DNA of 64,000 bases, taken from NCBI GenBank assembly GCA_963602825.1, contig CAVCKO010000013.1, positions 64 to 64,063 of the forward strand. The letters run 5' to 3'. A program made the translations under genes and the position numbers. The notes beneath the pieces are model-generated. The model did no database searches and was not told the DNA's origin. It saw nothing but the letters and a program-made list of their open reading frames with translations. This DNA comes from Treponemataceae bacterium. Lineage in GTDB: Bacteria > Actinomycetota > Coriobacteriia > Coriobacteriales > Coriobacteriaceae. Positions 1 to 64,000 of this stretch are shown piece after piece (positions within the stretch are counted from its first letter, which is position 1; each line of letters begins with the position of its first letter).

Positions 1-58
1 TGGGAGGCCAGGGCGCCGCTGACCGGTGGACGGCACCGAGCCGTGCGCTTGAACTGAG

Positions 59-90
59 AAAGGGGAGGCCTCGCGGCCTCCCCCTTTTTT
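59..90 (+). terminator. Rho-independent terminator of a gene upstream of the window (may also serve the convergent ORF)
   Basis: GGGGAGGCC-tcgc-GGCCTCCCC stem followed by a T run and preceded by an A run. Confidence 0.8.
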
Positions 91-157
91 GCGTTAACAC
101 ATCACAATGTCGTTGCAGTTCACCTGTAACCCGGTTGGGCTTATGGGTAATGAGCTT

Positions 158-625
158 TTATTTAAAGACAATAAATCGAATCACAAGTGCAACTGCTATG
201 ACCACAATGATCAAAAGCAGGATTGTCAGTCGATGCTGCTTGCGTCGTTTATTTGACGAAACGAAGATTGATTTTCCCTGTTTTGGCGTTTCGAGATAAC
301 GAGCCGAATGCGTTAAGGTTTGCTTAGGTCGGGGACCTCTTTGCTGCCAAGTTATGGGCGTTTTCGTCGGGTCGTCATTGATTGCGCTGTTTTTTGATAA
401 CGGTGCATCTTTTAGATATACGGGATCGCCCGATGCGACGCCCATATGCTTACGTCCCGTTTGGGCATCCTCGAGCGTTTGATATCGATTTCTCGTCACA
501 TATTCGGGCTCTGCATCATTAATGGGCTCTTGCGAGATGTGGGGGCGATGGAACCGTGGCGGCTGCGTGGAAATATCTTCCCCCTGCGTCGGCATAAACA
601 TATTGTTCTGGTTTTGGTCGTCCAT
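158..625 (-). CDS. Hypothetical protein, disordered N-region with a C-terminal transmembrane anchor
   Basis: 155-aa ORF ending KRRKQHR-LTILLLIIVVIAVALVI; AAAGGG RBS-like sequence upstream. Confidence 0.7.
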   Translation of the reverse strand: MDDQNQNNMFMPTQGEDISTQPPRFHRPHISQEPINDAEPEYVTRNRYQTLEDAQTGRKHMGVASGDPVYLKDAPLSKNSAINDDPTKTPITWQQRGPRPKQTLTHSARYLETPKQGKSIFVSSNKRRKQHRLTILLLIIVVIAVALVIRFIVFK

Positions 626-902
626 GATGCCCTTTAGCTCGTTACCAACAACGTGTACGCGCTCATTGTAAGCCCCTTGTTATTTGTAGCTGTGGACATA
701 CTCGTTATTTAAGCTCTGGTTCAAAGAACCTTAACCTTCCTAAAACCTTAGTGCTACACACTTAGATATGCTTATAGTACTGGACTCAAAAAACTTTATA
801 GTCGATGTATATATGAGCATCGGGTGGGCATATATAAGAGCGTCAAAAGAAGTCCCAGTCACCTGGAAGATGACTCGGCAGTCCTATAAAGGAGTGGTAA
901 AC

Positions 903-1334
903 ATGGCAAGCATGGTTCCTTATCGTTCGGTTTTTGGCGTTCGTCCCTCTGCAAGCTCGCTGTTCGATCTGTTTGATGATATGAGTGACCTAGCGAACGG
1001 CTCGATTGCCTCTAAGGCGTTCCCCGTTGACGTTGAGGATAAGGGCGATGGCTATGAGGTTAAGGCTTATCTTACCGGCGTCGCCAAGGACGATATCGAT
1101 GTCGAGCTTAACGAGGGCCGTCTCTCCATTAGCGTGAATGTCGAGGAAGACGAGGAGAACGAGGGCAAGAACTTCCTGCAGAAGGAGTTCAGCTCGTACA
1201 GCGCGACGCGTGGTGTGTATCTCAAGGATGCTTCGAGCGAGGGTCTCTCGGCTAAGTACGCCGACGGCATCCTTACCGTTACGGTTCCCAAGATCGTCGA
1301 GAAGAAGAACGTTACGAAGATCTCCATCGACTAA
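903..1334 (+). CDS. Hsp20/alpha-crystallin small heat-shock protein
   Basis: FPVDVED...GVAKDDIDVEL...AKYADGILTVTVPK; start moved to ATG 903 after the GGAG RBS. Confidence 0.93.
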   Translation: MASMVPYRSVFGVRPSASSLFDLFDDMSDLANGSIASKAFPVDVEDKGDGYEVKAYLTGVAKDDIDVELNEGRLSISVNVEEDEENEGKNFLQKEFSSYSATRGVYLKDASSEGLSAKYADGILTVTVPKIVEKKNVTKISID

Positions 1335-1366
1335 CTTCGTTGGTGTTCTGCGCTATTAAAAGATAA

Positions 1367-1402
1367 CAAAAGGGGCTGGGAAGCGATTCCCGGCCCCTTT
1401 TG
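1367..1402. terminator. Bidirectional terminator between hsp20 and the MBL hydrolase
   Basis: AAAAGGGGCTGGGAA-gcga-TTCCCGGCCCCTTTT. Confidence 0.85.
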
Positions 1403-1416
1403 CTGTCTAGGACAGT

Positions 1417-2226
1417 CTATTGAATGGTTGCTGGCCGATTCTGGCTTGCGGGGCGTATCGAGAGATTTCGCGATCCTTGGAGAAGGGTGGCGGAGCTGCC
1501 GACCTCGTCATCCAGGGTTGCGGCTAGAGTTTTGGCATAGCTTTTGACGGTAAGGCTTGGACGATTATTGTCTTGGCTGATATGCATGGCGATGAGCTGT
1601 TCGGTGCGATCGGTAACAAGTTCGCGCGCGGCTTCGGCGGCCTGGTTGTTGGAGAGGTGCCCCTTTGTGGACAGGATGCGCTCCTGAAGAAAGCGGGGGT
1701 ACGCTCCTTCGCGCAGCATAGCTACATCGTGGTTGCTTTCGAGCGCGAGAACTCGACAGTCTTTGAGGATGCCTATGGCCTTGCTCGATAACTCTCCGGT
1801 GTCGGTGGCAAAGCCGATGGAATCATCGAGAGCATTAAATCGATAGCCGACAGGATTGATGACATCGTGCGATGTTGAGTAGGTTTGCACGTGGATGCCG
1901 GCAATGGGGAGCGTGTCGCCGGGGTCAAATTCCTCTACGGGCAGGCGCGCGAGGTTTTCTTTGCATGAAAGGGTGTCCCTGCTGGCAAAGAGGGGACCAT
2001 GCCAGTGCTTGCACCATACATCGAGCCCCTTGATATGGTCACCATGCTCATGGGTGATTACAAGAGCGGCGACGTCGTCTGCCGAGAGGCCAAGCTCCGC
2101 CATGCGTTTAAGTGTCTCGCGGCGGGACAGGCCGTTGTCGATCATGATGAGCCCCTGAGGCCCCTCGACGAGTGCGCAGTTGCCTTTTGAGCCGCTGCCG
2201 AGGATATGAAGGTGCAGGCGAGACAT
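1417..2226 (-). CDS. MBL-fold metallo-hydrolase, YycJ/WalJ-like
   Basis: LGSGSKGN, THEHGDH, SHD, TDTG, LESNHD, GHLSN and HIS motifs; start at MSRLHL. Confidence 0.9.
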   Translation of the reverse strand: MSRLHLHILGSGSKGNCALVEGPQGLIMIDNGLSRRETLKRMAELGLSADDVAALVITHEHGDHIKGLDVWCKHWHGPLFASRDTLSCKENLARLPVEEFDPGDTLPIAGIHVQTYSTSHDVINPVGYRFNALDDSIGFATDTGELSSKAIGILKDCRVLALESNHDVAMLREGAYPRFLQERILSTKGHLSNNQAAEAARELVTDRTEQLIAMHISQDNNRPSLTVKSYAKTLAATLDDEVGSSATLLQGSRNLSIRPASQNRPATIQ

Positions 2227-2274
2227 AAGATTCCAAAGGATACAATGGGTGCGGACGAATAGAGGAGGAAGCGA

Positions 2275-3816
2275 ATGCCAACGGTATCTCAGCACTATGG
2301 ACATCATGCCGCGCCGAGGACGGATAAGAGCGCCCTGGCAACGCGGCAGGCCGCTGCCCCCGTAGTGCTCATGGTATCAGGCGGTGCGGACTCGACGGCG
2401 CTGCTCCTTATGGCTTGCACATCAAAGCTGGATATCCAGGACGGGCGCGGCGTCGCTCCCATTGCGCGCGAGCGATTGCACGTGCTGCATGTAAACCATC
2501 ATCTGCGCGGGGAGGCATCCGATGGCGACGAGGCCTTTGTACGTGACCTGTGCGCGCAATACGGCTTGCCGCTGTGTGTTGAGCATGCCTATTTTGATGA
2601 CGAATCGGGCAATATCGAGGCTGCGGCTCGCGAGGTGCGCTATGCCGCGGCACGGAGATATGTTCGCGAACTTTGTGCCGAATCGGGCGCACCGCGGACG
2701 GCGGCTCGTATCTGTACCGCGCATACTTCGTCGGACCGCGCGGAAACATTTTTGATGAATGCCATTAAAGGGTCGGGTCCCGCGGGTTTATCGAGCATTC
2801 CGCGCCGTCGGAACATTGTGGTTCGCCCCTTGCTCGACCTCACGCACGATGAGCTCGTGAGCTATCTGCAGGTGCACGGTCAGCCATGGCGGGAAGATGA
2901 AAGCAACGAGGACGTGTCGTACTTGCGTAACTACGTGCGCCATCGAGTGATGCCGGTGGTGGCGCAGCGCAACGCGAGCGTCTGTAAGACGATTGGCGCC
3001 GCTTGCGAAATTCTGGGCGACGAAGACGCCTTTCTTTCCCAGCTTTCGGCACAGGCGTTTCGAAGCTGTCTGCGCAAGGAAGCGGCGGGCGCACTGGTGC
3101 TCGATGCGCGCCGTCTTGCCGCCGCTGAGGTTGTGATTGCACGGCGTATCGTGCGGTTGGCGATAAAGCGCATCGATCCCGACGCGCGACCGGAGATGCG
3201 GCACGTGGAGCGCGTGCTCGCCTGCGTCGCTGCGGGCTCGGGCTCGGTAACGCTTCCTGCGGGAATTGATGCCCGTGTGGAGTTTGGCATGCTGGCGTTC
3301 AAGGCCCCGGCGGCGCGCGAGGGCTTAGTGGCCGACTGGATCTCCGTTCCCGGTCGTCTGCCGCTGGGGGCGGGGCGTATGCTGACAGCAGAGCCGATGG
3401 CTGTGGAGCCGGGGCGCGATATCGTGCACCGTGCCCGCGAGCTTGCTGCTGCCGGAGAGGTTGCGGCCTTGGTGGATGCGGCGGCCCTGGGGTTTGCCGA
3501 CCGCGATAGCGAGCGGATGTTAGCCGGCTCGCGCGGGGAGATTCCCACCGAGGCACGATCGGCGCGCCTGTGGGTGGATAGCCCTGTGCCGGGAGACGTG
3601 ATGTGCCCGTTGGGGATGAACGGCCGAAGCAAGAAAGTGTCAGACCTGTTGAACGAGGCGCGCATTCCTGTTTCAGACCGCTCTGGCGTACCCGTGGTAA
3701 GAACGGCTCCGGGAGGTGCCGTAGTATGGGTCGCGGGCGTTCGCGCGGACGAGCGTTTTAAATGCACGGCCGCAACGCGCGTGGCATATCTGCTTCGTGT
3801 GGTCGATGCGGAATAG
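2275..3816 (+). CDS. tilS: tRNA(Ile)-lysidine synthetase
   Basis: SGGADS PP-loop, HVNHHLR, AREVRY, AHTSSD-AET, RPLL, RNYVRH; conserved tilS-hpt-ftsH order. Confidence 0.95.
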   Translation: MPTVSQHYGHHAAPRTDKSALATRQAAAPVVLMVSGGADSTALLLMACTSKLDIQDGRGVAPIARERLHVLHVNHHLRGEASDGDEAFVRDLCAQYGLPLCVEHAYFDDESGNIEAAAREVRYAAARRYVRELCAESGAPRTAARICTAHTSSDRAETFLMNAIKGSGPAGLSSIPRRRNIVVRPLLDLTHDELVSYLQVHGQPWREDESNEDVSYLRNYVRHRVMPVVAQRNASVCKTIGAACEILGDEDAFLSQLSAQAFRSCLRKEAAGALVLDARRLAAAEVVIARRIVRLAIKRIDPDARPEMRHVERVLACVAAGSGSVTLPAGIDARVEFGMLAFKAPAAREGLVADWISVPGRLPLGAGRMLTAEPMAVEPGRDIVHRARELAAAGEVAALVDAAALGFADRDSERMLAGSRGEIPTEARSARLWVDSPVPGDVMCPLGMNGRSKKVSDLLNEARIPVSDRSGVPVVRTAPGGAVVWVAGVRADERFKCTAATRVAYLLRVVDAE

Positions 3817-3963
3817 CGCTTCGCGCCAGCTATTCTGTGCGACGTTGACGGTATTCCCGCGCTGATGGCGCACGTGCTGGTAAATATACCCCGTGCGCTG
3901 CTAGAATGTGTAGTTCGCGTCCATGCGGCGGTGCGTGGGCGATAAGCACAAGAAAGGGTTGTC

Positions 3964-4512
3964 ATGGCTTCTCAACATCCGGATATCGAGAAGGTTCTGT
4001 TTACGCAGGAGGATATCGACGGTATCGTCTCTCGCCTAGGCGAGCAGATTACTCGCGACTACGCGGGTAAGGATCTGGTGCTGATTGCGGTCCTGCGCGG
4101 CGCCGTGGTCTTTATGGGCGACCTGATGCGCAAGATCGAGCTGCCGACCAACATCGATTTCATGGCTGTTTCGAGCTATGGCGACGGTGTGAAGTCCTCG
4201 GGCATCGTGCGTATCATTAAGGACCTGGATATCGACATCCGCGGTCGCGACGTGCTGATCGTCGAGGACATTCTGGACTCGGGCCTGACGCTCAAGTATC
4301 TGATGAAGAACCTCGAGAGCCGCAAGCCCGCCTCGCTGGAGGTTGCCGCCTTCCTGTGGAAGGACGTTGAGGACCGTACCTCGGCCATCACGCCCAAGTA
4401 TGTTGGAACCCATTGCCCCGATGCCTTTGTGGTGGGCTACGGCCTCGACTATGCCGAGCGCTATCGTAACCTTCCGTATCTGGGCATTTTGAAACCGGAG
4501 GTTTATTCGTAA
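3964..4512 (+). CDS. hpt: Hypoxanthine phosphoribosyltransferase
   Basis: VLIVEDILDSGLTL PRPP motif; FVVGYGLDYAERYRNLP. Confidence 0.97.
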   Translation: MASQHPDIEKVLFTQEDIDGIVSRLGEQITRDYAGKDLVLIAVLRGAVVFMGDLMRKIELPTNIDFMAVSSYGDGVKSSGIVRIIKDLDIDIRGRDVLIVEDILDSGLTLKYLMKNLESRKPASLEVAAFLWKDVEDRTSAITPKYVGTHCPDAFVVGYGLDYAERYRNLPYLGILKPEVYS

Positions 4513-4513
4513 G

Positions 4514-6652
4514 ATGCCCGACGACCGTAACGATAACAATTCCCAGACTCCCCGGGAGCCTAAGATCCCGGGGGTGCCCGGAGGCAAGAAGCCCACGCGT
4601 ACGGGCTGGCTGTATTTTATTTTGGCTTGCGCGCTCCTGGGCTACGCCTTCTTTAACATGGGCTCCGGCTTTGCCAATTCCAGCAATACCGTTAAGCTCG
4701 CGACGAGCGAGATGGTGAGTGCCATCAAGCAGGATCGCGTCGAAGATCTGACCTATACGGTTCAAGACGGAAGCGTGACGGGTCATTACTGGAAGACGAA
4801 GAAGGACAAGGGCGATGCGAGCGAGCTCAAGAGCTTCTCCTCGACCTATGTCGGCTCCGATTCGCTTGCCGAGCTTATGGCGGAGCACCCCGATACCAAG
4901 TACATCGTCAACACCAACGATCCCGATTTTTGGGGCGACCTGGCGATGAGCGTGCTTCCGACAATCGCCCTGATCGCTATCATGTTCTACTTTATGCGCC
5001 AGATGATGGGCGCCAACAACAGGAACATGCAGTTTGGCAAGACCAACGCCAAGACCAACGAGGCCACGCGCCCCAAGGTCAAGTTTGAAGACGTTGCCGG
5101 CGTGGACGAGGCAGCCGAGGAGCTCGAGGAGATCCGTGACTTTTTGAGCGATCCGGATCGCTATCGCAAACTGGGCGCCAAGATCCCGCGTGGCGTGTTG
5201 CTGGTGGGCCCTCCGGGCACCGGTAAAACGCTGCTGGCCAAGGCCGTTGCCGGCGAGGCGGGCGTTCCGTTCTTTAGCATCTCTGGTTCCGACTTTGTCG
5301 AGATGTTCGTGGGTGTCGGCGCCAGCCGTGTACGTGACCTCTTTAAGGAGGCCAAGTCCCAGGCTCCGTCGATCATCTTCATCGATGAGATCGATGCCGT
5401 GGGACGTCAGCGCGGAGCTGGTTTGGGCGGCGGTCACGACGAGCGCGAGCAGACGCTCAACCAGCTGCTGGTCGAGATGGACGGTTTTGAGGAGAGCGAG
5501 TCGGTCATCCTGATCGCTGCGACCAACCGCCCTGACATCCTGGATCCGGCATTGCTGCGTCCCGGTCGTTTTGACCGTCAGGTTACGGTCGACCGTCCGG
5601 ATGTGAAGGGCCGCGAGCAGATCTTGCGCGTGCATGCCGAGAACAAGCCGATGGACGAGGACGTGAAGTTTGAGAAGCTCGCCCAGATGACCGTTGGCTT
5701 TACCGGCGCCGATCTGGCAAACCTGCTCAACGAGTCTGCGCTGCTGGCTGCCCGCCGCCATCGTTCCGTGATCTCGATGGACGAGGTCGAGGAATCGATG
5801 GAGCGCGTGATTGCCGGACCGCAACGCAAGGGTCGTGTGATGACCGAAGCCGAGCGCACCACGATTGCCTACCACGAGAGCGGCCATGCCCTGGTGGGTC
5901 ACATCTTGGAGCACTCCGATCCGGTTCATAAGATTTCGATCGTCAGCCGCGGCCAGGCTCTGGGCTACACACTGCAGCTTCCGCAGGAGGATCACTTCCT
6001 CAAGACCAAGAACGAGATGCTCGACGAGCTCGCCGTGTTCTTGGGCGGTCGCGTTGCCGAGGAACTCATGTGCGACGACATCACGTCGGGCGCGAGCAAC
6101 GACCTGGAGCGTGCGACCAAGATGGCGCGCGAGATGGTCACGCGCCTGGGCATGAGCGAGGAACTTGGAACGCAGGTGTTTGGTGAGGCACAGCATCAGG
6201 TATTCCTGGGCCGCGATTACGCCGATCACCAGGATTACTCCGAGGAGACGGCGCGCCGCATCGATATCGAGGTTCAGCGCATCATGCGCGAGGCCCATCG
6301 TCGTGCGGTCGAGATTTTGGATGCCCGTCGCGACCAGCTCGATTTGATGGCCAAGGTACTGCTTGAGCGCGAGACCGTCGAAGACGACGCCGTGAACGCC
6401 CTGCTCGACAACGAGTGGGACGCCTACCTTGAGCGCGAGGGCGATATCCTGGCGGCCAAGGAGGAGCGCAATGCCAAGGCGGCCGGTATGCCGACCAAGA
6501 AGCGCGCGCCTCGTATGAGCGAGGAGGAGCTGGCGGCTGATGCCGCAGCCTTTGCGCAGGCGGCCATGCAGGAGGATGCCGAAGCCGCATCCGATGATGC
6601 CGGCGATGAGTGTGCCGCCAATGCCGGTGCCGACACCGACGCCGACAAATAG
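4514..6652 (+). CDS. ftsH: ATP-dependent zinc metalloprotease FtsH
   Basis: Two TM segments, [38 protein letters not shown] zinc motif. Confidence 0.98.
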
Positions 6653-6665
6653 TCTTTGTGGTGAA

Positions 6666-6702
6666 AGCCTCCGCGGGGAAACCTGCGGAGGCTATTTCTT
6701 TT
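6666..6702 (+). terminator. ftsH terminator
   Basis: AGCCTCCGC...GCGGAGGCT plus T-rich tail. Confidence 0.8.
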
Positions 6703-6720
6703 GAGCGATATGGGGCCATC

Positions 6721-6782
6721 TGTTGATTGGGGACAGACTTAAATGAGCGTTTTCACGCATTTAAGTCTGTCCCCAATTAACA
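6721..6782. repeat. REP-like palindrome with GGGGACAG/CTGTCCCC core
   Basis: 25-bp arms at 6721-6745 and 6758-6782 with one mismatch. Confidence 0.75.
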
Positions 6783-6841
6783 TTGCTGCGGCGCTTTGCC
6801 CGACTAAAGCGTACAATACCGCCTATGCGAAAGGGGAACAG

Positions 6842-8032
6842 ATGATTAACGAAACCATGTATGCTCGCGGTGCGGAAAGCTCCATCATCCGCGAGATCTT
6901 TAGCTATGGCCTTGAGCGCAAGGCGCAGATTGGTGCGGAAAACGTATTCGATTTCTCGCTGGGCAACCCGAGCGTTCCGGCGCCCGCTGCCGTTGCGGAG
7001 TCCATTAAGAAGGCCTTGGAGCTGCCGAGTGACCAGCTGCACGCTTATACGCCTGCTCCGGGCCTGCCGCAGTGCCGTACCGCCGTGGCTGAGTCGCTCA
7101 ACCGCCGCTTTGGTACGAGCTATGAGGGCAAGGATGTCTTTATGACCGTGGGCGCGGCGGCTTCGCTCACCTGCACGCTCAATGCCGTTACGAACCCGGG
7201 TGACGAGGTCATTGTTATCGCCCCGTACTTTCCGGAGTATCGCGTGTGGATCGAGAAGGCCGGCTGTACGTGTGTCGAGGTGCTCGCCGATGAAGATACG
7301 TTCCAGCTGAGCGTGGATAACGTGCTCAAGGCGATTACCGATAAGACGGCTGCCGTCATTATCGACTCACCCAACAACCCGACCGGCGCCGTGTATACGT
7401 GCGATACCCTGACGCGACTGGCCAGTGTTTTACGCGAGGTCAACGCCAAGCGCGATCCCGAGAACCCGATCATGCTTATCTCGGATGAGCCGTATCGCGA
7501 GATTGTCTATGGCGCCGAGGTGCCTTGGGTGCCTTCGATCTACGAGCATACTATCGTGTGCTATTCGTATTCCAAGTCGCTGTCGCTGCCGGGCGAGCGC
7601 GTGGGGTGGATCCTGGTTCCCAATACGAACCCTCAGGCAGCTCGTCTAATGCCCGCCGTTGCCGGTGCCGCCCGTACGCTGGGCTTCGTGTGCGCGCCGG
7701 CGCTCTTCCAGCGCGTAATTATCGACTGCATCGATGAGCCGAGTGACGTTGAGGCCTATGCACGCAACCGCACCGCGCTTACCGATGCACTAGCGGAGTA
7801 CGGCTACACCTATGTTGAGCCGGATGGTGCATTCTACCTGTGGGTGAAGGCGCTGGAGCCCGATGCGAACGCTTTCTGCGAGCGCGCGAAGAAGTATGAG
7901 CTGCTCGCGGTGCCCTCGGACAGTTTTGGCATGCCGGGCTGGTTCCGCTTGGGCTACTGTGTGAGCTACGAGACTATCGTTAACTCACTGCCCGCCTGGA
8001 AGCAGCTGGCCGACGAGTATCGTCAAAAGTAA
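6842..8032 (+). CDS. PLP-dependent class I/II aminotransferase (aspartate aminotransferase-like)
   Basis: SPNNPTG, SDEPY, SYSKSLSLPGERVG; AAGGGG RBS before ATG 6842. Confidence 0.92.
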   Translation: MINETMYARGAESSIIREIFSYGLERKAQIGAENVFDFSLGNPSVPAPAAVAESIKKALELPSDQLHAYTPAPGLPQCRTAVAESLNRRFGTSYEGKDVFMTVGAAASLTCTLNAVTNPGDEVIVIAPYFPEYRVWIEKAGCTCVEVLADEDTFQLSVDNVLKAITDKTAAVIIDSPNNPTGAVYTCDTLTRLASVLREVNAKRDPENPIMLISDEPYREIVYGAEVPWVPSIYEHTIVCYSYSKSLSLPGERVGWILVPNTNPQAARLMPAVAGAARTLGFVCAPALFQRVIIDCIDEPSDVEAYARNRTALTDALAEYGYTYVEPDGAFYLWVKALEPDANAFCERAKKYELLAVPSDSFGMPGWFRLGYCVSYETIVNSLPAWKQLADEYRQK

Positions 8033-8191
8033 AGCGCTCTGCTTACAATGTTTTACGTGAAACGGGGTTTGGTTTTAAGTCAGACCCCGTTGTCATGGAC
8101 GTTGTGTCGTTGGGATGGAGCGGTTTTACGACCATCGAATGCTATGCGTACAATGAATATACGCGACGGCCATACTGGACAAGGAGACCTG

Positions 8192-9013
8192 ATGCCCTAC
8201 CTTCTTTCTTGTGATATTCATACTCATACGTTGTTCTCCGCGCATGCGTACTCAACCATTGAGGAGAATGTGTACTGGGCGGCGGAACGTGGCCTGCAGG
8301 TGCTCGGATCTGCCGACCATCTGAGCTCGATGGTTACGGCTTGCCCCAACGACCTGCGCAGTTTCCAGTTCTTTATTAACCAGGATATCTGGCCGCGCAT
8401 TTGGAGCGGCGTGCTGGTGCTTCGCGGCGCCGAGGCCGATATCGTTTCGCTGGACGGAAGCTTGTTTGGCGAGGACATTCCCGTGTCGCTCGATATTGCC
8501 GGCGATTCGTACAGTCACCAGCATTCGCTGTTCGATTTGGTGACGCGTAATTTGGATTATTTGGTGGCAAGCGTGCATAATCCGCAGTTTGCCGAAGGCG
8601 CGACGCTCGCCCAAACGACCCAGATGTATATCAATGCCCTGGAGCATCCCAAGGTGTTCATGCTTGGGCATACGGGTCGTTCGGGCGTGCCGTTCGATAT
8701 CGATGAGGTGCTACTGGCGGCCAAGGCCAAGCACAAGATTATCGAGATTAACAACCATAGTCTTGAGCATGGTGCCGACACTGAGCATTGGGCCGTATGC
8801 CGCAAGATTGCCGAGCGCTGCGCCGAGCTGGGCGTGGGTATTGGTGTGTCGACCGATGCCCACATTGGTATGGCCATTGGCAAGCTCGAGCACGCCCGCA
8901 AGTTGCTCGACGAGATTCACTTCCCGCTGGACCTGATCGTGACGCGCGACCGCGAGACGCTGCTGCGCGAGATGGCGGCAGCCGGCGTATGCGACCTGCG
9001 CAAGGGGATGTAA
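8192..9013 (+). CDS. PHP-domain phosphatase (YcdX-like)
   Basis: DIHTHT-SAHAYST, ADH, GAEAD, ASVH, LGH, EINN, STDAH; AAGGAG RBS. Confidence 0.88.
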   Translation: MPYLLSCDIHTHTLFSAHAYSTIEENVYWAAERGLQVLGSADHLSSMVTACPNDLRSFQFFINQDIWPRIWSGVLVLRGAEADIVSLDGSLFGEDIPVSLDIAGDSYSHQHSLFDLVTRNLDYLVASVHNPQFAEGATLAQTTQMYINALEHPKVFMLGHTGRSGVPFDIDEVLLAAKAKHKIIEINNHSLEHGADTEHWAVCRKIAERCAELGVGIGVSTDAHIGMAIGKLEHARKLLDEIHFPLDLIVTRDRETLLREMAAAGVCDLRKGM

Positions 9014-9032
9014 CGAGACTCATATGTCCAAC

Positions 9033-9066
9033 GAAAGGGGGCGGTCCAGACGGGCCGCCCCCTTTC
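9033..9066. terminator. Bidirectional terminator between convergent genes
   Basis: GAAAGGGGGCGGTCC-agac-GGGCCGCCCCCTTTC. Confidence 0.8.
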
Positions 9067-9092
9067 CTGTCCCAAAAATCTACCGGGGTGGA

Positions 9093-10541
9093 TTAGCGGC
9101 GCTCGAGGACCGCGACGGTCTCGGTGTGGTCGGTATGAGGGAACATGTCGACCGGCGTGATCTTGAGCAGGCGATAGCCACCGTCGAGGAGCTGGTGCAG
9201 GTCGCGCTCTTGGGTGGCGGGATTGCAGCTGATATAGGTGATGTGGCGCGGCTTAAGTGCGCAGGCGGCCTCAAGAAACTCGGGCGTTGAGCCGGCGCGC
9301 GGCGGGTCGATGGAGAGGACGTCGACGCGCTCGTTGTTATCGGCGGCATCTAGGATGTAGTCGGTGGCATCGTCGGCCATAAACCAAGCGCTGCGGGTGA
9401 GGCCGTTGAGCTCGGCATTGCGACGTGCGTCGGCAATGCCCGCCGGGTTGCGCTCCACGCCGAGCAGCATAATGCCGACACCTCTGTCCTGGGCATCCTT
9501 CGCGGCGCACAGACCGATGGTGCCGCTGCCGCAGTAAGCGTCCATAAGAATGTCACCCTGCTGCAGGTCCATGCCGTCAATCGCGAGCTGATAGAGTAGC
9601 TCGGTCTGCTGCGGATTGGTCTGATAGAACGCGGTAGGGGAGATATCGAATTCGCAACCGAGCAGCTGGTCGCGCATGCACTCGGCGCCATAGACGATAC
9701 GAGTCTCCTCACCCAAGATGGCGTTACCGGGACGGCCATTGATATTTTGGGCAACGGTGACGATATGCGGATCGAGCGCCGCGACGGCCTCAAAGAACTC
9801 CTGCGCATGCGGAAGATCGCGCTGTGCGGTCACAAGGGTAACCATGATCTGGTCGGTACGCCAGCCACAACGAACGACGGCATAGCGAAGCAGGCCTAGA
9901 TGTTTGTCCTCATTAAAGGCAGGAATGTGCAGGCGCTCTGCTTCGCGAGCGATGCCGTTGAGAATCTGACGAGTACCCGGCGCCTCGACGGGACACTCGG
10001 GCACAGCGACGATTCTATGCGTGCCTCGCTCAAAGAAACCGCAGCGAACGGCGCCTTCCTTGCCGGGAGCAAAAGGAGTGGCAGCCTTATGGCGGAAGGT
10101 ACGGGGGCTCGGATATTTGCCGGGGTCTCCCAAGGTAACGCCCATGCCGCGAATGGGATCAACGGCGATGCCTTCACGCTCGCAAAGCGAGGCAAAAAGC
10201 TCCTCCATAGCAGCCTGCTTAGCAGCGAGCTGCTTCTTATAAGGACGATTAAGCGCCGTGCACCCACCACAAGCCTTCATGATGGAACAAGGCGACTTGG
10301 AATCCACAGCCTTACGAGCAGGCTTGGCCGAGTCTTTATAAGAACGCTTAGAGCGAGCTTCGGAATCTTTGGTTCCAGCCTGACGAGCACCAGAACGCTT
10401 ACCCTTTGCCTTGCCCTTGTTAGACTTACCCTTCGCATCCTTAGACGACTTAGATTTCTTAGAAGACTTCGTCTCCTCCGACCCCTCAGCCGCCTGGATC
10501 AAAGCACGCCGAGCCTTACGCTCAGCACGAGATTCTGCCAT
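9093..10541 (-). CDS. rlmD: 23S rRNA (uracil-C5)-methyltransferase, RlmD/RumA family
   Basis: CxxxxxCGGC Fe-S motif, AFYQTN, DAYCGSG, DPPRAG, YISCNP, DMFPHTDHTE. Confidence 0.9.
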   Translation of the reverse strand: MAESRAERKARRALIQAAEGSEETKSSKKSKSSKDAKGKSNKGKAKGKRSGARQAGTKDSEARSKRSYKDSAKPARKAVDSKSPCSIMKACGGCTALNRPYKKQLAAKQAAMEELFASLCEREGIAVDPIRGMGVTLGDPGKYPSPRTFRHKAATPFAPGKEGAVRCGFFERGTHRIVAVPECPVEAPGTRQILNGIAREAERLHIPAFNEDKHLGLLRYAVVRCGWRTDQIMVTLVTAQRDLPHAQEFFEAVAALDPHIVTVAQNINGRPGNAILGEETRIVYGAECMRDQLLGCEFDISPTAFYQTNPQQTELLYQLAIDGMDLQQGDILMDAYCGSGTIGLCAAKDAQDRGVGIMLLGVERNPAGIADARRNAELNGLTRSAWFMADDATDYILDAADNNERVDVLSIDPPRAGSTPEFLEAACALKPRHITYISCNPATQERDLHQLLDGGYRLLKITPVDMFPHTDHTETVAVLERR

Positions 10542-10647
10542 GAATTAACCCCACTATTAAATAAAAGAAAAGTCCGAAGCAATTGTACCGTGCATTCAAC
10601 GTGCCCGTTTGGAGAGGAGGCTATTTAAGGCCCCGAGCACGTTGTCT

Positions 10648-10786
10648 CCCGGAATGCCGGCGGCCGTCACGGTATTTAATTTGTCGCGAGTTCCGCACGA
10701 ACAGGAGAGCACTTAATGTGCTCTCCGTCGTGAGCAGGACTGTAGAGCAGCAAATTAAATACCGTGACGGCCGCCGGCATTCCGGG
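10648..10786. repeat. Long intergenic inverted-repeat element (MITE/REP-like)
   Basis: Perfect 36-bp arms at 10648-10683 and 10751-10786; inner GGAGAGCAC-ttaat-GTGCTCTCC hairpin. Confidence 0.85.
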
Positions 10787-10880
10787 CGCGCCAACCTTGT
10801 GCTCCATCACGCTAAAGTGTATGATTCTGAACGTTACATGACTCACTTTACCTAACTAAAGTGCTATCAAGGGGGATACC

Positions 10881-11741
10881 ATGAATACCGATATGTCTCG
10901 TCGTCAGTTTGTTGGTCTAGCCGGCTCGCTCGCCACGGTGCTCGGCCTTGGCCTGGTCGGCTGCGGCGGCGGTGCTGACAAGGGCTCCACTGCTGGTTCC
11001 GCCGCAGCCAAGGACGTGAAGGGCGCCGCGGAGTCCAAGAAGCTCGTGGTGGGCTTTGACAAGTCCTATCCTCCGTACGGTTTTGTGGGCGATGACGGTG
11101 AGTACACCGGTTTTGACCTTGACCTTGCCAAGGCCGTTGCTGACAAGCAGGGCTGGGACGTTGAGTACGAGGCCATCGACTGGGATGCCAAGGACACGCT
11201 GCTCAACTCGGGTGCCATCAACTGCATCTGGAACGGCTTTACCATGGAGGGCCGCGAGGACGACTACACGTTCTCCGAGCCGTACATGCTTAACGAGCAG
11301 GTGCTCGTGGTCAAGAAGGACGCGGGTATCAAGAGCTGGGACGATCTTGCCGGCAAGACCGTGATTACCCAGACTGATTCCGCCGCACAGGATGTGCTCG
11401 AGGGCGACCAGAAGGATTTGGCCGCGACGTTTGCCACGCTCGATACCATCGGTGAGTACAACACGGCGTTTATGCAGCTCGAGAGTGGTGCAGTCGATGC
11501 CGTTGCCTGTGACCTCTCGATCGCTCAGTATCAGCTTGCCGCCAAGCCCGATGCCTATACGCAGCTCGACAAGCCGCTGTCCAGCGAGCACTACGCCGTT
11601 GGCTTCAAGAAGGGCGACACCAAGTCCGCCGATGCCGTGACCGAGTCGCTCAAGGCACTCTACGAGGATGGCACGGTCAAGGACCTCTGTGATAAATATG
11701 CAGATTACGGTCTGTCTTTCGATAATTGGGTGCTCAAGTAA
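10881..11741 (+). CDS. Polar amino-acid ABC transporter substrate-binding lipoprotein
   Basis: SRRQF twin-arginine signal and LVGC lipobox; YPPYGF, GFDLDLA, CIWNG SBP_bac_3 features. Confidence 0.93.
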   Translation: MNTDMSRRQFVGLAGSLATVLGLGLVGCGGGADKGSTAGSAAAKDVKGAAESKKLVVGFDKSYPPYGFVGDDGEYTGFDLDLAKAVADKQGWDVEYEAIDWDAKDTLLNSGAINCIWNGFTMEGREDDYTFSEPYMLNEQVLVVKKDAGIKSWDDLAGKTVITQTDSAAQDVLEGDQKDLAATFATLDTIGEYNTAFMQLESGAVDAVACDLSIAQYQLAAKPDAYTQLDKPLSSEHYAVGFKKGDTKSADAVTESLKALYEDGTVKDLCDKYADYGLSFDNWVLK

Positions 11742-12394
11742 TGTCTATTCAGGTCATGATGCAGATGCTTGGCCAGGGGTTCTTGGTCAGCTTGCAGCTG
11801 TTTGTGCTGACGCTGCTGGGGTCGATTCCGCTGGGAATCCCCGTGGCGTTTATGCGCATGAGCAAAATTGCGCCGCTCCGCTGGATTGCGCGCATCTACA
11901 TTTCGGTCATGCGCGGTACGCCGCTCATGTTGCAGATGTTTGCCATCTACTTTGCCCCGTACTACGTGTTTGGCATTTCGCTCACGCCCGATTCCAAGTG
12001 GACGGCGTGCGTCGTGGCGTTCATCATCAACTACGCCGGTTACTTTGCCGAGATCTATCGCTCGGGCTTGCAGTCCATTCCGCGCGGTCAATACGAGGCT
12101 GCCGAGGTGCTGGGCTACTCGCGCATGCAGACGTTTCTGTATATCGTGATGCCGCAGGTCGCCAAGCGCATTTTGCCGGCGATGGGCAACGAGATCATCA
12201 CACTGGTCAAAGACACGTCGCTGGCGTTTGCCATTGGCGTGGGGGAGATGTTCTCGACGGCCAAGGCACTGGTCGCCTCGCAGGTGAGCATGGTGCCGTT
12301 TGCAATCGCGGCGCTGATTTACTGGGTCTTTAACTTTGTGGTCGAGATGCTGCTGGGCGCCGCCGAAAAGAAGCTGGACTATTATCATGACTAA
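11741..12394 (+). CDS. Polar amino-acid ABC transporter permease
   Basis: RGTPLMLQ, YFAEIYRSG, GQYEAA, LVKDTSL; TAATG overlap with upstream gene. Confidence 0.94.
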   Translation: MSIQVMMQMLGQGFLVSLQLFVLTLLGSIPLGIPVAFMRMSKIAPLRWIARIYISVMRGTPLMLQMFAIYFAPYYVFGISLTPDSKWTACVVAFIINYAGYFAEIYRSGLQSIPRGQYEAAEVLGYSRMQTFLYIVMPQVAKRILPAMGNEIITLVKDTSLAFAIGVGEMFSTAKALVASQVSMVPFAIAALIYWVFNFVVEMLLGAAEKKLDYYHD

Positions 12395-13151
12395 CTCGGT
12401 GATGAAAATCGAAAGCGCGCGCAAGGCGTTTGGTGGCAATGAGGTGCTCAAGGACATCTCGCTCGAGGTGAAGCGCGGCGAGGTCGTGGCGATTATCGGG
12501 CCTTCGGGCGGCGGTAAGTCCACGCTGCTGCGCTGTGCCACGCTGCTCGAGACGCTCGACGGCGGCTCGCTCTCGTTTGGCGACCTTGCCGTCGCGACGG
12601 ATGCGGGTTCGGGCGCGATGTACGCAAAGGGCGATGTACCTAAACAGGCGCGCTCGCGGTTCGGTCTGGTGTTTCAGAACTACAATCTGTTCCCGCACTA
12701 TACCGTGATGAAAAACATCACCGATGCACCGATCCGCGTGCTTAGGCGTCCGCGCGAGCAGGCGGAGGCCCGCGCACACGAGCTTATTGCACAGATGGGG
12801 CTTACGGGTAACGAGAACAAGGTACCCTGCGAGCTTTCGGGCGGTCAGCAGCAGCGCGTGAGTATTGCCCGCGCCCTGGCGCTCGACCCGGAAATCTTGT
12901 TCTTTGATGAGCCGACCTCGGCGCTCGATCCAGAGCTGACGGCTGAGGTGCTGCGCGTCATCAAGGATTTGGCCGCGCAGAATATGACGATGGTGATCGT
13001 GACGCACGCGATGCAGTTTGCCCGCGACGTTGCCGACCGCGTGGTCTTTATGGATGGCGGTCGTATTGTCGAGGAGGGTCCTGCCGAGCAGGTTATCGAT
13101 CATCCGCGCGAGCAGCGTACACGCGAGTTCTTGAGCCGTATCGAGGGATAG
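12387..13151 (+). CDS. Polar amino-acid ABC transporter ATP-binding protein
   Basis: GPSGGGKST, LSGGQQQR, FDEPTSALDPE. Confidence 0.94.
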   Translation: MTNSVMKIESARKAFGGNEVLKDISLEVKRGEVVAIIGPSGGGKSTLLRCATLLETLDGGSLSFGDLAVATDAGSGAMYAKGDVPKQARSRFGLVFQNYNLFPHYTVMKNITDAPIRVLRRPREQAEARAHELIAQMGLTGNENKVPCELSGGQQQRVSIARALALDPEILFFDEPTSALDPELTAEVLRVIKDLAAQNMTMVIVTHAMQFARDVADRVVFMDGGRIVEEGPAEQVIDHPREQRTREFLSRIEG

Positions 13152-13184
13152 GCTCAGCTATTTGCTCAACTATTTATTGAGGTG

Positions 13185-13221
13185 AAACCGCCGCAGGTCT
13201 TATGATCTGTGGCGGTTTTTT
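13185..13221 (+). terminator. Terminator of the amino-acid ABC operon
   Basis: AAACCGCCGCAGGTC-ttat-GATCTGTGGCGGTTTTTT. Confidence 0.8.
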
Positions 13222-13457
13222 GCATCCGCGGGGTTCAATAATCGCCTCGCAAGCTCGCTCTCTCCTCTCGCCGCCCGTATCCATACGCGTGCCGAAAGGT
13301 CTGCATGGACAGGCGACTGCAAGGGTAGGGTGGTGGCATAGGACATTTGGAGGGTGAGTCGGCTCGGCTGCCGACCATGCTGCTCCCGGGACGGCACCGA
13401 CCGCGAACTCTCCCCGTTGGCGTCGCGCATCGCGCGCGACCCTGCAAGGAGGTCATC

Positions 13458-15533
13458 ATGGGTGCTCCCAAGACCGGCAATGTAAGGAACGTGGTGCTCG
13501 TAGGCCAAGGCGGGGTGGGCAAGACTTCACTCGCCGAGGCCATGCTCCACCTTTCCGGTAAGACCGCCCGCCTGGGCGGCCACGACGGCACCAAGCCCAC
13601 GCTCGACTATGACCCCGAAGAGGTCAAGCGTGCGTTTTCCATCTCGACGACCATCGCGCCGATTGACTGGAAGGGCGCCCGCATCAACGTGCTCGATGCC
13701 CCGTGCTACCCCGATTTTATCGGCGACGCCTTTGCCGCGATGAGCGTCTGCGAGACGGCGCTGTTTGTGGTCGACGCCGAGGCCGGCCCGCAGCCTACGA
13801 CGGTTAAGCTCTGGTATGCGGCCGAGGACCTGCGCCTGGCGCGCGCGGTGTTTGTGAACCGCCTGTCGCGTCCCGAGGCCAGCTTTGCGACCACCATGGA
13901 ACTGCTGCAGGAGCGCTTTGGTACGCGACTGGGCGCCGTGACTCTTCCCTGGGGCGAGGGCGAGGATTTTGACGGCATCATCGACCTGGTGCGCATGAAG
14001 GCGCGCCACTGCAACGGCACCGAAGCCGTTGAGTCGGAGATTCCCGAGGAGTATCGTGCCCAGGCCGAGGAGGCCCACGACCATCTGTGCGAGTTGGTGG
14101 CCGAGGCCGACGATGAGCTGATGATGAAGTACCTGGAAGGCGAGGAGACGCTGACGCAGGAGGAGCTTGAGGGTTTGTTGTCCAAGGCGATCGCCGAGCG
14201 CATCTTTGTGCCGGTCTTTGCGGGCGATTGCATTAAGGAGCAGGGCGTCAACTCGCTGATGGACGACATCGCCACGTACTTCCCGGCGCCGACTGACTAC
14301 GGCGAGATGCCGCTCATCGACGGCGACTCGCTTAAGATCTCGAGCGACGATGACCGCCCGGTGGCGTTTGTGTTTAAGACCCTGGCTGACCCGCAGCAGG
14401 GCCGCATCAGCTTTATCAAGGTGCTGACGGGCACGCTTGAGCCGGGCCTTGAGCTGGTCAACGCGCGTACCCGCAAGAGTGATCGTCTGGCTCACCTGTA
14501 TGTGATGTGCGGCCGCGACATGACCGAGGTCGGTCACGCCTATGCCGGCGACATTATCGTGGCGCCCAAGTTGGCGGCAGAGACGGGTGACACGCTCTCC
14601 ATTACCGGTAAGGTCGAGGCGGCGGCGTTTAAGTTCCCCAACTCGCAGTACCGCATTGCCATCGAGGCCGAGAACCGCGGCGATGAAGAGAAACTCTACA
14701 CGTTTATCGAGAAGGCCTGCAAGGCCGATCCGACCATGAGCATCGACCGCGACGAGGAGACTGGCCAAACCATTATCTCCGCCGTTGGTGAGGCGCAGGT
14801 TTCGGTGCTGCTCAACCGTTTGGAGGACCGTACCAAGGTTGTGGCAAAGAGCGTGCCGATTCGCATTCCGTATCGCGAGACCATCCGCCGCACGGCAAGC
14901 GCCCAGGGTCGCCACAAGAAGCAGACTGGCGGTGCCGGTCAGTACGGCGACTGCTGGCTGCGTGTTGAGCCGCTCATTGGTCCCGACGGCACGAGCGACG
15001 GCTATGAGTTTGTTGACGAGGTCGTGGGTGGCCGCATTCCGCGCTCGCTCATCCCCGCCGTGGACAAGGGCGTCCAGGAGACCATGAAGGACGGTATTAT
15101 TGCCGGCTATCCGCTCACGGGCATTCGCGTCGCGGTGTACGACGGCTCGTATCACAGCGTCGACTCCAACGAGATGGCGTTCCGCGCGGCGGCTCGTATC
15201 GGCCTGCGCAAGGCATGCGCCGATGCCGATCCGGTGGTACTGGAGCCCATCGAGGAAATCACGGTGACTATCCCCGAGAGCTACGCCGGCGCCGTGATGG
15301 GCGACATCTCGGCCTCGCGCGGTCGCGTGACGGGCATGGAGACCGATGAGCGCGGCGATACCGTGGTCATTTCCCAGGCGCCGCTGGCCGAGCTGACGGA
15401 TTATTCGACGCGCCTGCGCTCTATCACGCGCGGCACGGGCGACTTTACTATGAAGCCCGCAGGCTATGAGCAGGTGCCCTATGACGTGCAGGCCAAGCTG
15501 GTCGAGCGCTATGAGGAGGGCCGCGCCAAGTAA
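13458..15533 (+). CDS. Elongation factor G-like paralog (EF-G2) with degenerate GTPase motifs
   Basis: Full EF-G architecture (PYRETI, HKKQTGGAGQYG, DGSYHSVDSNEMAF, LEPI); not in the str operon; AAGGAGG RBS. Confidence 0.92.
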   Translation: MGAPKTGNVRNVVLVGQGGVGKTSLAEAMLHLSGKTARLGGHDGTKPTLDYDPEEVKRAFSISTTIAPIDWKGARINVLDAPCYPDFIGDAFAAMSVCETALFVVDAEAGPQPTTVKLWYAAEDLRLARAVFVNRLSRPEASFATTMELLQERFGTRLGAVTLPWGEGEDFDGIIDLVRMKARHCNGTEAVESEIPEEYRAQAEEAHDHLCELVAEADDELMMKYLEGEETLTQEELEGLLSKAIAERIFVPVFAGDCIKEQGVNSLMDDIATYFPAPTDYGEMPLIDGDSLKISSDDDRPVAFVFKTLADPQQGRISFIKVLTGTLEPGLELVNARTRKSDRLAHLYVMCGRDMTEVGHAYAGDIIVAPKLAAETGDTLSITGKVEAAAFKFPNSQYRIAIEAENRGDEEKLYTFIEKACKADPTMSIDRDEETGQTIISAVGEAQVSVLLNRLEDRTKVVAKSVPIRIPYRETIRRTASAQGRHKKQTGGAGQYGDCWLRVEPLIGPDGTSDGYEFVDEVVGGRIPRSLIPAVDKGVQETMKDGIIAGYPLTGIRVAVYDGSYHSVDSNEMAFRAAARIGLRKACADADPVVLEPIEEITVTIPESYAGAVMGDISASRGRVTGMETDERGDTVVISQAPLAELTDYSTRLRSITRGTGDFTMKPAGYEQVPYDVQAKLVERYEEGRAK

Positions 15534-15566
15534 CGTGTGGTTTTGCCTGCAATGTAGGTGCTGACG

Positions 15567-15601
15567 AAAAGGCCGCCCTGGGTAACCGGGCGGCCTTATT
15601 T
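15567..15601. terminator. Bidirectional terminator
   Basis: AAAAGGCCGCCC...GGGCGGCCTTATTT. Confidence 0.78.
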
Positions 15602-15642
15602 GATCCCTGGGGCTGCAAATCGATTCATGTCGCGGTTGGGGG

Positions 15643-16623
15643 CTAGTCCCCCGAGGCCTGGTTGCGGCCGGTGGCGTAGTCGATCTGCACGTGCGGCTGC
15701 AGGTTGTAGCAGTACACGTGGAAGCACAGGGTCTTGCCGTGGTCCTCGATCGATTGTGCTTCCAGACGAACGCCACGACAGACGAGTTCCTCTTCGTTGT
15801 ACATGGGCGTGACGCGGTAGAGCACATGGTTGCCTGTGTCGTGGATATAGTCGAGGATCTGCTCTTCAAACGGCAGCATGCCCGTTTCGTTGAGATAGCG
15901 CGTGCCGGTGAGGAGATTCTTGCGATTGGCGTTTTCGCCGCAGAGCGACCAGGCGATGAGGTGGCAACGGTTGTAGAGGCTTTGACCCGGAATAAAGTCG
16001 TAGCGCTGCTGGTGCCATCCGGCGGGGTGGATACGCGAGATATCCCCGCGCTTGCCTTGACCGAGCGATTCGGGGCCCACGCAGGCAAGCGCTTTGCGGG
16101 TGCGGCCCAGACTGTCGAGCTTGGAGAATTTCTTAAAGCAACCTTCTTCGGCGGCTCGTTCGTACTCGTCGAGCGTGAACGACGGCGTACCCAGTGGGTG
16201 CGTGCTATCGGCGCGCAGGGCGACATAGGGGTTGCCCGCATAGTCGGGAATGCTGCTGAGATATACGCCGCGTGCGCGGTCGAGGTCGGGGTTTTCGACC
16301 TCGTCGATGGGGGTGACGGAGCTATCTGAGGCGGCGTCGCTGGTGCCGGTCGAGGTGGCCTCGGAGCCATCGCCGGTGTCCTCGCCGCCATCGGAGTCCG
16401 CGGAGCTCGCCGTTCCCGATTCGAGTCGGGCGACCAGATCGGCCTCGTCGTCGGTGCGGCTAGGGCCCTCGTCTTGTTTCTCGGCCAGAGTTGCCGCTTG
16501 CTCATCGCTTTGCGGCGACAGCAGCTTGGGTGCGCCGTCGACCGATCCGACAAACAGCGCAAACCCCAGCACCACGGCGGTGCCGATGGAAAGTATTTGC
16601 TTATAGGCGGACTTGCGCGACAT
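15643..16623 (-). CDS. Membrane-anchored/secreted DNA/RNA non-specific endonuclease (His-Me finger, EndA/streptodornase-like)
   Basis: N-terminal hydrophobic segment, acidic linker, LDSLGR, PAGW, YNRCHLI, NLLTGTRYLN, YRVTP, NLQP. Confidence 0.88.
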   Translation of the reverse strand: MSRKSAYKQILSIGTAVVLGFALFVGSVDGAPKLLSPQSDEQAATLAEKQDEGPSRTDDEADLVARLESGTASSADSDGGEDTGDGSEATSTGTSDAASDSSVTPIDEVENPDLDRARGVYLSSIPDYAGNPYVALRADSTHPLGTPSFTLDEYERAAEEGCFKKFSKLDSLGRTRKALACVGPESLGQGKRGDISRIHPAGWHQQRYDFIPGQSLYNRCHLIAWSLCGENANRKNLLTGTRYLNETGMLPFEEQILDYIHDTGNHVLYRVTPMYNEEELVCRGVRLEAQSIEDHGKTLCFHVYCYNLQPHVQIDYATGRNQASGD

Positions 16624-16784
16624 GGAGGCTCCTGGCTAGACGGTTGGGAATCTACCAGTCTAGCAGGTGCCGCCGCGAGCCGTTCGATCGAACAAACACT
16701 TAAGATTTGGGACAAACACTGATGGATTTGTCCCACACAAACTTGCGGTTGGGATGTGTGAGCTCTAAAGAGCGGGGTCAAAGG

Positions 16785-16974
16785 TTAGAGAGATTGCGCT
16801 CGTCTCTCTAAGCGTCTCTCCAAAGCGAAAGTCGTTTAGAGAGACTCTTCCAGGCATTCTGCCAGCGGATTTGATGTACATCTCAAAATGTCTCTCTAAA
16901 ATAATGCATACATCTCTCTAAAGTTAGAGAGATGTACTAAACTTTAGAGAGATAAGTCTATTCTTTTAGAGAGA
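16785..16974. repeat. Array of TTAGAGAGA 9-mers in both orientations upstream of the AlbA_2/HATPase gene
   Basis: Eight perfect copies (16785+, 16803-, 16836+, 16891-, 16913-, 16924+, 16944+, 16966+) and one with a mismatch (16815-). Confidence 0.85.
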
Positions 16975-16978
16975 CGGA

Positions 16979-18679
16979 ATGCCAATGCTGCTGGATGAAC
17001 CCCTTGGCCTTATCGTCGAGCGTCTTCGCAGACGGGGGACCGACGATGCTTCGGTAGAAGTTAAAGCCTGCACGAATAAACTGAGCGCAGATGTATGGGA
17101 GACGGTGAGCGCTTTTGCGAACACTGCGGGCGGGCTCATTATCTTAGGCCTGAACGAGGCCGAAGGATTTGTTCCCTCAGCTAGCTTTGCTATTGACAGG
17201 GTGCGCGATCAGTTTGTTTCGGGTATCGGAGACGGGGGCTCAGCGGCAGTGGTGGCCCATGCGCCACGGTATGAGCTTGATCGGGGCGAGGTCGACGGGC
17301 TACAAGTGCTGTTGGTACGCATCTTTGAACTTGAGCTCAAAGCGAAGCCCTGCTATATCGAGGCACGCGGCGTGCAGAATGGTAGCTATAAGCGCGTGGA
17401 TGACAAAGATATCAAGATGTCGCCTGCTGAGCTATATGAGCTGCAGAGCGCATTGCATCCGAGCGATGCGGACGGCACGGTGGTCCCAGAGGCAACGATT
17501 GAGGATTTGGATCCAGATGTCGTGCGGTCTATTATCGCGAATCGTCGGTTGCAGACCCCGCGCGTTTTGCGCGGGGCCGATACGCTAGAAAAGCAGATGG
17601 TCCGACTTAATATCGTTACAAAAGATGGTGCCGTGAAGCTTGCGGGACTTCTGTCAGCAGGGATTTATCCCCAACAGTTCTATCCCAAGCTGATGATTGA
17701 TGTTGCCGTTCATTCCGATGTGGAAAAATCTGCACCCGGGCAGCCCCGGTTTATTGACCGCCAGCTGTGCGATGGTCCTATTCCGGCTTGTATCGAAGAT
17801 GCTCTCGCCGCGATCGGGCGTAACCTGCGCAAAGCGGCGATAGTGCAAGGCGCTGGTAGAAGGGAGGATTGGGAAGTTCCGCAGGAGGTTTTGCGCGAGG
17901 CCTTGGCGAACGCTTGCATCCATCGAGAATATTCGCCTATGTTCGTGGGGCAGGCCGTGAGTGTCGATATCTACCCAGATAGAATAGAGATTAAAAACCC
18001 CGGCGGGCTTTGGGGCGGAAAGACGGTGGACAATCTCGCGGACGGGGAATCGCGCTGTCGAAATCCAAAGCTCATGAGCCTGATGGGGGCGACGCCGCTG
18101 GAGCATGCCGAGGGGGCTGTTGCGGAAAGCCAGGGATCTGGTATCCCGGCTATGATTCGCGAGATGGAGTCTCGTTCGTTGGGCAGGCCGAAGTTTATTG
18201 TTAAGGCCGATTCGTTTACGGTGCTGCTTTTTCGGCATGGAGCGGAGCTCGCTGAAAATCGCACGTGGATTCAGGGTCATGTGAGCGCCGAGCTGACGGA
18301 TCGCGAGGAGACATTGCTCATGCTTATGAGGGAACATGGGTGCGTGTGCGATGTTCAAAAAATACGAGAGGCCTTGAAGTGGGATTCGGATGATATTCGT
18401 CTGATTTGCGGGGGCCTTGTCGATAAGCGTGTCTTGTCAAAGTGCGGCAAAGACACGTTTGAGATTGTCGATATGAACAGAGAATCGTCTGCCTCCACGG
18501 CGGATAGGATCCTGGAGGCCCTCAATGCCGGAGTTGACATGACGGCGCGCGAAATAGCGGTGGCAGCGGGGGTCAAGGTTGCATCCGTCCGCTACCATTT
18601 GCCAAAAATGGCCGAGAAGGGGCTTATCGAAGTCATGGGTTCACCAACGAGTCGCAATCGCCGCTATCGGAAGAAATAG
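16979..18679 (+). CDS. Schlafen/AlbA_2 + HATPase_c_4 ('RecG C-terminal-like') + winged-HTH protein
   Basis: VEVK...ETVSAFANTAGGLIILG; LREALANACIHREY, IEIKNPGGL, RNPKL, AESQGSGI; C-terminal HTH. Confidence 0.85.
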   Translation: MPMLLDEPLGLIVERLRRRGTDDASVEVKACTNKLSADVWETVSAFANTAGGLIILGLNEAEGFVPSASFAIDRVRDQFVSGIGDGGSAAVVAHAPRYELDRGEVDGLQVLLVRIFELELKAKPCYIEARGVQNGSYKRVDDKDIKMSPAELYELQSALHPSDADGTVVPEATIEDLDPDVVRSIIANRRLQTPRVLRGADTLEKQMVRLNIVTKDGAVKLAGLLSAGIYPQQFYPKLMIDVAVHSDVEKSAPGQPRFIDRQLCDGPIPACIEDALAAIGRNLRKAAIVQGAGRREDWEVPQEVLREALANACIHREYSPMFVGQAVSVDIYPDRIEIKNPGGLWGGKTVDNLADGESRCRNPKLMSLMGATPLEHAEGAVAESQGSGIPAMIREMESRSLGRPKFIVKADSFTVLLFRHGAELAENRTWIQGHVSAELTDREETLLMLMREHGCVCDVQKIREALKWDSDDIRLICGGLVDKRVLSKCGKDTFEIVDMNRESSASTADRILEALNAGVDMTAREIAVAAGVKVASVRYHLPKMAEKGLIEVMGSPTSRNRRYRKK

Positions 18680-18774
18680 ATGCAGTGACATTGCCTTTAT
18701 ACGGCTCTCCAAAAGGGGTAAACGTTTCTGGTTAATTTGTCCCATGAAGCTGCCAAAAGGGGTGGGCCCCGCCT

Positions 18775-18828
18775 GCGTTTCCCCAGATAAAACCGACCAA
18801 AATAAACCTGTTCCTTTTTGGCAGGTTT
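18775..18828 (+). repeat. Dispersed 54-bp REP-like repeat, copy 1
   Basis: 49/54 identical to the reverse complement of 44375-44428. Confidence 0.85.
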
Positions 18829-18835
18829 GCCCTCG

Positions 18836-18904
18836 AAGTTGCGGTGGAATAGTTCCTGGATGGCCCTTCTGGCTACATTTCAGGAACTATTTCACCGCAA
18901 GTTA
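18836..18904 (+). repeat. Palindromic REP-like element, left island border
   Basis: TTGCGGTGGAATAGTTCC...GGAACTATTTCACCGCAAGTTA; same-orientation copy at 39711-39778. Confidence 0.85.
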
Positions 18905-18970
18905 TTGGGCGGTTTGGATGGGAGGCGGTATTCTATTCTTTGTCGAGAACAATGTGAGAAAGAAGGCCCC

Positions 18971-19837
18971 ATGCCCGATATCATTCGTATCAGCGATACA
19001 CGGCTCGAGGAGCTTATTGCCGAGGACGTCCCCTATATCGATTTGACGACGCATATCCTGGGAATTGGTGACACGCCCGGCGCCATGGAGTATTACACGC
19101 GCGAGGACTGCGTGCTCTGCTGCACGGAGGAGGTTGCGCGCATGGCCGCCATGCTCAACCTGACGGTTGAGTGGTTTGAGCCTTCGGGCACCAAGGTCAA
19201 AGCCGGGCAGTCCTTTATGCGCGTGAACGGCACAGCCGCCAATTTGCATCTGCTGTGGAAGGTCGGCCTGAATATGTTCGACCACTACTCGGCCGTGGCG
19301 ACCAAGACGCGCAAGATGGTCGATGCGGCGCATGGCGCCAATCCCCTGTGCGAGGTGCTCACCACGCGCAAGAGCACGCCGGGCAACAAAGACCTGCTGA
19401 CCAAGGCAATCGTTGCGGGCGGGGCATTCCCGCACCGCATGGGCCTGTCCGAGACCGTGCTCGTGTTCGACAACCATACCAAGTTTATGACGGCGCCCTC
19501 CGGGGCGACGGGGCTCGACGCATTTATCGAGCTGTTGCCTCAGGTCCGTCGTCGTTGCATTGAGAAGAAACTGTTTGTGGAGGCAAACGCCGACGATGCG
19601 CGCCGACTGGTGAAGGCCGGCGTCGATGGCATCCAGTTTGACAAGGTTCCGGTTGCCGAACTGGCGGCGCTTGTGGAAGAGCTGCACGGGATCGATCCCC
19701 ATGTCTCTCTGGTGGCGGCGGGTGGCATTCGCCCCGACAACGCTGCCGAGTATGCGGCAACCGGCGTCGACGGCCTCGTGACCACGTCGTGCTTTACGGC
19801 AAGGCCCGTCGACATGAGCGTCAAGATGTTCGCCTAG
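18971..19837 (+). CDS. modD: ModD protein (NadC/QPRTase-like)
   Basis: IAEDVPYIDLTTHILG, TTRKSTPG, GGAFPHRMGLSETVLVFDNH, IQFDK, AAGGI; the Q-x-DK and SETVLVF features fit ModD rather than NadC. Confidence 0.88.
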   Translation: MPDIIRISDTRLEELIAEDVPYIDLTTHILGIGDTPGAMEYYTREDCVLCCTEEVARMAAMLNLTVEWFEPSGTKVKAGQSFMRVNGTAANLHLLWKVGLNMFDHYSAVATKTRKMVDAAHGANPLCEVLTTRKSTPGNKDLLTKAIVAGGAFPHRMGLSETVLVFDNHTKFMTAPSGATGLDAFIELLPQVRRRCIEKKLFVEANADDARRLVKAGVDGIQFDKVPVAELAALVEELHGIDPHVSLVAAGGIRPDNAAEYAATGVDGLVTTSCFTARPVDMSVKMFA

Positions 19838-20024
19838 CGCAACAGTCGGGGGTTCGTCAATGACCTGACGCCTGTATGCGCCGCTGCCGCTCGCGGAAAT
19901 AATTTCATTCGACCAAAACAATCTGTTTTGAAAGTCTGATGCGTCTACCTGCGAAAATAGATGTATCAGACTTTTTGTTTGAGTTTGCTTGTCCTGCCGT
20001 TGACGGAATCGGCCTTATATTCTC

Positions 20025-20053
20025 GCAAATAATTATTCTCAACAAAATATAAT
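20025..20053 (+). promoter_or_regulatory. Fur-family-like AT-rich box next to a perfect -10 (TATAAT 20048-20053)
   Basis: AAATAAT-T-ATTCTCA resembles the 7-1-7 TGATAAT-N-ATTATCA consensus. Confidence 0.5.
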
Positions 20054-20104
20054 TCCACAGACTATCGCCATATTGGTGAGATGCTGGAGGAAGGAAGTGA
20101 GAGC

Positions 20105-23100
20105 ATGGCTAAATGCTCCGAGCGGGCCGGTAACGGCCTGGTGAAATGGAATTGGAAGGGAAGGTTGAGCTGCTTTGGCAGGCTTGCAACGGTTGCGGCG
20201 CTAACGGTCACCATGACGACGCCGACGCTTTTTGCTGGCGAGATTGCCTATGCAGAGACGTTGAGCCAAGATACGGTCGCGGCTCAGGCGGCTTCCGGCT
20301 CGACAAGCGATGCGGATCAGTATCGTCACGGTACCGTCCAAATCGACGCCGATACCGCCAAGGATGGCGTCATCACCCTTAAGAAGGGCCAGACGGCGAC
20401 GATCAGGGTGTCGCCGTATATCCACAAGCAGTACAAGGGCTGCGGCAAGACCGGCTGTCCTGAGAATTGCGAGGCAGAGCACGGTGTTGAGTGCTTTGTA
20501 AAGGGTATGGGTTGCAAGTGCGACCATACTCCGGTCGATCGCCAGGCCAAGGTTACGACGACCATCGACAATCAGGATGTCGTCAAGGCCGGCGACGTCG
20601 TGGCCGATAAGGACTGGAGCAACACCAACACCGATCTTAAGAAAGACGACGCCTACGTCACCAAGAACGGCACCATCACGCTGACTGCCGAGTCCGTGGG
20701 CACCGCGCGGGTTACGGTCGCCGCCGAGACCGACGAGAACGGTGACATCAATAACGCATCCGGCAACACCTCGACCCTGCTCGAGCACTGGCACCCCGCG
20801 ACCAAGACCTACACGGTCAAGGTCGAGAGCGATGAACTCTCCCAGGACGAGAACGGCACCTACGTTATCTCGAACGCATCTGACTACGCTAAGTTCGTTG
20901 AGAAGGTTAATGCTGGCGAGTACAACCTGAACGCCAAGCTCACCGCCGACATTGCGCTCGAGGACGGCAAACTGCCGACCATCTGCACCGCCAAGAGCGA
21001 GGCCACGGCGTTCTCGGGCACGATTGACGGCCAGGGCCACAAGATCTCGGGTATCACGTCGTTCTCCGCCACGAGCGCCCCGGCTCTGGTGGGCTACCTT
21101 AACGGCGGCACCATCAAGAATCTGACGCTCGAGGGCACGGCCAAGGTCACATATATGACTGGCGCTTTCGTCGCCAACGCTTATGCGGGCACCATTGAGA
21201 GCTGCACCAATGCTGTTGCCCTGACGTCGACCAAGGACGTCGCCGGCATCCTGGGCGGTCAGGTGTTTAAGTCGACAGGTGAGGTTAAAATTACCTCCTG
21301 CAAGAACAATGCTGCCGTTAAGACAACCGGTAATTCGAGCGTCGCTGCGGGCATTGCGGCGGTCTCTAACAACGGCCCCTCTCTTGCGATTTCGAATTGC
21401 GAGAACTCGGGTGCTATTGAGTCTGCTAAGACTGCGGCGGGCGGTATTGTCGGCAAAACCGGCGGTAACGCTCTTACGGTTAAGGGCTGCTCTAACAAGG
21501 GCACGGTGACCGTTGGTGGCACTGGTGTGGCTGGCGGCCTTGTTGCCAAGATCGAGGGCGGCAAGGGTAGCGTCGTAGTCTCGAATAGCTACAATGCCGG
21601 CGAGATCAAGAGCAGCAACACTGGCGCTGCTACTGGCGGTCTCGTTGGACAGTCGGTGACGAGCACTAATAGCGTCAAGGTGAGCAACAACTTCAACGCT
21701 GGCAAGATTACGGTTGCCGATGGCGAGAATGCCAAGGCCGGTGCCGTGTTCGGTTACATCAGCGCGAGCGGTGCGGGTACCACTACCGCCGAGAACGTCT
21801 CTTATCTTAAGGGTGACCTTAAGGGCGTTGGCACAAATAAGAAGGATGACGTGACTGTTGCCGAGAAGACGGCCGACGAGCTTGCCTCTGAGGATTTTGC
21901 CAAGTCTCTTGGTTCCGACTTTAAGATGGGCTATCAGTCCGGTCACCCGATTCTGTCTTGGGAACCCGACGAGCAGGCTCCGGTCAAAGATCCGGTGATT
22001 AAGGCCGACCAAAAGATTCAGCTGCGCCAGTCCGGCGATACGAGCAGTGTCGCTGTAGCGATCGAGGGCGGTACCGACGAGTGGGCTGCTGCGGTTACGT
22101 CGATTAAGGTTACGCCCGTTAAGGGCGACAAGCGTGGCGACACCACGGAGGTCTCCGGCGACCGCATCACCGCTGCAAGTAACTCGATTAAGGTTACGCG
22201 CGATGATTCGAATCCGGTCTTTATCATCGGTGACAACGACGAGTTCAACGCTGGCGCTATCAGCGTTCCCTCTCGCCGCGGTTCGAAGACCTACCCCAAC
22301 TCCAAGCAGTATGAGGTTGTCATTTCCGCCGAGGGGTACAACGATGTGACCGGAACGGTCAGCTTCTATTCCGGAACCTCGAAGACCTTTAAGATCATCG
22401 TCGACGAGGACGGCGACACGTCTACAACCGACGACCAGACGGTCAAGGGTGAGTGGACCGAGGACCAGCTCAAGGCTATGTCCGGCTACGGTTTCTACAA
22501 TGGTTCTTCCCAGTGCGGCATGACCGGGTTCCGCACATTCTCCGGTCACGGTGTTCCGGTCGAGGACCTGATGGAGGCCGCCGGCGTGGAGCCGTCGGAG
22601 AAGGATTCCTACCTCATCGATACCGCCGATCACTATGGCAACAAGCAGACCTACGAGTCGCTCTTTGGTGTCGACCGCTACTTCCTGCAGTCGATTTATA
22701 CCGATAAGGACGTCAAGGACACCTACGCCAAGCTCGTGAAGTCTGACGATGAGGCCGGCTCGACGATTGAGCTGCGCAAGCTGCTCGCATCCAAGGCGGT
22801 GGAGGAGAAGTCCACCGTTAAGCCGATGATCGCGGTCGACTACAACGAGGCCGTGCTGAGCGGCGATGACGTCGCGACCGCGACGCTGCCGGACGCCCTG
22901 AACACGAAGCTCAGCACCACGACGGCGCTCGAGAACCGCTATCGCTTTATCTACGGTATCAAACTCGCCAAGGATGACTGCACGGTCACGTTTAACGCGA
23001 ACGGTGGCAGCGACGTCGCGAGCCAGACGGTTCAGTCGAACCTGATGACTTCGACCGAGAACACGACGTGGTCTTCTAGCTATTGGGTCTATGCGCTTTA

Positions 23101-26100
23101 CGTCTTCCCGAACAAGGGCAAGGGCACCACGGAGGACGCCAACCCCGAGAAGCTGACGGTTCCTGAGAATCCGACGCGCGAGGGCTACACCTTTGCCGGT
23201 TGGTATACCAAGGACGGTACCGAGACCGGTGACTGGGGCGAGAAGTTCGACTTTACGGCCAACAGCGGCACCGTCGATCAGGATACTCAGCTCTATGCCA
23301 AGTGGCATGTCGATAGCGAGACCGTCTCGCAGACCGGCGAGACCGCCCAGGCCTATCGCGAGGCCCAGTACGGCGAGCCGCCCGCGGGCGACTCTAGCAA
23401 CGCTGGTCAGCATGTCAAGGTGACGGTCGCTTTTGACGGTCCGGTTACCGTTACCGACCAGGCTGCTCTCATCAACAGCCTCAAGTTCTCCGTCAGCGGT
23501 GGCGAAAATAGCACGCTGACCGCTACGGCCGACGGCAATAACCTGGTGCTCGATGTTCAGCTTGGCTTTGCGCTTATGGCGGGCTCGCTTAACGTTTCTG
23601 CTGCAGGCGATGACGGCATCCTCGATGGTGTCACCGTCGATGGCAAGCCCGTTAAGCTCGACAAGATCAAGACCTCGGTCGATACCGGCCTGGCCTTTGA
23701 GGCCGTGAGCGTGGTCAAGGGAACGAAGGACACGCCTGCCAGCACCACCTACAAGGTGACCCATGGCGCTAACGTGCGTTCCATGAACCATATCGTGTGG
23801 CTCACCAATAACGGCAAGGGCACCAAGGGCAGCTCCATCCTTGCTAACACCGCCGATTACTCACAGTCCACGTCCGCACATCACCACATGTGGTTTAAGT
23901 TCACCAACCTGGACTCTGCAAAGAGCATCGTAAGCAATGCGTCCGAGTCCCTTGATGCAGCCGGCTACACCGTGATCGACAACGGCGACGGCACCTTTAC
24001 CATCACCGCCAAGGCTGCCAAGCAGGGCGAGATCCTGGGCGCCGCCAACTACACCGATTCGTTCTTTAACGCGACCGGCATCAAGCTGGGCGAAGACGTC
24101 GAGGACGCCGCTCTGCCCACCGATGCCCTCTCCTGCAATCTCGGTATGAGCTTCCCCGAGAAGGCCAGCCAGGTCTCCACGTCCATGGGTCGTTACCATG
24201 GCGGCAAGACCACGTTCTCGCTGACGCCGTCTGCCGATGCGCTGGCCGACTATCAGGAGACGCACGAGGGCGCCGACACCAAGTCCATGCTCAACGACTG
24301 GATCTCTAACATCACGTCCGTGACCATCGACGGCACCACGCTCGAGGGCAAGGCCTTTGACGAGTGGAAGGACCAGCTCACCAACGCGACCGACGACGCC
24401 GGCAAGCTTAATTACTATGAGCTCACCGCCGGTGGTAAGTCCGCCACGCTGACGCTGCCCATCGCCCTGTTTGACACGTCGCAGGAGAAGAGCACCAAGA
24501 ACATCGTCATCGAGTCCAAGGGCTTTAGCACCGTGTCCGGTGACGTGACCTTCCGCAGCCTCAACTCCAACGAGGTTGTCGTGCGCATCCTGAGCGCCGA
24601 TGGCTCCAAGGTCGAAAAGACCACCACGCTCACCATGGACCAGCTTAAGAACCTGCCGGTCCAGAGCGGCTACACCACGGCCGCTAACTGCGGCATGGCC
24701 GGCCTGCGCACCTACTACAGTGAGGGCGTCCTGCTGACCGACGTGCTCAAGGCCGCCGGTGTGAACTTTAACTCCGGTATGACCCTCAAGGTCCGCGTGA
24801 ACGACCAGCTCCAGAGCAACGGCAACGGCACTACGACCGAGGACGGTTATTGGAGCCAGTCCACTTGGACCTATGACGAGCTCATGGGTACTGCCCGCTA
24901 CTATTACCCGGCTATGTGGGACAACACGACCAAGTATGACGAGCTGGGCGGCAAGACCATCTACGAGGTACTCTCCGAGAACAAGAACGCCTGGAAGGGC
25001 GACGACGAGCAGGCGCAGTTCCTGCGCAAGAAGCTCGCCGAGACCGAGCAGCAGGTGAACCCGATCCTCGCCTGGAGCTGGAACGAGAGTGTGCCCTACT
25101 TTGGTGGCACCAACCCCACGGGCTCCTACGATGGCTACAGCCAGCAGCTCGGCATGCGCTTCCTCTATGGCCTGAAGGCCGATGCGAACGGCATCCCCGT
25201 TGACGACAACACGACGTTTGCCAACACCTACGGCGTGTTCGGCATCGATATCCTCGGTGGCACCGAGGTCACCGAGCCCTCCGTCGACACCGACGTTGCG
25301 GTTAAGGGCAACGCCGCCGCCGACATTTCCGACGCTGCCAAGGACCAGGCCAAGCAGGCCGCCGGCGACATCTACAACGATGTTAAGAACGCCAATACCC
25401 CGAGCGGCATGTCCAAGGACGATGCAAAGAAGCTCGCCGATGTGGCTGCGGCCGCCGACGGCGATGCCGGCGATAAGGTCAAGATGGAAATGACCCTTAA
25501 GGTCGATTCCAAGAAGGCCCAGGATGTTAAGGACGACGCTGCCAAGGTCGAAAATGCCGTCAAGGGTAGCGACTATGCATACTTTGACGTAACTCCCACG
25601 GTAAAGATGACGGTGTTCGATAAGAACGGTGCCGTTAAGCAGCAGTCCGAGGACGTTGAGCTTTCCGAGCTTCCGCAAAACGTGAGCATCGCCATCAAGG
25701 TCGATCCCGCCCTGCTTAAGAAGTTCGTGCGCATCGCTCACGTTCACGATGGCAAGGTGACGTTTGTGACGCCGCAGTCCATCGACCGCAAGAACGGCAT
25801 CGTGACGATCTCGCTTAAGGACTTCTCGACCATCGCGGTCGTCGCGAGCGACAAGGCAAATGTCACTATCGATGGCGTGGGCAGCTTCGATGTGACCTAT
25901 GGCGACAAGATCTCCAAGCCGGCCGACCCCACCAAGGACGGCTACACGTTTGGTGGCTGGTATGCCGACAAGGACTGCACGATCCCGTTTGACTTCGACA
26001 GCCCGGTGACCGAGGCGGACGGCGATATTCACATCTATGCCAAGTGGACCAAGAACGAGTCCACGACGCCCGATACGCCGAAGGGCGATAAGACGAAGGA

Positions 26101-26266
26101 CGATAACGGCAAAAAGGCCGATGATGCGGCGGCAAAGAAGACCGCCGACAAGGGCACCCTCGCCAATACGGGCGACCGCACCTTCGCCATTGCCGGTATG
26201 TGTGCTCTGGCCGGTATGGTTGTGATCGGTATCGCTGTGGCCCTGCGCCGCAAGAACGCCCGATAA
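20105..26266 (+). CDS. Giant sortase-anchored surface protein: six-Cys Ig-like domain, GLUG-like beta-helix, 2x [Shr-HID/DUF1533-like + sulfite-oxidase-fold-like], HxH domain, InlB B-repeats, LANTG anchor
   Basis: Signal peptide ending IAYA; CGKTGCPENC...CF...CKC; repeated GGIVG/GGLVG; WxxxITSxxI...IxAEGY; CGM...GVxxxDxxxAAG twice; PTREGYTFAGWY; LANTG-TM-RRKNAR; AAGGAAG RBS before ATG 20105. Confidence 0.88.
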   Translation: MAKCSERAGNGLVKWNWKGRLSCFGRLATVAALTVTMTTPTLFAGEIAYAETLSQDTVAAQAASGSTSDADQYRHGTVQIDADTAKDGVITLKKGQTATIRVSPYIHKQYKGCGKTGCPENCEAEHGVECFVKGMGCKCDHTPVDRQAKVTTTIDNQDVVKAGDVVADKDWSNTNTDLKKDDAYVTKNGTITLTAESVGTARVTVAAETDENGDINNASGNTSTLLEHWHPATKTYTVKVESDELSQDENGTYVISNASDYAKFVEKVNAGEYNLNAKLTADIALEDGKLPTICTAKSEATAFSGTIDGQGHKISGITSFSATSAPALVGYLNGGTIKNLTLEGTAKVTYMTGAFVANAYAGTIESCTNAVALTSTKDVAGILGGQVFKSTGEVKITSCKNNAAVKTTGNSSVAAGIAAVSNNGPSLAISNCENSGAIESAKTAAGGIVGKTGGNALTVKGCSNKGTVTVGGTGVAGGLVAKIEGGKGSVVVSNSYNAGEIKSSNTGAATGGLVGQSVTSTNSVKVSNNFNAGKITVADGENAKAGAVFGYISASGAGTTTAENVSYLKGDLKGVGTNKKDDVTVAEKTADELASEDFAKSLGSDFKMGYQSGHPILSWEPDEQAPVKDPVIKADQKIQLRQSGDTSSVAVAIEGGTDEWAAAVTSIKVTPVKGDKRGDTTEVSGDRITAASNSIKVTRDDSNPVFIIGDNDEFNAGAISVPSRRGSKTYPNSKQYEVVISAEGYNDVTGTVSFYSGTSKTFKIIVDEDGDTSTTDDQTVKGEWTEDQLKAMSGYGFYNGSSQCGMTGFRTFSGHGVPVEDLMEAAGVEPSEKDSYLIDTADHYGNKQTYESLFGVDRYFLQSIYTDKDVKDTYAKLVKSDDEAGSTIELRKLLASKAVEEKSTVKPMIAVDYNEAVLSGDDVATATLPDALNTKLSTTTALENRYRFIYGIKLAKDDCTVTFNANGGSDVASQTVQSNLMTSTENTTWSSSYWVYALYVFPNKGKGTTEDANPEKLTVPENPTREGYTFAGWYTKDGTETGDWGEKFDFTANSGTVDQDTQLYAKWHVDSETVSQTGETAQAYREAQYGEPPAGDSSNAGQHVKVTVAFDGPVTVTDQAALINSLKFSVSGGENSTLTATADGNNLVLDVQLGFALMAGSLNVSAAGDDGILDGVTVDGKPVKLDKIKTSVDTGLAFEAVSVVKGTKDTPASTTYKVTHGANVRSMNHIVWLTNNGKGTKGSSILANTADYSQSTSAHHHMWFKFTNLDSAKSIVSNASESLDAAGYTVIDNGDGTFTITAKAAKQGEILGAANYTDSFFNATGIKLGEDVEDAALPTDALSCNLGMSFPEKASQVSTSMGRYHGGKTTFSLTPSADALADYQETHEGADTKSMLNDWISNITSVTIDGTTLEGKAFDEWKDQLTNATDDAGKLNYYELTAGGKSATLTLPIALFDTSQEKSTKNIVIESKGFSTVSGDVTFRSLNSNEVVVRILSADGSKVEKTTTLTMDQLKNLPVQSGYTTAANCGMAGLRTYYSEGVLLTDVLKAAGVNFNSGMTLKVRVNDQLQSNGNGTTTEDGYWSQSTWTYDELMGTARYYYPAMWDNTTKYDELGGKTIYEVLSENKNAWKGDDEQAQFLRKKLAETEQQVNPILAWSWNESVPYFGGTNPTGSYDGYSQQLGMRFLYGLKADANGIPVDDNTTFANTYGVFGIDILGGTEVTEPSVDTDVAVKGNAAADISDAAKDQAKQAAGDIYNDVKNANTPSGMSKDDAKKLADVAAAADGDAGDKVKMEMTLKVDSKKAQDVKDDAAKVENAVKGSDYAYFDVTPTVKMTVFDKNGAVKQQSEDVELSELPQNVSIAIKVDPALLKKFVRIAHVHDGKVTFVTPQSIDRKNGIVTISLKDFSTIAVVASDKANVTIDGVGSFDVTYGDKISKPADPTKDGYTFGGWYADKDCTIPFDFDSPVTEADGDIHIYAKWTKNESTTPDTPKGDKTKDDNGKKADDAAAKKTADKGTLANTGDRTFAIAGMCALAGMVVIGIAVALRRKNAR

Positions 26267-26280
26267 GGGCACGACGATGT

Positions 26281-26353
26281 AATCGGGGCATTTGAGTGTG
26301 CCCCGATTGCGGGAAAGCCTGGGGGAGGTATGCCGTGTGGCATGCCTCCCTTT
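26281..26353 (+). promoter_or_regulatory. Two intra-operonic hairpins (mRNA stabiliser or leaky terminator)
   Basis: AATCGGGGCA...TGCCCCGATT and GGGAGGTATGCC...GGCATGCCTCCC-TTT. Confidence 0.6.
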
Positions 26354-26378
26354 GGGCGTATATGACAAGGAGAAGATC

Positions 26379-27824
26379 ATGAGACGTATGGGACGAATCG
26401 GCCGCGTTCTGGCGGCGGCAATCGCCGGCGGCGCGCTGGTCGCCACAACGGTGCCGTCGGTTCCGGCATTTGCCTATTTCAACTTTGGCACGGTTTCGGT
26501 TGCGCCGGGCGCAAGCTCGCTTTCCGTCGTCGCCGGCGGTACCGCGTCGACCAACGTCTCGGTCTCTCCCTCGAGCCATGCGCAAACGCAAGGATGCGGC
26601 ATGGCACAGTGTCCCCAGGTCTGCAACGGCGACGGCGCCATCGAGGCTGGTTACAGCTGCTTTGACGCCAACGGCCAGTGCACGTGTGCGGGTACGGCAT
26701 ATACGACGTACACGCCCAACGTGAGCTGCGTCTCGAGCAACGCCGGTGTTGCCAGCGCCTATATGAGCGGCAACACGTTAGTGGTAACTGGCAGATCTGC
26801 GGGCACTGCGACGATTTCCATTTCGGCCTCGCTGCGTCAGTGGTCGACGGGGTCGGCATACGTGACGGTTAACGTCTCGGCACCTCAGCAGTCGAGCGGC
26901 GGCCAGCAGTCGAGCGGCAATCAGCAGTCCGTCGGCGCACAGAGCGGCTCCGCCAAAAACGAAGGCACGGTCAAGGCCAACTCCGCGGGTATCCCCGAGG
27001 CGGCCAAGGCGACGGAGTCAAAGTCCGACGAGCTCAACGAGCAGACGGTTGAGTCCGAGGGCGGTACCGTTGTCATCGTCGAGAACAACTCTCATCTCAA
27101 CACGGCCGAGGAGCTCAAAAAGATTGCGGGCAAGGAAAACACCCAGCTGGTGATTTGGGCGGGCGCATCGTCCGACCAGCCCGATTATTCCTGGACGTTC
27201 CGTGGCGAGGATGTAAACGCCGACGACCCCAACCTCGACTTCGACCCCACCATTAAGGTGTCCGAGCAGGGCGAGGGCACGGCTGCGAATCTGACCAAGC
27301 AGGCCAAGGATTCGCGCGTGCTCGACTTTGCCTACAAGGGCAAGCTGCCGGCAAAGGCTTCGATCTATGTTAAGGCCGGCTCCAAGTATCCGGACGAGAC
27401 CACGCTTTCGCTCTTTAGCTACAACGGCAAGGACCGCGTGTTTAAGAAAGCTCAAGACGACGGCTGCAAGGTCTCCAACGGCTATTTCTCTTTTGAGACC
27501 GATAAGGGCGCGACGTTTGCGGTCTCGACCGATGACCTCGCTTCGTATGAGGTGCGCCAGGAGAACACGCCTCAGGCCGCTAAGAAGCAGAAGGCCGCCG
27601 AAGATAAGGCGGCACAGTCCGCTTCGAGCAGCAATACGCTCGTATACGGTGCTGCCGCCGTGGTCGTAGCGGCTGTCGTTGCCGTTGCGGCCGTAGCGCT
27701 GCACCGCAAGAAGAGCGCCGCTGCGAAGGCCGACCCCAAGGACGCTCCCGTTCAATCGGATACGGCGGATGAGGCAACGGATGAGAACGAAGAATCGGAG
27801 AAGGGCAGTTCGAATGACGAGTAA
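26379..27824 (+). CDS. Exported, C-terminally anchored protein with six-Cys Ig-like domain (paralog A)
   Basis: Signal ending PAFA-YFN; CGMAQCPQVC...CFDANGQCTC; SSNAGVA Big_2-like motif; C-terminal TM plus RKK; AAGGAG RBS. Confidence 0.85.
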   Translation: MRRMGRIGRVLAAAIAGGALVATTVPSVPAFAYFNFGTVSVAPGASSLSVVAGGTASTNVSVSPSSHAQTQGCGMAQCPQVCNGDGAIEAGYSCFDANGQCTCAGTAYTTYTPNVSCVSSNAGVASAYMSGNTLVVTGRSAGTATISISASLRQWSTGSAYVTVNVSAPQQSSGGQQSSGNQQSVGAQSGSAKNEGTVKANSAGIPEAAKATESKSDELNEQTVESEGGTVVIVENNSHLNTAEELKKIAGKENTQLVIWAGASSDQPDYSWTFRGEDVNADDPNLDFDPTIKVSEQGEGTAANLTKQAKDSRVLDFAYKGKLPAKASIYVKAGSKYPDETTLSLFSYNGKDRVFKKAQDDGCKVSNGYFSFETDKGATFAVSTDDLASYEVRQENTPQAAKKQKAAEDKAAQSASSSNTLVYGAAAVVVAAVVAVAAVALHRKKSAAAKADPKDAPVQSDTADEATDENEESEKGSSNDE

Positions 27825-30045
27825 TCGTCTTGCGGGTCCTTTCGCCCACGACATCTTTGAGGCGTTTCGCAGCGCCCTCCCGGTTTTGCTTGCGGGGCTT
27901 GTGACGTTTTGCGTGCTGGTGCCCGTATCGACCTCGATGGTCAACGCGTTCTCGATCTTCAACGTCAACTTTACGCACGACCAGCTCAAGTACCAATTTT
28001 ATGCACAGTCGCTTGGCCCTGTGGTAGATGCGGCGTGCGTTGTGCTCGGCATGGCGCTCGCCCTTGCGCTCTTTCGCTTTGTGCTCGAGAAGCGCTCGAC
28101 AACAGCGTATTTTTCGCTCGGCATCGACCGCCGCGGCCTGTTTTTCTCGCGCGCCCTGGTTGGACTTGTCGGCATTGTAGTTGTTATCGGTGTTCCGCTT
28201 GCGGTATCGCTGGCGCTCAACAGCATGGCACTCGGTATCTACGAGGGGGAGCTTGCGGCCTTTGCCTATGTGGTGGCCGGTTATATCGCCGTGGCGCTGG
28301 TGTCGTTTGCCGTGACGGCGATCGCGACTATGTTTGCAGGCACGCTGTTTGAGGCGCTGGCGTTTAGCGTCATCCTTTTGGGCGGCGTGACCGTGGTTTT
28401 GTGGGGCATCGGCGCCGTGAGCAAGTTCTTGCTGGTGGGCGATGCCATGGGCATCACGCTGTACGACCAGGACGTGACGGTGGCACCGTCGCTTTTGGAG
28501 TCCCTGTCGTGGACCAACCCTGTCGCGTTTTTCCTGACGGAGGGCGCGAGCAAACAGTTTTTCCAAGCGGTCGATCCGGTGTACTATCCCGAGCCCGGCT
28601 CCTGGCAGCTGGTGGCGGGCTGGGTTGTCGTATACCTCATACTGTCCGTGATTGGCGCCGTGGCGCTTGTGCGTCGCTCGGGCGAGCAGGCCGAGATGGC
28701 GGGAAAATCTCCTGTGCTGTCGCTTGCCGCCGTCTGCGTCATCGGGTTTGCCGTGGTCGCGGCGACGGTGACGGCGCTCGGCTCTGTCGATATTGCCGTT
28801 GCCCTCGTGGCCGCTGCGGCGCTTTTCGTGCTGGTTTCGCTGGCGCTGCTCTTTGGGCCCTTCCGCGGGCGTGCGTCGCGTCGGGTGGTAGTTGCCTCCG
28901 TCGCCGCGGAGCTTGTCGTGATGGCCGCGGCGATCGGCGCGATTGCGGCGGGCGGCTTCGGGTACGCGAGCTATATTCCGTCCACCGAGGACGTGGAAAG
29001 CGTCGAGATTTCGTATGACGGATCACCGAGCTATCTCTCGAGCAATTTCTCCGGCGTGTCCGGCGGTACGTCCTATTACTTCACGGCCACGCGAAGCTAC
29101 GGCGAGGCGTCGACGGTCGACTCGATTCGCTCCATCCATCAGCAGCTCATTGCATCGGCCCGCGATGCATGGGAGACCGATACCGAGAGCTTTGAGCAGA
29201 CGGTCGTACCCTACGACATCTCGATCACCTACCATCTTAAAGACGGCGGCACGGCCGTGCGCTATTACCGCCAGGCGACAGTCGGCGAGCTTTCGGCTCT
29301 TTGCGCCCTGGATAACGATGCGCATGCCAAGGTGCTGCGCCGGGCTGTCGTGACGGGGGATACCGCCGAGCTTACCAAGGACGAAGTGTCCGACCTGTGC
29401 GAGTCGCCCTCCTATGCGGCGTATCGAAGCGGTGCGCTATATGTTGCGGACGGCATTCTCAACCAGATTGTGCCGGTCGACCTTACCGCGGCCGATCGCG
29501 CTTCGCTCCAAAAGGCCATAGCCGACGACCTCGACCGCCTTTCGGCAAGCGACATCTATGCTCCCAAGTCGCAGACGCGTGCGGTGATTATGTTCACGAC
29601 GGCATCCGAGGTCGATGTCGCCTCGTTTGGCTATTCGTTTAACAATGCCCTTTCGTATGTGACGGATAGCTGGACGAGCACGATGGCTTGGCTCGAGGAC
29701 CACGGCGTGCTGGCACAGATCGGCAATGGCGAGATCGACCCTCGCGTCATTGAGGGTATGACGTTTGAGGCGGATGACCCCTATGCTTCCGTGAACGCCG
29801 TCACCTCGCCGCAGGCCCGTTACTTTATGGGCTATCGCAAGGAGAATGCGGGCAGTTTTTGGGTCACGCAGGACTTTGGCGCGCAAAAGACGGTGTCGGA
29901 CCAGGAGGATATCGCAAAGATCGTGCCCAACCTCCGCATGGGGTATGGCATGGACGGCGGGTACCTGGTCCAGCTTAAGCTGCGCGGCCTCGAGGCGTAT
30001 GTGTACTGCTATCTTCCGGCCGAGCTTGCGCCGGATGACCTGTAA
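27814..30045 (+). CDS. Large multi-pass ABC permease (exporter type) with C-terminal soluble domain
   Basis: About 10 hydrophobic segments, YFSLGIDR...F EAA-like loop, ~350-aa hydrophilic C-terminus; directly upstream of an ABC ATPase. Confidence 0.8.
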   Translation: MTSNRLAGPFAHDIFEAFRSALPVLLAGLVTFCVLVPVSTSMVNAFSIFNVNFTHDQLKYQFYAQSLGPVVDAACVVLGMALALALFRFVLEKRSTTAYFSLGIDRRGLFFSRALVGLVGIVVVIGVPLAVSLALNSMALGIYEGELAAFAYVVAGYIAVALVSFAVTAIATMFAGTLFEALAFSVILLGGVTVVLWGIGAVSKFLLVGDAMGITLYDQDVTVAPSLLESLSWTNPVAFFLTEGASKQFFQAVDPVYYPEPGSWQLVAGWVVVYLILSVIGAVALVRRSGEQAEMAGKSPVLSLAAVCVIGFAVVAATVTALGSVDIAVALVAAAALFVLVSLALLFGPFRGRASRRVVVASVAAELVVMAAAIGAIAAGGFGYASYIPSTEDVESVEISYDGSPSYLSSNFSGVSGGTSYYFTATRSYGEASTVDSIRSIHQQLIASARDAWETDTESFEQTVVPYDISITYHLKDGGTAVRYYRQATVGELSALCALDNDAHAKVLRRAVVTGDTAELTKDEVSDLCESPSYAAYRSGALYVADGILNQIVPVDLTAADRASLQKAIADDLDRLSASDIYAPKSQTRAVIMFTTASEVDVASFGYSFNNALSYVTDSWTSTMAWLEDHGVLAQIGNGEIDPRVIEGMTFEADDPYASVNAVTSPQARYFMGYRKENAGSFWVTQDFGAQKTVSDQEDIAKIVPNLRMGYGMDGGYLVQLKLRGLEAYVYCYLPAELAPDDL

Positions 30046-30051
30046 GGCGGA

Positions 30052-30786
30052 GTGATGATCGAAGTCTCCCATATCTCTAAAAGCTTTAGGTCGTATCGGG
30101 CCCTGGACGATATTTCGTTTACCGTCGAGAACGGATCGGTGTATGGCCTGGTGGGCTACAACGGTGCCGGCAAGACGACGCTGCTCAAGATTATCGCTGG
30201 GGTCTATCGTGCCGATAGCGGTACGGTGACGATCGACGGCGTTGCGGCCGGGCAGAACCGTACGTCCGATCAGGCCCTGTTCATCGTGGCCGACGAGCCG
30301 TATTTTCTGCCGCAGGCGACACCGCTCACCATGCGTTCGTTTTATAAGGGCTATTATCCGGCTTGGTCGGATGAGGTTTTTGAACGCCTGCTCGACATCT
30401 TTCGGCTCGATGCGCGCGCGAAGGTCGCCGGCTTTTCGAAAGGCATGCAGCGTCAGCTGGGCATTTTGCTCGGCTTTGCGACGGGTGCCCAGTCGCTGTT
30501 GCTCGACGAGAGCTTTGATGGCTTAGACCTTGCCAAGCGAAACCTGCTTAAGCGCCTGCTGAAGCAATATGCGGCGGAAAAGGGCGCCAGCGTAATCCTG
30601 TCCTCGCATAACCTGCGCGAGCTCGAGGACGCGGCGGACCATCTGGGCATGATCAAGGAGAACCGCCTGACATTTAACGGTAGTGTGGCCGAGGTCCATG
30701 CTCAGTATCCCGACGCCTCGCTGGAGGAGATCTTCCTTTCCGAGGGAACGGGCGGCGATATCGACACGACCGGGCTGTTTGCATAG
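30052..30786 (+). CDS. ABC transporter ATP-binding protein (ABC-2/exporter type)
   Basis: GYNGAGKTT, FSKGMQRQ, LLDESFDGLD, SSH. Confidence 0.93.
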   Translation: MMIEVSHISKSFRSYRALDDISFTVENGSVYGLVGYNGAGKTTLLKIIAGVYRADSGTVTIDGVAAGQNRTSDQALFIVADEPYFLPQATPLTMRSFYKGYYPAWSDEVFERLLDIFRLDARAKVAGFSKGMQRQLGILLGFATGAQSLLLDESFDGLDLAKRNLLKRLLKQYAAEKGASVILSSHNLRELEDAADHLGMIKENRLTFNGSVAEVHAQYPDASLEEIFLSEGTGGDIDTTGLFA

Positions 30787-30811
30787 GGATATTCACGGGG
30801 AAGGTGGCGCG

Positions 30812-32152
30812 ATGACGCGCAAGAACATATGGAAGTCGATGGCCGCGATGGCACTGTGCCTCGCGCTGGCGAGTGCTGCGGGCCTTGTTGTCGCGACGCC
30901 GGCATTTGCCTATTTCAACCGCGGTGCGGTCAAGGTCGAGGCGGCGTCGACGTCGATGGAGCTCCAGGCCGGAAAGAAGGGGAGCCTCACCATTAAGGTG
31001 ACGCCGTCTTCGGATAAGCAGACCGAGGGCTGCGGTATGCCCAAATGCCCGCAGGGATGCTCGGACAGCTGCTTTGACAAGAACGGGCAGTGTACGTGCG
31101 CCGGTAAGAAATACAAGACCTATCACGCGCAGGTGACGGCGACGTCGAGCAATCCTGGGGTTGCTGTCGCTACGGCCGATGCCAAGGGCGTGACAGTCTA
31201 CGCCAAGACGGCGGGGGAGACGACCATCACCCTTAAGGCGTCGCTTCCCCAATATACGGATGCCACCTGCGAGATTAAGGTGCACGTGAGCGGGACCGCG
31301 TCCGAGGCGGGCGGTTCGTCAGATGCGTATACCGAGATACCCGCGGCAGCGGAGGTGTCGAGTGAGCCCGTCGAGGACGAGCTCGATATCAATAAGGCGA
31401 CGATTATGGGGCGCGCGGTTTGGCAGGTGCGTATTAATGGGGCCACCGACCCCACGGCGCGCATGCGCGAGATGGCGGGCACCGATGGCGACCTGACCTT
31501 TTGGGCGGGAGACACCTACTTTCACCCCGACTATTCGCTGACGTTTGGCGGTAAGCATTTTAGTGCCGATGAGGTGACCGAGACCAACCCCACCATTACC
31601 GTCGAGCGTACCGCGACAGGCGAGCTGACGCAGCCACTTGCCGGGCTTGACAAGTTCTTGGTGCTGCGCTTTGCCCAGCAGGGCGCGTTTTGTTCCACGG
31701 GAAAGGCCTATGTGCTCGCCGACGACTTGTTTGGCGATAACGACGAGCTGGGGCTCTTTACCTATGATGCCGATACGCAGACGTTCTCGCGCGTCGATGA
31801 CTCCGATATCGCGATGGTTGGCGGCTACGTGGCGTTTTCGGTGAGCGAGGGCGGGACCTACGTGGTGTCGACGCGTGACCTGCAAAACGATGCGTCCCAG
31901 GCGGTGAAGCACTCGGACAGTGCCAAGAAGGATATGGCCGAGGGCTGCTCCGACATGATGGATATGGGAAGCATGGATATGTCTGATGCCGACGACGCGG
32001 ATGCGACCGATAGCGGCATGCCGCTTGTCGTTCCCGCCGCCGTTGCCGTGATTGCTGTTGCAAGCGTTGCCGTGGCGCTCGTGCTGCGTCGCCGCAAGGG
32101 CGCTGACGGTACGGGCGCATCGGGCGCAGATAGCCCCAAGCGAAAGGAATAG
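30812..32152 (+). CDS. Exported, C-terminally anchored protein with six-Cys Ig-like domain (paralog B)
   Basis: PAFA-YFN signal, CGMPKCPQGCSDSCFDKNGQCTC, SSNPGVA, WAG...PDYS shared with paralog A, Met-rich patch, TM plus RRRK. Confidence 0.85.
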   Translation: MTRKNIWKSMAAMALCLALASAAGLVVATPAFAYFNRGAVKVEAASTSMELQAGKKGSLTIKVTPSSDKQTEGCGMPKCPQGCSDSCFDKNGQCTCAGKKYKTYHAQVTATSSNPGVAVATADAKGVTVYAKTAGETTITLKASLPQYTDATCEIKVHVSGTASEAGGSSDAYTEIPAAAEVSSEPVEDELDINKATIMGRAVWQVRINGATDPTARMREMAGTDGDLTFWAGDTYFHPDYSLTFGGKHFSADEVTETNPTITVERTATGELTQPLAGLDKFLVLRFAQQGAFCSTGKAYVLADDLFGDNDELGLFTYDADTQTFSRVDDSDIAMVGGYVAFSVSEGGTYVVSTRDLQNDASQAVKHSDSAKKDMAEGCSDMMDMGSMDMSDADDADATDSGMPLVVPAAVAVIAVASVAVALVLRRRKGADGTGASGADSPKRKE

Positions 32153-32155
32153 CCG

Positions 32156-35100
32156 GTGCCAACTCGCCTTCGACAACTGGTGAGGCGCTTCGCCGTAGTG
32201 GCGGCGTGCGCAACGGCTCTCGCTTTGGCGGGGGCCGCGGGCTTTGGTGCGCCGATGGCGTTTGCCGACGGCATGGGCAGCATGCAAAGCATGGGCGGTA
32301 AGGCGAGCTCGGGCACTGCATCGAGCGATGCGGCACCCCAGGTGTCCTCGAAAAAGAAATCAAAGGGTACCATGCACGTCGCGGTCGGCTTGGACCGTCT
32401 GGTGGGCACGAGTGCCCCGGGCAAAGATTCCAAGATGGATCGCGAGACCATGGGCCGCGTCTTTCCCGGTCTGTTGGATATCGAGACCGATCCGGTAGCG
32501 ATTAACGTGGGCAAAGAATGCTCCATGAAGGATCTTTGCGGCATCGATCCCTGTACCTGCGGAAAGCCCGATGCGTGGGGGCATTGTGCCTGCGCGGGCT
32601 TTGAGGAAGTTGCGCCGACACTCTCTATCGAGTCGAGCGACGATGGCGTGGCAAGCGCGGAGGAGTTCGCGGGGCGCTCGTGGATCGTTCCACATGGCAC
32701 CGGCACCGCGGTCATCACCGTGCGCGCTTCGCTGGTCCACTACAAGACGGTTGAGTATCGGTTTGCGCTGACGATTGAGCCGTTCGGCTTTATCGATGCG
32801 CTGCTGATTGCCGCCGCGCTTGCGCTTGTCGTGCTGGTGGTGCTGGCTGTTTGGCTGATCGGCGGTTGCCTGCTGCGCTGCCTTCGCCGCATGGCGCGAC
32901 GCTGCGGCGAGCGTCGGCGCGTGGTCGCCCAGCTTAAGCACGACCATCCCGCCCGCTGGCGCGAGCTTCTTGCCGAGCGGGATGACGGCCCATTTGGCGG
33001 CAGGCGCTTTTTTGGGCGTGGCCGCCGTCCGCACCGTCCAAGGATGACGTTGCATGAGCTTGGGTTTGCCGCGCGCGATGCCATCCTGCCGTGCCTGGCC
33101 GCCATGCTTGTGCTGGTCGTTTTGGTGCCCGTTTCGACGACCGTGGTGCCGAGCATTTCTATCTTTAATATCGATTACACCCATGAGCAGCTCAAGTACC
33201 AACTCTTTGCGCAGGGCTTGGGCCCCGCGGTATCGGCTTGCTGCGTTGTCCTTGGTGCTGCGCTCGGCTTTGCCCTCTTTGGATTTGTGCTGGTGCGTCA
33301 GGCCGTGACGGCGCACTTTTCGGTTGGAATGGCACGCGCACGGATTTTCGCCGTGCGGTTTGCCGCCGGTATCGGCGCGTGTATTTTGGCCGTCGGGGTC
33401 CCCTTTGCCGCGTCACTCGTTTTGAACATAGCCGCGCTTGGCTTGTATCCCGGCGAGCTGGGAGCGTTTGCATACGTTGTGTGCGGTTATGCGCTCACGG
33501 CCGCCGTGTCGTTTGCCATCTCGTCCGCCGCGCTACTGCTCGTCGGGTCGCGCGCCGAGGCCGTGGCATTTGCCGCCACAGGCGTGCTCGGCGTGACCGT
33601 TGTGCTTTGGGCGGCAGGCGTGCTGCTGCAGCAGTTGTTGCCCGGATGTGCCTGGGGCGTCGCGGCGTACAACCAGACAACGCCGATCGAGCCTTCGCCG
33701 CTGTCGCTTCTTGCGTCCTTCAATCCCATATTGTTCTTTGCCCAGATGGGCGCCGAAAAGCAGTTCTTTGCGGCGCTGCATCCGGTGTACTACCCGGTGC
33801 CCGGCAATATGTTGCTGCTTGTGGCCTGGGGCGCCGTTCTGGTGGCGCTGGCCCACGTGGGGGCCTGGCTTATGGAGCATCGTCGCGGCGAGCAGGCCGA
33901 AATCGCTGGCCTGACGCCGTTCGCGACCTATACGGTCTCCGCGGTTGCCGGCCTGGTAGCGTTTGCCTGTGCGCTCTCGTTGCTCGCTCACGCTGGTGCT
34001 CTTACGGCGACGGCTGTGGCGATTATTGGTTTTGCGGGCATCGCGGCAGCGGTGTTGCTCGGTCCCTTGCGCGGCAAGACGCATTCGCGCCGTGTTGCGG
34101 GCGTTGTCGCTGTTGAGTCCGCGGCGCTTATTGCCGTGTGCGCCCTGGTGGGGACCGGTTTCTTTGGCCTCACCGAGCAGCAGCCTGCGGCGGCCGATGT
34201 TTCGACGGTTGAGGTTTCGTGCGTGGGGTCGCCGGCATATATGACCGGTGAGTATCAGGGTGTGACGCACGGCGGTGCATACTATACGACCGCGTCGCGC
34301 AGCTATCGCTCGGCCTCGTCTATAAAGACTATTGAGGCCGCCGAGCGCCTGCTGCTTTCGGACGCCCATGAACAGCTGGGAGACGATTGTCTGCCGCTTG
34401 ACGTGACGATTCGCTATGCACGCAAGGACGGGCGGGTCATAACGCGCTATTACGCGAAGGTCTCGCGGGCGGCGTTCGATAAGCTCATCGAGCTTCAGGA
34501 CGATACCCATGCCCGCAAGCTCGAGGCGGCGGTTATTGCGGCCGATACCACAGGGCTCCAGCGAGATGACCGCGCGACGGTCGAGGCATCGCCACTCTTT
34601 GAGGTCTACAAGACAGGCGACGTCGCGCTTGCCGGTGCCGATCTTTCGGGCGCTCATAAGCTTTCACTTTCGGGCGCTGGCCGTGTCGAGCTCATGTCTG
34701 CACTGGCCGAGGACATGCGCGCCATGTCGGCTGACGACCGCTACGATGCCGCGGCACCAGTTCGGGCAACCCTTTTGGTCTCGACATCGATCGAACAGGA
34801 TATGGGGGCGTGCGGCTACTCGTTTAATTCCTCGGTCACCTATCTAACCGACGCGTACTCCAACGCGCTTGCATGGCTGCGGGGTCATGGCTATGTGGCT
34901 GATGATGAGGATGATGGTGCCGATGGCGTTGGCGCCGATTGGGCCTCTGTTACGCTTGAGCGCGATACGGCAAATCTAACAACACCTCTGAGCAGGTATT
35001 TTATGGGCTACCGTGCCGATGATCCCGATGAGTTTTGGTATGACGGCGTTACGGCGGCCGATCATGCGTCATCGTGCGTCGAGACCGACGATTCCGAGCT

Positions 35101-35263
35101 TATGGCACGTATCGCTCGGGCATCGCGCGCCGGCTGCCTTATGGACGGCGGCTATCTGGTGCGCGCGACGCGTGCCGATGGCGGGTACACGTATCTGTAT
35201 CTGCCCGCCGCCAACGTGACCGAGTCGCTGGAAGGGAGCATCGATGGCCTCTCAAACGAATGA
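32156..35263 (+). CDS. Fusion of a six-Cys Ig-like exodomain and a large ABC permease (paralog of 27814-30045)
   Basis: Signal peptide, CSMKDLCGIDPCTCGKPDAWGHCAC, TM, Arg-rich linker, then THEQLKYQ / PVYYP / RYFMGYR / MDGGYLV shared with the other permease. Confidence 0.82.
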   Translation: MPTRLRQLVRRFAVVAACATALALAGAAGFGAPMAFADGMGSMQSMGGKASSGTASSDAAPQVSSKKKSKGTMHVAVGLDRLVGTSAPGKDSKMDRETMGRVFPGLLDIETDPVAINVGKECSMKDLCGIDPCTCGKPDAWGHCACAGFEEVAPTLSIESSDDGVASAEEFAGRSWIVPHGTGTAVITVRASLVHYKTVEYRFALTIEPFGFIDALLIAAALALVVLVVLAVWLIGGCLLRCLRRMARRCGERRRVVAQLKHDHPARWRELLAERDDGPFGGRRFFGRGRRPHRPRMTLHELGFAARDAILPCLAAMLVLVVLVPVSTTVVPSISIFNIDYTHEQLKYQLFAQGLGPAVSACCVVLGAALGFALFGFVLVRQAVTAHFSVGMARARIFAVRFAAGIGACILAVGVPFAASLVLNIAALGLYPGELGAFAYVVCGYALTAAVSFAISSAALLLVGSRAEAVAFAATGVLGVTVVLWAAGVLLQQLLPGCAWGVAAYNQTTPIEPSPLSLLASFNPILFFAQMGAEKQFFAALHPVYYPVPGNMLLLVAWGAVLVALAHVGAWLMEHRRGEQAEIAGLTPFATYTVSAVAGLVAFACALSLLAHAGALTATAVAIIGFAGIAAAVLLGPLRGKTHSRRVAGVVAVESAALIAVCALVGTGFFGLTEQQPAAADVSTVEVSCVGSPAYMTGEYQGVTHGGAYYTTASRSYRSASSIKTIEAAERLLLSDAHEQLGDDCLPLDVTIRYARKDGRVITRYYAKVSRAAFDKLIELQDDTHARKLEAAVIAADTTGLQRDDRATVEASPLFEVYKTGDVALAGADLSGAHKLSLSGAGRVELMSALAEDMRAMSADDRYDAAAPVRATLLVSTSIEQDMGACGYSFNSSVTYLTDAYSNALAWLRGHGYVADDEDDGADGVGADWASVTLERDTANLTTPLSRYFMGYRADDPDEFWYDGVTAADHASSCVETDDSELMARIARASRAGCLMDGGYLVRATRADGGYTYLYLPAANVTESLEGSIDGLSNE

Positions 35264-36698
35264 GTCGACGCAAGTTGTCGGCCCGGTTGACGTGTCGTCG
35301 ATTTCGGTTGCCGGAACGTCACATACGGTGTCTGTCGATGGGCAGACCAAGCAGATCGAATCGGCGCGATTTGCTCCGCAGGAGCTCGACGCTGCCGTTT
35401 CCCCCGCGTCTATTGAGGTGGGGGTAAGCTGCGGCATGCCCGACATGTGCGGTATCGACCCGTGTCTGTGCGGCACGCCCGATGCGTATGGGGCATGTGC
35501 CTGCAACGGCCTTAAGACCATCGCGCCTTCGGTGACCTACGCATCGTCCCATCCCGAGGTCGCGACCGTCGAGGAGGCGTTTGGTAAGGTGTGGCTTGTT
35601 CCGCACGGCGAGGGAAAGACGACGGTGACCATGACGGCAAAGCTCAAGCACTATCAGACGGCTTCGGTCGAGATGCCGGTGCAGGTTGCCGGACCCCAGG
35701 CGGCCGACGGGTTGCTTGCCGGGGGCATTCTGGTGGTGCTGGCTGCCATAGTCGCTCTGGGGTGGGGCATTCGAAAGCTCGTGTCGCATGGCGGCCGTCG
35801 CTCTGGGCGCGGGGCGGCGACATGCCTGTTGGCCGTGCTTTTGGCGACGGTGACTGCCGGATCGCTCTCTGCGTGCGGTGGTACATCGGTGCAGGTAGCG
35901 GAAGACTCGCCGGTATTGTCTGCGGGCGAGCTTTCGGCCACCTCCGATGCTGCGGATGCCGAGGCATCCCAGGCCATCAAGATTGTTTTGAAGGCGCCGC
36001 GTAAACTTTCCGCGACGGGTGATGCTGAGGACCTGGCCTCCGATTTCTCGTTTAAGCTCAACGGAAAAGAGCTGGATTCCGATGCCATTAAACTGACGGT
36101 TGGCGTGTCGGGCCGCGATGTGACGTTTACGTTGTCGCCGGGCAGCAAGGCTGCCAACGGTCCCGGGTCGGGCGGTGCGTATTTTGCCGTGTACCAGGGG
36201 CAATTCTCGATTGACGCCGCGCGGGGCGACGGGGCGCTGCCGCATCTGACCGATGCCAAGACGGGCGATACCGCTGTGCTGCGTGACGCGGTGACCGGCA
36301 CGCTGCCCAGCGGGGCACAGATTGAGGTCCTCTCGTCAGATACCGGGTCGAGCGCCGCGGGTACGCCGGCAACGGCGACGTTTCGCGTGGCCTCGCCCGC
36401 CCGCGCTCGTGCCATCACGTGGGTTTCGCTCGATGGCGGCAAGACAAAGATCCTTAAGCACAATCATCAATTTGCTGACGACGATGCCGCATCGTATGCG
36501 CAGGATGTGGCTGCCGTGATTAACAAGGCGTCCGAGAACGGGACGGCCGATGCAACGGGCGGCTCATACACGGCACGCGCAATGGGCGATACTGTGACCG
36601 TTCGCTCAAACGAGGTCGTGGACGGGCAAACAATCGAACCGATGCTCGTCGAGGGCTTTGGCGTTACGGGTGGAACGTACACGGCGGAGGAGTCGTAA
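35244..36698 (+). CDS. Six-Cys Ig-like domain + TM + internal lipobox + HxH domain protein
   Basis: CGMPDMCGIDPCLCGTPDAYGACAC; SSHPEVA; two hydrophobic segments; LSAC-GG; KHNHQF. Confidence 0.8.
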   Translation: MASQTNESTQVVGPVDVSSISVAGTSHTVSVDGQTKQIESARFAPQELDAAVSPASIEVGVSCGMPDMCGIDPCLCGTPDAYGACACNGLKTIAPSVTYASSHPEVATVEEAFGKVWLVPHGEGKTTVTMTAKLKHYQTASVEMPVQVAGPQAADGLLAGGILVVLAAIVALGWGIRKLVSHGGRRSGRGAATCLLAVLLATVTAGSLSACGGTSVQVAEDSPVLSAGELSATSDAADAEASQAIKIVLKAPRKLSATGDAEDLASDFSFKLNGKELDSDAIKLTVGVSGRDVTFTLSPGSKAANGPGSGGAYFAVYQGQFSIDAARGDGALPHLTDAKTGDTAVLRDAVTGTLPSGAQIEVLSSDTGSSAAGTPATATFRVASPARARAITWVSLDGGKTKILKHNHQFADDDAASYAQDVAAVINKASENGTADATGGSYTARAMGDTVTVRSNEVVDGQTIEPMLVEGFGVTGGTYTAEES

Positions 36699-37747
36699 TG
36701 GGTGGCGCAACCAAGCGGCGTTCTGCGCGTGCGGATGTGGGCGGCTTTTCTCAATCGCGCGCCGTCAAGCGACTGGCGCTGTTGGTCCTCGCGGCGATTC
36801 TCGTTGCCGGCCTTGCCTTCTCGCTCACCTTGGGTCGATATCGTATGGGGCTTGGCGATTTGGTCGCCGCGCTTGGCGGGTCCAATGAGGCCGCGCTCAA
36901 CGTGTTTTTGACCATTCGCTTTCCGCGCGTTGCCTGTGCCATGTTGGTGGGCTGGTCGCTGTCTGCTGCCGGCTGTGCCTACCAGGGCATTTTTAAGAAC
37001 CCAATGGTCTCGCCCGATCTGCTGGGCGCATCGGCGGGAGCCTGCTTTGGCGCCGCGCTGGCCATTTTGCTCTCGGGCAGCGGCCCGGCTATCGAGGTCG
37101 CGGCGTTTGTCTGCGGTATCCTGGCGGTCGTGTGTTCCTACACGCTCAGTGCCGTTATCGGGCGGCGCATGCGCGGCGTGCTCGTGCTGGTGCTGTCGGG
37201 GCTCGTGGTGGGCAACGTGTTCCAGGCTGGCGTTTCGGCCGTTAAGTTTTTGGCCGACCCCAACTCTCAACTCCCCGAAATCACGTTTTGGCTTATGGGC
37301 GGTTTGGCGTCGGTGCACGAGGGCGACTTGCTCTGGCTTGCGGTGGCCTGCGCGGTGGGTACGGTCGGTCTGCTCGCGCTGCGGTGGCGGCTGAACGTCA
37401 TGTCACTCGGTGACGAGGAGGCGGCCTCGCTTGGCATCGACGTGCGGCGGACGCGGGCACTCGTCGTGCTCTTCGCGACACTGCTTACGGCAGCGTCGGT
37501 GGCGGTCTCGGGCATGGTCGGCTGGGTCGGCCTTATCGTGCCGCACCTCGCTCGTTTTGTCGTGGGGTCGGACCATCGCTATCTCATGCCCGCAAGCATG
37601 TTGTTGGGCGGGTCGTTTCTCATGTTCGTCGACGATATCTGCCGCAGCGTATATACGACCGAGATTCCGCTTTCAATTTTGACGGCACTTGTTGGCGCGC
37701 CGCTCTTTGTGTATCTGATCTGTCGCGGCAAGCAGGGGAGGCTCTGA
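36698..37747 (+). CDS. FecCD/BtuC-family (type II) ABC importer permease
   Basis: IRFPRV, QGIFKNPMVSPDLLG-SAGA, FWLMGGL, LGDEEAASLG, GWVGLIVPHLAR. Confidence 0.94.
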   Translation: MGGATKRRSARADVGGFSQSRAVKRLALLVLAAILVAGLAFSLTLGRYRMGLGDLVAALGGSNEAALNVFLTIRFPRVACAMLVGWSLSAAGCAYQGIFKNPMVSPDLLGASAGACFGAALAILLSGSGPAIEVAAFVCGILAVVCSYTLSAVIGRRMRGVLVLVLSGLVVGNVFQAGVSAVKFLADPNSQLPEITFWLMGGLASVHEGDLLWLAVACAVGTVGLLALRWRLNVMSLGDEEAASLGIDVRRTRALVVLFATLLTAASVAVSGMVGWVGLIVPHLARFVVGSDHRYLMPASMLLGGSFLMFVDDICRSVYTTEIPLSILTALVGAPLFVYLICRGKQGRL

Positions 37748-38553
37748 TGGGGCTTTTGAATGTATTGCATCTGAGCTGCGGATACGGGTCGGCCCCCGTG
37801 CTTTCCAACGTCACATTTTCTGTGGATGCCGGCAGTATTCATGTGCTGCTGGGGCCCAACGGCGTGGGCAAGACGACGCTCTTTAAGACCGTCTTGGGCT
37901 TTTTGCCGGCGCTTTCGGGCGCGATTGAAATTGATGGGCGTGAGCTGCGACAGCTGTCTCGACGTGAGCTCGCCCGTCTGGTTGCCTATGTTCCCCAAGT
38001 GCACGATTCGACCTTTGGCTATACGGTCCGCGAAATGGTCCTGATGGGGCGAACGCCCCTGATGGCGGGTGTGGCGGCAGCGCCGACGCGTGAGGACGAA
38101 CGCGCGGCGGACGAGGTGATTGAGCGGTTGCGGCTCGAGCGCCTTGCCGACCGGGATGTGACGGAGCTTTCGGGCGGCGAGCAGCAGATGGTGCTCGTGG
38201 CGCGGGCGCTTGCAGCGAATCCTCGGCTGATCGTGATGGATGAGCCGTGTGCGAACCTTGATTTTGGAAACCAAGCGCTCCTGTTGACGCGTCTGGGCGA
38301 GCTGCGCCAGCAAGGGGTTTCGGTCCTTATGACCTCGCACGACCCCAATCATGCGTTTGCACTCGATGCGGACGTGACCTGTTTGGGGCGCGATGGCCTG
38401 GTGGCGACCGGCACTGCGCGCGAGCTGCTGTCGCCCGATTTGCTGGGTGAGCTTTATGGCGTCGAGGTTGCCGTTGGACAGATTTATGGGGCTTCGTGCT
38501 CGCCCGTGTTGGCTAGCGCTCCGGTGACCGAGTGTATGGCGGGAAGGGGGTAG
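37747..38553 (+). CDS. FecE/BtuD-family ABC importer ATPase
   Basis: GPNGVGKTT, AYVPQ, LSGGEQQMVLVARALA, MDEPCANLDFGNQ, TSHDPNHA. Confidence 0.94.
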   Translation: MGLLNVLHLSCGYGSAPVLSNVTFSVDAGSIHVLLGPNGVGKTTLFKTVLGFLPALSGAIEIDGRELRQLSRRELARLVAYVPQVHDSTFGYTVREMVLMGRTPLMAGVAAAPTREDERAADEVIERLRLERLADRDVTELSGGEQQMVLVARALAANPRLIVMDEPCANLDFGNQALLLTRLGELRQQGVSVLMTSHDPNHAFALDADVTCLGRDGLVATGTARELLSPDLLGELYGVEVAVGQIYGASCSPVLASAPVTECMAGRG

Positions 38554-38556
38554 ACC

Positions 38557-39693
38557 ATGGACATGTCGAAGAAATGCATGTCGCGTGCGGCGTTTGTGCG
38601 CAGGGTGGCTGCTGGCGTGGCGATGGTTGCTGCGGGCATGGGCGCTGGGGCGCTCTCTGGCTGTGGGGCGTCCGGTGACGCCGATGGTGCGCGTACCGTT
38701 ACGGACATGGCGGGCCGCAAGGTGTCGGTGCCGCACCATGTCGAGCGGGTGTTCTGCACCAACCCAATCGGCACGGTTGACCTGTATGGGCTCGACCCCG
38801 CGCTGCTCTGCGGATGGAACTTTAAGCCGTCAGGCGATCGCCGCAGCTATATCCCCAAAAAGTATCTCGACCTTCCGGCGCTTGGCGTGTGGATGGGCTC
38901 GGGCTCGACCCCCAACGCCGAGGAGGTTGCGGCGCAAGATCCCGATGTGCTGCTTTGCTTTTGGACGGCCGATAAAGCCGGCGCCAAGATGGCCGATTCG
39001 ATTGCCGAGGACACCGGGCTGCCCGTGCTCGTCGTCGACTACGACATTCGCCATTTGGAGCAGGCGTATCAGTTTGTGGGAACGCTCGTGGGCGAGAAAG
39101 ACCGTACGCGCGAGCTGGCGTCGTTTTGCCAGGGATATCTCGATCGCGCCGTCGCCATTGCAGAGGCGGTGCCCGAGGAGGAGCGCAAGTCGATTTTTCT
39201 TGCTCAGGGTAAAGACGGCCTTACGACCGACCCCGTCGGCAGCATGCATGTGACCGATGCACTCGAAATGCTGCATATTGGCAATGTTGCCGACCTGCCT
39301 GGGACAACTGGCAAAGGCATGGGTATGCCGACGGTCAACCTGGAGCAAATTATCAGCTGGAATCCCGATGCCGTGCTGGTGGCCGAGTACAGTATGAGCA
39401 ATGCCGAGAGCTCCGATATCTATGGGGAGATTGTGGCCGATTCGCATTGGGCGAACGTGCCGGCGGTGGCCGAAGGGCGGATCTATCGGGTGCCCCAGGC
39501 GCCATTCTCGTGGTTTGGGCGCCCGCCCTCGGCCATGCGCGCGCTTGGATGCCTCTGGCTCGTAAAAGTGCTGTATCCGGACTACGCCGCCGATATCGAT
39601 ATCGCCGAGGAGACACGGGCGTTCTACCGCGAATTCTTACGCGTCGAAATCGAGGACGACCGCCTGACAGAGCTGCTATCCACAGCCCTCTAG
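38557..39693 (+). CDS. Class III (helical-backbone) substrate-binding lipoprotein
   Basis: LSGC lipobox, VTDMAGRKV, EEVAAQDPD, VNLEQIISWNPD, PAVAEGRIYRVPQAPFSWFGRPPS. Confidence 0.92.
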   Translation: MDMSKKCMSRAAFVRRVAAGVAMVAAGMGAGALSGCGASGDADGARTVTDMAGRKVSVPHHVERVFCTNPIGTVDLYGLDPALLCGWNFKPSGDRRSYIPKKYLDLPALGVWMGSGSTPNAEEVAAQDPDVLLCFWTADKAGAKMADSIAEDTGLPVLVVDYDIRHLEQAYQFVGTLVGEKDRTRELASFCQGYLDRAVAIAEAVPEEERKSIFLAQGKDGLTTDPVGSMHVTDALEMLHIGNVADLPGTTGKGMGMPTVNLEQIISWNPDAVLVAEYSMSNAESSDIYGEIVADSHWANVPAVAEGRIYRVPQAPFSWFGRPPSAMRALGCLWLVKVLYPDYAADIDIAEETRAFYREFLRVEIEDDRLTELLSTAL

Positions 39694-39710
39694 ATACACA
39701 GACGCTCATT

Positions 39711-39778
39711 CTAACTTGCGGTGAAATAGTCCCCGAGGGCCCTTCGGGCCGCATTGGAACTATTTCACCGCAAGTTAG
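39711..39778 (+). repeat. Palindromic REP-like element, right island border (may act as terminator)
   Basis: CTAACTTGCGGTGAAATAGT...ACTATTTCACCGCAAGTTAG; 22 bp identical to 18883-18904. Confidence 0.85.
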
Positions 39779-39788
39779 GGGTGGTTGC

Positions 39789-40667
39789 TTACTGGTTCAT
39801 GTTGCCGTGGATGTAGGGGGTTACCTGGGGGGAGATGTGACCGCAGCCTAGGTTGCGTAGGGCGGACTCGATGGCGGCGGGCAGCGGGGTTTTGCCCTCG
39901 GCGTCGACCGGGGTTCCGCCGAGGGCGGCGATCTTGGTGACGTCGGACGGGGCGGCCTCGATGTGCATGCAGCCGCCGACCAGGCGCGCACGGACCTGAG
40001 CCAGGTCAAGGTCGTGCAGGTAATCCTCGCAGGCGCGAATCAAATCGACCTTCTCACGCGTGAGCTCCTCGCCCGTGGGGATGCGCGTGGCAAGGCAGGC
40101 GCCGGCGGGCAGATTCCAAACGGGATAGCCCCATGTACGCAGCAGCTCGCGCTCCTCGTCCTTGGTAAAGCCGACCTCCATAAGGGGCGAGCGCACGCCG
40201 AGTTCCTCGGCGGCACGCATACCGGGACGGTAGTCGCCGCGGTCGCTCGCGTTGCTGCCGTCGATGACGGTGGGGAAACCCAGCGACTTGGCGTGGTTGA
40301 CGATGGCGGTGAAGCCTGCGCGCTTGCAGTGGTAGCAGCGGTCGGCGTCATTGCAGGCAACCTGCGGAAGCTGGAGCTGGTCGACCGAAAGATTGAGCAC
40401 CGGAAGTTTAAAATGCGGGCCCTCATTGGACTGTCCGTCAACGGATCGCTCAAACGAAGCCTGCTCGGGCGTGCCGATGAGCGGTGTGGTGAGATGGACG
40501 AGGAGGGTATTGGCGGGCATGATGCGAGAGCAGACGGCGGCCAAAAAGCTGCTGTCGACGCCGCCGGAAAAGCCGATGGCGACGCGTCCATATGCCAAAA
40601 GCAGCTGCTCGAGCGCTGCGAGTTTGTTCTGAAGCTCCTCTGCGGGCGCGGTGGTGTCTGAAAGCAT
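39789..40667 (-). CDS. larE: LarE-family ATP-dependent sulfur transferase (nickel-pincer nucleotide biosynthesis family)
   Basis: FSGGVDS PP-loop, DRCYHCK, DGSNASDRGDYRPG, SPL, PAGACLATRIP, VRAR. Confidence 0.87.
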   Translation of the reverse strand: MLSDTTAPAEELQNKLAALEQLLLAYGRVAIGFSGGVDSSFLAAVCSRIMPANTLLVHLTTPLIGTPEQASFERSVDGQSNEGPHFKLPVLNLSVDQLQLPQVACNDADRCYHCKRAGFTAIVNHAKSLGFPTVIDGSNASDRGDYRPGMRAAEELGVRSPLMEVGFTKDEERELLRTWGYPVWNLPAGACLATRIPTGEELTREKVDLIRACEDYLHDLDLAQVRARLVGGCMHIEAAPSDVTKIAALGGTPVDAEGKTPLPAAIESALRNLGCGHISPQVTPYIHGNMNQ

Positions 40668-40833
40668 GAAACGTTCCTTACAGTTAAAAGCTCGGACGAA
40701 ACTATAATCCTACCGAGCCGCTCGCCATAAGACTTCTATCTATGTAACGAAAGTGCAATATGTATATACGTTATATACAAGTTTGTAAAGTGCGGTAGAG
40801 TAGCGGCAATGCAAGCCGATGAGGGGGAACGAA

Positions 40834-41484
40834 ATGATCAAGGCTGTCATTTTTGATATGGACGGAACGCTCGTGGACACCGAGCGCTTGGGTATTAAGG
40901 CGTGGAAAGCGAGTGCCGTTGAGCTGGGACTCGCGATCGATGAGGCGCTGATTCATCAGTTCATCGGTCGCACGCTGCCCGATGTTATGGGCATTCTCGA
41001 GAAACACTACGGCAGCCACGAAACTGCCGATGCCCTCTATGTTCGTCACAAAGTAATTCGCGACGAGATGGTGAAGACCGAGCTGGAGCTTAAGGCCGGC
41101 GCTACCGAGTGCCTGGACGAGCTTTTGGCTGCGGGCTATCACGTGGGTCTCGCGACGTCGTCGCGCCATGTTACGGCCGAGCGTAACCTTAAGATGGTCG
41201 GCCTCTTTGACAAGTTTGAGACCGTGACCTGCGGTGAGGATGTTGTGCACGGCAAGCCCGATCCCGAGATGTATCTGCTCGCCTGCAAGCGCGCGGGCTT
41301 TGCCCCCGAGGAGTGCGCCGTGGTCGAGGATTCGCGCAACGGCTGCGTCTCGGGTATCACGGCGGGCTGCCATGTCTTTGCCGTGCCCGATATCGTCCCG
41401 CTGCCGCAGGACGTGGTGGACGGTTGCGACGCCGTGCTCGACACGCTGTTCGATCTGACGGCGGCGGTCAAGGCCGTGCGCTAG
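40834..41484 (+). CDS. HAD-family phosphatase (beta-PGM/CbbY-like)
   Basis: FDMDGTLVDTE, ATSS, GKPDPEMY, VEDSRNG. Confidence 0.92.
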   Translation: MIKAVIFDMDGTLVDTERLGIKAWKASAVELGLAIDEALIHQFIGRTLPDVMGILEKHYGSHETADALYVRHKVIRDEMVKTELELKAGATECLDELLAAGYHVGLATSSRHVTAERNLKMVGLFDKFETVTCGEDVVHGKPDPEMYLLACKRAGFAPEECAVVEDSRNGCVSGITAGCHVFAVPDIVPLPQDVVDGCDAVLDTLFDLTAAVKAVR

Positions 41485-41538
41485 CGCCCCGTGCGCAACC
41501 TTTCTTCGTTCTGGCGAACGTTACGAATGCAAAAGAGT

Positions 41539-41581
41539 AAAGGGCCCGACAAGTACCTGCTTGTCGGGCCCTTTTTGTTTT
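41539..41581. terminator. Bidirectional terminator
   Basis: AAAGGGCCCGACAAG-tacctg-CTTGTCGGGCCCTTTTT. Confidence 0.85.
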
Positions 41582-41625
41582 GAGCGGCGGCCTGGGGCAT
41601 CGGGGGTCTGTTGCTCGGTTCGGCT

Positions 41626-42987
41626 TTACAGACAGAAACACATGTAGAGCGGCAACCTGATAACGTCATCTTCCACAACCAACGGCTTGGGATGGAGGAT
41701 ATAGCTCGTCCCTACGCGCTTCCCAAATTTCGCTGAAAACTTGTTGAGCGAAGATGTCCGGTATCGCTTTTTAGATTTGACTTCGATGGGGGACACTCTC
41801 ATGCGGCCGGCCGCGTCGTCATATCCTTTGACAATCAGAAAATCAATCTCCATGGTGTTTTTAGGGTTTGAATCATCTCGAACGGAGTAGAAGTAAAGCC
41901 CATGTCCCGCGGCGGCGAGTTGCTGAGCAATCACGTTTTCCGTAAACATGCCCTCATTGAGTTCGAGTTTATCGAGCAGTATGTCCCTGTAAACCTCATG
42001 CGGGGTTACCTGATTGTCGCGGAACGTTTGCGAAACCAAGAGACCCGTGTCGGACATGTAACATTTAAATGTTGAATCTTCCGCGCTAAGCGAGAGTCCG
42101 ACCGAGGGGTCTGTAACGCTAAGGCAAGTTGCCCCTATGCAAGAGTCGGCAAGCCAAAAGAATGAGTCGGCGTAGTCGCGGCTTCGTGCATTTTTGTCTA
42201 ATGCGGCGAGGCGATACTTTTTGTCATGCTTTGCAAGCTGTCCCGGCAGGGTTCTAAAAACGCGGCGGATCCTAGTGGCGTCCGTGCCTCCAAAGCGCTC
42301 GATATCGAAGTCATAGAGATTTAGAATGTCGCGCTTCACGACATCGACGGCACCAAAATCGTGCTTAGTGAGATATTCGTCGACCGCCTGAGGCATGCCT
42401 CCTACAAGCATGTATTCCCTAAAGAGCCGTTCGGCTTTTCTGTGGAGGGGAGGAGGCAATGGTTGCAGGCTCTCGTAGGAGGATCGAATTGCTTGGGCCA
42501 GAGGCCGTTCGTCGCACGCCCAGAGGAACTCTTCAAAATCGAGAGGGTGAAGCGTCATTGCGCGTTCTTCCGAAGGGACGACAATCCCCTCGATGTTCTT
42601 TTTTATCGAGATGAGCGAGCCAGTTTCTATGTAGTCATAACGGCCGTCGGCGACGAGTTGCTTGATAAATTCTCGTGCGGCAGGACAACGCTGAACCTCG
42701 TCAAGGACTATGACGGATTGTCGTTTGGGAAGGGCTTTGCCTGTATAAGCGGTCAGGTACATGAAGAAGGAGTCGATGTCAGATCGATATTGAAGGAAAA
42801 GCTCTTTAATGTCGTCAGAGACTTCTGAGAAGTCGAGCATAAGGCATGCTTCATATTCTCTGTGGGCGAATTCGCTCACGAGCGTGCTTTTGCCCACACG
42901 ACGGGCGCCCTCGATAAGCAGCGCTCTTGATCCTTTGCATTCGTTCTTCCAGGCGAGAAGGCGCTGATACAGCTTTCGTTCGAACAT
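41626..42987 (-). CDS. AAA_14-type ATPase with C-terminal DUF4143 (PD-(D/E)xK-like) domain
   Basis: GARRVGKS, LDEVQ, ETGS, PLDFEEF, GGMP, DTGLL, EN, EIDF...PIEVKS; visibly more AT-rich than flanks. Confidence 0.88.
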   Translation of the reverse strand: MFERKLYQRLLAWKNECKGSRALLIEGARRVGKSTLVSEFAHREYEACLMLDFSEVSDDIKELFLQYRSDIDSFFMYLTAYTGKALPKRQSVIVLDEVQRCPAAREFIKQLVADGRYDYIETGSLISIKKNIEGIVVPSEERAMTLHPLDFEEFLWACDERPLAQAIRSSYESLQPLPPPLHRKAERLFREYMLVGGMPQAVDEYLTKHDFGAVDVVKRDILNLYDFDIERFGGTDATRIRRVFRTLPGQLAKHDKKYRLAALDKNARSRDYADSFFWLADSCIGATCLSVTDPSVGLSLSAEDSTFKCYMSDTGLLVSQTFRDNQVTPHEVYRDILLDKLELNEGMFTENVIAQQLAAAGHGLYFYSVRDDSNPKNTMEIDFLIVKGYDDAAGRMRVSPIEVKSKKRYRTSSLNKFSAKFGKRVGTSYILHPKPLVVEDDVIRLPLYMCFCL

Positions 42988-43019
42988 GATGCTCCAAACA
43001 GCTTAAATTATCTGCGTAA

Positions 43020-43136
43020 ACACGAAATGGAGAGTTAATTTAGCTGAATCATACACGAAATGGAAAGTTAAATACAGAGTAATTTACACGATATGGGAAG
43101 TTAAATACGCGCTAGTTTACACGAAATGGGAAGTTA
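43020..43136. repeat. Four direct repeats with exact 33-bp period upstream of the AAA_14/DUF4143 gene
   Basis: ACACGAWATGGRRAGTTA core starting at 43020, 43053, 43086, 43119. Confidence 0.9.
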
Positions 43137-43196
43137 CGCTCGCGTGGGCATAGCTGAAACGCCCCGCCGTACCTAAAGATACGGCGGGGTGTTCGC

Positions 43197-44309
43197 TTAC
43201 AAATACGCGCCGAGGTTGATGGCGGTGGCGTCGGTTTGGATGCTTGCCTGGGTGCTCGCACGTTCCAGCAAAAATGGGCGCACGATTTCCTGACGGTTGA
43301 TGTCTTCGGTGGCGGTGACCGTTGTGACGGGGCGGGCGGCCGAGCCGACGCGGATGTGTTTGGTTTTGGGCGGTGTCTTTTGCTCGATTTGCTCCATGAG
43401 CAGCTGGACGCCCTTGCGGCCAATCTCGTAGCCCGGGGGAGCCACCGTGGTGAGCGAGACGGATCCGCTCCAGGCAAGCGGGTTGCCGTCGCATCCGGCG
43501 ACAAGAATCTGGCCGGGGACAGAGATGCCCTTGTCGACCAACGCCGAAATGACGCCCGAGGCCAGCACGTCGGTCAGGCCGACGACAAAATCGGGGCGTT
43601 CCTCGGCCGGGCGCTCGGCAATCTGCGTGCCGATGCCGTAACCGTCCGCCGCGGTGTTCCATTCGCCGGCGTCGATAACTTCGATCTTAATGTCGGGACG
43701 CATTGCCAGCGCCTTGTGAATGCCAAGAACGCGCAGGGTGAGCTGCATAAATGCCGCTCGACCCACAACGACGATATGGTGTGCGCCGCGGGCGATGGCG
43801 AGCTCGGCGATAATGCGCCCCTGGGCCTCGTTGTCGGCAGCCACATAGTAGCCAGGCTCGGAGCAATGGATGTCCAAATGGACGATGGGCACGGGCATCT
43901 TAGTCATGGCCGGATGCCAGTCGGGGGACGCCATGGGCTGAACCATAACGCCGGACATCTGGGTGCCCATAAAATAGCGCAGGTAGTGGTCCTCGAGAAT
44001 ATCATCGTTGTCGGCGTTGGCGATAAGCAGGTCATAGCCGTGCTTGCGGGCCTCGTTGTGGGCGCCGCTGGCAATCTGGAGCGAAAAGCCGTGGTCGAGG
44101 CGGGGGAGGACCAGGCCAAAGGACTTGGTAGTGCCGCCAGCCAGCTGACGGGCGCTTTGGTTGGGCAGGTAGCCTAGACGATTGATGGTCTCGTTGATGA
44201 GTTTGAGGGTCTCGGGGCGCAGCTTTTCGGGATGGTTGAGCGCGTTGGAAACCGTGCCCAACGAAACTCCGGCCTCGCGCGCGACGTCGCTGATTTTAAC
44301 CTTTGCCAT
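43197..44309 (-). CDS. LacI-family transcriptional regulator
   Basis: KISDVAREAGVSLGTVSNALN...LGYLPNQSARQL; start at MAKVKI. Confidence 0.92.
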   Translation of the reverse strand: MAKVKISDVAREAGVSLGTVSNALNHPEKLRPETLKLINETINRLGYLPNQSARQLAGGTTKSFGLVLPRLDHGFSLQIASGAHNEARKHGYDLLIANADNDDILEDHYLRYFMGTQMSGVMVQPMASPDWHPAMTKMPVPIVHLDIHCSEPGYYVAADNEAQGRIIAELAIARGAHHIVVVGRAAFMQLTLRVLGIHKALAMRPDIKIEVIDAGEWNTAADGYGIGTQIAERPAEERPDFVVGLTDVLASGVISALVDKGISVPGQILVAGCDGNPLAWSGSVSLTTVAPPGYEIGRKGVQLLMEQIEQKTPPKTKHIRVGSAARPVTTVTATEDINRQEIVRPFLLERASTQASIQTDATAINLGAYL

Positions 44310-44374
44310 AGCGGCCCCTTTGATGCGTTTCAAGTACAAGCCTGATTGTAGCATCGCCCGCCCCCGGGGTGTCA

Positions 44375-44428
44375 AAACCTGCCAATTAGGGACAGGTTTA
44401 TTTTGGCAGGTTTTATCTGGGGAAACGC
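44375..44428 (-). repeat. Dispersed 54-bp REP-like repeat, copy 2
   Basis: Reverse complement of 18775-18828 with 5 mismatches. Confidence 0.85.
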
Positions 44429-44436
44429 CGTTGCCC

Positions 44437-44475
44437 AAACCACCACGAAGGTGCCTGTCCCCTTCGTGGTGGTTT
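44437..44475 (+). repeat. REP-like hairpin with GTGCCTGTCCC loop, copy 1
   Basis: AAACCACCACGAAGG-TGCCTGTCC-CCTTCGTGGTGGTTT. Confidence 0.85.
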
Positions 44476-44626
44476 GGACGTGTGTACATCGGGTGGTATC
44501 TAAGTTGAGATACCACTTCTGGTATATCAGCTTGCGCTCGCGTGAGTACAATACTCGAACGTTATACGTCTCAGCGCCCCCTGTGCGTGGACGTCTTGCA
44601 GTCACGCGAACGAAGGGATCTATCCT

Positions 44627-46474
<1,848 letters not shown>

Positions 46475-46502
46475 TTGTTGTTCCGCCGTTCTAACGACTA
46501 AG

Positions 46503-46537
46503 CCCCGGCTCCGCATCAGACGGAGCCGGGCCTTTTT
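46503..46537 (+). terminator. glmS terminator
   Basis: CCCGGCTCCG...CGGAGCCGGG plus T run. Confidence 0.8.
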
Positions 46538-46545
46538 GTGCGGAG

Positions 46546-46584
46546 AAACCACCACAAAGGTGCCTGTCCCCTTTGTGGTGGTTT
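46546..46584 (+). repeat. REP-like hairpin with GTGCCTGTCCC loop, copy 2
   Basis: AAACCACCACAAAGG-TGCCTGTCC-CCTTTGTGGTGGTTT; compensatory G-C to A-T change versus copy 1. Confidence 0.85.
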
Positions 46585-46591
46585 TGGCAGG

Positions 46592-47293
46592 TTAGCGGAG
46601 CTTGCTGGTTTCGAAGTACTCGGGGAACTGGTCGAGAACCTCGGTTTGGTTGCGGAACATCATGTGCAGGTGCTTGCTCACCAAAAAGCTCGCCTCGATG
46701 GGGTCGCGACCGGCGATGGCGCGGCGGATCTTCTTGTGCTCGTTCACGATGTCCTGATTGTCCAGAACCTGCGTGGCGGCGCGCAGCCAGCGGAAGCGCT
46801 CCAGGTCGGCGTTGGTTGCCTCGAGCCAAGACCACACGGTGCTGCGGCATGCAATGCTAAAGATCATGTGGTGCATGAGGTTGTCACTCAAAAAGAAGCC
46901 GATGCGGTCATCCTCGGCCATGGCCTTTTCCTGCAGAGCGATGGCGCGGTCGAGCTGCTCGATGCCGGCCGACGTGGCGCGGGCGCAGCACTCCACAATT
47001 ACCTGTTTTTCCAGGTGCTCGCGAATGTAGCAGGCGCTTTCGGCAAGGGTGAGGTTGATGGGTGAGACATAGGTGCCGCTCTGGGGTACGGTGCGCACCA
47101 GGCCTTCCTGCGCCAAGCGCACCAGCGCCTCACGCACGGGCGTGCGACCCATATCCAGGTCATCGCAAAGCTGTTTGACGCCGAGTTTTTCGCCCGGCTT
47201 GTAATCCAGGTAGACGATTTTGCGTCGAATGGTGTGGTAGGACTGGTCCTGTAGGCTCGTTTCCTGCTCGCCGATGTGCATCGAATCTTCCAT
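46592..47293 (-). CDS. GntR-family regulator (FCD domain)
   Basis: PGEKL...MGRTPVREALVRLAQEGLV...PQSGT; D-xx-MHH and EH motifs. Confidence 0.92.
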   Translation of the reverse strand: MEDSMHIGEQETSLQDQSYHTIRRKIVYLDYKPGEKLGVKQLCDDLDMGRTPVREALVRLAQEGLVRTVPQSGTYVSPINLTLAESACYIREHLEKQVIVECCARATSAGIEQLDRAIALQEKAMAEDDRIGFFLSDNLMHHMIFSIACRSTVWSWLEATNADLERFRWLRAATQVLDNQDIVNEHKKIRRAIAGRDPIEASFLVSKHLHMMFRNQTEVLDQFPEYFETSKLR

Positions 47294-47465
47294 AGCGCCT
47301 CACTGCCGTTGTATCACACTCATATGTCAGTTGTTTATTATGCCGCGAATCAGCTCTCCGTGGTGGGTAATTCAATTACCCGATGGAAGCTTTTGCAGCG
47401 CTGTGCCCCGCTCGTTGCCGTATCATGAACCGTCGCAAAAAACAGACCGAAAGAAGGAATCCCGC

Positions 47466-48500
47466 ATGCAACTTGCCAATACCGTTCGCGAGCGCTGGAA
47501 AGGCGTCCTGTTCTGCCTGGTTATCGCCGTCCCCGCAACACTGCTCGGCAAACAGGTTGAGGTGGTCGGCGGGCCGGTATTTGCCATCCTCATCGGCATG
47601 GTTCTGGCGCTTGCCTTTCCCAAGGATCGTCGCGAACCGCTCGCTGCCGGCGTCACCTATGCATCCAAAAAGATCCTGCAGTATGCGGTTATCCTGCTTG
47701 GCTTTGGCATGAACCTCTCGCAGATTCTGTCAAAGGGCGCCCAGTCGCTGCCGATTATCGTGGCGACGATCTCGACCTCGCTTGTCATCGCTTTTGTGCT
47801 CTGCCGCGTCATGAAGGTTCCGAGCAAGATTGCGACGCTCGTGGGCGTGGGTTCGTCGATTTGCGGAGGTTCCGCCATTGCCGCGACCGCGCCCGTCATC
47901 GATGCCGACGATCGCGAAATCGCCCAGGTCATCTCGGTTATCTTCCTGTTTAACGTTATCGCGGCGCTCGTGTTTCCGACGCTCGGCGGCATGCTTGGCC
48001 TGACCAACGAGGGCTTTGGCCTGTTTGCCGGTACCGCCATCAACGACACCTCGTCCGTAACGGCTGCGGCGAGCGCTTGGGACAGCATGCATCCCGGCGC
48101 CAATGTGCTTGAGAGCGCCACGGTTGTTAAGCTCACCAGGACGCTGGCCATCATTCCCATCACGCTGGCGCTTGCTTACTGGAAGATGCGTCTGGCGCGC
48201 AAGGCCGGCGGCGATGCCAAAAATACCTTCTCGTTTAAGCGGGCGTTTCCGATGTTTATCCTGTTCTTTGTGCTGGCGAGCGTGGTCACCACGGTGTTTC
48301 AGCTTCCCGTGTCCATTACGGCGCCCATCAAGGAGCTGTCGAAGTTCTTTATCGTGACGGCCATGGCGGCCATTGGCTTTAACACCGATATCGTCGAGCT
48401 GGTCAAAAAGGGCGGCAAACCCATTGCGTTGGGCTTTTGCTGCTGGATTGGCATTGCGTGCATGAGCTTGGGAATGCAGCACGTGCTGGGAATCTGGTAG
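47466..48500 (+). CDS. YeiH/UPF0324 family membrane protein (putative sulfate exporter)
   Basis: GVGSSICGGSAIAATAP, GTAINDTSSV, VKLTRT. Confidence 0.9.
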   Translation: MQLANTVRERWKGVLFCLVIAVPATLLGKQVEVVGGPVFAILIGMVLALAFPKDRREPLAAGVTYASKKILQYAVILLGFGMNLSQILSKGAQSLPIIVATISTSLVIAFVLCRVMKVPSKIATLVGVGSSICGGSAIAATAPVIDADDREIAQVISVIFLFNVIAALVFPTLGGMLGLTNEGFGLFAGTAINDTSSVTAAASAWDSMHPGANVLESATVVKLTRTLAIIPITLALAYWKMRLARKAGGDAKNTFSFKRAFPMFILFFVLASVVTTVFQLPVSITAPIKELSKFFIVTAMAAIGFNTDIVELVKKGGKPIALGFCCWIGIACMSLGMQHVLGIW

Positions 48501-48766
48501 GCAAGGCAGCCGATTTGCGTGCTGCGCGCTGCGACCGCTTGCCTGCGGTGGAGCGATAGGAGCTCTTGCGGGTATGGCTTGTCCGCAGGTTTATAGGTCC
48601 CGAAGAGCTCTTATCGCCCCGCCAGGATGGCGATGCGGGGCAACTCATATACTCGCAGGATGGCGCCTTCTGCCCTATAGTGTTTGGTGAGCAATATCGT
48701 TCAATTTTGAAACACTCGGCTGTGCGCCCGCCGGTGGCGGCGCGGTGCGGAAGGCGGGAGCGCAAC

Positions 48767-49984
48767 ATGGACAGCGACGCCAAACTGCAAATCTTGGTCG
48801 AGGCCCTGGCTGCTGCCGGGGCCTCGGCGTTGGCGATTGATGGGCATGGATGCGTCGTGATATCGACCATGGACGATACCGCACTCGAGCAAGATGTCGC
48901 GGCATTTGTTGCCGAGCGCCTGGGGCGCGTGGGCGATGGCGTGCGCCTGGTGATGGGGCATGCTGGAATGCGCCTGAGTCTCACGGTGCGTCCGGTCGCC
49001 AAGGAATACGGCGCGCTTTGGGTGGTCGTGGTCCGCGAGGTCCACGGCGCGGCGGCACATGCGGCTATTGAGTGGCTCAACGCCGATGAGGTCGAGGCGC
49101 GCTACGAGGCAAGCACGTACGGCATTGTCGAGGGCGCCGCTGCGGTCGCCGGTCCCGTCTGCGAAAGCTATGCCCACGGCGTGCCCCTTATGCTGGAGGG
49201 CGAGCTGGGTGCCGGCCAGTCCGAGATTGCAAAACGCCTCTATCTGGATGGGCCGTTCGCTGACGAGCCCTTTGTGTCCGTGGCGCTCGATGAGCTCACG
49301 GACCGCGGCTGGCGCCATCTACTCAAGAGTTCAGAATCGCCGCTGTTTCAAACGGGGCTGACTCTATGCATCGGCGGCTGGCATGCCCTTCCGCCCCAGC
49401 GCCTGCGCGAGCTTGTCTCTACGATGACCGATACGGCGCTGGCTGCGCGTTGCCGTGTGGTGCTGACGGCAAACGACATGCCGGGCGGCGGCGAAAGCGA
49501 CCAGGCCGCCTTTGTGACCGAGCGCCTGGCCTGCGCGGTAAGCGTGGCACCGGCGATCGCCGAGCAGGGCGGCGCATCGAAAAAGGTCACGCGGTATCTG
49601 TCATACCTGGCGGATATCTTTGAAACTGCCGCCCCGACCATGTCCGAGGAGGCGGCCTCGACGTTCAATGCCTATCGCTGGCCTCGCAACTATCTGCAGC
49701 TTCGCGAGGTTTCGGAACGACTCTATATATTAGTAGGGTCGGGTGTGGCGGAACGCACGGTGGCGGAAGAGGTGCTCGCCCAGGAGGACGTCATCAAGAC
49801 CGCAACCTTTGGAGCCCCAACGCTCGACAGCGACTTGTATATCTTGCGCCCGCTTGCCGATACCGAGCGCGACATTGCGCGACTGGTCGTAGACCACCTT
49901 CAGGGCAACCGGACCCGTGCTGCCGAGGTGCTGGGCATAAGCCGCACGACCCTGTGGCGCTTGCTGAAGGACGGTGACCGTTAG
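48767..49984 (+). CDS. Degenerate NtrC/PrpR-like AAA+ regulator with Fis-type HTH
   Basis: EGELGAGQS, PFVSV, YRWPRNYLQL, GNRTRAAEVLGISRTTLWR. Confidence 0.8.
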   Translation: MDSDAKLQILVEALAAAGASALAIDGHGCVVISTMDDTALEQDVAAFVAERLGRVGDGVRLVMGHAGMRLSLTVRPVAKEYGALWVVVVREVHGAAAHAAIEWLNADEVEARYEASTYGIVEGAAAVAGPVCESYAHGVPLMLEGELGAGQSEIAKRLYLDGPFADEPFVSVALDELTDRGWRHLLKSSESPLFQTGLTLCIGGWHALPPQRLRELVSTMTDTALAARCRVVLTANDMPGGGESDQAAFVTERLACAVSVAPAIAEQGGASKKVTRYLSYLADIFETAAPTMSEEAASTFNAYRWPRNYLQLREVSERLYILVGSGVAERTVAEEVLAQEDVIKTATFGAPTLDSDLYILRPLADTERDIARLVVDHLQGNRTRAAEVLGISRTTLWRLLKDGDR

Positions 49985-50068
49985 GCGAGGTGCCCGTGAC
50001 CGCATGCGACGTGTGTGCTACAGTCCAAAGCAGTAATGTTTCGATTGTGTTACGGCGTGCGGGGGCGT

Positions 50069-50659
50069 ATGGCGGAGACTTCAAAACCAAACCGGACCAG
50101 ACGGGGCACGGCTCCGGTCAACCGCCGCACGACGTCCCGGACGTGGGGCAAACACGCGTCGGGATTCGACGGATCGTTCAAGCGCACCAAATACGGCTAC
50201 CCTTCGGCAAGTGCCCGCCTGGCCATGCAGGCCGAGTCGTCGCTGTGGAGGCGCAAGCGCGTGGTGGGCTCTAAGCTTAAGCACGACGGAACGCTGGGCT
50301 ATATCAGCCGCGGCGCGGCTCGCCGCAGCGGGCTCAATCCGGCGGGATGGCATCGCTATGTACCTATTGCGGTTGTCGTCGCCATCATTGTGATCGCGCT
50401 CGCGGCGCTCGGCTACGCTGGCGGCGGGGTCGATTTGAGCGCGATGCTCAAGTCTGCCGAGCTCGCGCATCCCGGTACGGAGCTTGTCAAGGGCGCTCAG
50501 GCCCAGACGGGCGTGGCGCCTCAGCGCGGTATCGTTGCCGCTGCCGCAACGATCGCCGATGCCCAAAAGGATGAGGGCGAGAATGGTGACAACGAAGCAA
50601 GCGAAACAACCACGAATGGCGTGAGCTCACAGGTCACGACAGCGACACAAGGCCAATAA
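50069..50659 (+). CDS. Hypothetical single-pass membrane protein
   Basis: Basic N-terminus, one TM (IAVVVAIIVIALAALG), acidic C-terminus. Confidence 0.55.
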   Translation: MAETSKPNRTRRGTAPVNRRTTSRTWGKHASGFDGSFKRTKYGYPSASARLAMQAESSLWRRKRVVGSKLKHDGTLGYISRGAARRSGLNPAGWHRYVPIAVVVAIIVIALAALGYAGGGVDLSAMLKSAELAHPGTELVKGAQAQTGVAPQRGIVAAAATIADAQKDEGENGDNEASETTTNGVSSQVTTATQGQ

Positions 50660-50819
50660 GTCACAGAACCATCACACTAAGTCGCTGTTTGGGGACAATG
50701 AGTGAGCAAAAAAGCAGCTCTGTTGTTTCATATAGAACTCATGAGTCACAATTTACAAAAAAGGGCTATACAACTAGGCACTTAAAGGTCCACAAGCTGC
50801 AAGTTGAGGAGTACCTAAC

Positions 50820-51383
50820 ATGAAGAAGAGATTCATGGCAGCACTGAGCGTTCTCGCTCTTGCCCTGGCTCTGCCCGTGGCTGCTTTCGCCGCCCCGAGC
50901 CCTGCCAACACCACCGCCACCGGCGCCAACAACGTGACCGCAAGCGTTAATAACGCTAACGTCAAGGTTGTTTCCACCACCAAGAACGCCGAGGGCACCC
51001 CCGCCGGCGCCAACGTGGTCGCCTCCTTCGAGATCACCGAGACCGTGGCCGGCACCGTTTCCGAGTCCAACCCGCTGACCGTCACCTTCACCCTTGGCAA
51101 GGCTTACGCCAACGCTAAGGTTACCGTCTATGTCCAGCACAACGACGGTTCCAAGGAGACCCTGAACCTGACCGCCGACAACAACGGCAACGTCACCTTC
51201 AAGGTCACCAAGCTCTCCACCTACACCATCGTGGCTGAGAAGACCGCCGCTGGCGCTGCTACCACCGACAACGGTGCCAAGTCCCCGGCTACCGGCGTGA
51301 ACACCACCGCTGTTGCCGCTGTGGCTGCTGTTGCCGCTGCCTGCGCTGCCTGCGCTTTTGTTGCTCTTCGCAAGAACAACTAG
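50820..51383 (+). CDS. Small Thr/Asn/Ala-rich surface protein with SPATG sorting signal
   Basis: Signal peptide ending AFA, KSPATG-hydrophobic-RKNN; highly biased codons; GAGGAG RBS. Confidence 0.85.
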   Translation: MKKRFMAALSVLALALALPVAAFAAPSPANTTATGANNVTASVNNANVKVVSTTKNAEGTPAGANVVASFEITETVAGTVSESNPLTVTFTLGKAYANAKVTVYVQHNDGSKETLNLTADNNGNVTFKVTKLSTYTIVAEKTAAGAATTDNGAKSPATGVNTTAVAAVAAVAAACAACAFVALRKNN

Positions 51384-51412
51384 CACGCATACGGTTTCAA
51401 CCGTAAGATTTG

Positions 51413-51441
51413 AGGACCCGTACTTGTGCGGGTCCTTTTTT
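51413..51441 (+). terminator. Terminator between the substrate gene and sortase
   Basis: AGGACCCG...CGGGTCCTTTTTT. Confidence 0.75.
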
Positions 51442-51468
51442 GACCGATTAACAGGGTGAGGAAATACC

Positions 51469-52287
51469 ATGGCAGAGCAGCCGCAGGGCAAGCATATGAA
51501 AGCTAAGCATGTGGACGACTCGGGCAAAAAGCGTCGCGCCACGATACTCAAGGGCGTTATTGCCGTGCTGTTGCTGGTCGCGGTCGGTTGCGGCGGCTAC
51601 GTGCTCTACATGAACCATCTGGAGCAGCAACGTGCCGAGGAGATGAGCGCGACGGGTAAGCCCGCCACCAAGGTCGAATCGAAGGGTAAAGAACTGCCCG
51701 ATAATCCCATCGACTTCGCTCCGCTTATTCAAGAGAACGCTGACATTTATGCGTGGCTCTACATTCCGGGTACGGATATCAACACGCCCTTGCTGCAGAG
51801 CACGACGGACGACCTGTTCTATCTGGACCACGACAAGGACGGCAAGTACGACCCCTACGGCACCGCGTTTAGCCAGATGGTCAATGCGCGCGACTTTAGC
51901 GATCCTGTCACGGTGATTTACGGTCATGTGAACGGCGGCGTGTTCCATAACTTGCATAACTTTGAGGATGCGGACTTCTTTAACGAGAACACCGAGTTCT
52001 ATATCTACACGCCCGGCCATATTCTGACGTACAAGATTGTCTCGGCCTATCAATATGACGACCGTCACATTCTCAACTCGTTTAACTTTGCCGATCCTAC
52101 GGTTCGCCAGGACTACTTTAATTCGGTCTGTAATCCGGACGCATTGCTCAAAAATGTACGTGACGGCGTGACACTTGATGCAGATAGTAAGATTGTGCAG
52201 TTGAGCACCTGCATGCTCGATAGCTCGCAGGGCAACTCGCGCTATATTGTTAGCGGTGTGTTAACAAGCGACCAGGAGACAAAATAG
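51469..52287 (+). CDS. Class B sortase
   Basis: N-terminal TM, NADIYAWLYIPGTDINTP, IYGH, QLSTC, RYIV. Confidence 0.9.
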   Translation: MAEQPQGKHMKAKHVDDSGKKRRATILKGVIAVLLLVAVGCGGYVLYMNHLEQQRAEEMSATGKPATKVESKGKELPDNPIDFAPLIQENADIYAWLYIPGTDINTPLLQSTTDDLFYLDHDKDGKYDPYGTAFSQMVNARDFSDPVTVIYGHVNGGVFHNLHNFEDADFFNENTEFYIYTPGHILTYKIVSAYQYDDRHILNSFNFADPTVRQDYFNSVCNPDALLKNVRDGVTLDADSKIVQLSTCMLDSSQGNSRYIVSGVLTSDQETK

Positions 52288-52289
52288 TC

Positions 52290-53567
52290 ATGAACCCCCG
52301 TGGCAAGCACTTTATCGATGCGGTGGATCCCGACGAAAATCAAGTAAACAATCCCGAGCAGCCTACTCAGGATGTGGCGGAGGCTGTCGAGCCTCAATGG
52401 GAGACCAAAGGCACTCCGACGCCTCAACCTGACGAAAAATCCCAGAGCAAGGCCGAGGCTCCGTCCGACGCATCGGCAAAGACCGATGAAGCTGCGGCGC
52501 AGCCTGTTGATGAGGCAGAGTGGCCTTCGCTTGATGAGGCGGCCCCGCAGCGCCGTCGACGTTCCAAGGAGTCGATTAAGCGCATGAAGCGCCGTCGTCG
52601 TATCCGCACGCTGGTAATCGTGCTGCTTGTGATTGGTGCGATTGCCGCTGCTGGCTGGGGTTTCGTAAACCACAGCGTGAACCAGGGCAAAAAGAAGATT
52701 GAGGAAAAGACCGAAAAGGTCATTAAAGCCAAGGGCGATACCATTACCTATAACGGCAAGAAGTATGCGCTCAACAAGCATATGGCCACGGTGGCGTTTA
52801 TCAGCTTTGACGGCCGCAATAACGATGACGGAACCCAAAAGGGCCAGTCCGATACCGTTATGGTCGTAGCGCTCAACACCGATACGGGCGAAGCCCGCGG
52901 CATTATCATTCCGCGCGACAGTATGGTGCCCGTGGATACGTATTCCAACGGATCGTTTTCCGGTCAGGTGACCGAGCAGCTGTGCTTGCAATTTGCCTAT
53001 GGCACCGATGGCGACAACTCATCGGCGCTGACGGCCGCTGCTGCTTCGCGTGTGCTCGATAATATCCCGGTAGATTACTACTACACGCTCAATATTGAGG
53101 GCGTGGCTCCCATTAATGACTCCATCGGCGGCGTGACGCTGGTGCCTACACAGACCGTGCCGGGCACGTCGGTTGTCGAGGGCCAGGAGACCACGCTGTT
53201 TGGTACAACAGCGGAAAAGTACGTGCAGTGGCGCGATACGACGAATTTGACATCTTCGCTGGATCGTACGGCGCGCCAGGTGAGCTACGTGCAGGCGTTC
53301 GCATCTAAGGTGCTCAACAGCGCCAAGAGCAACCCTGCCATACTCATTAACTTGTATCAGACCATGGGCGACTACACGTGGACCAATCTGGGCCTCGATG
53401 AGTTTAGCTATCTGGCAACCACGATGCTTGAGCACGGCCTAACTTCGTTTGACGTGGTGACGCTTCAGGGTACCATGCAGCAGGGCGACACCTTCGCCGA
53501 GTTCTACCTGGACCAGGACAACGTAAAGCAAACGGTCGTCGATACTTTCTATCATCCAGCCGATTAG
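52290..53567 (+). CDS. LytR-CpsA-Psr (LCP) family protein
   Basis: TM, GQSDTVMV, IPRDSMV, DSIGGV, YVQWR, DRTARQ. Confidence 0.9.
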   Translation: MNPRGKHFIDAVDPDENQVNNPEQPTQDVAEAVEPQWETKGTPTPQPDEKSQSKAEAPSDASAKTDEAAAQPVDEAEWPSLDEAAPQRRRRSKESIKRMKRRRRIRTLVIVLLVIGAIAAAGWGFVNHSVNQGKKKIEEKTEKVIKAKGDTITYNGKKYALNKHMATVAFISFDGRNNDDGTQKGQSDTVMVVALNTDTGEARGIIIPRDSMVPVDTYSNGSFSGQVTEQLCLQFAYGTDGDNSSALTAAAASRVLDNIPVDYYYTLNIEGVAPINDSIGGVTLVPTQTVPGTSVVEGQETTLFGTTAEKYVQWRDTTNLTSSLDRTARQVSYVQAFASKVLNSAKSNPAILINLYQTMGDYTWTNLGLDEFSYLATTMLEHGLTSFDVVTLQGTMQQGDTFAEFYLDQDNVKQTVVDTFYHPAD

Positions 53568-53570
53568 GAA

Positions 53571-53598
53571 GTTCCGCCGTTCGTTAGAACGGCGGAAC
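53571..53598. terminator. Hairpin between convergent LCP and nitroreductase genes
   Basis: GTTCCGCCGTTC-gtta-GAACGGCGGAAC. Confidence 0.65.
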
Positions 53599-54111
53599 AT
53601 ACACTACGTTGTCGCGGCGCGGCTTTGCTTCGGGGAGCGTGCCTTCGGCGTAGCCCAAGATGCAGTTGCCCACGCCGCGCAGGCTGCCGTCGGCGGGCAG
53701 GCCCCAGCTGGCCAGCAGCTCCAAGCCCTCGGGCGAGTCAAAGACCTCGTGGGCGCGGTGGATCCAGCACGAATCGACACCCAATGCACAGGCGGCGTTA
53801 AGCAGGTTGCCCATGGCGAGCGAGCCATCTTCCACATGTGTGGGCACGCTGCGGTCGACCAGCACTACGACAACGGTCTTGGCGCCGTAGAAGGGATCGC
53901 CGTCGCTGCCCATGACCTGGGCGTTGAGCTGCGAGAGGCGCTCGACGGTCGCCGGATCGGTAACGGCGACAAATGTCACCGGCTGGCGCCCCATGCCACT
54001 GGGTGCGTACTGTCCGGCCTCGATAATGCGTGCAAGCTTTTCGGCCTCGACGGGACGATTGCTGTATTTGCGGCAGCTGCGGCGATGGATGAGCGCTTCG
54101 ATGGTCTCCAT
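53584..54111 (-). CDS. Nitroreductase family protein
   Basis: RRSCRKY, APSGMGRQP, LGVDSCWI, LGY; AGGAGG RBS before METIE. Confidence 0.9.
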   Translation of the reverse strand: METIEALIHRRSCRKYSNRPVEAEKLARIIEAGQYAPSGMGRQPVTFVAVTDPATVERLSQLNAQVMGSDGDPFYGAKTVVVVLVDRSVPTHVEDGSLAMGNLLNAACALGVDSCWIHRAHEVFDSPEGLELLASWGLPADGSLRGVGNCILGYAEGTLPEAKPRRDNVVYVPPF

Positions 54112-54401
54112 GTGTCCTCCTGACGTTGGTTTTAGATGCCCCGTTCTTACCCGTCGAGCCAAAACTGTAATCGCGCGTGATATTCAAAAAGTGATAGTTA
54201 CCAATAGAATAGTTGGTTTGCATAAAACAGCAGACAGAATGTGACAAACCGGTGGGATGATTAAACGTTTTATCCCGTCTACCCTGCGGTTTTTTACCAC
54301 TTGCCTAAATGATGCGCGCATAAGCTCTGATAAAGGTTTTACTAAAGGAGTATCAACGTTTATCAATGCGCCATGGTGGCGCCGGGCCAGGAGGTAACAT
54401 C

Positions 54402-54692
54402 ATGTTCCAGGCTGGAGATGTCGTCGAGACCGACTTCGAAGGATTTCTGAAGCTGCTGCGTTCCAAGACGCGCGCTTTTGTGACGATCGACGATCACGAG
54501 TACTACATCACGCACACCGATGGCTATTGGCGTGTTCAGGATTGCGAGGCCCTCAACGATAAGGGCCACTTTACTGACTGCTCCGAGCTGGTCAACACGG
54601 TCTGCGAGGTTGTCGAGCTGCCTTGGATCTGCGGCAAGAGCCTGCACGATAGTTTCTCGGGTGCTACGGTCTACGAGGCCGTCGCCGCCTAG
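54402..54692 (+). CDS. Small hypothetical protein (96 aa)
   Basis: AGGAGG RBS, coding-like codon bias, own terminator. Confidence 0.75.
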   Translation: MFQAGDVVETDFEGFLKLLRSKTRAFVTIDDHEYYITHTDGYWRVQDCEALNDKGHFTDCSELVNTVCEVVELPWICGKSLHDSFSGATVYEAVAA

Positions 54693-54718
54693 CAGCCAAC
54701 AGTCGATTTTCTCTCGTG

Positions 54719-54754
54719 ACCGCCGGCGCCGCCCCCGCGCCGGCGGTCTTTTTT
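54719..54754 (+). terminator. Terminator
   Basis: GACCGCCGGCGC...GCGCCGGCGGTCTTTTTT. Confidence 0.8.
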
Positions 54755-54802
54755 GTCGATATGTTGTATAGGTCTCGCGTCTTGCACGGCCGCCCTTGAC
54801 GA

Positions 54803-54853
54803 TAGTCAAAACTCGGACTAATCTGAAACCTCAATTAGTCAAAACTCGGACTA
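54803..54853 (+). promoter_or_regulatory. Two identical palindromic operators (likely MarR autoregulation)
   Basis: TAGTCAAAACTCGGACTA at 54803-54820 and 54836-54853, next to a TTGACG -35-like hexamer. Confidence 0.75.
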
Positions 54854-54869
54854 TCGAATGGTGGGAGAG

Positions 54870-55370
54870 ATGAACAACGCAGTTAGCCCGGTTGATTTCG
54901 ACCGGATGCTCAACGGGCTTGACCGCATCTATTCGGAGTTCGCGCGCACCTGCGGTCTTTCGGACTGCGCCTACTGGATGCTCGTCGACACCAGCGCGGC
55001 GGGCGGAAGCGTTGCCGTGAGTCGATTGACGAGCGAATGGTTCTACAGCAAACAGACCATCAACTCGGCAATTAAGACCCTGACGGCGCGTGGGCTTGCG
55101 ACGCTGGAATTCGCCGAAGGCAGTCGCAAGAACAAGGTCGTTTGCCTGACCAAAGAAGGCGTGCAGTTTGCTAAGTGCTACGCGTTGCCGGCGCAAAAAG
55201 CCGAGCAACAGGCATTCGAGGCGCTCGAGCCATGGGAGCAGCGCGAGATCATGCGCTTGGTCGGTAAGTTCTCCCATGTTCTTAACGAGGAGTGCGAGGC
55301 GTTTAAGCGGCAACTAGCCGCCGAGAACGAGGCTGACGATAAGGGTGAGGGGGAGACATGCGACTCTTAA
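54870..55370 (+). CDS. MarR-family regulator
   Basis: GLSDCAYWML, SKQTINSAIKTLTARGL, RKNKVVCLTKEG. Confidence 0.88.
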   Translation: MNNAVSPVDFDRMLNGLDRIYSEFARTCGLSDCAYWMLVDTSAAGGSVAVSRLTSEWFYSKQTINSAIKTLTARGLATLEFAEGSRKNKVVCLTKEGVQFAKCYALPAQKAEQQAFEALEPWEQREIMRLVGKFSHVLNEECEAFKRQLAAENEADDKGEGETCDS

Positions 55371-57094
55371 TGAGGTTTATGAGGCCGTACCGCGGTCTGA
55401 TCGCGGTGACGCTGCTGGTGCTGCTGATAGACAACGTCGGCACGCTGCTGGTGCCCACGATGTTGGCGAACATGGTCAACACGGGCATCACGACGGGCGA
55501 CGTCGATTACATCTTGCGCAACGGCCTGTATATGCTCATCGCGACCGGCATGGCCAGCGGCGGCGCGGTGCTGGGCTGCTATCTTTCGGCCCGTCTGGCG
55601 GCCAATGTTGCCTGCGACATTCGCAATGCCGTCTACGACAAGTCGCTCGAGCTGTCCGCCAGCGATTTTGAGCGCTTTGGCACCGGATCGATGATCACAC
55701 GCTCGCTCAACGACATCAACGTGATCCAGCAGGCGATTCTGCAGACGATTCAGCTGGTGCTGCCCGTGCCGTTTTTGGCTGTGGCGGGTATCATCTTTGC
55801 CTGGTTTATCGACCCGGCTATGGGCACGCTGCTGGGCGTGGTCGTTGCGATCGTGCTGGTGGCGGCGGTCTTTACCGTGGCCAATGCAGCGCCGATCTTT
55901 ATGCGCCTGCAGAGCTTTATCGACCGCATGAACGTGGTGCTGCGCGAGAACATCGTGGGCGTGCGCATCATTCGCGCATTTAACAAGGAACGCCACGAGG
56001 AGCAGCGCCTGGACGAGGTGTTTAGCGATTACGCGGCCAACGCCATCAAGGTCAACCACCTGTTTGTGGGCCTCGACAGCTCCAGCTTCTTTTTGATGAA
56101 CATCGCCGAGGTGGCGGTGCTGTGGGTGGGCGGCAACCGCGTGGGCGTCCATGCCATGCAAATCGGCAGCATTTCGGCCGTGTTGGAATACGCGATCCTG
56201 ATTCTTTTCTTTGTGATGATGGCGCAGATGGTGATTCTGACGCTTCCGCGCGCCGCGGCGTGCCTCAACCGTGCGCAGCAGGTGCTCGAAATCGAGCCGA
56301 GCATTGTGGACGGCAAGGCTACGCTGGGCGACGGGGCGCCTGAGTCCGCAGATGGGGCCGACGCGGTTGCCGTGTTCGACCATATGTCGTTCCGTTTTGA
56401 CGATGCCGATGAGGACACCCTGTGCGACCTGAGCTTTGCCTGTCGCCGTGGCCAGACCACGGCGATTGTAGGCTCGACGGGTTCGGGCAAGTCGACGGTG
56501 GCCAAGCTCTTGTTGCGTTTCCACGATGCCACGAAGGGCGCCATTCGCCTGAACGGCGTCGATCTGCGCGACCTTTCGCAAAGTGAGATTCGCGGGCATA
56601 TCGCTTACGTGCCGCAGAAGGCATGGCTGTTCTCGGGTACGGTGGCGAGCAACCTGCGCTTTGGCAACGAAGACGCGACCGAGGCTGACATGCTCCATGC
56701 GCTGGAGATTGCCCAGAGCACCTTTGTACTCGACCAGCCGCAGGGACTCGATACGCCGGTATCCCAGGGCGGTACGAACTTCTCGGGCGGTCAGCGTCAG
56801 CGCCTGGCGATCGCCCGCGCACTCATGAAGCATGCCGATCTATATATCTTCGATGACAGTTTTTCGGCCCTGGACTTTAAGACCGATGCCGCCCTGCGCC
56901 ATGCGCTGCAGGACGAGACGCGCGATGCCGCGGTGCTCATCATCGCGCAGCGTATCTCGACCATTCTGCATGCCGACCAGATCGTGGTGCTCAAGGATGG
57001 CGAGGTCGTGGGCCTAGGCACGCACGACGAGCTCATGGAAACCTGCGAGGTGTACCGCGCAATCGCGGAATCGCAGATGAAGGGAGGTGGGTAG
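55358..57094 (+). CDS. Heterodimeric ABC multidrug exporter subunit 1 (TMD+NBD)
   Basis: Six TM segments, GSTGSGKST, FSGGQRQR, FDDSFSALD and AQR degenerate site. Confidence 0.93.
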   Translation: MRLLMRFMRPYRGLIAVTLLVLLIDNVGTLLVPTMLANMVNTGITTGDVDYILRNGLYMLIATGMASGGAVLGCYLSARLAANVACDIRNAVYDKSLELSASDFERFGTGSMITRSLNDINVIQQAILQTIQLVLPVPFLAVAGIIFAWFIDPAMGTLLGVVVAIVLVAAVFTVANAAPIFMRLQSFIDRMNVVLRENIVGVRIIRAFNKERHEEQRLDEVFSDYAANAIKVNHLFVGLDSSSFFLMNIAEVAVLWVGGNRVGVHAMQIGSISAVLEYAILILFFVMMAQMVILTLPRAAACLNRAQQVLEIEPSIVDGKATLGDGAPESADGADAVAVFDHMSFRFDDADEDTLCDLSFACRRGQTTAIVGSTGSGKSTVAKLLLRFHDATKGAIRLNGVDLRDLSQSEIRGHIAYVPQKAWLFSGTVASNLRFGNEDATEADMLHALEIAQSTFVLDQPQGLDTPVSQGGTNFSGGQRQRLAIARALMKHADLYIFDDSFSALDFKTDAALRHALQDETRDAAVLIIAQRISTILHADQIVVLKDGEVVGLGTHDELMETCEVYRAIAESQMKGGG

Positions 57095-57095
57095 C

Positions 57096-59096
57096 ATGAC
57101 CGAGGAGCTCAAAAAGCAGGGCATCGCCGATGGTGCCGCGGTTGCAGGGACAGTCGAGGGGACGGGCGTCGCGCCCGACCTGGACGAAGCCGCCAAGGCG
57201 GCGGAGCGCGAGGCTCGCCGCCAGGCACTCTACGAGGAAAACGAGCGCGCCGAGGACGAGCGCGCCCGCGCCGAGGCGGAGCGCATGCGCGACGTTGACG
57301 ACGAGGACGAGGACGAAACGCCCCGCGACACCTGGGCGACGGTGCGCCGCCTGTGGAGCGAGGCCGCCGGCGACCATTGGCGCTTCTACATCGTGTTCGC
57401 GAGCATCGTGTTCTATGTCATTTTTAACACCGCGGCGCCGGCTTACAGCGCCCGCGTGATCGATGAGCTGTGGGGGCATATGAAGCTGGCGTTTGCCAAC
57501 AACGCCACCTTCAGCATTACCTGGGAGAACTGCGGCAGGACCATCTTCATCTACTTTATGATCTGGACCGCCGCTGCCTCGTTCTACGCACTCCAGAGCT
57601 TTTTGATGTCGAGCGTTGCCGAGCGCCTCAACCTGCGCCTACGCAACCGCATCGCGCAAAAGCTCAACCGTCTGCCGCTTGCCTACTTTGACGCGCATCG
57701 TCCCGGCGAGGTCGTGAGCCGTGCGACCAACGACCTGGACAAGATGTCCGAGAGCATGCAGCGCGGTCTGCTGCAGCTGCTGGTATCGATCGGTACCGTG
57801 GTGGGCGCCGTGAGCGTGATGTTCGTGTTTAGTGTGCCGCTCACGCTTGTATTTTTGTTCTTTACGGCGCTTTCGCTGCTGGTGACGAAGGTCGTTTCGC
57901 GCCGCACGCACGATGTGACGGGCGAGCGCCAGGAGTGGGTGTCCAAGATTACGAGCGCGGTCGAGGAAGGCTACTCGGGCCGTCTGGTAATCCGTGCGTT
58001 TAACCGCGAGCGCCAGAGCTCTGCCGAGGTGCACGAGGCTTCGAAGGAGCTGGCGCGCGTGAGCACCAAGGCCGACTTTATGATTAACGCCGTCGGTCCC
58101 GCAGTGCGCTTTATCGGCCGCTTGGCGCAAATCGTGATTGCGCTTGTGGGCTGCAGCATGTTGGTTGCCGGGCATATGACCGTCGGCGTGTTCCAGGCGT
58201 TCTTCCAGTTTATCTACGAGGCATCCGAGCCCATGACGCAGCTGTCGTTTACCTTTAACTCGCTGCAGAGCGCGCTGGCGAGCGCCGAGCGCGTGTTCGA
58301 CCTGCTCGACGAGCCCGAGATGGAAGCCGATCCGTTGCCGGCTGCCGCCGCCAAGCTGCCGGGCAAGGTGGAGGGCCGTGTTGCCTTTGAACACGTGCGT
58401 TTTGGCTATGCGCCCGACAAGCCGCTCATGCGCGACGTGTCGTTTGCCGCCGAGCCAGGCCAAAAGATCGCGGTGGTGGGAACCACGGGCGCGGGCAAGA
58501 CCACGCTCATCAATCTGCTCATGCGCTTCTACGAGATCGACGGTGGTCGCATTACCCTTGACGGTGTGGACACGAGCCGCATGGATCGCGGCGAGCTGCG
58601 CCAGCAGTTTGGCATGGTGTTGCAGGACGCCTGGCTGTTCGATGGCACCATTGCCGAGAACATCGCCTACGGCTGTCCCGAGGCAACGCGTGAGGAGATT
58701 GTCGCGGCCGCACGTGCCGCTCAGGTCGACTTCTTTGTGCGCACTATGCCGCAGGGCTACGACACGCGTGTGGCTAACGATGCCGAGAGCATCAGCCAAG
58801 GCCAACGTCAGCTGCTGACCATCGCGCGCGTGCTGCTCAACAACCCGGCGATCCTCATCCTGGACGAGGCGACGTCGAGCGTGGACACGCGCACCGAGCT
58901 CGCCATCGGCCGTGCTATGGATGCGCTCATGCGCGGGCGCACGAGCTTTGTGATCGCGCATCGCTTGTCGACGATCGTGGATGCCGACCTGATCCTGGTT
59001 ATGGACCACGGCAACATTATCGAGCAGGGTACGCACAAGGAGCTGCTGGCTGCCGAGGGCGCCTATGCCGACCTCTACCTAAGCCAGTTCGCATAA
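57096..59096 (+). CDS. Heterodimeric ABC multidrug exporter subunit 2 (TMD+NBD)
   Basis: GTTGAGKTT, ISQGQRQ, LDEATSSVD, AHRLST. Confidence 0.93.
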   Translation: MTEELKKQGIADGAAVAGTVEGTGVAPDLDEAAKAAEREARRQALYEENERAEDERARAEAERMRDVDDEDEDETPRDTWATVRRLWSEAAGDHWRFYIVFASIVFYVIFNTAAPAYSARVIDELWGHMKLAFANNATFSITWENCGRTIFIYFMIWTAAASFYALQSFLMSSVAERLNLRLRNRIAQKLNRLPLAYFDAHRPGEVVSRATNDLDKMSESMQRGLLQLLVSIGTVVGAVSVMFVFSVPLTLVFLFFTALSLLVTKVVSRRTHDVTGERQEWVSKITSAVEEGYSGRLVIRAFNRERQSSAEVHEASKELARVSTKADFMINAVGPAVRFIGRLAQIVIALVGCSMLVAGHMTVGVFQAFFQFIYEASEPMTQLSFTFNSLQSALASAERVFDLLDEPEMEADPLPAAAAKLPGKVEGRVAFEHVRFGYAPDKPLMRDVSFAAEPGQKIAVVGTTGAGKTTLINLLMRFYEIDGGRITLDGVDTSRMDRGELRQQFGMVLQDAWLFDGTIAENIAYGCPEATREEIVAAARAAQVDFFVRTMPQGYDTRVANDAESISQGQRQLLTIARVLLNNPAILILDEATSSVDTRTELAIGRAMDALMRGRTSFVIAHRLSTIVDADLILVMDHGNIIEQGTHKELLAAEGAYADLYLSQFA

Positions 59097-59208
59097 GGTG
59101 ACATGGGGGGCAGTCCCGCATGTCACATCGAAAAGAAGGCGTGCCGGGGGCGGATTCCCCGGCGCGCCTTTTGTGTTGGCGTTCATGCTGTGGCGGTTGT
59201 CCGCGGCC

Positions 59209-59913
59209 CTAGCGTTCGTCCACGAGCTTGGCGACGAGGGCTTTGAGCTCGGCCACCTCTTGCTCGAGTTCTTTGACGCGACGGGCGTTTTCGGTGATGC
59301 CCTGACGGTTGAGGGCGCTCTGCTCGGCGGCATCGTCGGGCATGTACTCGCGATGCTGCTTGGCGTCGAAGCTCTCCTCGAACACGCGGCAGCCGTTGCG
59401 CTTGATGATGCGCCCGGGCACGCCCACGACGGTGCAGTTGTCGGGCACGTCCTTGACGACGACCGAGTTGCCGCCGATTTTGACGTTGTTGCCAATGTGG
59501 ATGTTGCCAAGCACCTTGGCGCCCGTGCCCACCGTGACATTGTTGCCCAGGGTGGGGTGACGCTTGCCGGTCTCGTTGCCGGTGCCGCCGAGCGTGACGC
59601 CCTGGTAGAGCACACAGTTGTCGCCCACGATGGCAGTCTCGCCAATAACGACGCCCATGGCGTGGTCGATAAAGAAGTGCTTGCCGATCTGCGCGGCGGG
59701 ATGAATCTCAACACCAGTGATATGGCGGGTTAACTGCGAGAGCACACGGGCGAGTGAGCGATGACCGTGCTCCCACAGCCAGTGCTCGGGCACGTGGTTC
59801 CACTTGGCGTGCAGGCCAGGATAGGAAAGGAAGATGACCAGGCCGTTTTGCGCGGCAGGGTCCTGCGCCTGGACGGTCTTGATGTCCTCGCGAATGGTAT
59901 TGATAAAGCTCAC
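59209..59913 (-). CDS. cysE: Serine O-acetyltransferase
   Basis: [32 protein letters not shown]...KRHPT. Confidence 0.95.
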
Positions 59914-60137
59914 CGGCCGCCCTCCCTTAGCGCCGTGACAATGCGATTCAATAAAGTATAGCGATTCGCTAGGGATTAGGAAGGACGATCTTGCTTCGCT
60001 TTGGGCGACAAGTGTCAGTTATGCAAACTTGCTGGTAATGAAGTAAGACTTTTGAGGGGTTTGGCCCGTGCTCGCGCCGCAACCGTATACTGGTCAACTT
60101 GGACGTGTCCGCGCCCACAACTGAGAGGTTTTACTTC

Positions 60138-60785
60138 ATGGGTTTCATCAATTTTATCGCCGAGCTGCTTAAGGACCCGCGCACCGCGATCGCCAGCTGG
60201 ATCGCCGCCGGCCCGCTTATGGCCTACGGCTGCGTGTTCCTGATCATCTTTATCGAGACGGGCGTGGTGTTCTTCCCGTTCCTTCCCGGCGACTCGCTGC
60301 TGTTTGCCTCGGGCTTCTTTGCCCATAACGGCGGCTTTAACATCGTGGCGCTTCTGGCCACCGCATGGGCCGCAGCCATCCTGGGCGATCAGTGCAACTT
60401 TATGATCGGCCACTTCTTTGGCCGCAAGATCATCGCCTCGGGCAAGGTAAAGGCCATGACGCCCGAGCGCATCAAAAAGTCCGAGGATTTCTTGGACAAG
60501 TGGGGCCATCTGGCCATCTTCCTCGGTCGCTTCTTCCCGTTCATCCGCACCTTTGTGCCTTTTATCGCCGGCATGGGCGGCATGCACTGGCGCAACTTTG
60601 TCATCTTTAACGTGCTGGGTGGAATTACCTGGTCAACGGTCTTTACGCTGCTGGGTTACTTCTTTGGTGGCATTCCGTTTGTGCAGGAGCACTTTGAGCT
60701 GCTGATAATCGGCATCGTCGCCGTGTCGATCATCCCGACCGTGGTCGGTCTGGTCAAGTCCAAGCTCGGGAAGAAGAACGCGTAG
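60138..60785 (+). CDS. DedA family membrane protein
   Basis: FIETG...PFLPGDSLLFASG, ILGD, GRFFPFIRTF. Confidence 0.93.
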   Translation: MGFINFIAELLKDPRTAIASWIAAGPLMAYGCVFLIIFIETGVVFFPFLPGDSLLFASGFFAHNGGFNIVALLATAWAAAILGDQCNFMIGHFFGRKIIASGKVKAMTPERIKKSEDFLDKWGHLAIFLGRFFPFIRTFVPFIAGMGGMHWRNFVIFNVLGGITWSTVFTLLGYFFGGIPFVQEHFELLIIGIVAVSIIPTVVGLVKSKLGKKNA

Positions 60786-60815
60786 GCTGCGTCTGCTTTC
60801 GAATGATGATTTTTG

Positions 60816-60849
60816 GGGCCCGTCACCAATTGCGGTGGCGGGCCTTTTT
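60816..60849 (+). terminator. dedA terminator
   Basis: GGCCCGTCACC...GGTGGCGGGCCTTTTT. Confidence 0.75.
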
Positions 60850-61076
60850 ATGTTGAAGGTAAATGAAAATACTTTACTTAGTTAAAGAAAAGCGTTTTAT
60901 CCGCGGCGCGCGGGGAGTACAATCTCGTGCATGCGAATCGACGCGCCATCGGCTTTGATGTTGCCCGCGTGTTCTGCCCGGCTCTACGCTCCGGGCGTGT
61001 GACGTTGCGACGCGGCCGGCTTCGGTCCTTGCGTGCGGGTTCGCGAGTATGCAACCGTGTATGTAAGGAGCGACAT

Positions 61077-62129
61077 ATGACTGTCGAGAAGAAGGATATC
61101 GATTGGGGTAGCCTCGGCTTTGGCTACATGAAGACCGATTACAGCTACGAGGCCCATTGGAAGGACGGCGAGTGGGACGAGGGTGGCCTGACCACCGACC
61201 ACACCATGCACGTCTCCGAGTGCGGCGGCATCTTCCATTACTGCCAAGAGGTCTTTGAGGGCCTGAAGGCCTACACCGCCGAGGACGGCAGCATCGTCTG
61301 CTTCCGCCCCGACATGAACGCCGAGCGTATGTACAACTCCGCTGAGCGCCTGGAGATGCCCCCGTTCCCCAAGGACAAGTTTGTCGAGGCCGTCAAGCAG
61401 GTCGTTTCTGCCAACGCCGCATGGGTTCCGCCCTTCGGCTCCAGCGCAACCCTGTATGTGCGTCCGTTTATGATCGGCTCCGGTGACGTGATTGGCGTGG
61501 CTCCCGCTCCTGAGTACACGTTCCGCATTCTCGTGACCCCGGTCGGTCCGTACTTTAAGGGTGGCCTTAAGCCCGTCAAGCTGCGCGTTTCCGAGTACGA
61601 CCGTGCTGCACCGCACGGCACCGGCAACATCAAGGCCGGCCTCAACTACGCTATGTCCCTCAAGCCCACGATGGAGGCTCACCGCGAGGGCTATGCCGAG
61701 AACCTGTATCTCGACTCCGAGTCCCGCACCTATGTCGAGGAGACCGGTGGCGCCAACGTCCTGTTCGTTAAGGAGGACGGCACCCTCGTCGTTCCGCAGT
61801 CGCACACCGACTCCATCCTGCCTTCCATCACCCGCCGTTCGCTCGTTCAGGTTGCCGAGGATCTGGGCATGACCGTCGACCAGCGTCCCGTCGAGTGGGC
61901 CGAGGTCAAGGCCGGTACCTTCGTTGAGTGCGGCCTGTGCGGCACCGCTGCCGTCATCTCCCCGGTTGGCGAGATCGACAACAAGGTCTACGGCGCCGAC
62001 GAGACCGTGACCTTCCCGGCTGGCTACACCGAGATCGGCCCCGTGATGAAGAAGCTCCGCGAGACCCTGACGGGCATCCAGTCTGGTGCTGTTGAGGATA
62101 AGCACAACTGGGTTTACACCGTCGCGTAA
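61077..62129 (+). CDS. ilvE: Branched-chain amino acid aminotransferase
   Basis: HYCQEVFEGLKAY, FRPDMN, LYVRPF, KAGLNY, ILPSITR, CGTAAVISPVG; AAGGAG RBS. Confidence 0.95.
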   Translation: MTVEKKDIDWGSLGFGYMKTDYSYEAHWKDGEWDEGGLTTDHTMHVSECGGIFHYCQEVFEGLKAYTAEDGSIVCFRPDMNAERMYNSAERLEMPPFPKDKFVEAVKQVVSANAAWVPPFGSSATLYVRPFMIGSGDVIGVAPAPEYTFRILVTPVGPYFKGGLKPVKLRVSEYDRAAPHGTGNIKAGLNYAMSLKPTMEAHREGYAENLYLDSESRTYVEETGGANVLFVKEDGTLVVPQSHTDSILPSITRRSLVQVAEDLGMTVDQRPVEWAEVKAGTFVECGLCGTAAVISPVGEIDNKVYGADETVTFPAGYTEIGPVMKKLRETLTGIQSGAVEDKHNWVYTVA

Positions 62130-62529
62130 GCTGTCTTAGCTGTCCGGGCCGAGGGCGACCTTCCTTTCCGGCGCGTCCTCGGGCCTGCGTTACCTCGGCG
62201 CTGCCGTTACGGGCAAAATAGATCTGAAAAAAGATGGCGCGCGGCCTTTTAGGCCGCGCTTTTGTTTTGCTTCGTGCCATGTGGGGGCGGTGGCGACGTG
62301 CATTTTTGCGAGTATTCTGCAATCGAAGGCCCCTGCATACCGACGTTCGGGCAAAAATCCGTGCTCGTCGATGCTTTTTGCGAATAATAGGCGGGGTTAT
62401 GGGCCGACAGCACTTGATTTGCAGGGATATTCGCGGTCTTTAGCCTTTGTCACGGCGCCCGATGCTCTTGGTTATGTTGAATACTCCCAAAAATGCACGG
62501 CGCTTAGAGGGGGACCTACGCGAAAAAGG

Positions 62530-62568
62530 AAACCGCTCCGTCGAAGTATGCATTCGACGGGGCGGTTT
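62530..62568 (-). terminator. lemA terminator
   Basis: AAACCGCTCCGTCGAA...TTCGACGGGGCGGTTT. Confidence 0.7.
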
Positions 62569-62604
62569 ATGCATATACTCGATTAAGGATACGCTGCGGA
62601 TCTG

Positions 62605-63156
62605 TTAGAACTTGACGGTCGGTGCCTGGCGGGCGGCTTCGGCGGCCTCGAAGCCCTGGCGCTCCTTAAATTGGAAGATGCCGGCAAAGATGACGGCCGG
62701 GAAGGTCTGGATGGCGTTGTTGTAGCTAAGCACGCAGTCGTTGTAGCTCTGGCGCGCGTAGCTCACCTTATTCTCGGTGTCTTCGAGCGTGGCCTGGAGC
62801 TGCGTAAAGTTGGTGTTCGCCTTAAGATCGGGGTAAGCCTCGGCCACGGCGAAGAGCTGGCGCAGAGCGCCGGTCAGCACGTTGTCGGCTTCCATCTTGG
62901 CTTCGGGCGTGGTGGCGCTCACGGCGGCGTTGCGCGCGTTGACCACGGCGGCAAGCGTGTCCTGCTCGTGTTTGGCGTAGCCCTTGACGGTCTCGACCAG
63001 GTTAGGGATCAGGTCGTTGCGGCGCTGCAGCTGCGTGTCGATGTTCTGCCAGGCGTTATCAATGCGATTGCGCTTGGTGACCATGTTGTTGTAGATGCCG
63101 GCGATGGCGCAGACAATCACAATGACAACAACGATACCGATGATGACGGGAATCAT
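62605..63156 (-). CDS. lemA: LemA family protein
   Basis: AWQNIDTQLQRRNDLIPNLVETVKGYAKHE, EAYPDLKA. Confidence 0.95.
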   Translation of the reverse strand: MIPVIIGIVVVIVIVCAIAGIYNNMVTKRNRIDNAWQNIDTQLQRRNDLIPNLVETVKGYAKHEQDTLAAVVNARNAAVSATTPEAKMEADNVLTGALRQLFAVAEAYPDLKANTNFTQLQATLEDTENKVSYARQSYNDCVLSYNNAIQTFPAVIFAGIFQFKERQGFEAAEAARQAPTVKF

Positions 63157-63368
63157 GGTGTCTCCGTTTCGAATGGCCGCGGCGTCTTCCGCCGGCTGCC
63201 GTTGGTGTAACGCTACTAGTATACCCGCAACCTTTGGCGATACCGAACTTTCCGGTAAGCGTTATGTTTCCACCAAGGTAAGGCCCTTCGCCAGGGGGCG
63301 GGTGATACAGGTGTAAGATATGCGACAGATTAGTGAGCGCTGTCTTTTCCTGGAGGAGGGCGATACGT

Positions 63369-63953
63369 ATGGACCTTCGCATCAAGAAAACCTATCGGGC
63401 CCTGTTCGAGGCCTTTACCGAGCTGCTCGAAGAGCATCGGTTTGAGGACGTGACGGTTGCCATGCTGTGCGACCGCGCTATGATTCGTCGGACGACGTTC
63501 TACAAGCACTTCCGCGACAAAAACGATTACTTTGCCTTCTATATCGATGAACTCATGTCGGGCCTGCCGCAAAAGCGGGCCGATGCGGATGGCGCGGAGG
63601 GCGCCGAGGACGTGCGAGCGCTTCGCCACGAAGTGTTCGCCGATGCCATGGATCTGATTCTGGCGCATGAGCAGCTCATGGATAACATCCTGGAGAGCAG
63701 CATGTCGGGCATGCTGACCAGCATGATTTGCGACCGCATTGCCCACTCCATTCGCGAGCGCGTAATGAGCACACTTGACGAGGGCGCGCTTGCGCCCGTA
63801 TCGCTCGAGACGACATCGGAGTTTATCGCCGGTGGCATTATTCGGTTGTTCACAAAATGGTGGGAATCGGGTCACGATCTTGAGCGTCGGTCCGAGATCG
63901 CCGACGTGGTCGATGCACTGTTCGAACGAACCATGACGCCGGTGAATCACTAA
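63369..63953 (+). CDS. TetR/AcrR-family regulator
   Basis: MDLRIKKT...VTVAMLCDRAMIRRTTFYKHFRDK. Confidence 0.92.
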   Translation: MDLRIKKTYRALFEAFTELLEEHRFEDVTVAMLCDRAMIRRTTFYKHFRDKNDYFAFYIDELMSGLPQKRADADGAEGAEDVRALRHEVFADAMDLILAHEQLMDNILESSMSGMLTSMICDRIAHSIRERVMSTLDEGALAPVSLETTSEFIAGGIIRLFTKWWESGHDLERRSEIADVVDALFERTMTPVNH

Positions 63954-63956
63954 AAG

Positions 63957-64000
63957 TGGCGGAGAGAGGGGGATTCGAACCCCCGGAACGCTCTCGCGCT
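63957..64000 (-). tRNA. 3' part of a class II tRNA, most likely tRNA-Ser (truncated by the window edge)
   Basis: Reverse complement reads long variable arm, GGGGGTTCGAATCCCCC T-arm, TCTCTCCG-CCA; anticodon lies outside the window. Confidence 0.85.

Follow-up and report, generated by a model that had tools for sequence, protein, structure and literature searches.

Gene content of the locus

We note that positions 18836..39778 of the window (the whole 64-kb stretch of DNA analysed here) hold eleven genes, all co-oriented on the + strand, and that ORF and domain analysis of the window bears out the count given in a preliminary description of this DNA. From cysA onward neighbouring genes overlap or sit at most 25 bp apart, and gaps of 243 bp and 112 bp lie between modD and the big gene and between the big gene and cysA, respectively.

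18836..18904, no strand: palindromic REP-like repeat, left copy, of a genome-wide family
18971..19837, + strand: modD, QPRTase fold, 288 aa from the likely ATG (the longest ORF starts at 18818)
20027..20041, + strand: AT-rich "Fur-like" stretch, more likely part of a promoter -10 region
20081..26266, + strand: wall protein (the big gene), 2,061 aa, characterised by sequence, Pfam, alignments and a structure model
26379..27824, + strand: cysA, 481 aa, with signal peptide, six-Cys Big_2-like Ig domain, second extracellular domain and C-terminal TM anchor
27769..30045, + strand: permease 1, ABC-2-like, at least 8 hydrophobic segments followed by a soluble C-terminal domain (about 360 aa), matching no Pfam family
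30052..30786, + strand: ABC ATPase of the ABC-2 exporter type
30812..32152, + strand: cysB, 446 aa, cysA paralogue (33%), Met-rich stretch before the TM anchor
32156..35263, + strand: permease 2, N-terminal six-Cys Ig domain and TM segment, then a permease body sharing 39% identity with permease 1
35244..36698, + strand: cysC, with a six-Cys Ig domain, a TM segment, a segment resembling a lipobox and an HxH unit (HNH at 406)
36698..37747, + strand: importer permease, FecCD/BtuC fold, nearest solved relative HI1471 (MolB)
37747..38553, + strand: importer ATPase, assigned by Pfam/NCBIfam domain searches
38557..39693, + strand: binding lipoprotein, class III, with a WFGRPP motif
39711..39778, no strand: right copy of the palindromic REP-like repeat, immediately beyond the 3' end of larE

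The earlier assignments of modD (TIGR01334, 197.7 bits against a cut-off of 178.85), of a wall-anchored protein of about 2,000 aa, of two paralogous large permeases (identity measured over 732 aa) with one ABC-2-type ATPase, and of a FecCD-type importer with its permease, ATPase and binding protein all hold. Four further membrane-tethered six-Cys proteins had also been described; the motif does occur in five cluster proteins in total, but one of them is the N-terminus of permease 2, so that three stand-alone six-Cys proteins accompany the wall protein. The original observation is partly confirmed, and its interpretation is partly supported. No Rfam match, to a riboswitch or other RNA, was found in the 64-kb window.

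A wall protein with predicted SUOX-fold modules

The wall protein has a signal peptide without a twin arginine and is laid out as follows.

Residues about 78-250: six-Cys Ig domain
Residues about 255-630: Gly-rich repeat region
Residues about 640-1075: HID-like plus SUOX module 1, with Cys812
22373..23116, + strand: SUOX-like domain 1 (in module 1), SSQCGMTG motif, fold inferred by similarity to domain 2
Residues 1080-1325: HxH unit, HHH at 1267
Residues 1350-1730: HID-like plus SUOX module 2, with Cys1537
24563..25270, + strand: SUOX-fold domain 2 (in module 2), AANCGMAG motif, Cys at a predicted beta-hairpin tip
C-terminal part: List_Bact repeats, then LANTG sorting signal (2027), hydrophobic segment and basic tail

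Each of the two modules is predicted to join a Shr-HID-like Ig domain to a sulfite-oxidase (SUOX) fold; the model covers module 2 only, to which module 1 is 25% identical (E 1.6e-13). The AF2 model of module 2 has a pLDDT of 93, and ranks 1-10 of its VIA list all belong to the SUOX family (SoxC, PruR twice, SorA, SorT, sulfite oxidase twice, nitrate reductase, Thermus sulfite dehydrogenase and YedY; Z 9.5-7.0, seven at 8 or above), the first row outside that family standing at Z 6.5. A SUOX fold is thus predicted for module 2. DSSP places Cys1537 of the model after the predicted strand 178-187 and before the strand 193-202. The Cys that ligates Mo in SUOX enzymes is described as lying at the end of a long beta-hairpin, with Trp instead in the pterin-only PruR (PMC11194511), and DSSP strands set against that description suggest that Cys1537 matches the Mo-ligand position. 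The pattern C-G-[MH]-x-G-x-R is kept in 21 of 21 aligned SUOX copies (alignment A4), all of which have a Cys at that position. Searches by sequence gave little: PF00174 stays below threshold for the wall protein (E 0.0025, 17.9 bits against a cut-off of 24), and a PDB sequence search with alignment A4 found no SUOX structure. Atlas searches yielded no more than Big_2 clusters and one weak lead to PF00174 (0.76).

The modules share with SorA, SoxC and MsrP/YedY the predicted SUOX fold and the Cys at the hairpin tip. Unlike these, the module is repeated in a wall-anchored protein that has no twin-arginine signal, is paired with a HID-like domain, contains large insertions (about 130-140 residues aligned) and lies near no redox partner. 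PruR, a small periplasmic protein encoded upstream of a DcpA-type gene, is devoid of the Cys, whereas the cluster protein has 2,061 aa and keeps the Cys, and the cluster has no DcpA-type gene.

Two other readings of these features were weighed. In the first, the wall protein might itself be an extracellular Mo enzyme, its cofactor exported or inserted by the ABC-2-like transporter as NosDFY does for NosZ, while the FecCD importer and ModD supply metal or take up product. The retained catalytic-position Cys and the exporter-type ATPase are consistent with this, and since the wall protein has no twin-arginine signal the cofactor would need loading outside. However, the exporter-like core persists at loci where the SUOX domain was not found, the cluster encodes no electron-transfer partner (cytochrome or Fe-S protein), and the SUOX copies, repeated and shuffled at one to three per locus, look receptor-like; we regard such outward maturation as the least probable of the readings considered. 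Alternatively, the locus might take up an organic ligand (a pterin, a nucleotide-like cofactor or a diet-derived molecule), or be an adhesin locus with a co-located importer, metals being incidental. The SUOX fold of PruR binds non-Moco pterins and PruR ties for best match (Z 9.4), ModD has a phosphoribosyltransferase fold, the wall-protein domains are freely shuffled, and membrane LuxRs, one of which is encoded beside the operator of relatives (see below), have been described as responding to organic substrates. Yet every copy here retains the Cys missing from PruR, and the many Cys, His and Met residues that do not vary, spread over three unrelated domains, argue for metal ligation; we hold this alternative to be improbable.

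Six-Cys proteins, HxH units and an ABC-2-like machine

The six-Cys domain alignment (A7) shows each of the six Cys to be conserved, together with a Met that is nearly invariant. The counterpart of cysC in most relatives is two separate genes. A fold search with the HxH unit gave nothing at Z 8 or above, only Ig-like plus flagellin-D2-like parts; by sequence there was no credible match in the PDB, and an HxH profile search of 200 phylum genomes found nothing.

Such domains might serve copper or soft-metal handling, the CGM six-Cys knots, HxH units and Met-rich stretches binding Cu(I) and a CopZ-like chaperone receiving it, or, in a hybrid form, the capture of Cu-thiomolybdate. Apart from the residues conserved in alignment A7, this would account for the CopZ-like HMA gene that adjoins modD in many relatives (L031, L032, L033, L039, L040, L081, L084 and L088), for the fusion of an HxH unit to HMA and DsbD_2 domains in G605, and for the presence of CopC among the structural matches of the HxH unit (Z 5.9). 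The CopC match, however, is Ig-fold background with none at Z 8, a CopZ-like query found no match in the window's genome, extracellular six-Cys knots may be merely three disulfides, and a need for copper is not evident in this anaerobe, so that we hold a copper role to be distinctly unlikely.

The permeases are members of an unnamed family of considerable size (1,272 representatives at E 0.001), with a weak DUF6449 match in one of the 16 members tested. The two paralogues are a lineage feature, most relatives having a single permease. Permease 2 sits on a long branch of a FastTree phylogeny (26 sequences, untrimmed), which was kept out of claims about transfer. The best NCBIfam matches of the ATPase, all below cut-off, are lantibiotic-protection, PmtA and DrrA models. 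A complex prediction of permease 1 with a six-Cys-TM module scored 0.01, which weighs neither for nor against an interaction. NosDFY and CcmAB are ABC machines that drive extracytoplasmic cofactor hand-off, and the cluster resembles them in placing an exporter-type ATPase and a permease beside putative metal-binding surface proteins. It differs from NosDFY in that its permease comes from the unnamed family and that no NosD, NosL or NosZ match (Pfam or NCBIfam) was found among the cluster genes.

Importer, modD and molybdenum gene linkage

Among solved structures the importer permease is closest to MolB (217 bits), followed by HmuU (168 bits); a BtuC-fold permease that is most MolB-like is thus linked to modD. 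Together with the wall protein (LANTG, TM segment and basic tail, and Gram_pos_anchor matched by a homologue), the importer (PF01032, PF01497) makes up a sortase-anchored receptor with a FecCD importer. The nearest solved relative of the binding lipoprotein is 4PAG (E 1e-53), on which a literature search found no publication, with MolA third (E 7e-18) and IsdE a weak match (E 5e-5). Its conserved residues are Met113, His231, Met255, Met257, Met280, Cys67 and Cys134, and the MolA oxyanion side chains, at what we take to be their positions, are not evident in the alignment; judged from the sequence, this Met/His/Cys set may be a better match for a soft metal or heme than for an oxyanion.

Heme or iron-chelate acquisition of the Isd/Shr kind, in which HID-like and LRR domains would grip haemoproteins of the host, Cys/His/Met carriers would relay the cargo and FecCD would import it, has to be weighed at this point. 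IsdE ligates heme by Met and His, and Met113 and His231 are conserved here; HmuU is the second solved match of the permease; the N-domain of module 2 resembles Shr HID (6dkq, Foldseek prob 1.00; 7cud, Z 6.0; PF07550); and LRR proteins replace the receptor in distant loci. But HID is a generic Ig fold, its Z of 6.0 falling amid many Ig rows, none of the 11 cluster proteins has a NEAT (Pfam, E 0.01) or HtaA match, the Fur box is not conserved and the IsdE match is weak. Such acquisition would also leave modD, modABC, modG and the SUOX fold unexplained, and we consider it unlikely.

Gordonibacter sp. Marseille-P2775 has modABC and modG inside the cluster, its genes running modD, copZ-like, modA, modB, modC, an IS-like gene, modG, luxR and the big gene; modG also occurs at loci L039 and L135. 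Of 13 permease-carrying genomes of the order, 10 have modD, against 93 of 400 overall, kin among them not being independent; cluster domains were found at none of 20 wider modD loci of non-carriers. Haemophilus molABC is reported to cluster with modD (PMC3928620). The cluster resembles this MolABC-ModD system (HI1470-1473) in its permease nearest MolB, its MolA-related binding protein and its modD linkage. MolABC, by contrast, has no wall receptor or carrier proteins, and the cluster binding protein, with its conserved Met/His residues, is much nearer 4PAG.

The host genome encodes MoaC, MoeA and a ModA-family gene, and the host makes its own Moco. MoaC is found in 136 of 150 genus genomes, mostly without the cluster, and in 5 of 5 carriers tested, which implies no dependence on scavenging and makes MoaC co-occurrence uninformative as a test of the cluster. 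We also dismissed larE as a functional partner (a nickel-pincer idea), as it is present in 11 of 12 genus genomes irrespective of the cluster and does not adjoin it in the non-Collinsella loci examined.

Regulation, boundaries and distribution

A Fur-like box had been described upstream. The stretch at about 20027-20041 agrees with a 7-1-7 consensus at 11 of 15 positions, the corresponding scores being 9, 9, 11 and 8 of 15 in four close relatives and at most 9 of 15 in ten other upstream regions; it overlaps a TATTCT -10-like element also seen in several relatives. The host genome encodes Fur, but relatives do not keep the box as a Fur palindrome, and the Fur reading is not supported. Relatives instead have in common an operator particular to this locus, CTGTAC-N5-GTACAG, which stands ahead of modD and of the big gene and beside a membrane LuxR gene; all five of its occurrences in three whole genomes precede one of these two genes, and the control gave 0 matches. 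In the Eggerthellaceae the operator and the membrane LuxR gene point to ligand induction rather than iron limitation, the LuxR likely turning on modD and the operon via the common operator. Both are absent from the 64-kb window. Locus tags of the cluster genes of Gordonibacter sp. 28C were not found in the supplements of PMC11887054 (1 file) and PMC7028382 (12 of 14 files).

The repeat reported at each end is indeed present in both copies, but it belongs to a genome-wide palindromic family found in 23 places and is not specific to the island. We rejected these repeats as att sites, several carriers moreover differing in sequence after the last gene. At the flank junction of island-free relatives one repeat copy is found in two and other sequence in three; modD stands alone at the cluster site in two relatives (G224 and G368). 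No integrase was found among 18 ORFs scanned and no tRNA in the window, and GC is 0.57-0.64 inside the cluster against 0.52-0.63 elsewhere in the window, which is no anomaly. The locus thus does not show the marks of an integrative mobile island, which would be an integrase, unique att repeats, a tRNA target and a GC shift.

The cluster is rare (2 of 400 genus genomes and 13 of 400 order genomes). Neighbourhood conservation, proposed earlier as a check, was found among several genera of gut Actinobacteria: Collinsella, Gordonibacter, Eggerthella, Adlercreutzia and others have the genes together with their order preserved. At the G697, G767 and G605 loci BspA-type LRR proteins replace the SUOX receptor (LRR_5 by Pfam in G697, by eye in the others), and searches of L081-L087 and L091-L095, several of them cut off by the end of a contig, gave no SUOX match.

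A candidate relay for molybdenum or tungsten

The gene content and the clusters of relatives support the Isd-like architecture suggested earlier, and we consider it likely that the cluster is an accessory cell-surface capture-and-import relay of that type. As in Isd of Staphylococcus and Shr/Sia of Streptococcus, there are a sortase-anchored receptor, membrane-tethered accessories, a FecCD importer and a Shr-HID-like Ig domain. In contrast to those systems, the cluster has SUOX-fold, six-Cys and HxH domains in place of any NEAT match, no conserved Fur box, and additionally an ABC-2-like machine and modD. No characterised system that matches was found in the literature searched, in line with the earlier remark that none of this composition was known. 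The earlier view that the substrate could not be narrowed was overly cautious: the Cys-bearing SUOX fold, a permease resembling MolB and the linkage to modD, modABC and modG tilt the cargo toward Mo/W, and we tentatively put forward a Mo/W species as candidate cargo. A relay for a Mo/W compound, either molybdopterin-bound Mo or another thiolate-chelated form, is in our view the best explanation, held at somewhat less than even confidence.

Under this Mo/W reading the wall protein would leave the cell via Sec without cofactor and then be anchored by sortase, and its SUOX-fold domains would bind the compound with the conserved Cys as metal ligand. The membrane-tethered six-Cys Ig and HxH proteins would hand the compound inward, the ABC-2-like permease and ATPase, we speculate, powering the unloading or reset of these carriers. 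The binding lipoprotein and BtuC-fold permease, to judge from their families, would take the compound in, and ModD might process or signal it in the cytoplasm. Evidence against the Mo/W reading is that the SUOX receptor is not universal, LRR proteins standing in its place in distant loci, that the CopZ-like gene and the Met/His motifs would fit copper or heme as well, that the host makes its own Moco, that modD often occurs without the operon, and that the window has neither the operator nor the LuxR gene. A bolder form, and a rather doubtful one, is that the cluster scavenges intact Moco from the gut lumen, with wall SUOX folds as receptors, six-Cys/HxH carriers, a machine that unloads them at the cost of ATP, and import by a MolB-like transporter.

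The two HID-like plus SUOX modules of the wall protein are a finding of this analysis, and such a Mo capture route was not found in the literature searched. In the text available from a 2018 survey, ModABC, WtpABC and TupABC are the sole prokaryotic Mo/W transporters named, with others suggested to exist (PMC6147048). Protein-bound dietary Moco is reported to be bioavailable to C. elegans (PMC7849362), Gordonibacter and Eggerthella are described as metabolising drugs and dietary polyphenols by molybdoenzyme-dependent routes, and 73 molybdoprotein genes are reported for Gordonibacter pamelaeae.

The cluster supplies three uncharacterised modules, namely the wall-displayed predicted SUOX fold, the six-Cys Ig knot and the HxH unit, and gives ModD a co-regulated context. 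It is carried by named isolates, and genetic tools for Coriobacteriia are reported (PMC9734109). If true, a surface route of Mo capture would be relevant to how gut organisms compete for Mo and to the movement of Moco between organisms, and the uptake of intact Moco, if that is what the relay does, would serve Coriobacteriia that run many molybdoenzymes.

Composition of the cluster

As proposed in the preliminary description, eleven co-oriented genes run along the + strand, from modD (18971-19837) to a binding lipoprotein (38557-39693). Family scans assigned ModD, two ABC ATPases, a FecCD permease and a class III binding protein, and gave weak or partial matches only for the remaining six proteins. 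The two large, ABC-2-like permeases are indeed paralogous (39% identity in the window). Both have a long soluble tail besides at least eight hydrophobic segments and are members of a broad family without a name. A six-Cys motif within a Big_2-like Ig domain, spaced either C-x5-C-x4-C-x-C-x8-C-x-C or CGMxxCPxxC-xn-C-x6-C-x-C, is found in five proteins: the wall protein, cysA and cysB (33% identity), cysC and the N-terminus of permease 2. Four membrane-tethered proteins had been noted as sharing a six-Cys domain with the wall protein; cysA, cysB and cysC do, and the fourth is the permease 2 N-terminus.

The importer is of the FecCD type, as had been surmised, and its closest solved structure is Haemophilus HI1471/MolB (217 bits, with HmuU at 168 and BtuC at 115). 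For the binding protein the nearest solved structures are, in order, 4PAG, 4OVK and MolA; residues conserved across 19 sequences are Met113, His231, Met255, Met257, Met280, Cys67, Cys134 and WFGRPP. An RRxF signal is present in 20 of the 26 binding-protein homologues listed, five Collinsella-type homologues have the degenerate form seen in the window and one is truncated.

The wall protein

The wall protein is a mosaic, with a module count and a module order that vary from strain to strain. A model of module 2 (residues 1350-1730), built from 29 sequences, reached a pLDDT of 93. Its predicted N-domain resembles the Shr haemoglobin-interacting domain (Foldseek probability 1.00; Z 6.0). For the predicted C-domain, ranks 1-10 of 48,161 chains are all of the sulfite-oxidase (SUOX) family (Z 9.5-7.0, rmsd 3.0-3.7 Å over 127-141 residues); Z below 8 may be commonplace, and seven of these ten reach 8. 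By sequence, the SUOX domains fall below the Pfam cut-off for that family. Module 1 is homologous to module 2 (E 1.6e-13, sequence comparison).

The tip of a predicted hairpin holds Cys1537; at this position SUOX enzymes have their Mo ligand and the pterin-binding PruR a Trp (PMC11194511). C-G-[MH]-x-G-x-R occurs in all 21 aligned SUOX-domain copies, picked from module-homology matches with near-identical copies left out. Inspection of the wall protein N-terminus by eye revealed no twin-arginine motif, so the SUOX domain likely arrives at the wall empty. The wall protein shares with cysC a His-x-His (HxH) unit with invariant Arg, His and His across 36 sequences; a structural search with its model (pLDDT 94) returned no clear relative.

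In five Collinsella-type loci (L006, L007, L035, L036, L037) the wall protein measures about 854-889 aa, following in-frame loss of about residues 100-1043; the six-Cys domain, repeat region and SUOX module 1 are lost, and the HxH unit and module 2 are kept.

Conservation and distribution

A search for the cluster permease found it in none of 60 relatives, in 2 of 400 genus genomes and in 13 of 400 order genomes, the last from four other families; scans of the collections yielded 18 and 15 loci. Among the named carriers are Gordonibacter sp. 28C, Gordonibacter sp. Marseille-P2775, Eggerthella sinensis, Adlercreutzia, Cryptobacterium and Paratractidigestivibacter. Conservation of the neighbourhood, the check proposed earlier, is borne out across several genera, the usual order being surface protein(s), cysB, cysA, one six-Cys-fused permease, ATPase, six-Cys-TM protein, HxH protein, FecCD permease, ATPase and binding protein. 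Two permeases are limited to Collinsella loci and L016.

Both ABC systems, the six-Cys proteins and the HxH proteins persist in the loci of five distant genomes (G697, G767, G605, G557, G508), most of which also have modD; a BspA-type LRR protein serves as the large surface protein in G697, G767 and G605. Two of these loci contain an extra FtsX/MacB-type permease and ATPase (L081:17587-19495 in G697; L083:12218-14115 in G767).

The window permease is 91-92% identical to Collinsella-titled records, which suggests a Collinsella as the host. Permease homologues also occur in Ethanoligenens, Oscillospiraceae and Anaerovoracaceae. Several other records, titled as Bacillota, match at 95-99% and are probably mislabelled. 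Four loci under Bacillota or archaeal names, with cluster-gene identities to the window of 95-98% (L004, L005) and about 50-57% (L016, L017), are probably mislabelled or misbinned.

The site of the cluster

The repeats taken to mark the island ends are not specific to it; they are members of a palindromic family that occurs at 23 places in the genome. Seven island-free larE loci were compared, with the junction read in six (the seventh is L109). In two (G004, G009) the left flank joins larE via one palindrome copy, in three a different sequence replaces the palindrome, and one matches half of it and no more. In G224 and G368 modD is followed directly by the palindrome and larE. Given these junctions, the site occurs in three states: empty, modD alone, and modD together with ten more genes. 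The part that varies as a unit is the operon of these ten (about 19840-39710). No GC difference between cluster and flanks was found, and we read the cluster as an accessory locus in a hotspot rich in repeats rather than an element that moves by itself.

Features around the site
16890-16975: 86-nt inverted repeat flanking the AlbA_2 gene
16979-18679, + strand: AlbA_2 / RecG-C-terminal / HTH protein; three paralogues in the genome
18775-18828 and 44375-44428: second dispersed repeat, ~54 nt; 30 places in the genome
39789-40667, - strand: larE, TIGR00268 over cut-off; in 11/12 genus genomes
41626-42987, - strand: AAA_14/DUF4143 ATPase gene, missing here in several relatives
43020-43136: three 33-nt-spaced imperfect repeats immediately upstream of the AAA_14/DUF4143 gene

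The larE 3' end is the hotspot at which modD and the operon are present or missing from one genome to another. The ~54-nt repeat often adjoins the palindrome in relatives, and the AlbA_2 gene lies 5' of modD in L003, L005, L007, L035 and L037, not in L006 or L036. Outside Collinsella, L144, L146 and L155 are further modD-only states: modD adjoins, with no operon between, a sigma-factor or EF-G-like flank that in carriers comes after the operon.

Regulation and neighbouring genes

The suggested Fur-like box is not conserved in the upstream regions of relatives. CTGTAC-N5-GTACAG or a one-base variant is instead common to those of L008, L010, L011, L012, L013, L015 and L018, and the pattern also occurs in L039, L040, L043, L046 and L088. 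Three whole genomes hold five occurrences, each upstream of modD or the wall-protein gene, with no control matches. No match to it turned up in L044/L045, 5' of modD in L019, in the distant loci or in the window. Divergent from the wall-protein gene, Gordonibacter, Eggerthella and Adlercreutzia encode a membrane protein that carries a LuxR HTH. Regulators of this membrane LuxR type switch on adjacent genes when specific substrates are present (PMC9734109), and we infer that this protein binds the CTGTAC-N5-GTACAG operator. The regulator query gave no match in the window's genome.

Gordonibacter sp. Marseille-P2775 has modD, a CopZ-like gene, modABC and modG within 9 kb upstream of the wall-protein gene. 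modD is present in 10 of 13 carriers, compared with 93 of the 400 genomes of the order. Of 20 wider loci around modD in non-carriers, three have modA and modB adjacent and none has cluster domains. Eight loci have a CopZ-like gene together with modD, and in G605 an HxH unit is fused to HMA and DsbD_2 domains.

Molybdopterin oxidoreductase genes lie near cluster genes in L092, L093 and L009, and moaA in L094, which may be chance because such genes abound in these taxa. On contig C15 of genome G000 we noted:
G000:C15:38410-39699: molybdopterin oxidoreductase containing a single in-frame TGA; probably a formate dehydrogenase with selenocysteine
The same contig carries moeA, a ModA-family gene, a second molybdopterin oxidoreductase and a NiFe-hydrogenase-family N-terminal match.

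Possible function

Three partly independent lines point to Mo/W as the cargo: the SUOX fold with its Cys, the MolB-like permease, and mod-gene linkage with co-regulation. Against it weigh the replaceability of the SUOX receptor by LRR proteins, the Met/His chemistry of the binding protein, and the host genome's own Moco pathway and ModA-family gene. On balance Mo/W capture is a tentative reading, somewhat short of an even chance. Of the other readings, heme is rather unlikely, copper or another soft metal and an organic ligand or adhesin role are improbable, and a surface Mo enzyme that is matured outward is slightly more so. Moco scavenging is unlikely. A literature search of titles and abstract starts, with most subscription journals outside its scope, found no bacterial Moco-uptake system and no description of the cluster. 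The likeness to MolABC-ModD is in the importer only.

The cluster would work in like manner to Isd/Shr, but none of its proteins gives a NEAT hit. Of the Isd-like relay originally proposed, the anatomy is supported. We speculate that the ABC-2-like machine may have a part in such a relay, and the anatomy of the cluster quite probably fits one that leads from wall to cytoplasm.

Follow-up and report, generated by a model that had tools for sequence, protein, structure and literature searches.

A wall-anchored protein pairing HID-like and sulfite-oxidase-fold domains beside modD: a possible surface receptor for Mo/W-pterin

Introduction

What would a bacterium do with the fold of sulfite oxidase (SUOX) displayed on its cell wall? 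A 64,000-nt stretch of contig CAVCKO010000013.1 (hereafter the window), from a bacterium of the gut, raises this question with a gene for a large surface protein next to modD. A sequence-only reading proposed that its two modules might be either extracellular molybdopterin enzymes or cofactor-scavenging receptors. We followed up both options with profile searches, predicted structures and genome comparisons.

Results

The surface protein carries two tandem modules, each an HID-like domain followed by a SUOX-like domain. Every motif quoted in the sequence-only reading was recovered at its proposed position in the frame 20081-26266 (+): DEWAAAVTSIKV at 22076, VVISAEGYND at 22316, CGM at 22514, PMIA at 22823 and RFIYG at 22943 in module 1, and NDWISNITSVTIDG at 24293, IVIESKGF at 24503, CGM at 24689, PILA at 25061 and RFLYG at 25157 in module 2. 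Aligned over 190 aa, the two SUOX-like domains share 26% identity (pair E 2e-14). The protein is laid out as follows.

20081..26266, + strand: surface protein, 2061 aa, with Sec-type leader and C-terminal sorting signal; start likely 20105
20321..20830, + strand: Cys-rich Ig-like (Big_2-like) domain, also in four downstream proteins
22001..22378, + strand: module 1 HID-like domain, sharing a family profile with the module 2 HID
22382..23113, + strand: predicted SUOX-fold domain 1, in which Cys812 (22514) tips a long beta-hairpin and the final strand falls within the B-repeat insertion
22970..23320, + strand: InlB B-repeat interleaved with SUOX domain 1 (Z 9.3-10.2 against B-repeats, model residues 197-313)
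23351..24115, + strand: domain without assigned family, with conserved R-x-M and H-x-H, present too in the 484-aa protein
24275..24562, + strand: module 2 HID-like domain (PF07550; Z 5.4-5.8 against Shr HID)
24554..25261, + strand: predicted SUOX-fold domain 2; Cys1537 at 24689
25889..26056, + strand: second InlB B-repeat (PF09479, TIGR02543)
26159..26266, + strand: sortase-type signal, LANTG motif (at 26159), hydrophobic helix and basic tail

Module 1 extends further than first read. Its motifs lie where they were placed, but the module does not end at RFIYG: the structural match reaches model residue 242-257, which puts the last strand in a loop inserted into the InlB B-repeat (~23087-23107). 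Sortase anchoring is plausible, as the genome encodes sortases, one of them in the window at ~51469-52287. The leader has no twin-arginine, as noted earlier, and a Tat motif occurs in 0 of 122 family proteins. The R-x-M/H-x-H domain is present in 72 of the 122, and its signature residues are nearly invariant among aligned copies (R 70/70, M 65/70, H 68/70 and H 68/70).

Predicted structures support a SUOX/MsrP fold in both modules, as had been proposed. AlphaFold models of the two (pLDDT 92 and 89) resemble PruR, SoxC, SorA, sulfite oxidase and MsrP at Z 6-10. Of the first 13 VIA rows for module 1, 10 are SUOX-family structures (Z 6.9-10.2) and three are B-repeats; for module 2, rows 1-28 are SUOX-family throughout (Z 5.9-8.9). 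Z values of 7-10 for these matches are middling. Foldseek returned nothing at E <= 0.001 for either model, and Pfam Oxidored_molyb (PF00174) scored 17.9 and 15.6 bits, below its curated cut-off of 24. Neither SUOX nor Shr structures were matched when the PDB was searched by sequence with domain 2, alignments A1 and A4, P0158, P0077 or the HID, and NCBIfam has no model for the HID-like or SUOX-like domain. The HID/DUF1533-like assignment is borne out for module 2 by its structural match and by Pfam Shr-like_HID (PF07550; 22.6 bits against a cut-off of 22.3); the module 1 domain, which was not folded, is placed by the family profile alone. Motifs, cysteine conservation, operon structure and the importer's closest solved relatives were computed, and the folds and the position of the cysteine are predicted.

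The CGM cysteine probably sits at the Mo-ligand position. Profile alignment pairs Cys1537 with MsrP Cys146 (Cys102 of the mature protein; Prob 89.5, E 2e-6, against 0.4 for a reversed control), and in the predicted models of both SUOX-fold domains the cysteine lies at the tip of a long hairpin. PMC11194511 describes the SUOX cysteine at this site, and PruR as having a shortened hairpin and a Trp. Conservation of the cysteine holds across the family, in 154 of 164 near-complete homologous domains and in 67 of 77 after reduction to 60% identity. Its distance to the following Gly is 12 (C-x11-G), equal to MsrP, in 61 of 67 domains, and the 60% identity set also conserves an Asp (73/77) and an Arg (69/77).

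Other parts of the enzymatic pocket differ. The Lys of the KW motif, present in 29 of 29 canonical sequences, maps by motif to Tyr in 52 of 67 family domains and remains Lys in 2. Alignments of both modules begin late, at sulfite oxidase residue 142-151 and MsrP residue 62-68, and the median HID-to-SUOX linker is 3 residues, which together indicate that the N-terminal segment seen in SUOX enzymes has no counterpart here. That segment carries substrate and phosphate contacts. HID residues could stand in for it; with the segment absent and the Lys replaced by Tyr, intact Moco may not fit the pocket.

Strong matches to the domain occur in 3 of the 301 genomes sampled from the class, and homologues also exist outside the Coriobacteriia, in Bacillota. 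Among 122 family proteins, 95, 22 and 5 carry one, two and three SUOX-like domains, respectively, and an HID lies immediately upstream of the SUOX-like domain in 132 of 150 cases. Wall anchors are varied and interchangeable, including SLH, CWB2 and choline-binding types in the 50 proteins scanned. Such an architecture is like that of a receptor. Some records bear the labels Acutalibacteraceae and Ruminococcus, which would suggest transfer to Clostridia. We rejected this, because their identity to the window is 87-96% for L019 and L022, with EF-G at 99%, and 96% for L020, so the taxon labels are probably wrong. The family is also present in Gordonibacter sp. 28C, which is transformable. The open-access literature yielded no description of this protein family or of cofactor scavenging of this kind in bacteria, and none of five gene terms appears in one supplementary file each from PMC12771579 and PMC11887054.

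The surface-protein gene belongs to a conserved accessory block comprising modD, Cys-rich surface proteins, ABC-2 permeases and a MolABC-like importer.

18829..18910, no strand: palindromic repeat, left block edge
18971..19837, + strand: modD (ModD protein), first gene of the block (TIGR01334 198.5 bits, cut-off 178.85)
19930..19975, + strand: hairpin then T run 3' of modD, likely terminator (-23.2 kcal/mol; absent from the consensus scan list)
26292..27824, + strand: membrane-anchored 510-aa protein with six-Cys Ig-like domain (six invariant Cys in 12/12 aligned copies)
27769..30045, + strand: ABC-2-type permease, ~10 TM (JGI name on 2/54 homologues)
30052..30786, + strand: ABC ATPase (PF00005)
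30683..32152, + strand: paralogue of the 510-aa six-Cys protein
32156..35263, + strand: fusion of Cys-rich Ig domain and ABC-2-type permease
35244..36698, + strand: 484-aa membrane protein, Cys-rich Ig domain and HxH domain
36698..37747, + strand: MolB-like type II ABC importer permease (PDB matches by E: HI1471 2.9e-63, HmuU 2.7e-48, BtuC 3e-32)
37747..38553, + strand: importer ATPase
38557..39693, + strand: MolA-like binding lipoprotein (HI1472, E 1.9e-17)
39712..39781, no strand: second copy of the palindromic repeat, right block edge

The likely terminator after modD suggests that the surface-protein operon has its own promoter. modD adjoins the surface-protein gene at 8 of the 9 genome loci compared; among 10 metagenome loci it does so at 7, and the other three are short contigs. 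Of the 301 genomes, 27 have modD and 3 the whole system, and at the 15 modD loci fetched the gene stands without the operon; the ABC-2-type permease at 27769..30045 occurs in exactly the same three genomes as the strong domain matches. Gordonibacter loci also carry Mop, one of them with ModABC inserted as well, and a divergent membrane LuxR precedes the surface-protein gene in Gordonibacter and Eggerthella loci. For the MolA-like lipoprotein, HI1472 ranks third of 13 PDB matches, behind two named only 'periplasmic binding protein'. Together, modD, Mop, ModABC and the MolB/MolA-like importer support the Mo/W context first suggested by modD. A larE-like gene (TIGR00268) was rejected as part of the block: it lies on the opposite strand and occurs in relatives without the block.

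Moco riboswitches were absent from the window, 7 related loci and 5 carrier genomes. At three of four other loci fetched, a Moco riboswitch precedes a secreted SUOX-fold protein that lacks the cysteine, in the company of ECF, Tup-type, MobA or MobB genes. These proteins reach at most 4.2 bits against the present family profile, no closer than canonical enzymes (at most 9.3 bits), and so serve as an analogy only.

The carriers tested make their own Moco. The lack of Moco genes in the window had been taken, together with the missing twin-arginine, as a sign of external supply; it proved uninformative, because the window's genome encodes MoaA, MoaC-MobB, MoaE, Mog, MoeA and ModA, and moaC is present in 266 of the 301 genomes sampled from the class. 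The carriers G000 (the window's genome), G075 and G121 and 5 of 5 further carriers encode moaC. Moco auxotrophy was rejected, since all carriers tested encode their own synthesis, and it lends the scavenging argument nothing. The claim that cofactor must come from outside thus holds for the domain, which if exported by Sec must load there, but not for the cell. The genome also has a ModABC-type importer besides the MolABC-like one of the block.

Four known systems each resemble part of this one. PruR (PDB 7kp2, 7kom, 7rkb), which ranks first or close to first among the structural matches of each module, is likewise a bare SUOX fold, extracytoplasmic, Sec-exported and without extra catalytic domains; in PMC11194511 it is a small, soluble proteobacterial protein with Trp in place of Cys and a short hairpin that signals to DcpA. 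In the present family, unlike PruR, the Cys and a long hairpin are retained and large insertions occur; its proteins are wall-anchored in Gram-positive anaerobes and sit beside transporters, and the neighbours scanned include no DcpA-type regulator. With MsrP/YedY, SorA, SorT, SoxC and chicken SO it shares, by prediction, the core fold, the Mo-ligand Cys position and the conserved Asp and Arg; unlike those enzymes it has no N-terminal segment, mostly Tyr for the KW Lys, no Tat motif and no redox partner found. Shr/Isd haem relays (PMC9945957) likewise have a surface receptor in which an HID adjoins a cofactor-binding domain, and a type II ABC importer further down the relay; here a SUOX-fold domain replaces NEAT. 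In H. influenzae (HI1469-HI1475), PMC3928620 describes MolB and MolA genes clustered with modD, and HI1471 and HI1472 are the closest solved permease and closest named binding protein for our importer; here, unlike there, modD and the importer are ~16 kb apart, with genes for surface proteins and ABC-2 permeases in between.

Discussion

We tentatively favour a wall-anchored, Shr/Isd-like receptor for Mo/W-pterin that feeds the co-operonic MolABC-like importer. Judged from sequence and models, the cofactor-scavenging receptor is the better reading of the two first proposed. A more specific version, in which gut anaerobes pirate intact Mo/W cofactor from other cells or food by an Isd/Shr-like relay, appears doubtful. 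SUOX-fold domains would be exported empty via Sec and capture cofactor from lysed microbes or food proteins, with the HID docking onto the donor protein in the piracy version. They would hold Mo/W-pterin outside the cell through the conserved Cys, and Cys-rich and HxH domains may then hand it over; in the piracy version the SUOX-fold domain would also shield the cofactor, and Cys-rich carriers would move it through the wall. The importer would take up the cofactor, or just its metal, as a salvage route alongside Moco synthesis. ABC-2 permeases are usually exporters, so an uptake-only model leaves those of the block unexplained. As PruR shows (PMC11194511), a SUOX fold can serve as an extracytoplasmic pterin binder; MolA is described in PMC3928620 as a carrier of molybdate and not of pterin, which speaks against pterin import. 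The receptor reading is further weakened by the lack of Moco riboswitches in the loci and genomes scanned and by the modD genes that stand apart from the operon.

The same parts admit other cargo. One alternative is collection of bare Mo or W, as oxyanion or, in the sulfidic gut, as thiomolybdate or thiotungstate. Pterin would then play no part: the metal would bind to the SUOX Cys, six-Cys and HxH domains and go on to an ordinary MolABC-type importer. This reading accounts for the MolB/MolA-like importer beside modD, Mop and ModABC, the replaced KW Lys, the missing N-terminal segment and the numerous conserved Cys and His outside the cell, and yet seems unlikely when the whole pterin-binding fold is kept (including Asp 73/77 and Arg 69/77), the genome already has a ModABC-type importer and oxyanion binders are not known to use Cys. 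Still less probable is that the cargo is a different soft metal or chelate (Cu, Ni, Co), or else a non-Moco pterin, taken as nutrient or signal, with the Mo-gene neighbours partly incidental. CGM in SUOX-fold and six-Cys domains alike, the conserved M and HxH, the varied chelate cargo of FecCD-family importers and PruR's binding of non-Moco pterins would fit it; Met-rich tracts are patchy (4/54 permease homologues), and modD, Mop, ModABC and the MolB/MolA-like parts together indicate Mo/W. The least likely explanation, a Shr-like haemoglobin or haem receptor with SUOX-fold domains as repurposed haem binders or inert spacers, draws on the HID fold and on HmuU as second-best PDB match of the type II importer, and for haemoglobin binding the fold is the sole support. 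Against it, NEAT (PF05031) was not found in the window's genome and strict Cys conservation disfavours an inert spacer; that three of the four Shr alignments start only at residue 198, past the haem-capping R196/Y197, may weigh against it too.

Genuine surface molybdoenzymes we consider quite unlikely, if less so than the soft-metal and haem readings. In this reading the ABC-2 transporter would export the cell's own Moco, Cys-rich proteins would either load the cofactor or pass on electrons, and the role of the importer would be to supply metal or take up product. The conserved Mo-ligand Cys, the complete Moco pathway and the restriction of the ABC-2 permease to the same 3/301 genomes fit this, as does the divergent membrane LuxR of Gordonibacter and Eggerthella loci, of a class that activates catechol dehydroxylase genes in response to substrate (PMC9734109). 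The extracellular enzyme of the sequence-only reading is nevertheless poorly supported: the N-terminal segment is missing (matches start at sulfite oxidase 142-151 and MsrP 62-68), the KW Lys has become Tyr and redox partners were not found, with CxxCH in none of five operon proteins, no cytochrome or MsrQ-like gene among those scanned, a flavinylation-like motif in 1 of 122 family proteins and a Tat motif in 0 of 122.

Whether the outcome is cofactor scavenging, surface metal capture or an externally loaded Mo enzyme, the sulfite oxidase fold would have a role new for it. The family offers small, predicted well-folded domains with a single conserved Cys, encoded in a defined operon. Molybdoenzymes of gut Coriobacteriia act on catechols and dietary polyphenols (PMC9734109), and PMC13259868 (section 9) states the route of pterins across bacterial membranes as unknown. 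If the piracy version is true, the system would give bacteria a pathway for Moco uptake and would open cofactor cross-feeding in the gut to direct testing.

Two modules with a predicted SUOX fold

The surface protein, a 2061-aa ORF at 20081-26266(+) in the window, carries two HID-like domains, each followed by a putative sulfite-oxidase-fold (SUOX) domain. Every motif quoted in the sequence-only reading lies at its position, including the CGM cysteines Cys812 (22514) and Cys1537 (24689). The two SUOX domains share 26% identity (E 2e-14) and are the sole copies in the whole genome; the named DNA nearest to the window comes from Collinsella genome records (88-92% identity), which makes a Collinsella-like actinobacterium of the gut the probable host. 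Window 20843-21970 encodes a Gly/Asn-rich repetitive stretch that varies among homologues, with GG-I/L-V-G motifs that we take to be GLUG-like. Collinsella records L026:4861-7446, L027 and L038-L040 have a shortened gene retaining only module 2 and the HxH domain (conserved H-x-H/R-x-M), and Gordonibacter proteins have three SUOX copies each.

Structure prediction supports the proposed SUOX/MsrP fold of both modules. PDB sequence searches gave no relevant match, and AlphaFold models were confident (pLDDT 92.2 from a 49-sequence alignment, 88.9 from 19 sequences). Foldseek returned nothing at E <= 0.001 for either model; apart from InlB, its top rows comprised PruR, sulfite oxidases and MsrP. 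Of the 13 best rows in a wide VIA search with module 1, 10 were SUOX-family structures (Z 6.9-10.2) and three were B-repeats; all lower rows had Z <= 5.1. When the module 2 Foldseek matches were re-ranked, the first 28 rows were SUOX-family (Z 5.9-8.9), directly followed by four Shr HID rows (Z 5.4-5.8). By features, the Atlas ranked three clusters without a name first, followed by one for Oxidored_molyb (0.92, 37% of members), under the recognition threshold. These Z values are middling, yet both domains and the sequence profile agree on the predicted fold. Module 1 is unusual in that its match reaches model residue 242-257, which places the last strand in a loop inserted in the InlB B-repeat; at window 22970-23320 this loop appears to provide SUOX domain 1's last strand, the two domains being interleaved.

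The conserved cysteine probably occupies the molybdenum-ligand position, as first proposed. In both models it sits on the tip of an extended beta-hairpin, the site that the PruR paper gives for the Cys ligating Mo in SUOX enzymes (PMC11194511). Profile-profile alignment of 69 family rows against MsrP and 28 canonical domains pairs Cys1537 with MsrP Cys146 (Prob 89.5, E 2e-6; reversed control, 0.4). Searching 1.84 billion representatives with the profile yielded 176 proteins, 103 at E <= 1e-10, the best 150 of the 176 being listed; 247 domain rows aligned from 179 stored proteins have Cys in 165 and Asp in 39. With a required profile coverage of 75%, which removes 83 rows, Cys is conserved in 154 of 164, and in 67 of 77 at 60% identity. 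A conserved Asp (73/77) and Arg (69/77) correspond by motif to canonical positions. The closest outside relatives, picked circularly by the same profile, are surface proteins with mostly Asp at the Cys site.

Two departures from the canonical enzymes matter. Tyr replaces the KW lysine in 52 of 67 domains. In sulfite oxidase numbering the SUOX-fold domain begins at residue 142-151, and the linker from HID has a median length of 3 residues, so the enzymes' N-terminal segment, which bears substrate contacts, is absent.

HID-like domains lie directly upstream of 132 of 150 Cys domains. Among 122 family proteins, SUOX copies number one in 95, two in 22 and three in 5; 72 have a fused HxH domain, 32 a Cys-rich Ig domain and 44 a sortase-like anchor. 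A Tat-like motif occurs in none of the 122, extending the reported lack of a twin-arginine signal. The mode of anchoring varies, with SLH, CWB2, choline-binding or dockerin as other anchors among 50 proteins scanned.

A rare operon with an importer

The surface-protein gene is the first of ten tightly packed genes (gaps -20 to 112 bp). It is followed by genes for a pair of anchored six-Cys proteins, two permeases of ABC-2 type and an accompanying ATPase, one protein that combines Cys-rich and HxH domains, and an importer of type II. HI1471 is the closest solved structure to the importer permease, and HI1472 the best named match of its binding protein; in H. influenzae their genes lie in a cluster with modD (PMC3928620). 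In both loci scanned, a LuxR-type membrane protein with 11 predicted helices is encoded divergently ahead of the gene, and one Gordonibacter locus has ModABC and Mop in addition.

Features in and around the block (modD plus operon)
20321-20830, 26454-26882, 30902-31297, 32450-32779, 35349-35693: Ig-like domain with inserted six-Cys loop, in five operon proteins
39789-40667 (-): sulfur transferase of the LarE family, transcribed towards the operon (convergent); also in relatives without the block
18829-18910, 39712-39781: palindromic element of ~70 bp flanking the block; more copies in own and related genomes
16979-18679: Schlafen AlbA_2/RecG-C/HTH protein bordering the block on its left; varies between relatives

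No family covers the six-Cys insert. The loop starts with CGM, the tripeptide of the SUOX Cys site, in three of the five proteins.

The system is rare within the class. Of 301 class genomes, 3 have strong domain matches, with one further match that is marginal, and the operon permease is confined to the same three. Besides the window, the block is present in two Gordonibacter, Eggerthella sinensis and further Collinsella records, and, rearranged on a short contig, in a Paratractidigestivibacter record. It has modD as a neighbour in 8 of 9 loci from genomes and in 7 of 10 from metagenomes, many being redundant; modD and operon are jointly absent from 10 of 10 same-genus loci with informative flank (from 15 same-genus genomes). 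The link is weakened by modD's presence in 27 of 301 class genomes and by the modD loci fetched among these, 0 of 15 of which had the operon.

Receptor or enzyme

By the features tested, the surface protein partly resembles SUOX enzymes, PruR and Shr and belongs to none of them, and we found no description of the family in the open-access literature. The most likely reading, still tentative, is a Mo/W-pterin receptor that feeds the importer. The protein would leave the cell empty through Sec and be anchored by sortase; its conserved Cys would capture Mo/W-pterin out of the gut lumen and hand it to the importer, a salvage route. Fold and Cys position are computational predictions; we infer ligand, relay and import. 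The proposal is modelled on Shr, which combines HID, a cofactor-binding domain and an importer (PMC9945957). Outright piracy of intact cofactor is less likely than this reading as a whole.

Among the rival readings, capture of bare Mo/W is unlikely. A surface enzyme, loaded with Moco via ABC-2 export, is less likely again; the ABC-2 permeases and LuxR, unaccounted for by the receptor reading, keep it alive. Another metal or another pterin as ligand is slightly less probable than that, and haem capture is very improbable.

Moco-riboswitch operons offer an analogy for the receptor reading. No such riboswitch was found with our operon (window, 7 related loci, 5 carrier genomes). Three other actinobacterial genomes have Cys-less secreted SUOX-fold proteins behind Moco riboswitches, adjoining ECF, Tup-type, MobA or MobB genes in 3 of 4 loci fetched. 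These operons are candidate cofactor import systems, and their proteins serve as analogy because they are no nearer to the Cys-bearing family than canonical enzymes are.

Moco-riboswitch operons with a Cys-less secreted SUOX-fold protein
L129:3007-10927: also ECF transporter, phosphodiesterase, MobB, kinase
L128:3989-15436: also Tup-type and MobA genes
L130:3440-8644: SUOX-fold protein

Separately, an Eggerthellaceae membrane protein (L131:7095-8711) that adjoins a LuxR-family regulator fuses a multihaem-cytochrome-like part to a Cys-bearing Oxidored_molyb domain and looks like a true enzyme. At L005:4180-6450, a formate dehydrogenase H-like gene ahead of a hydrogenase-4-like cluster has an in-frame TGA, likely selenocysteine.

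The cell itself has Moco supply and demand. The sequence-only reading held that cofactor would have to come from outside and proposed a genome search for moaA and moeA; both were found. The genome encodes MoaA, MoaC-MobB, MoaE (barely above cut-off), MoeA, a Mog-type protein and ModA, together with two DMSO-reductase-family enzymes. With these synthesis genes it has no need to take cofactor up; the Sec-exported domain alone would have to be loaded outside. moaC is present in 266 of 301 class genomes and every carrier tested. The operon is accessory.
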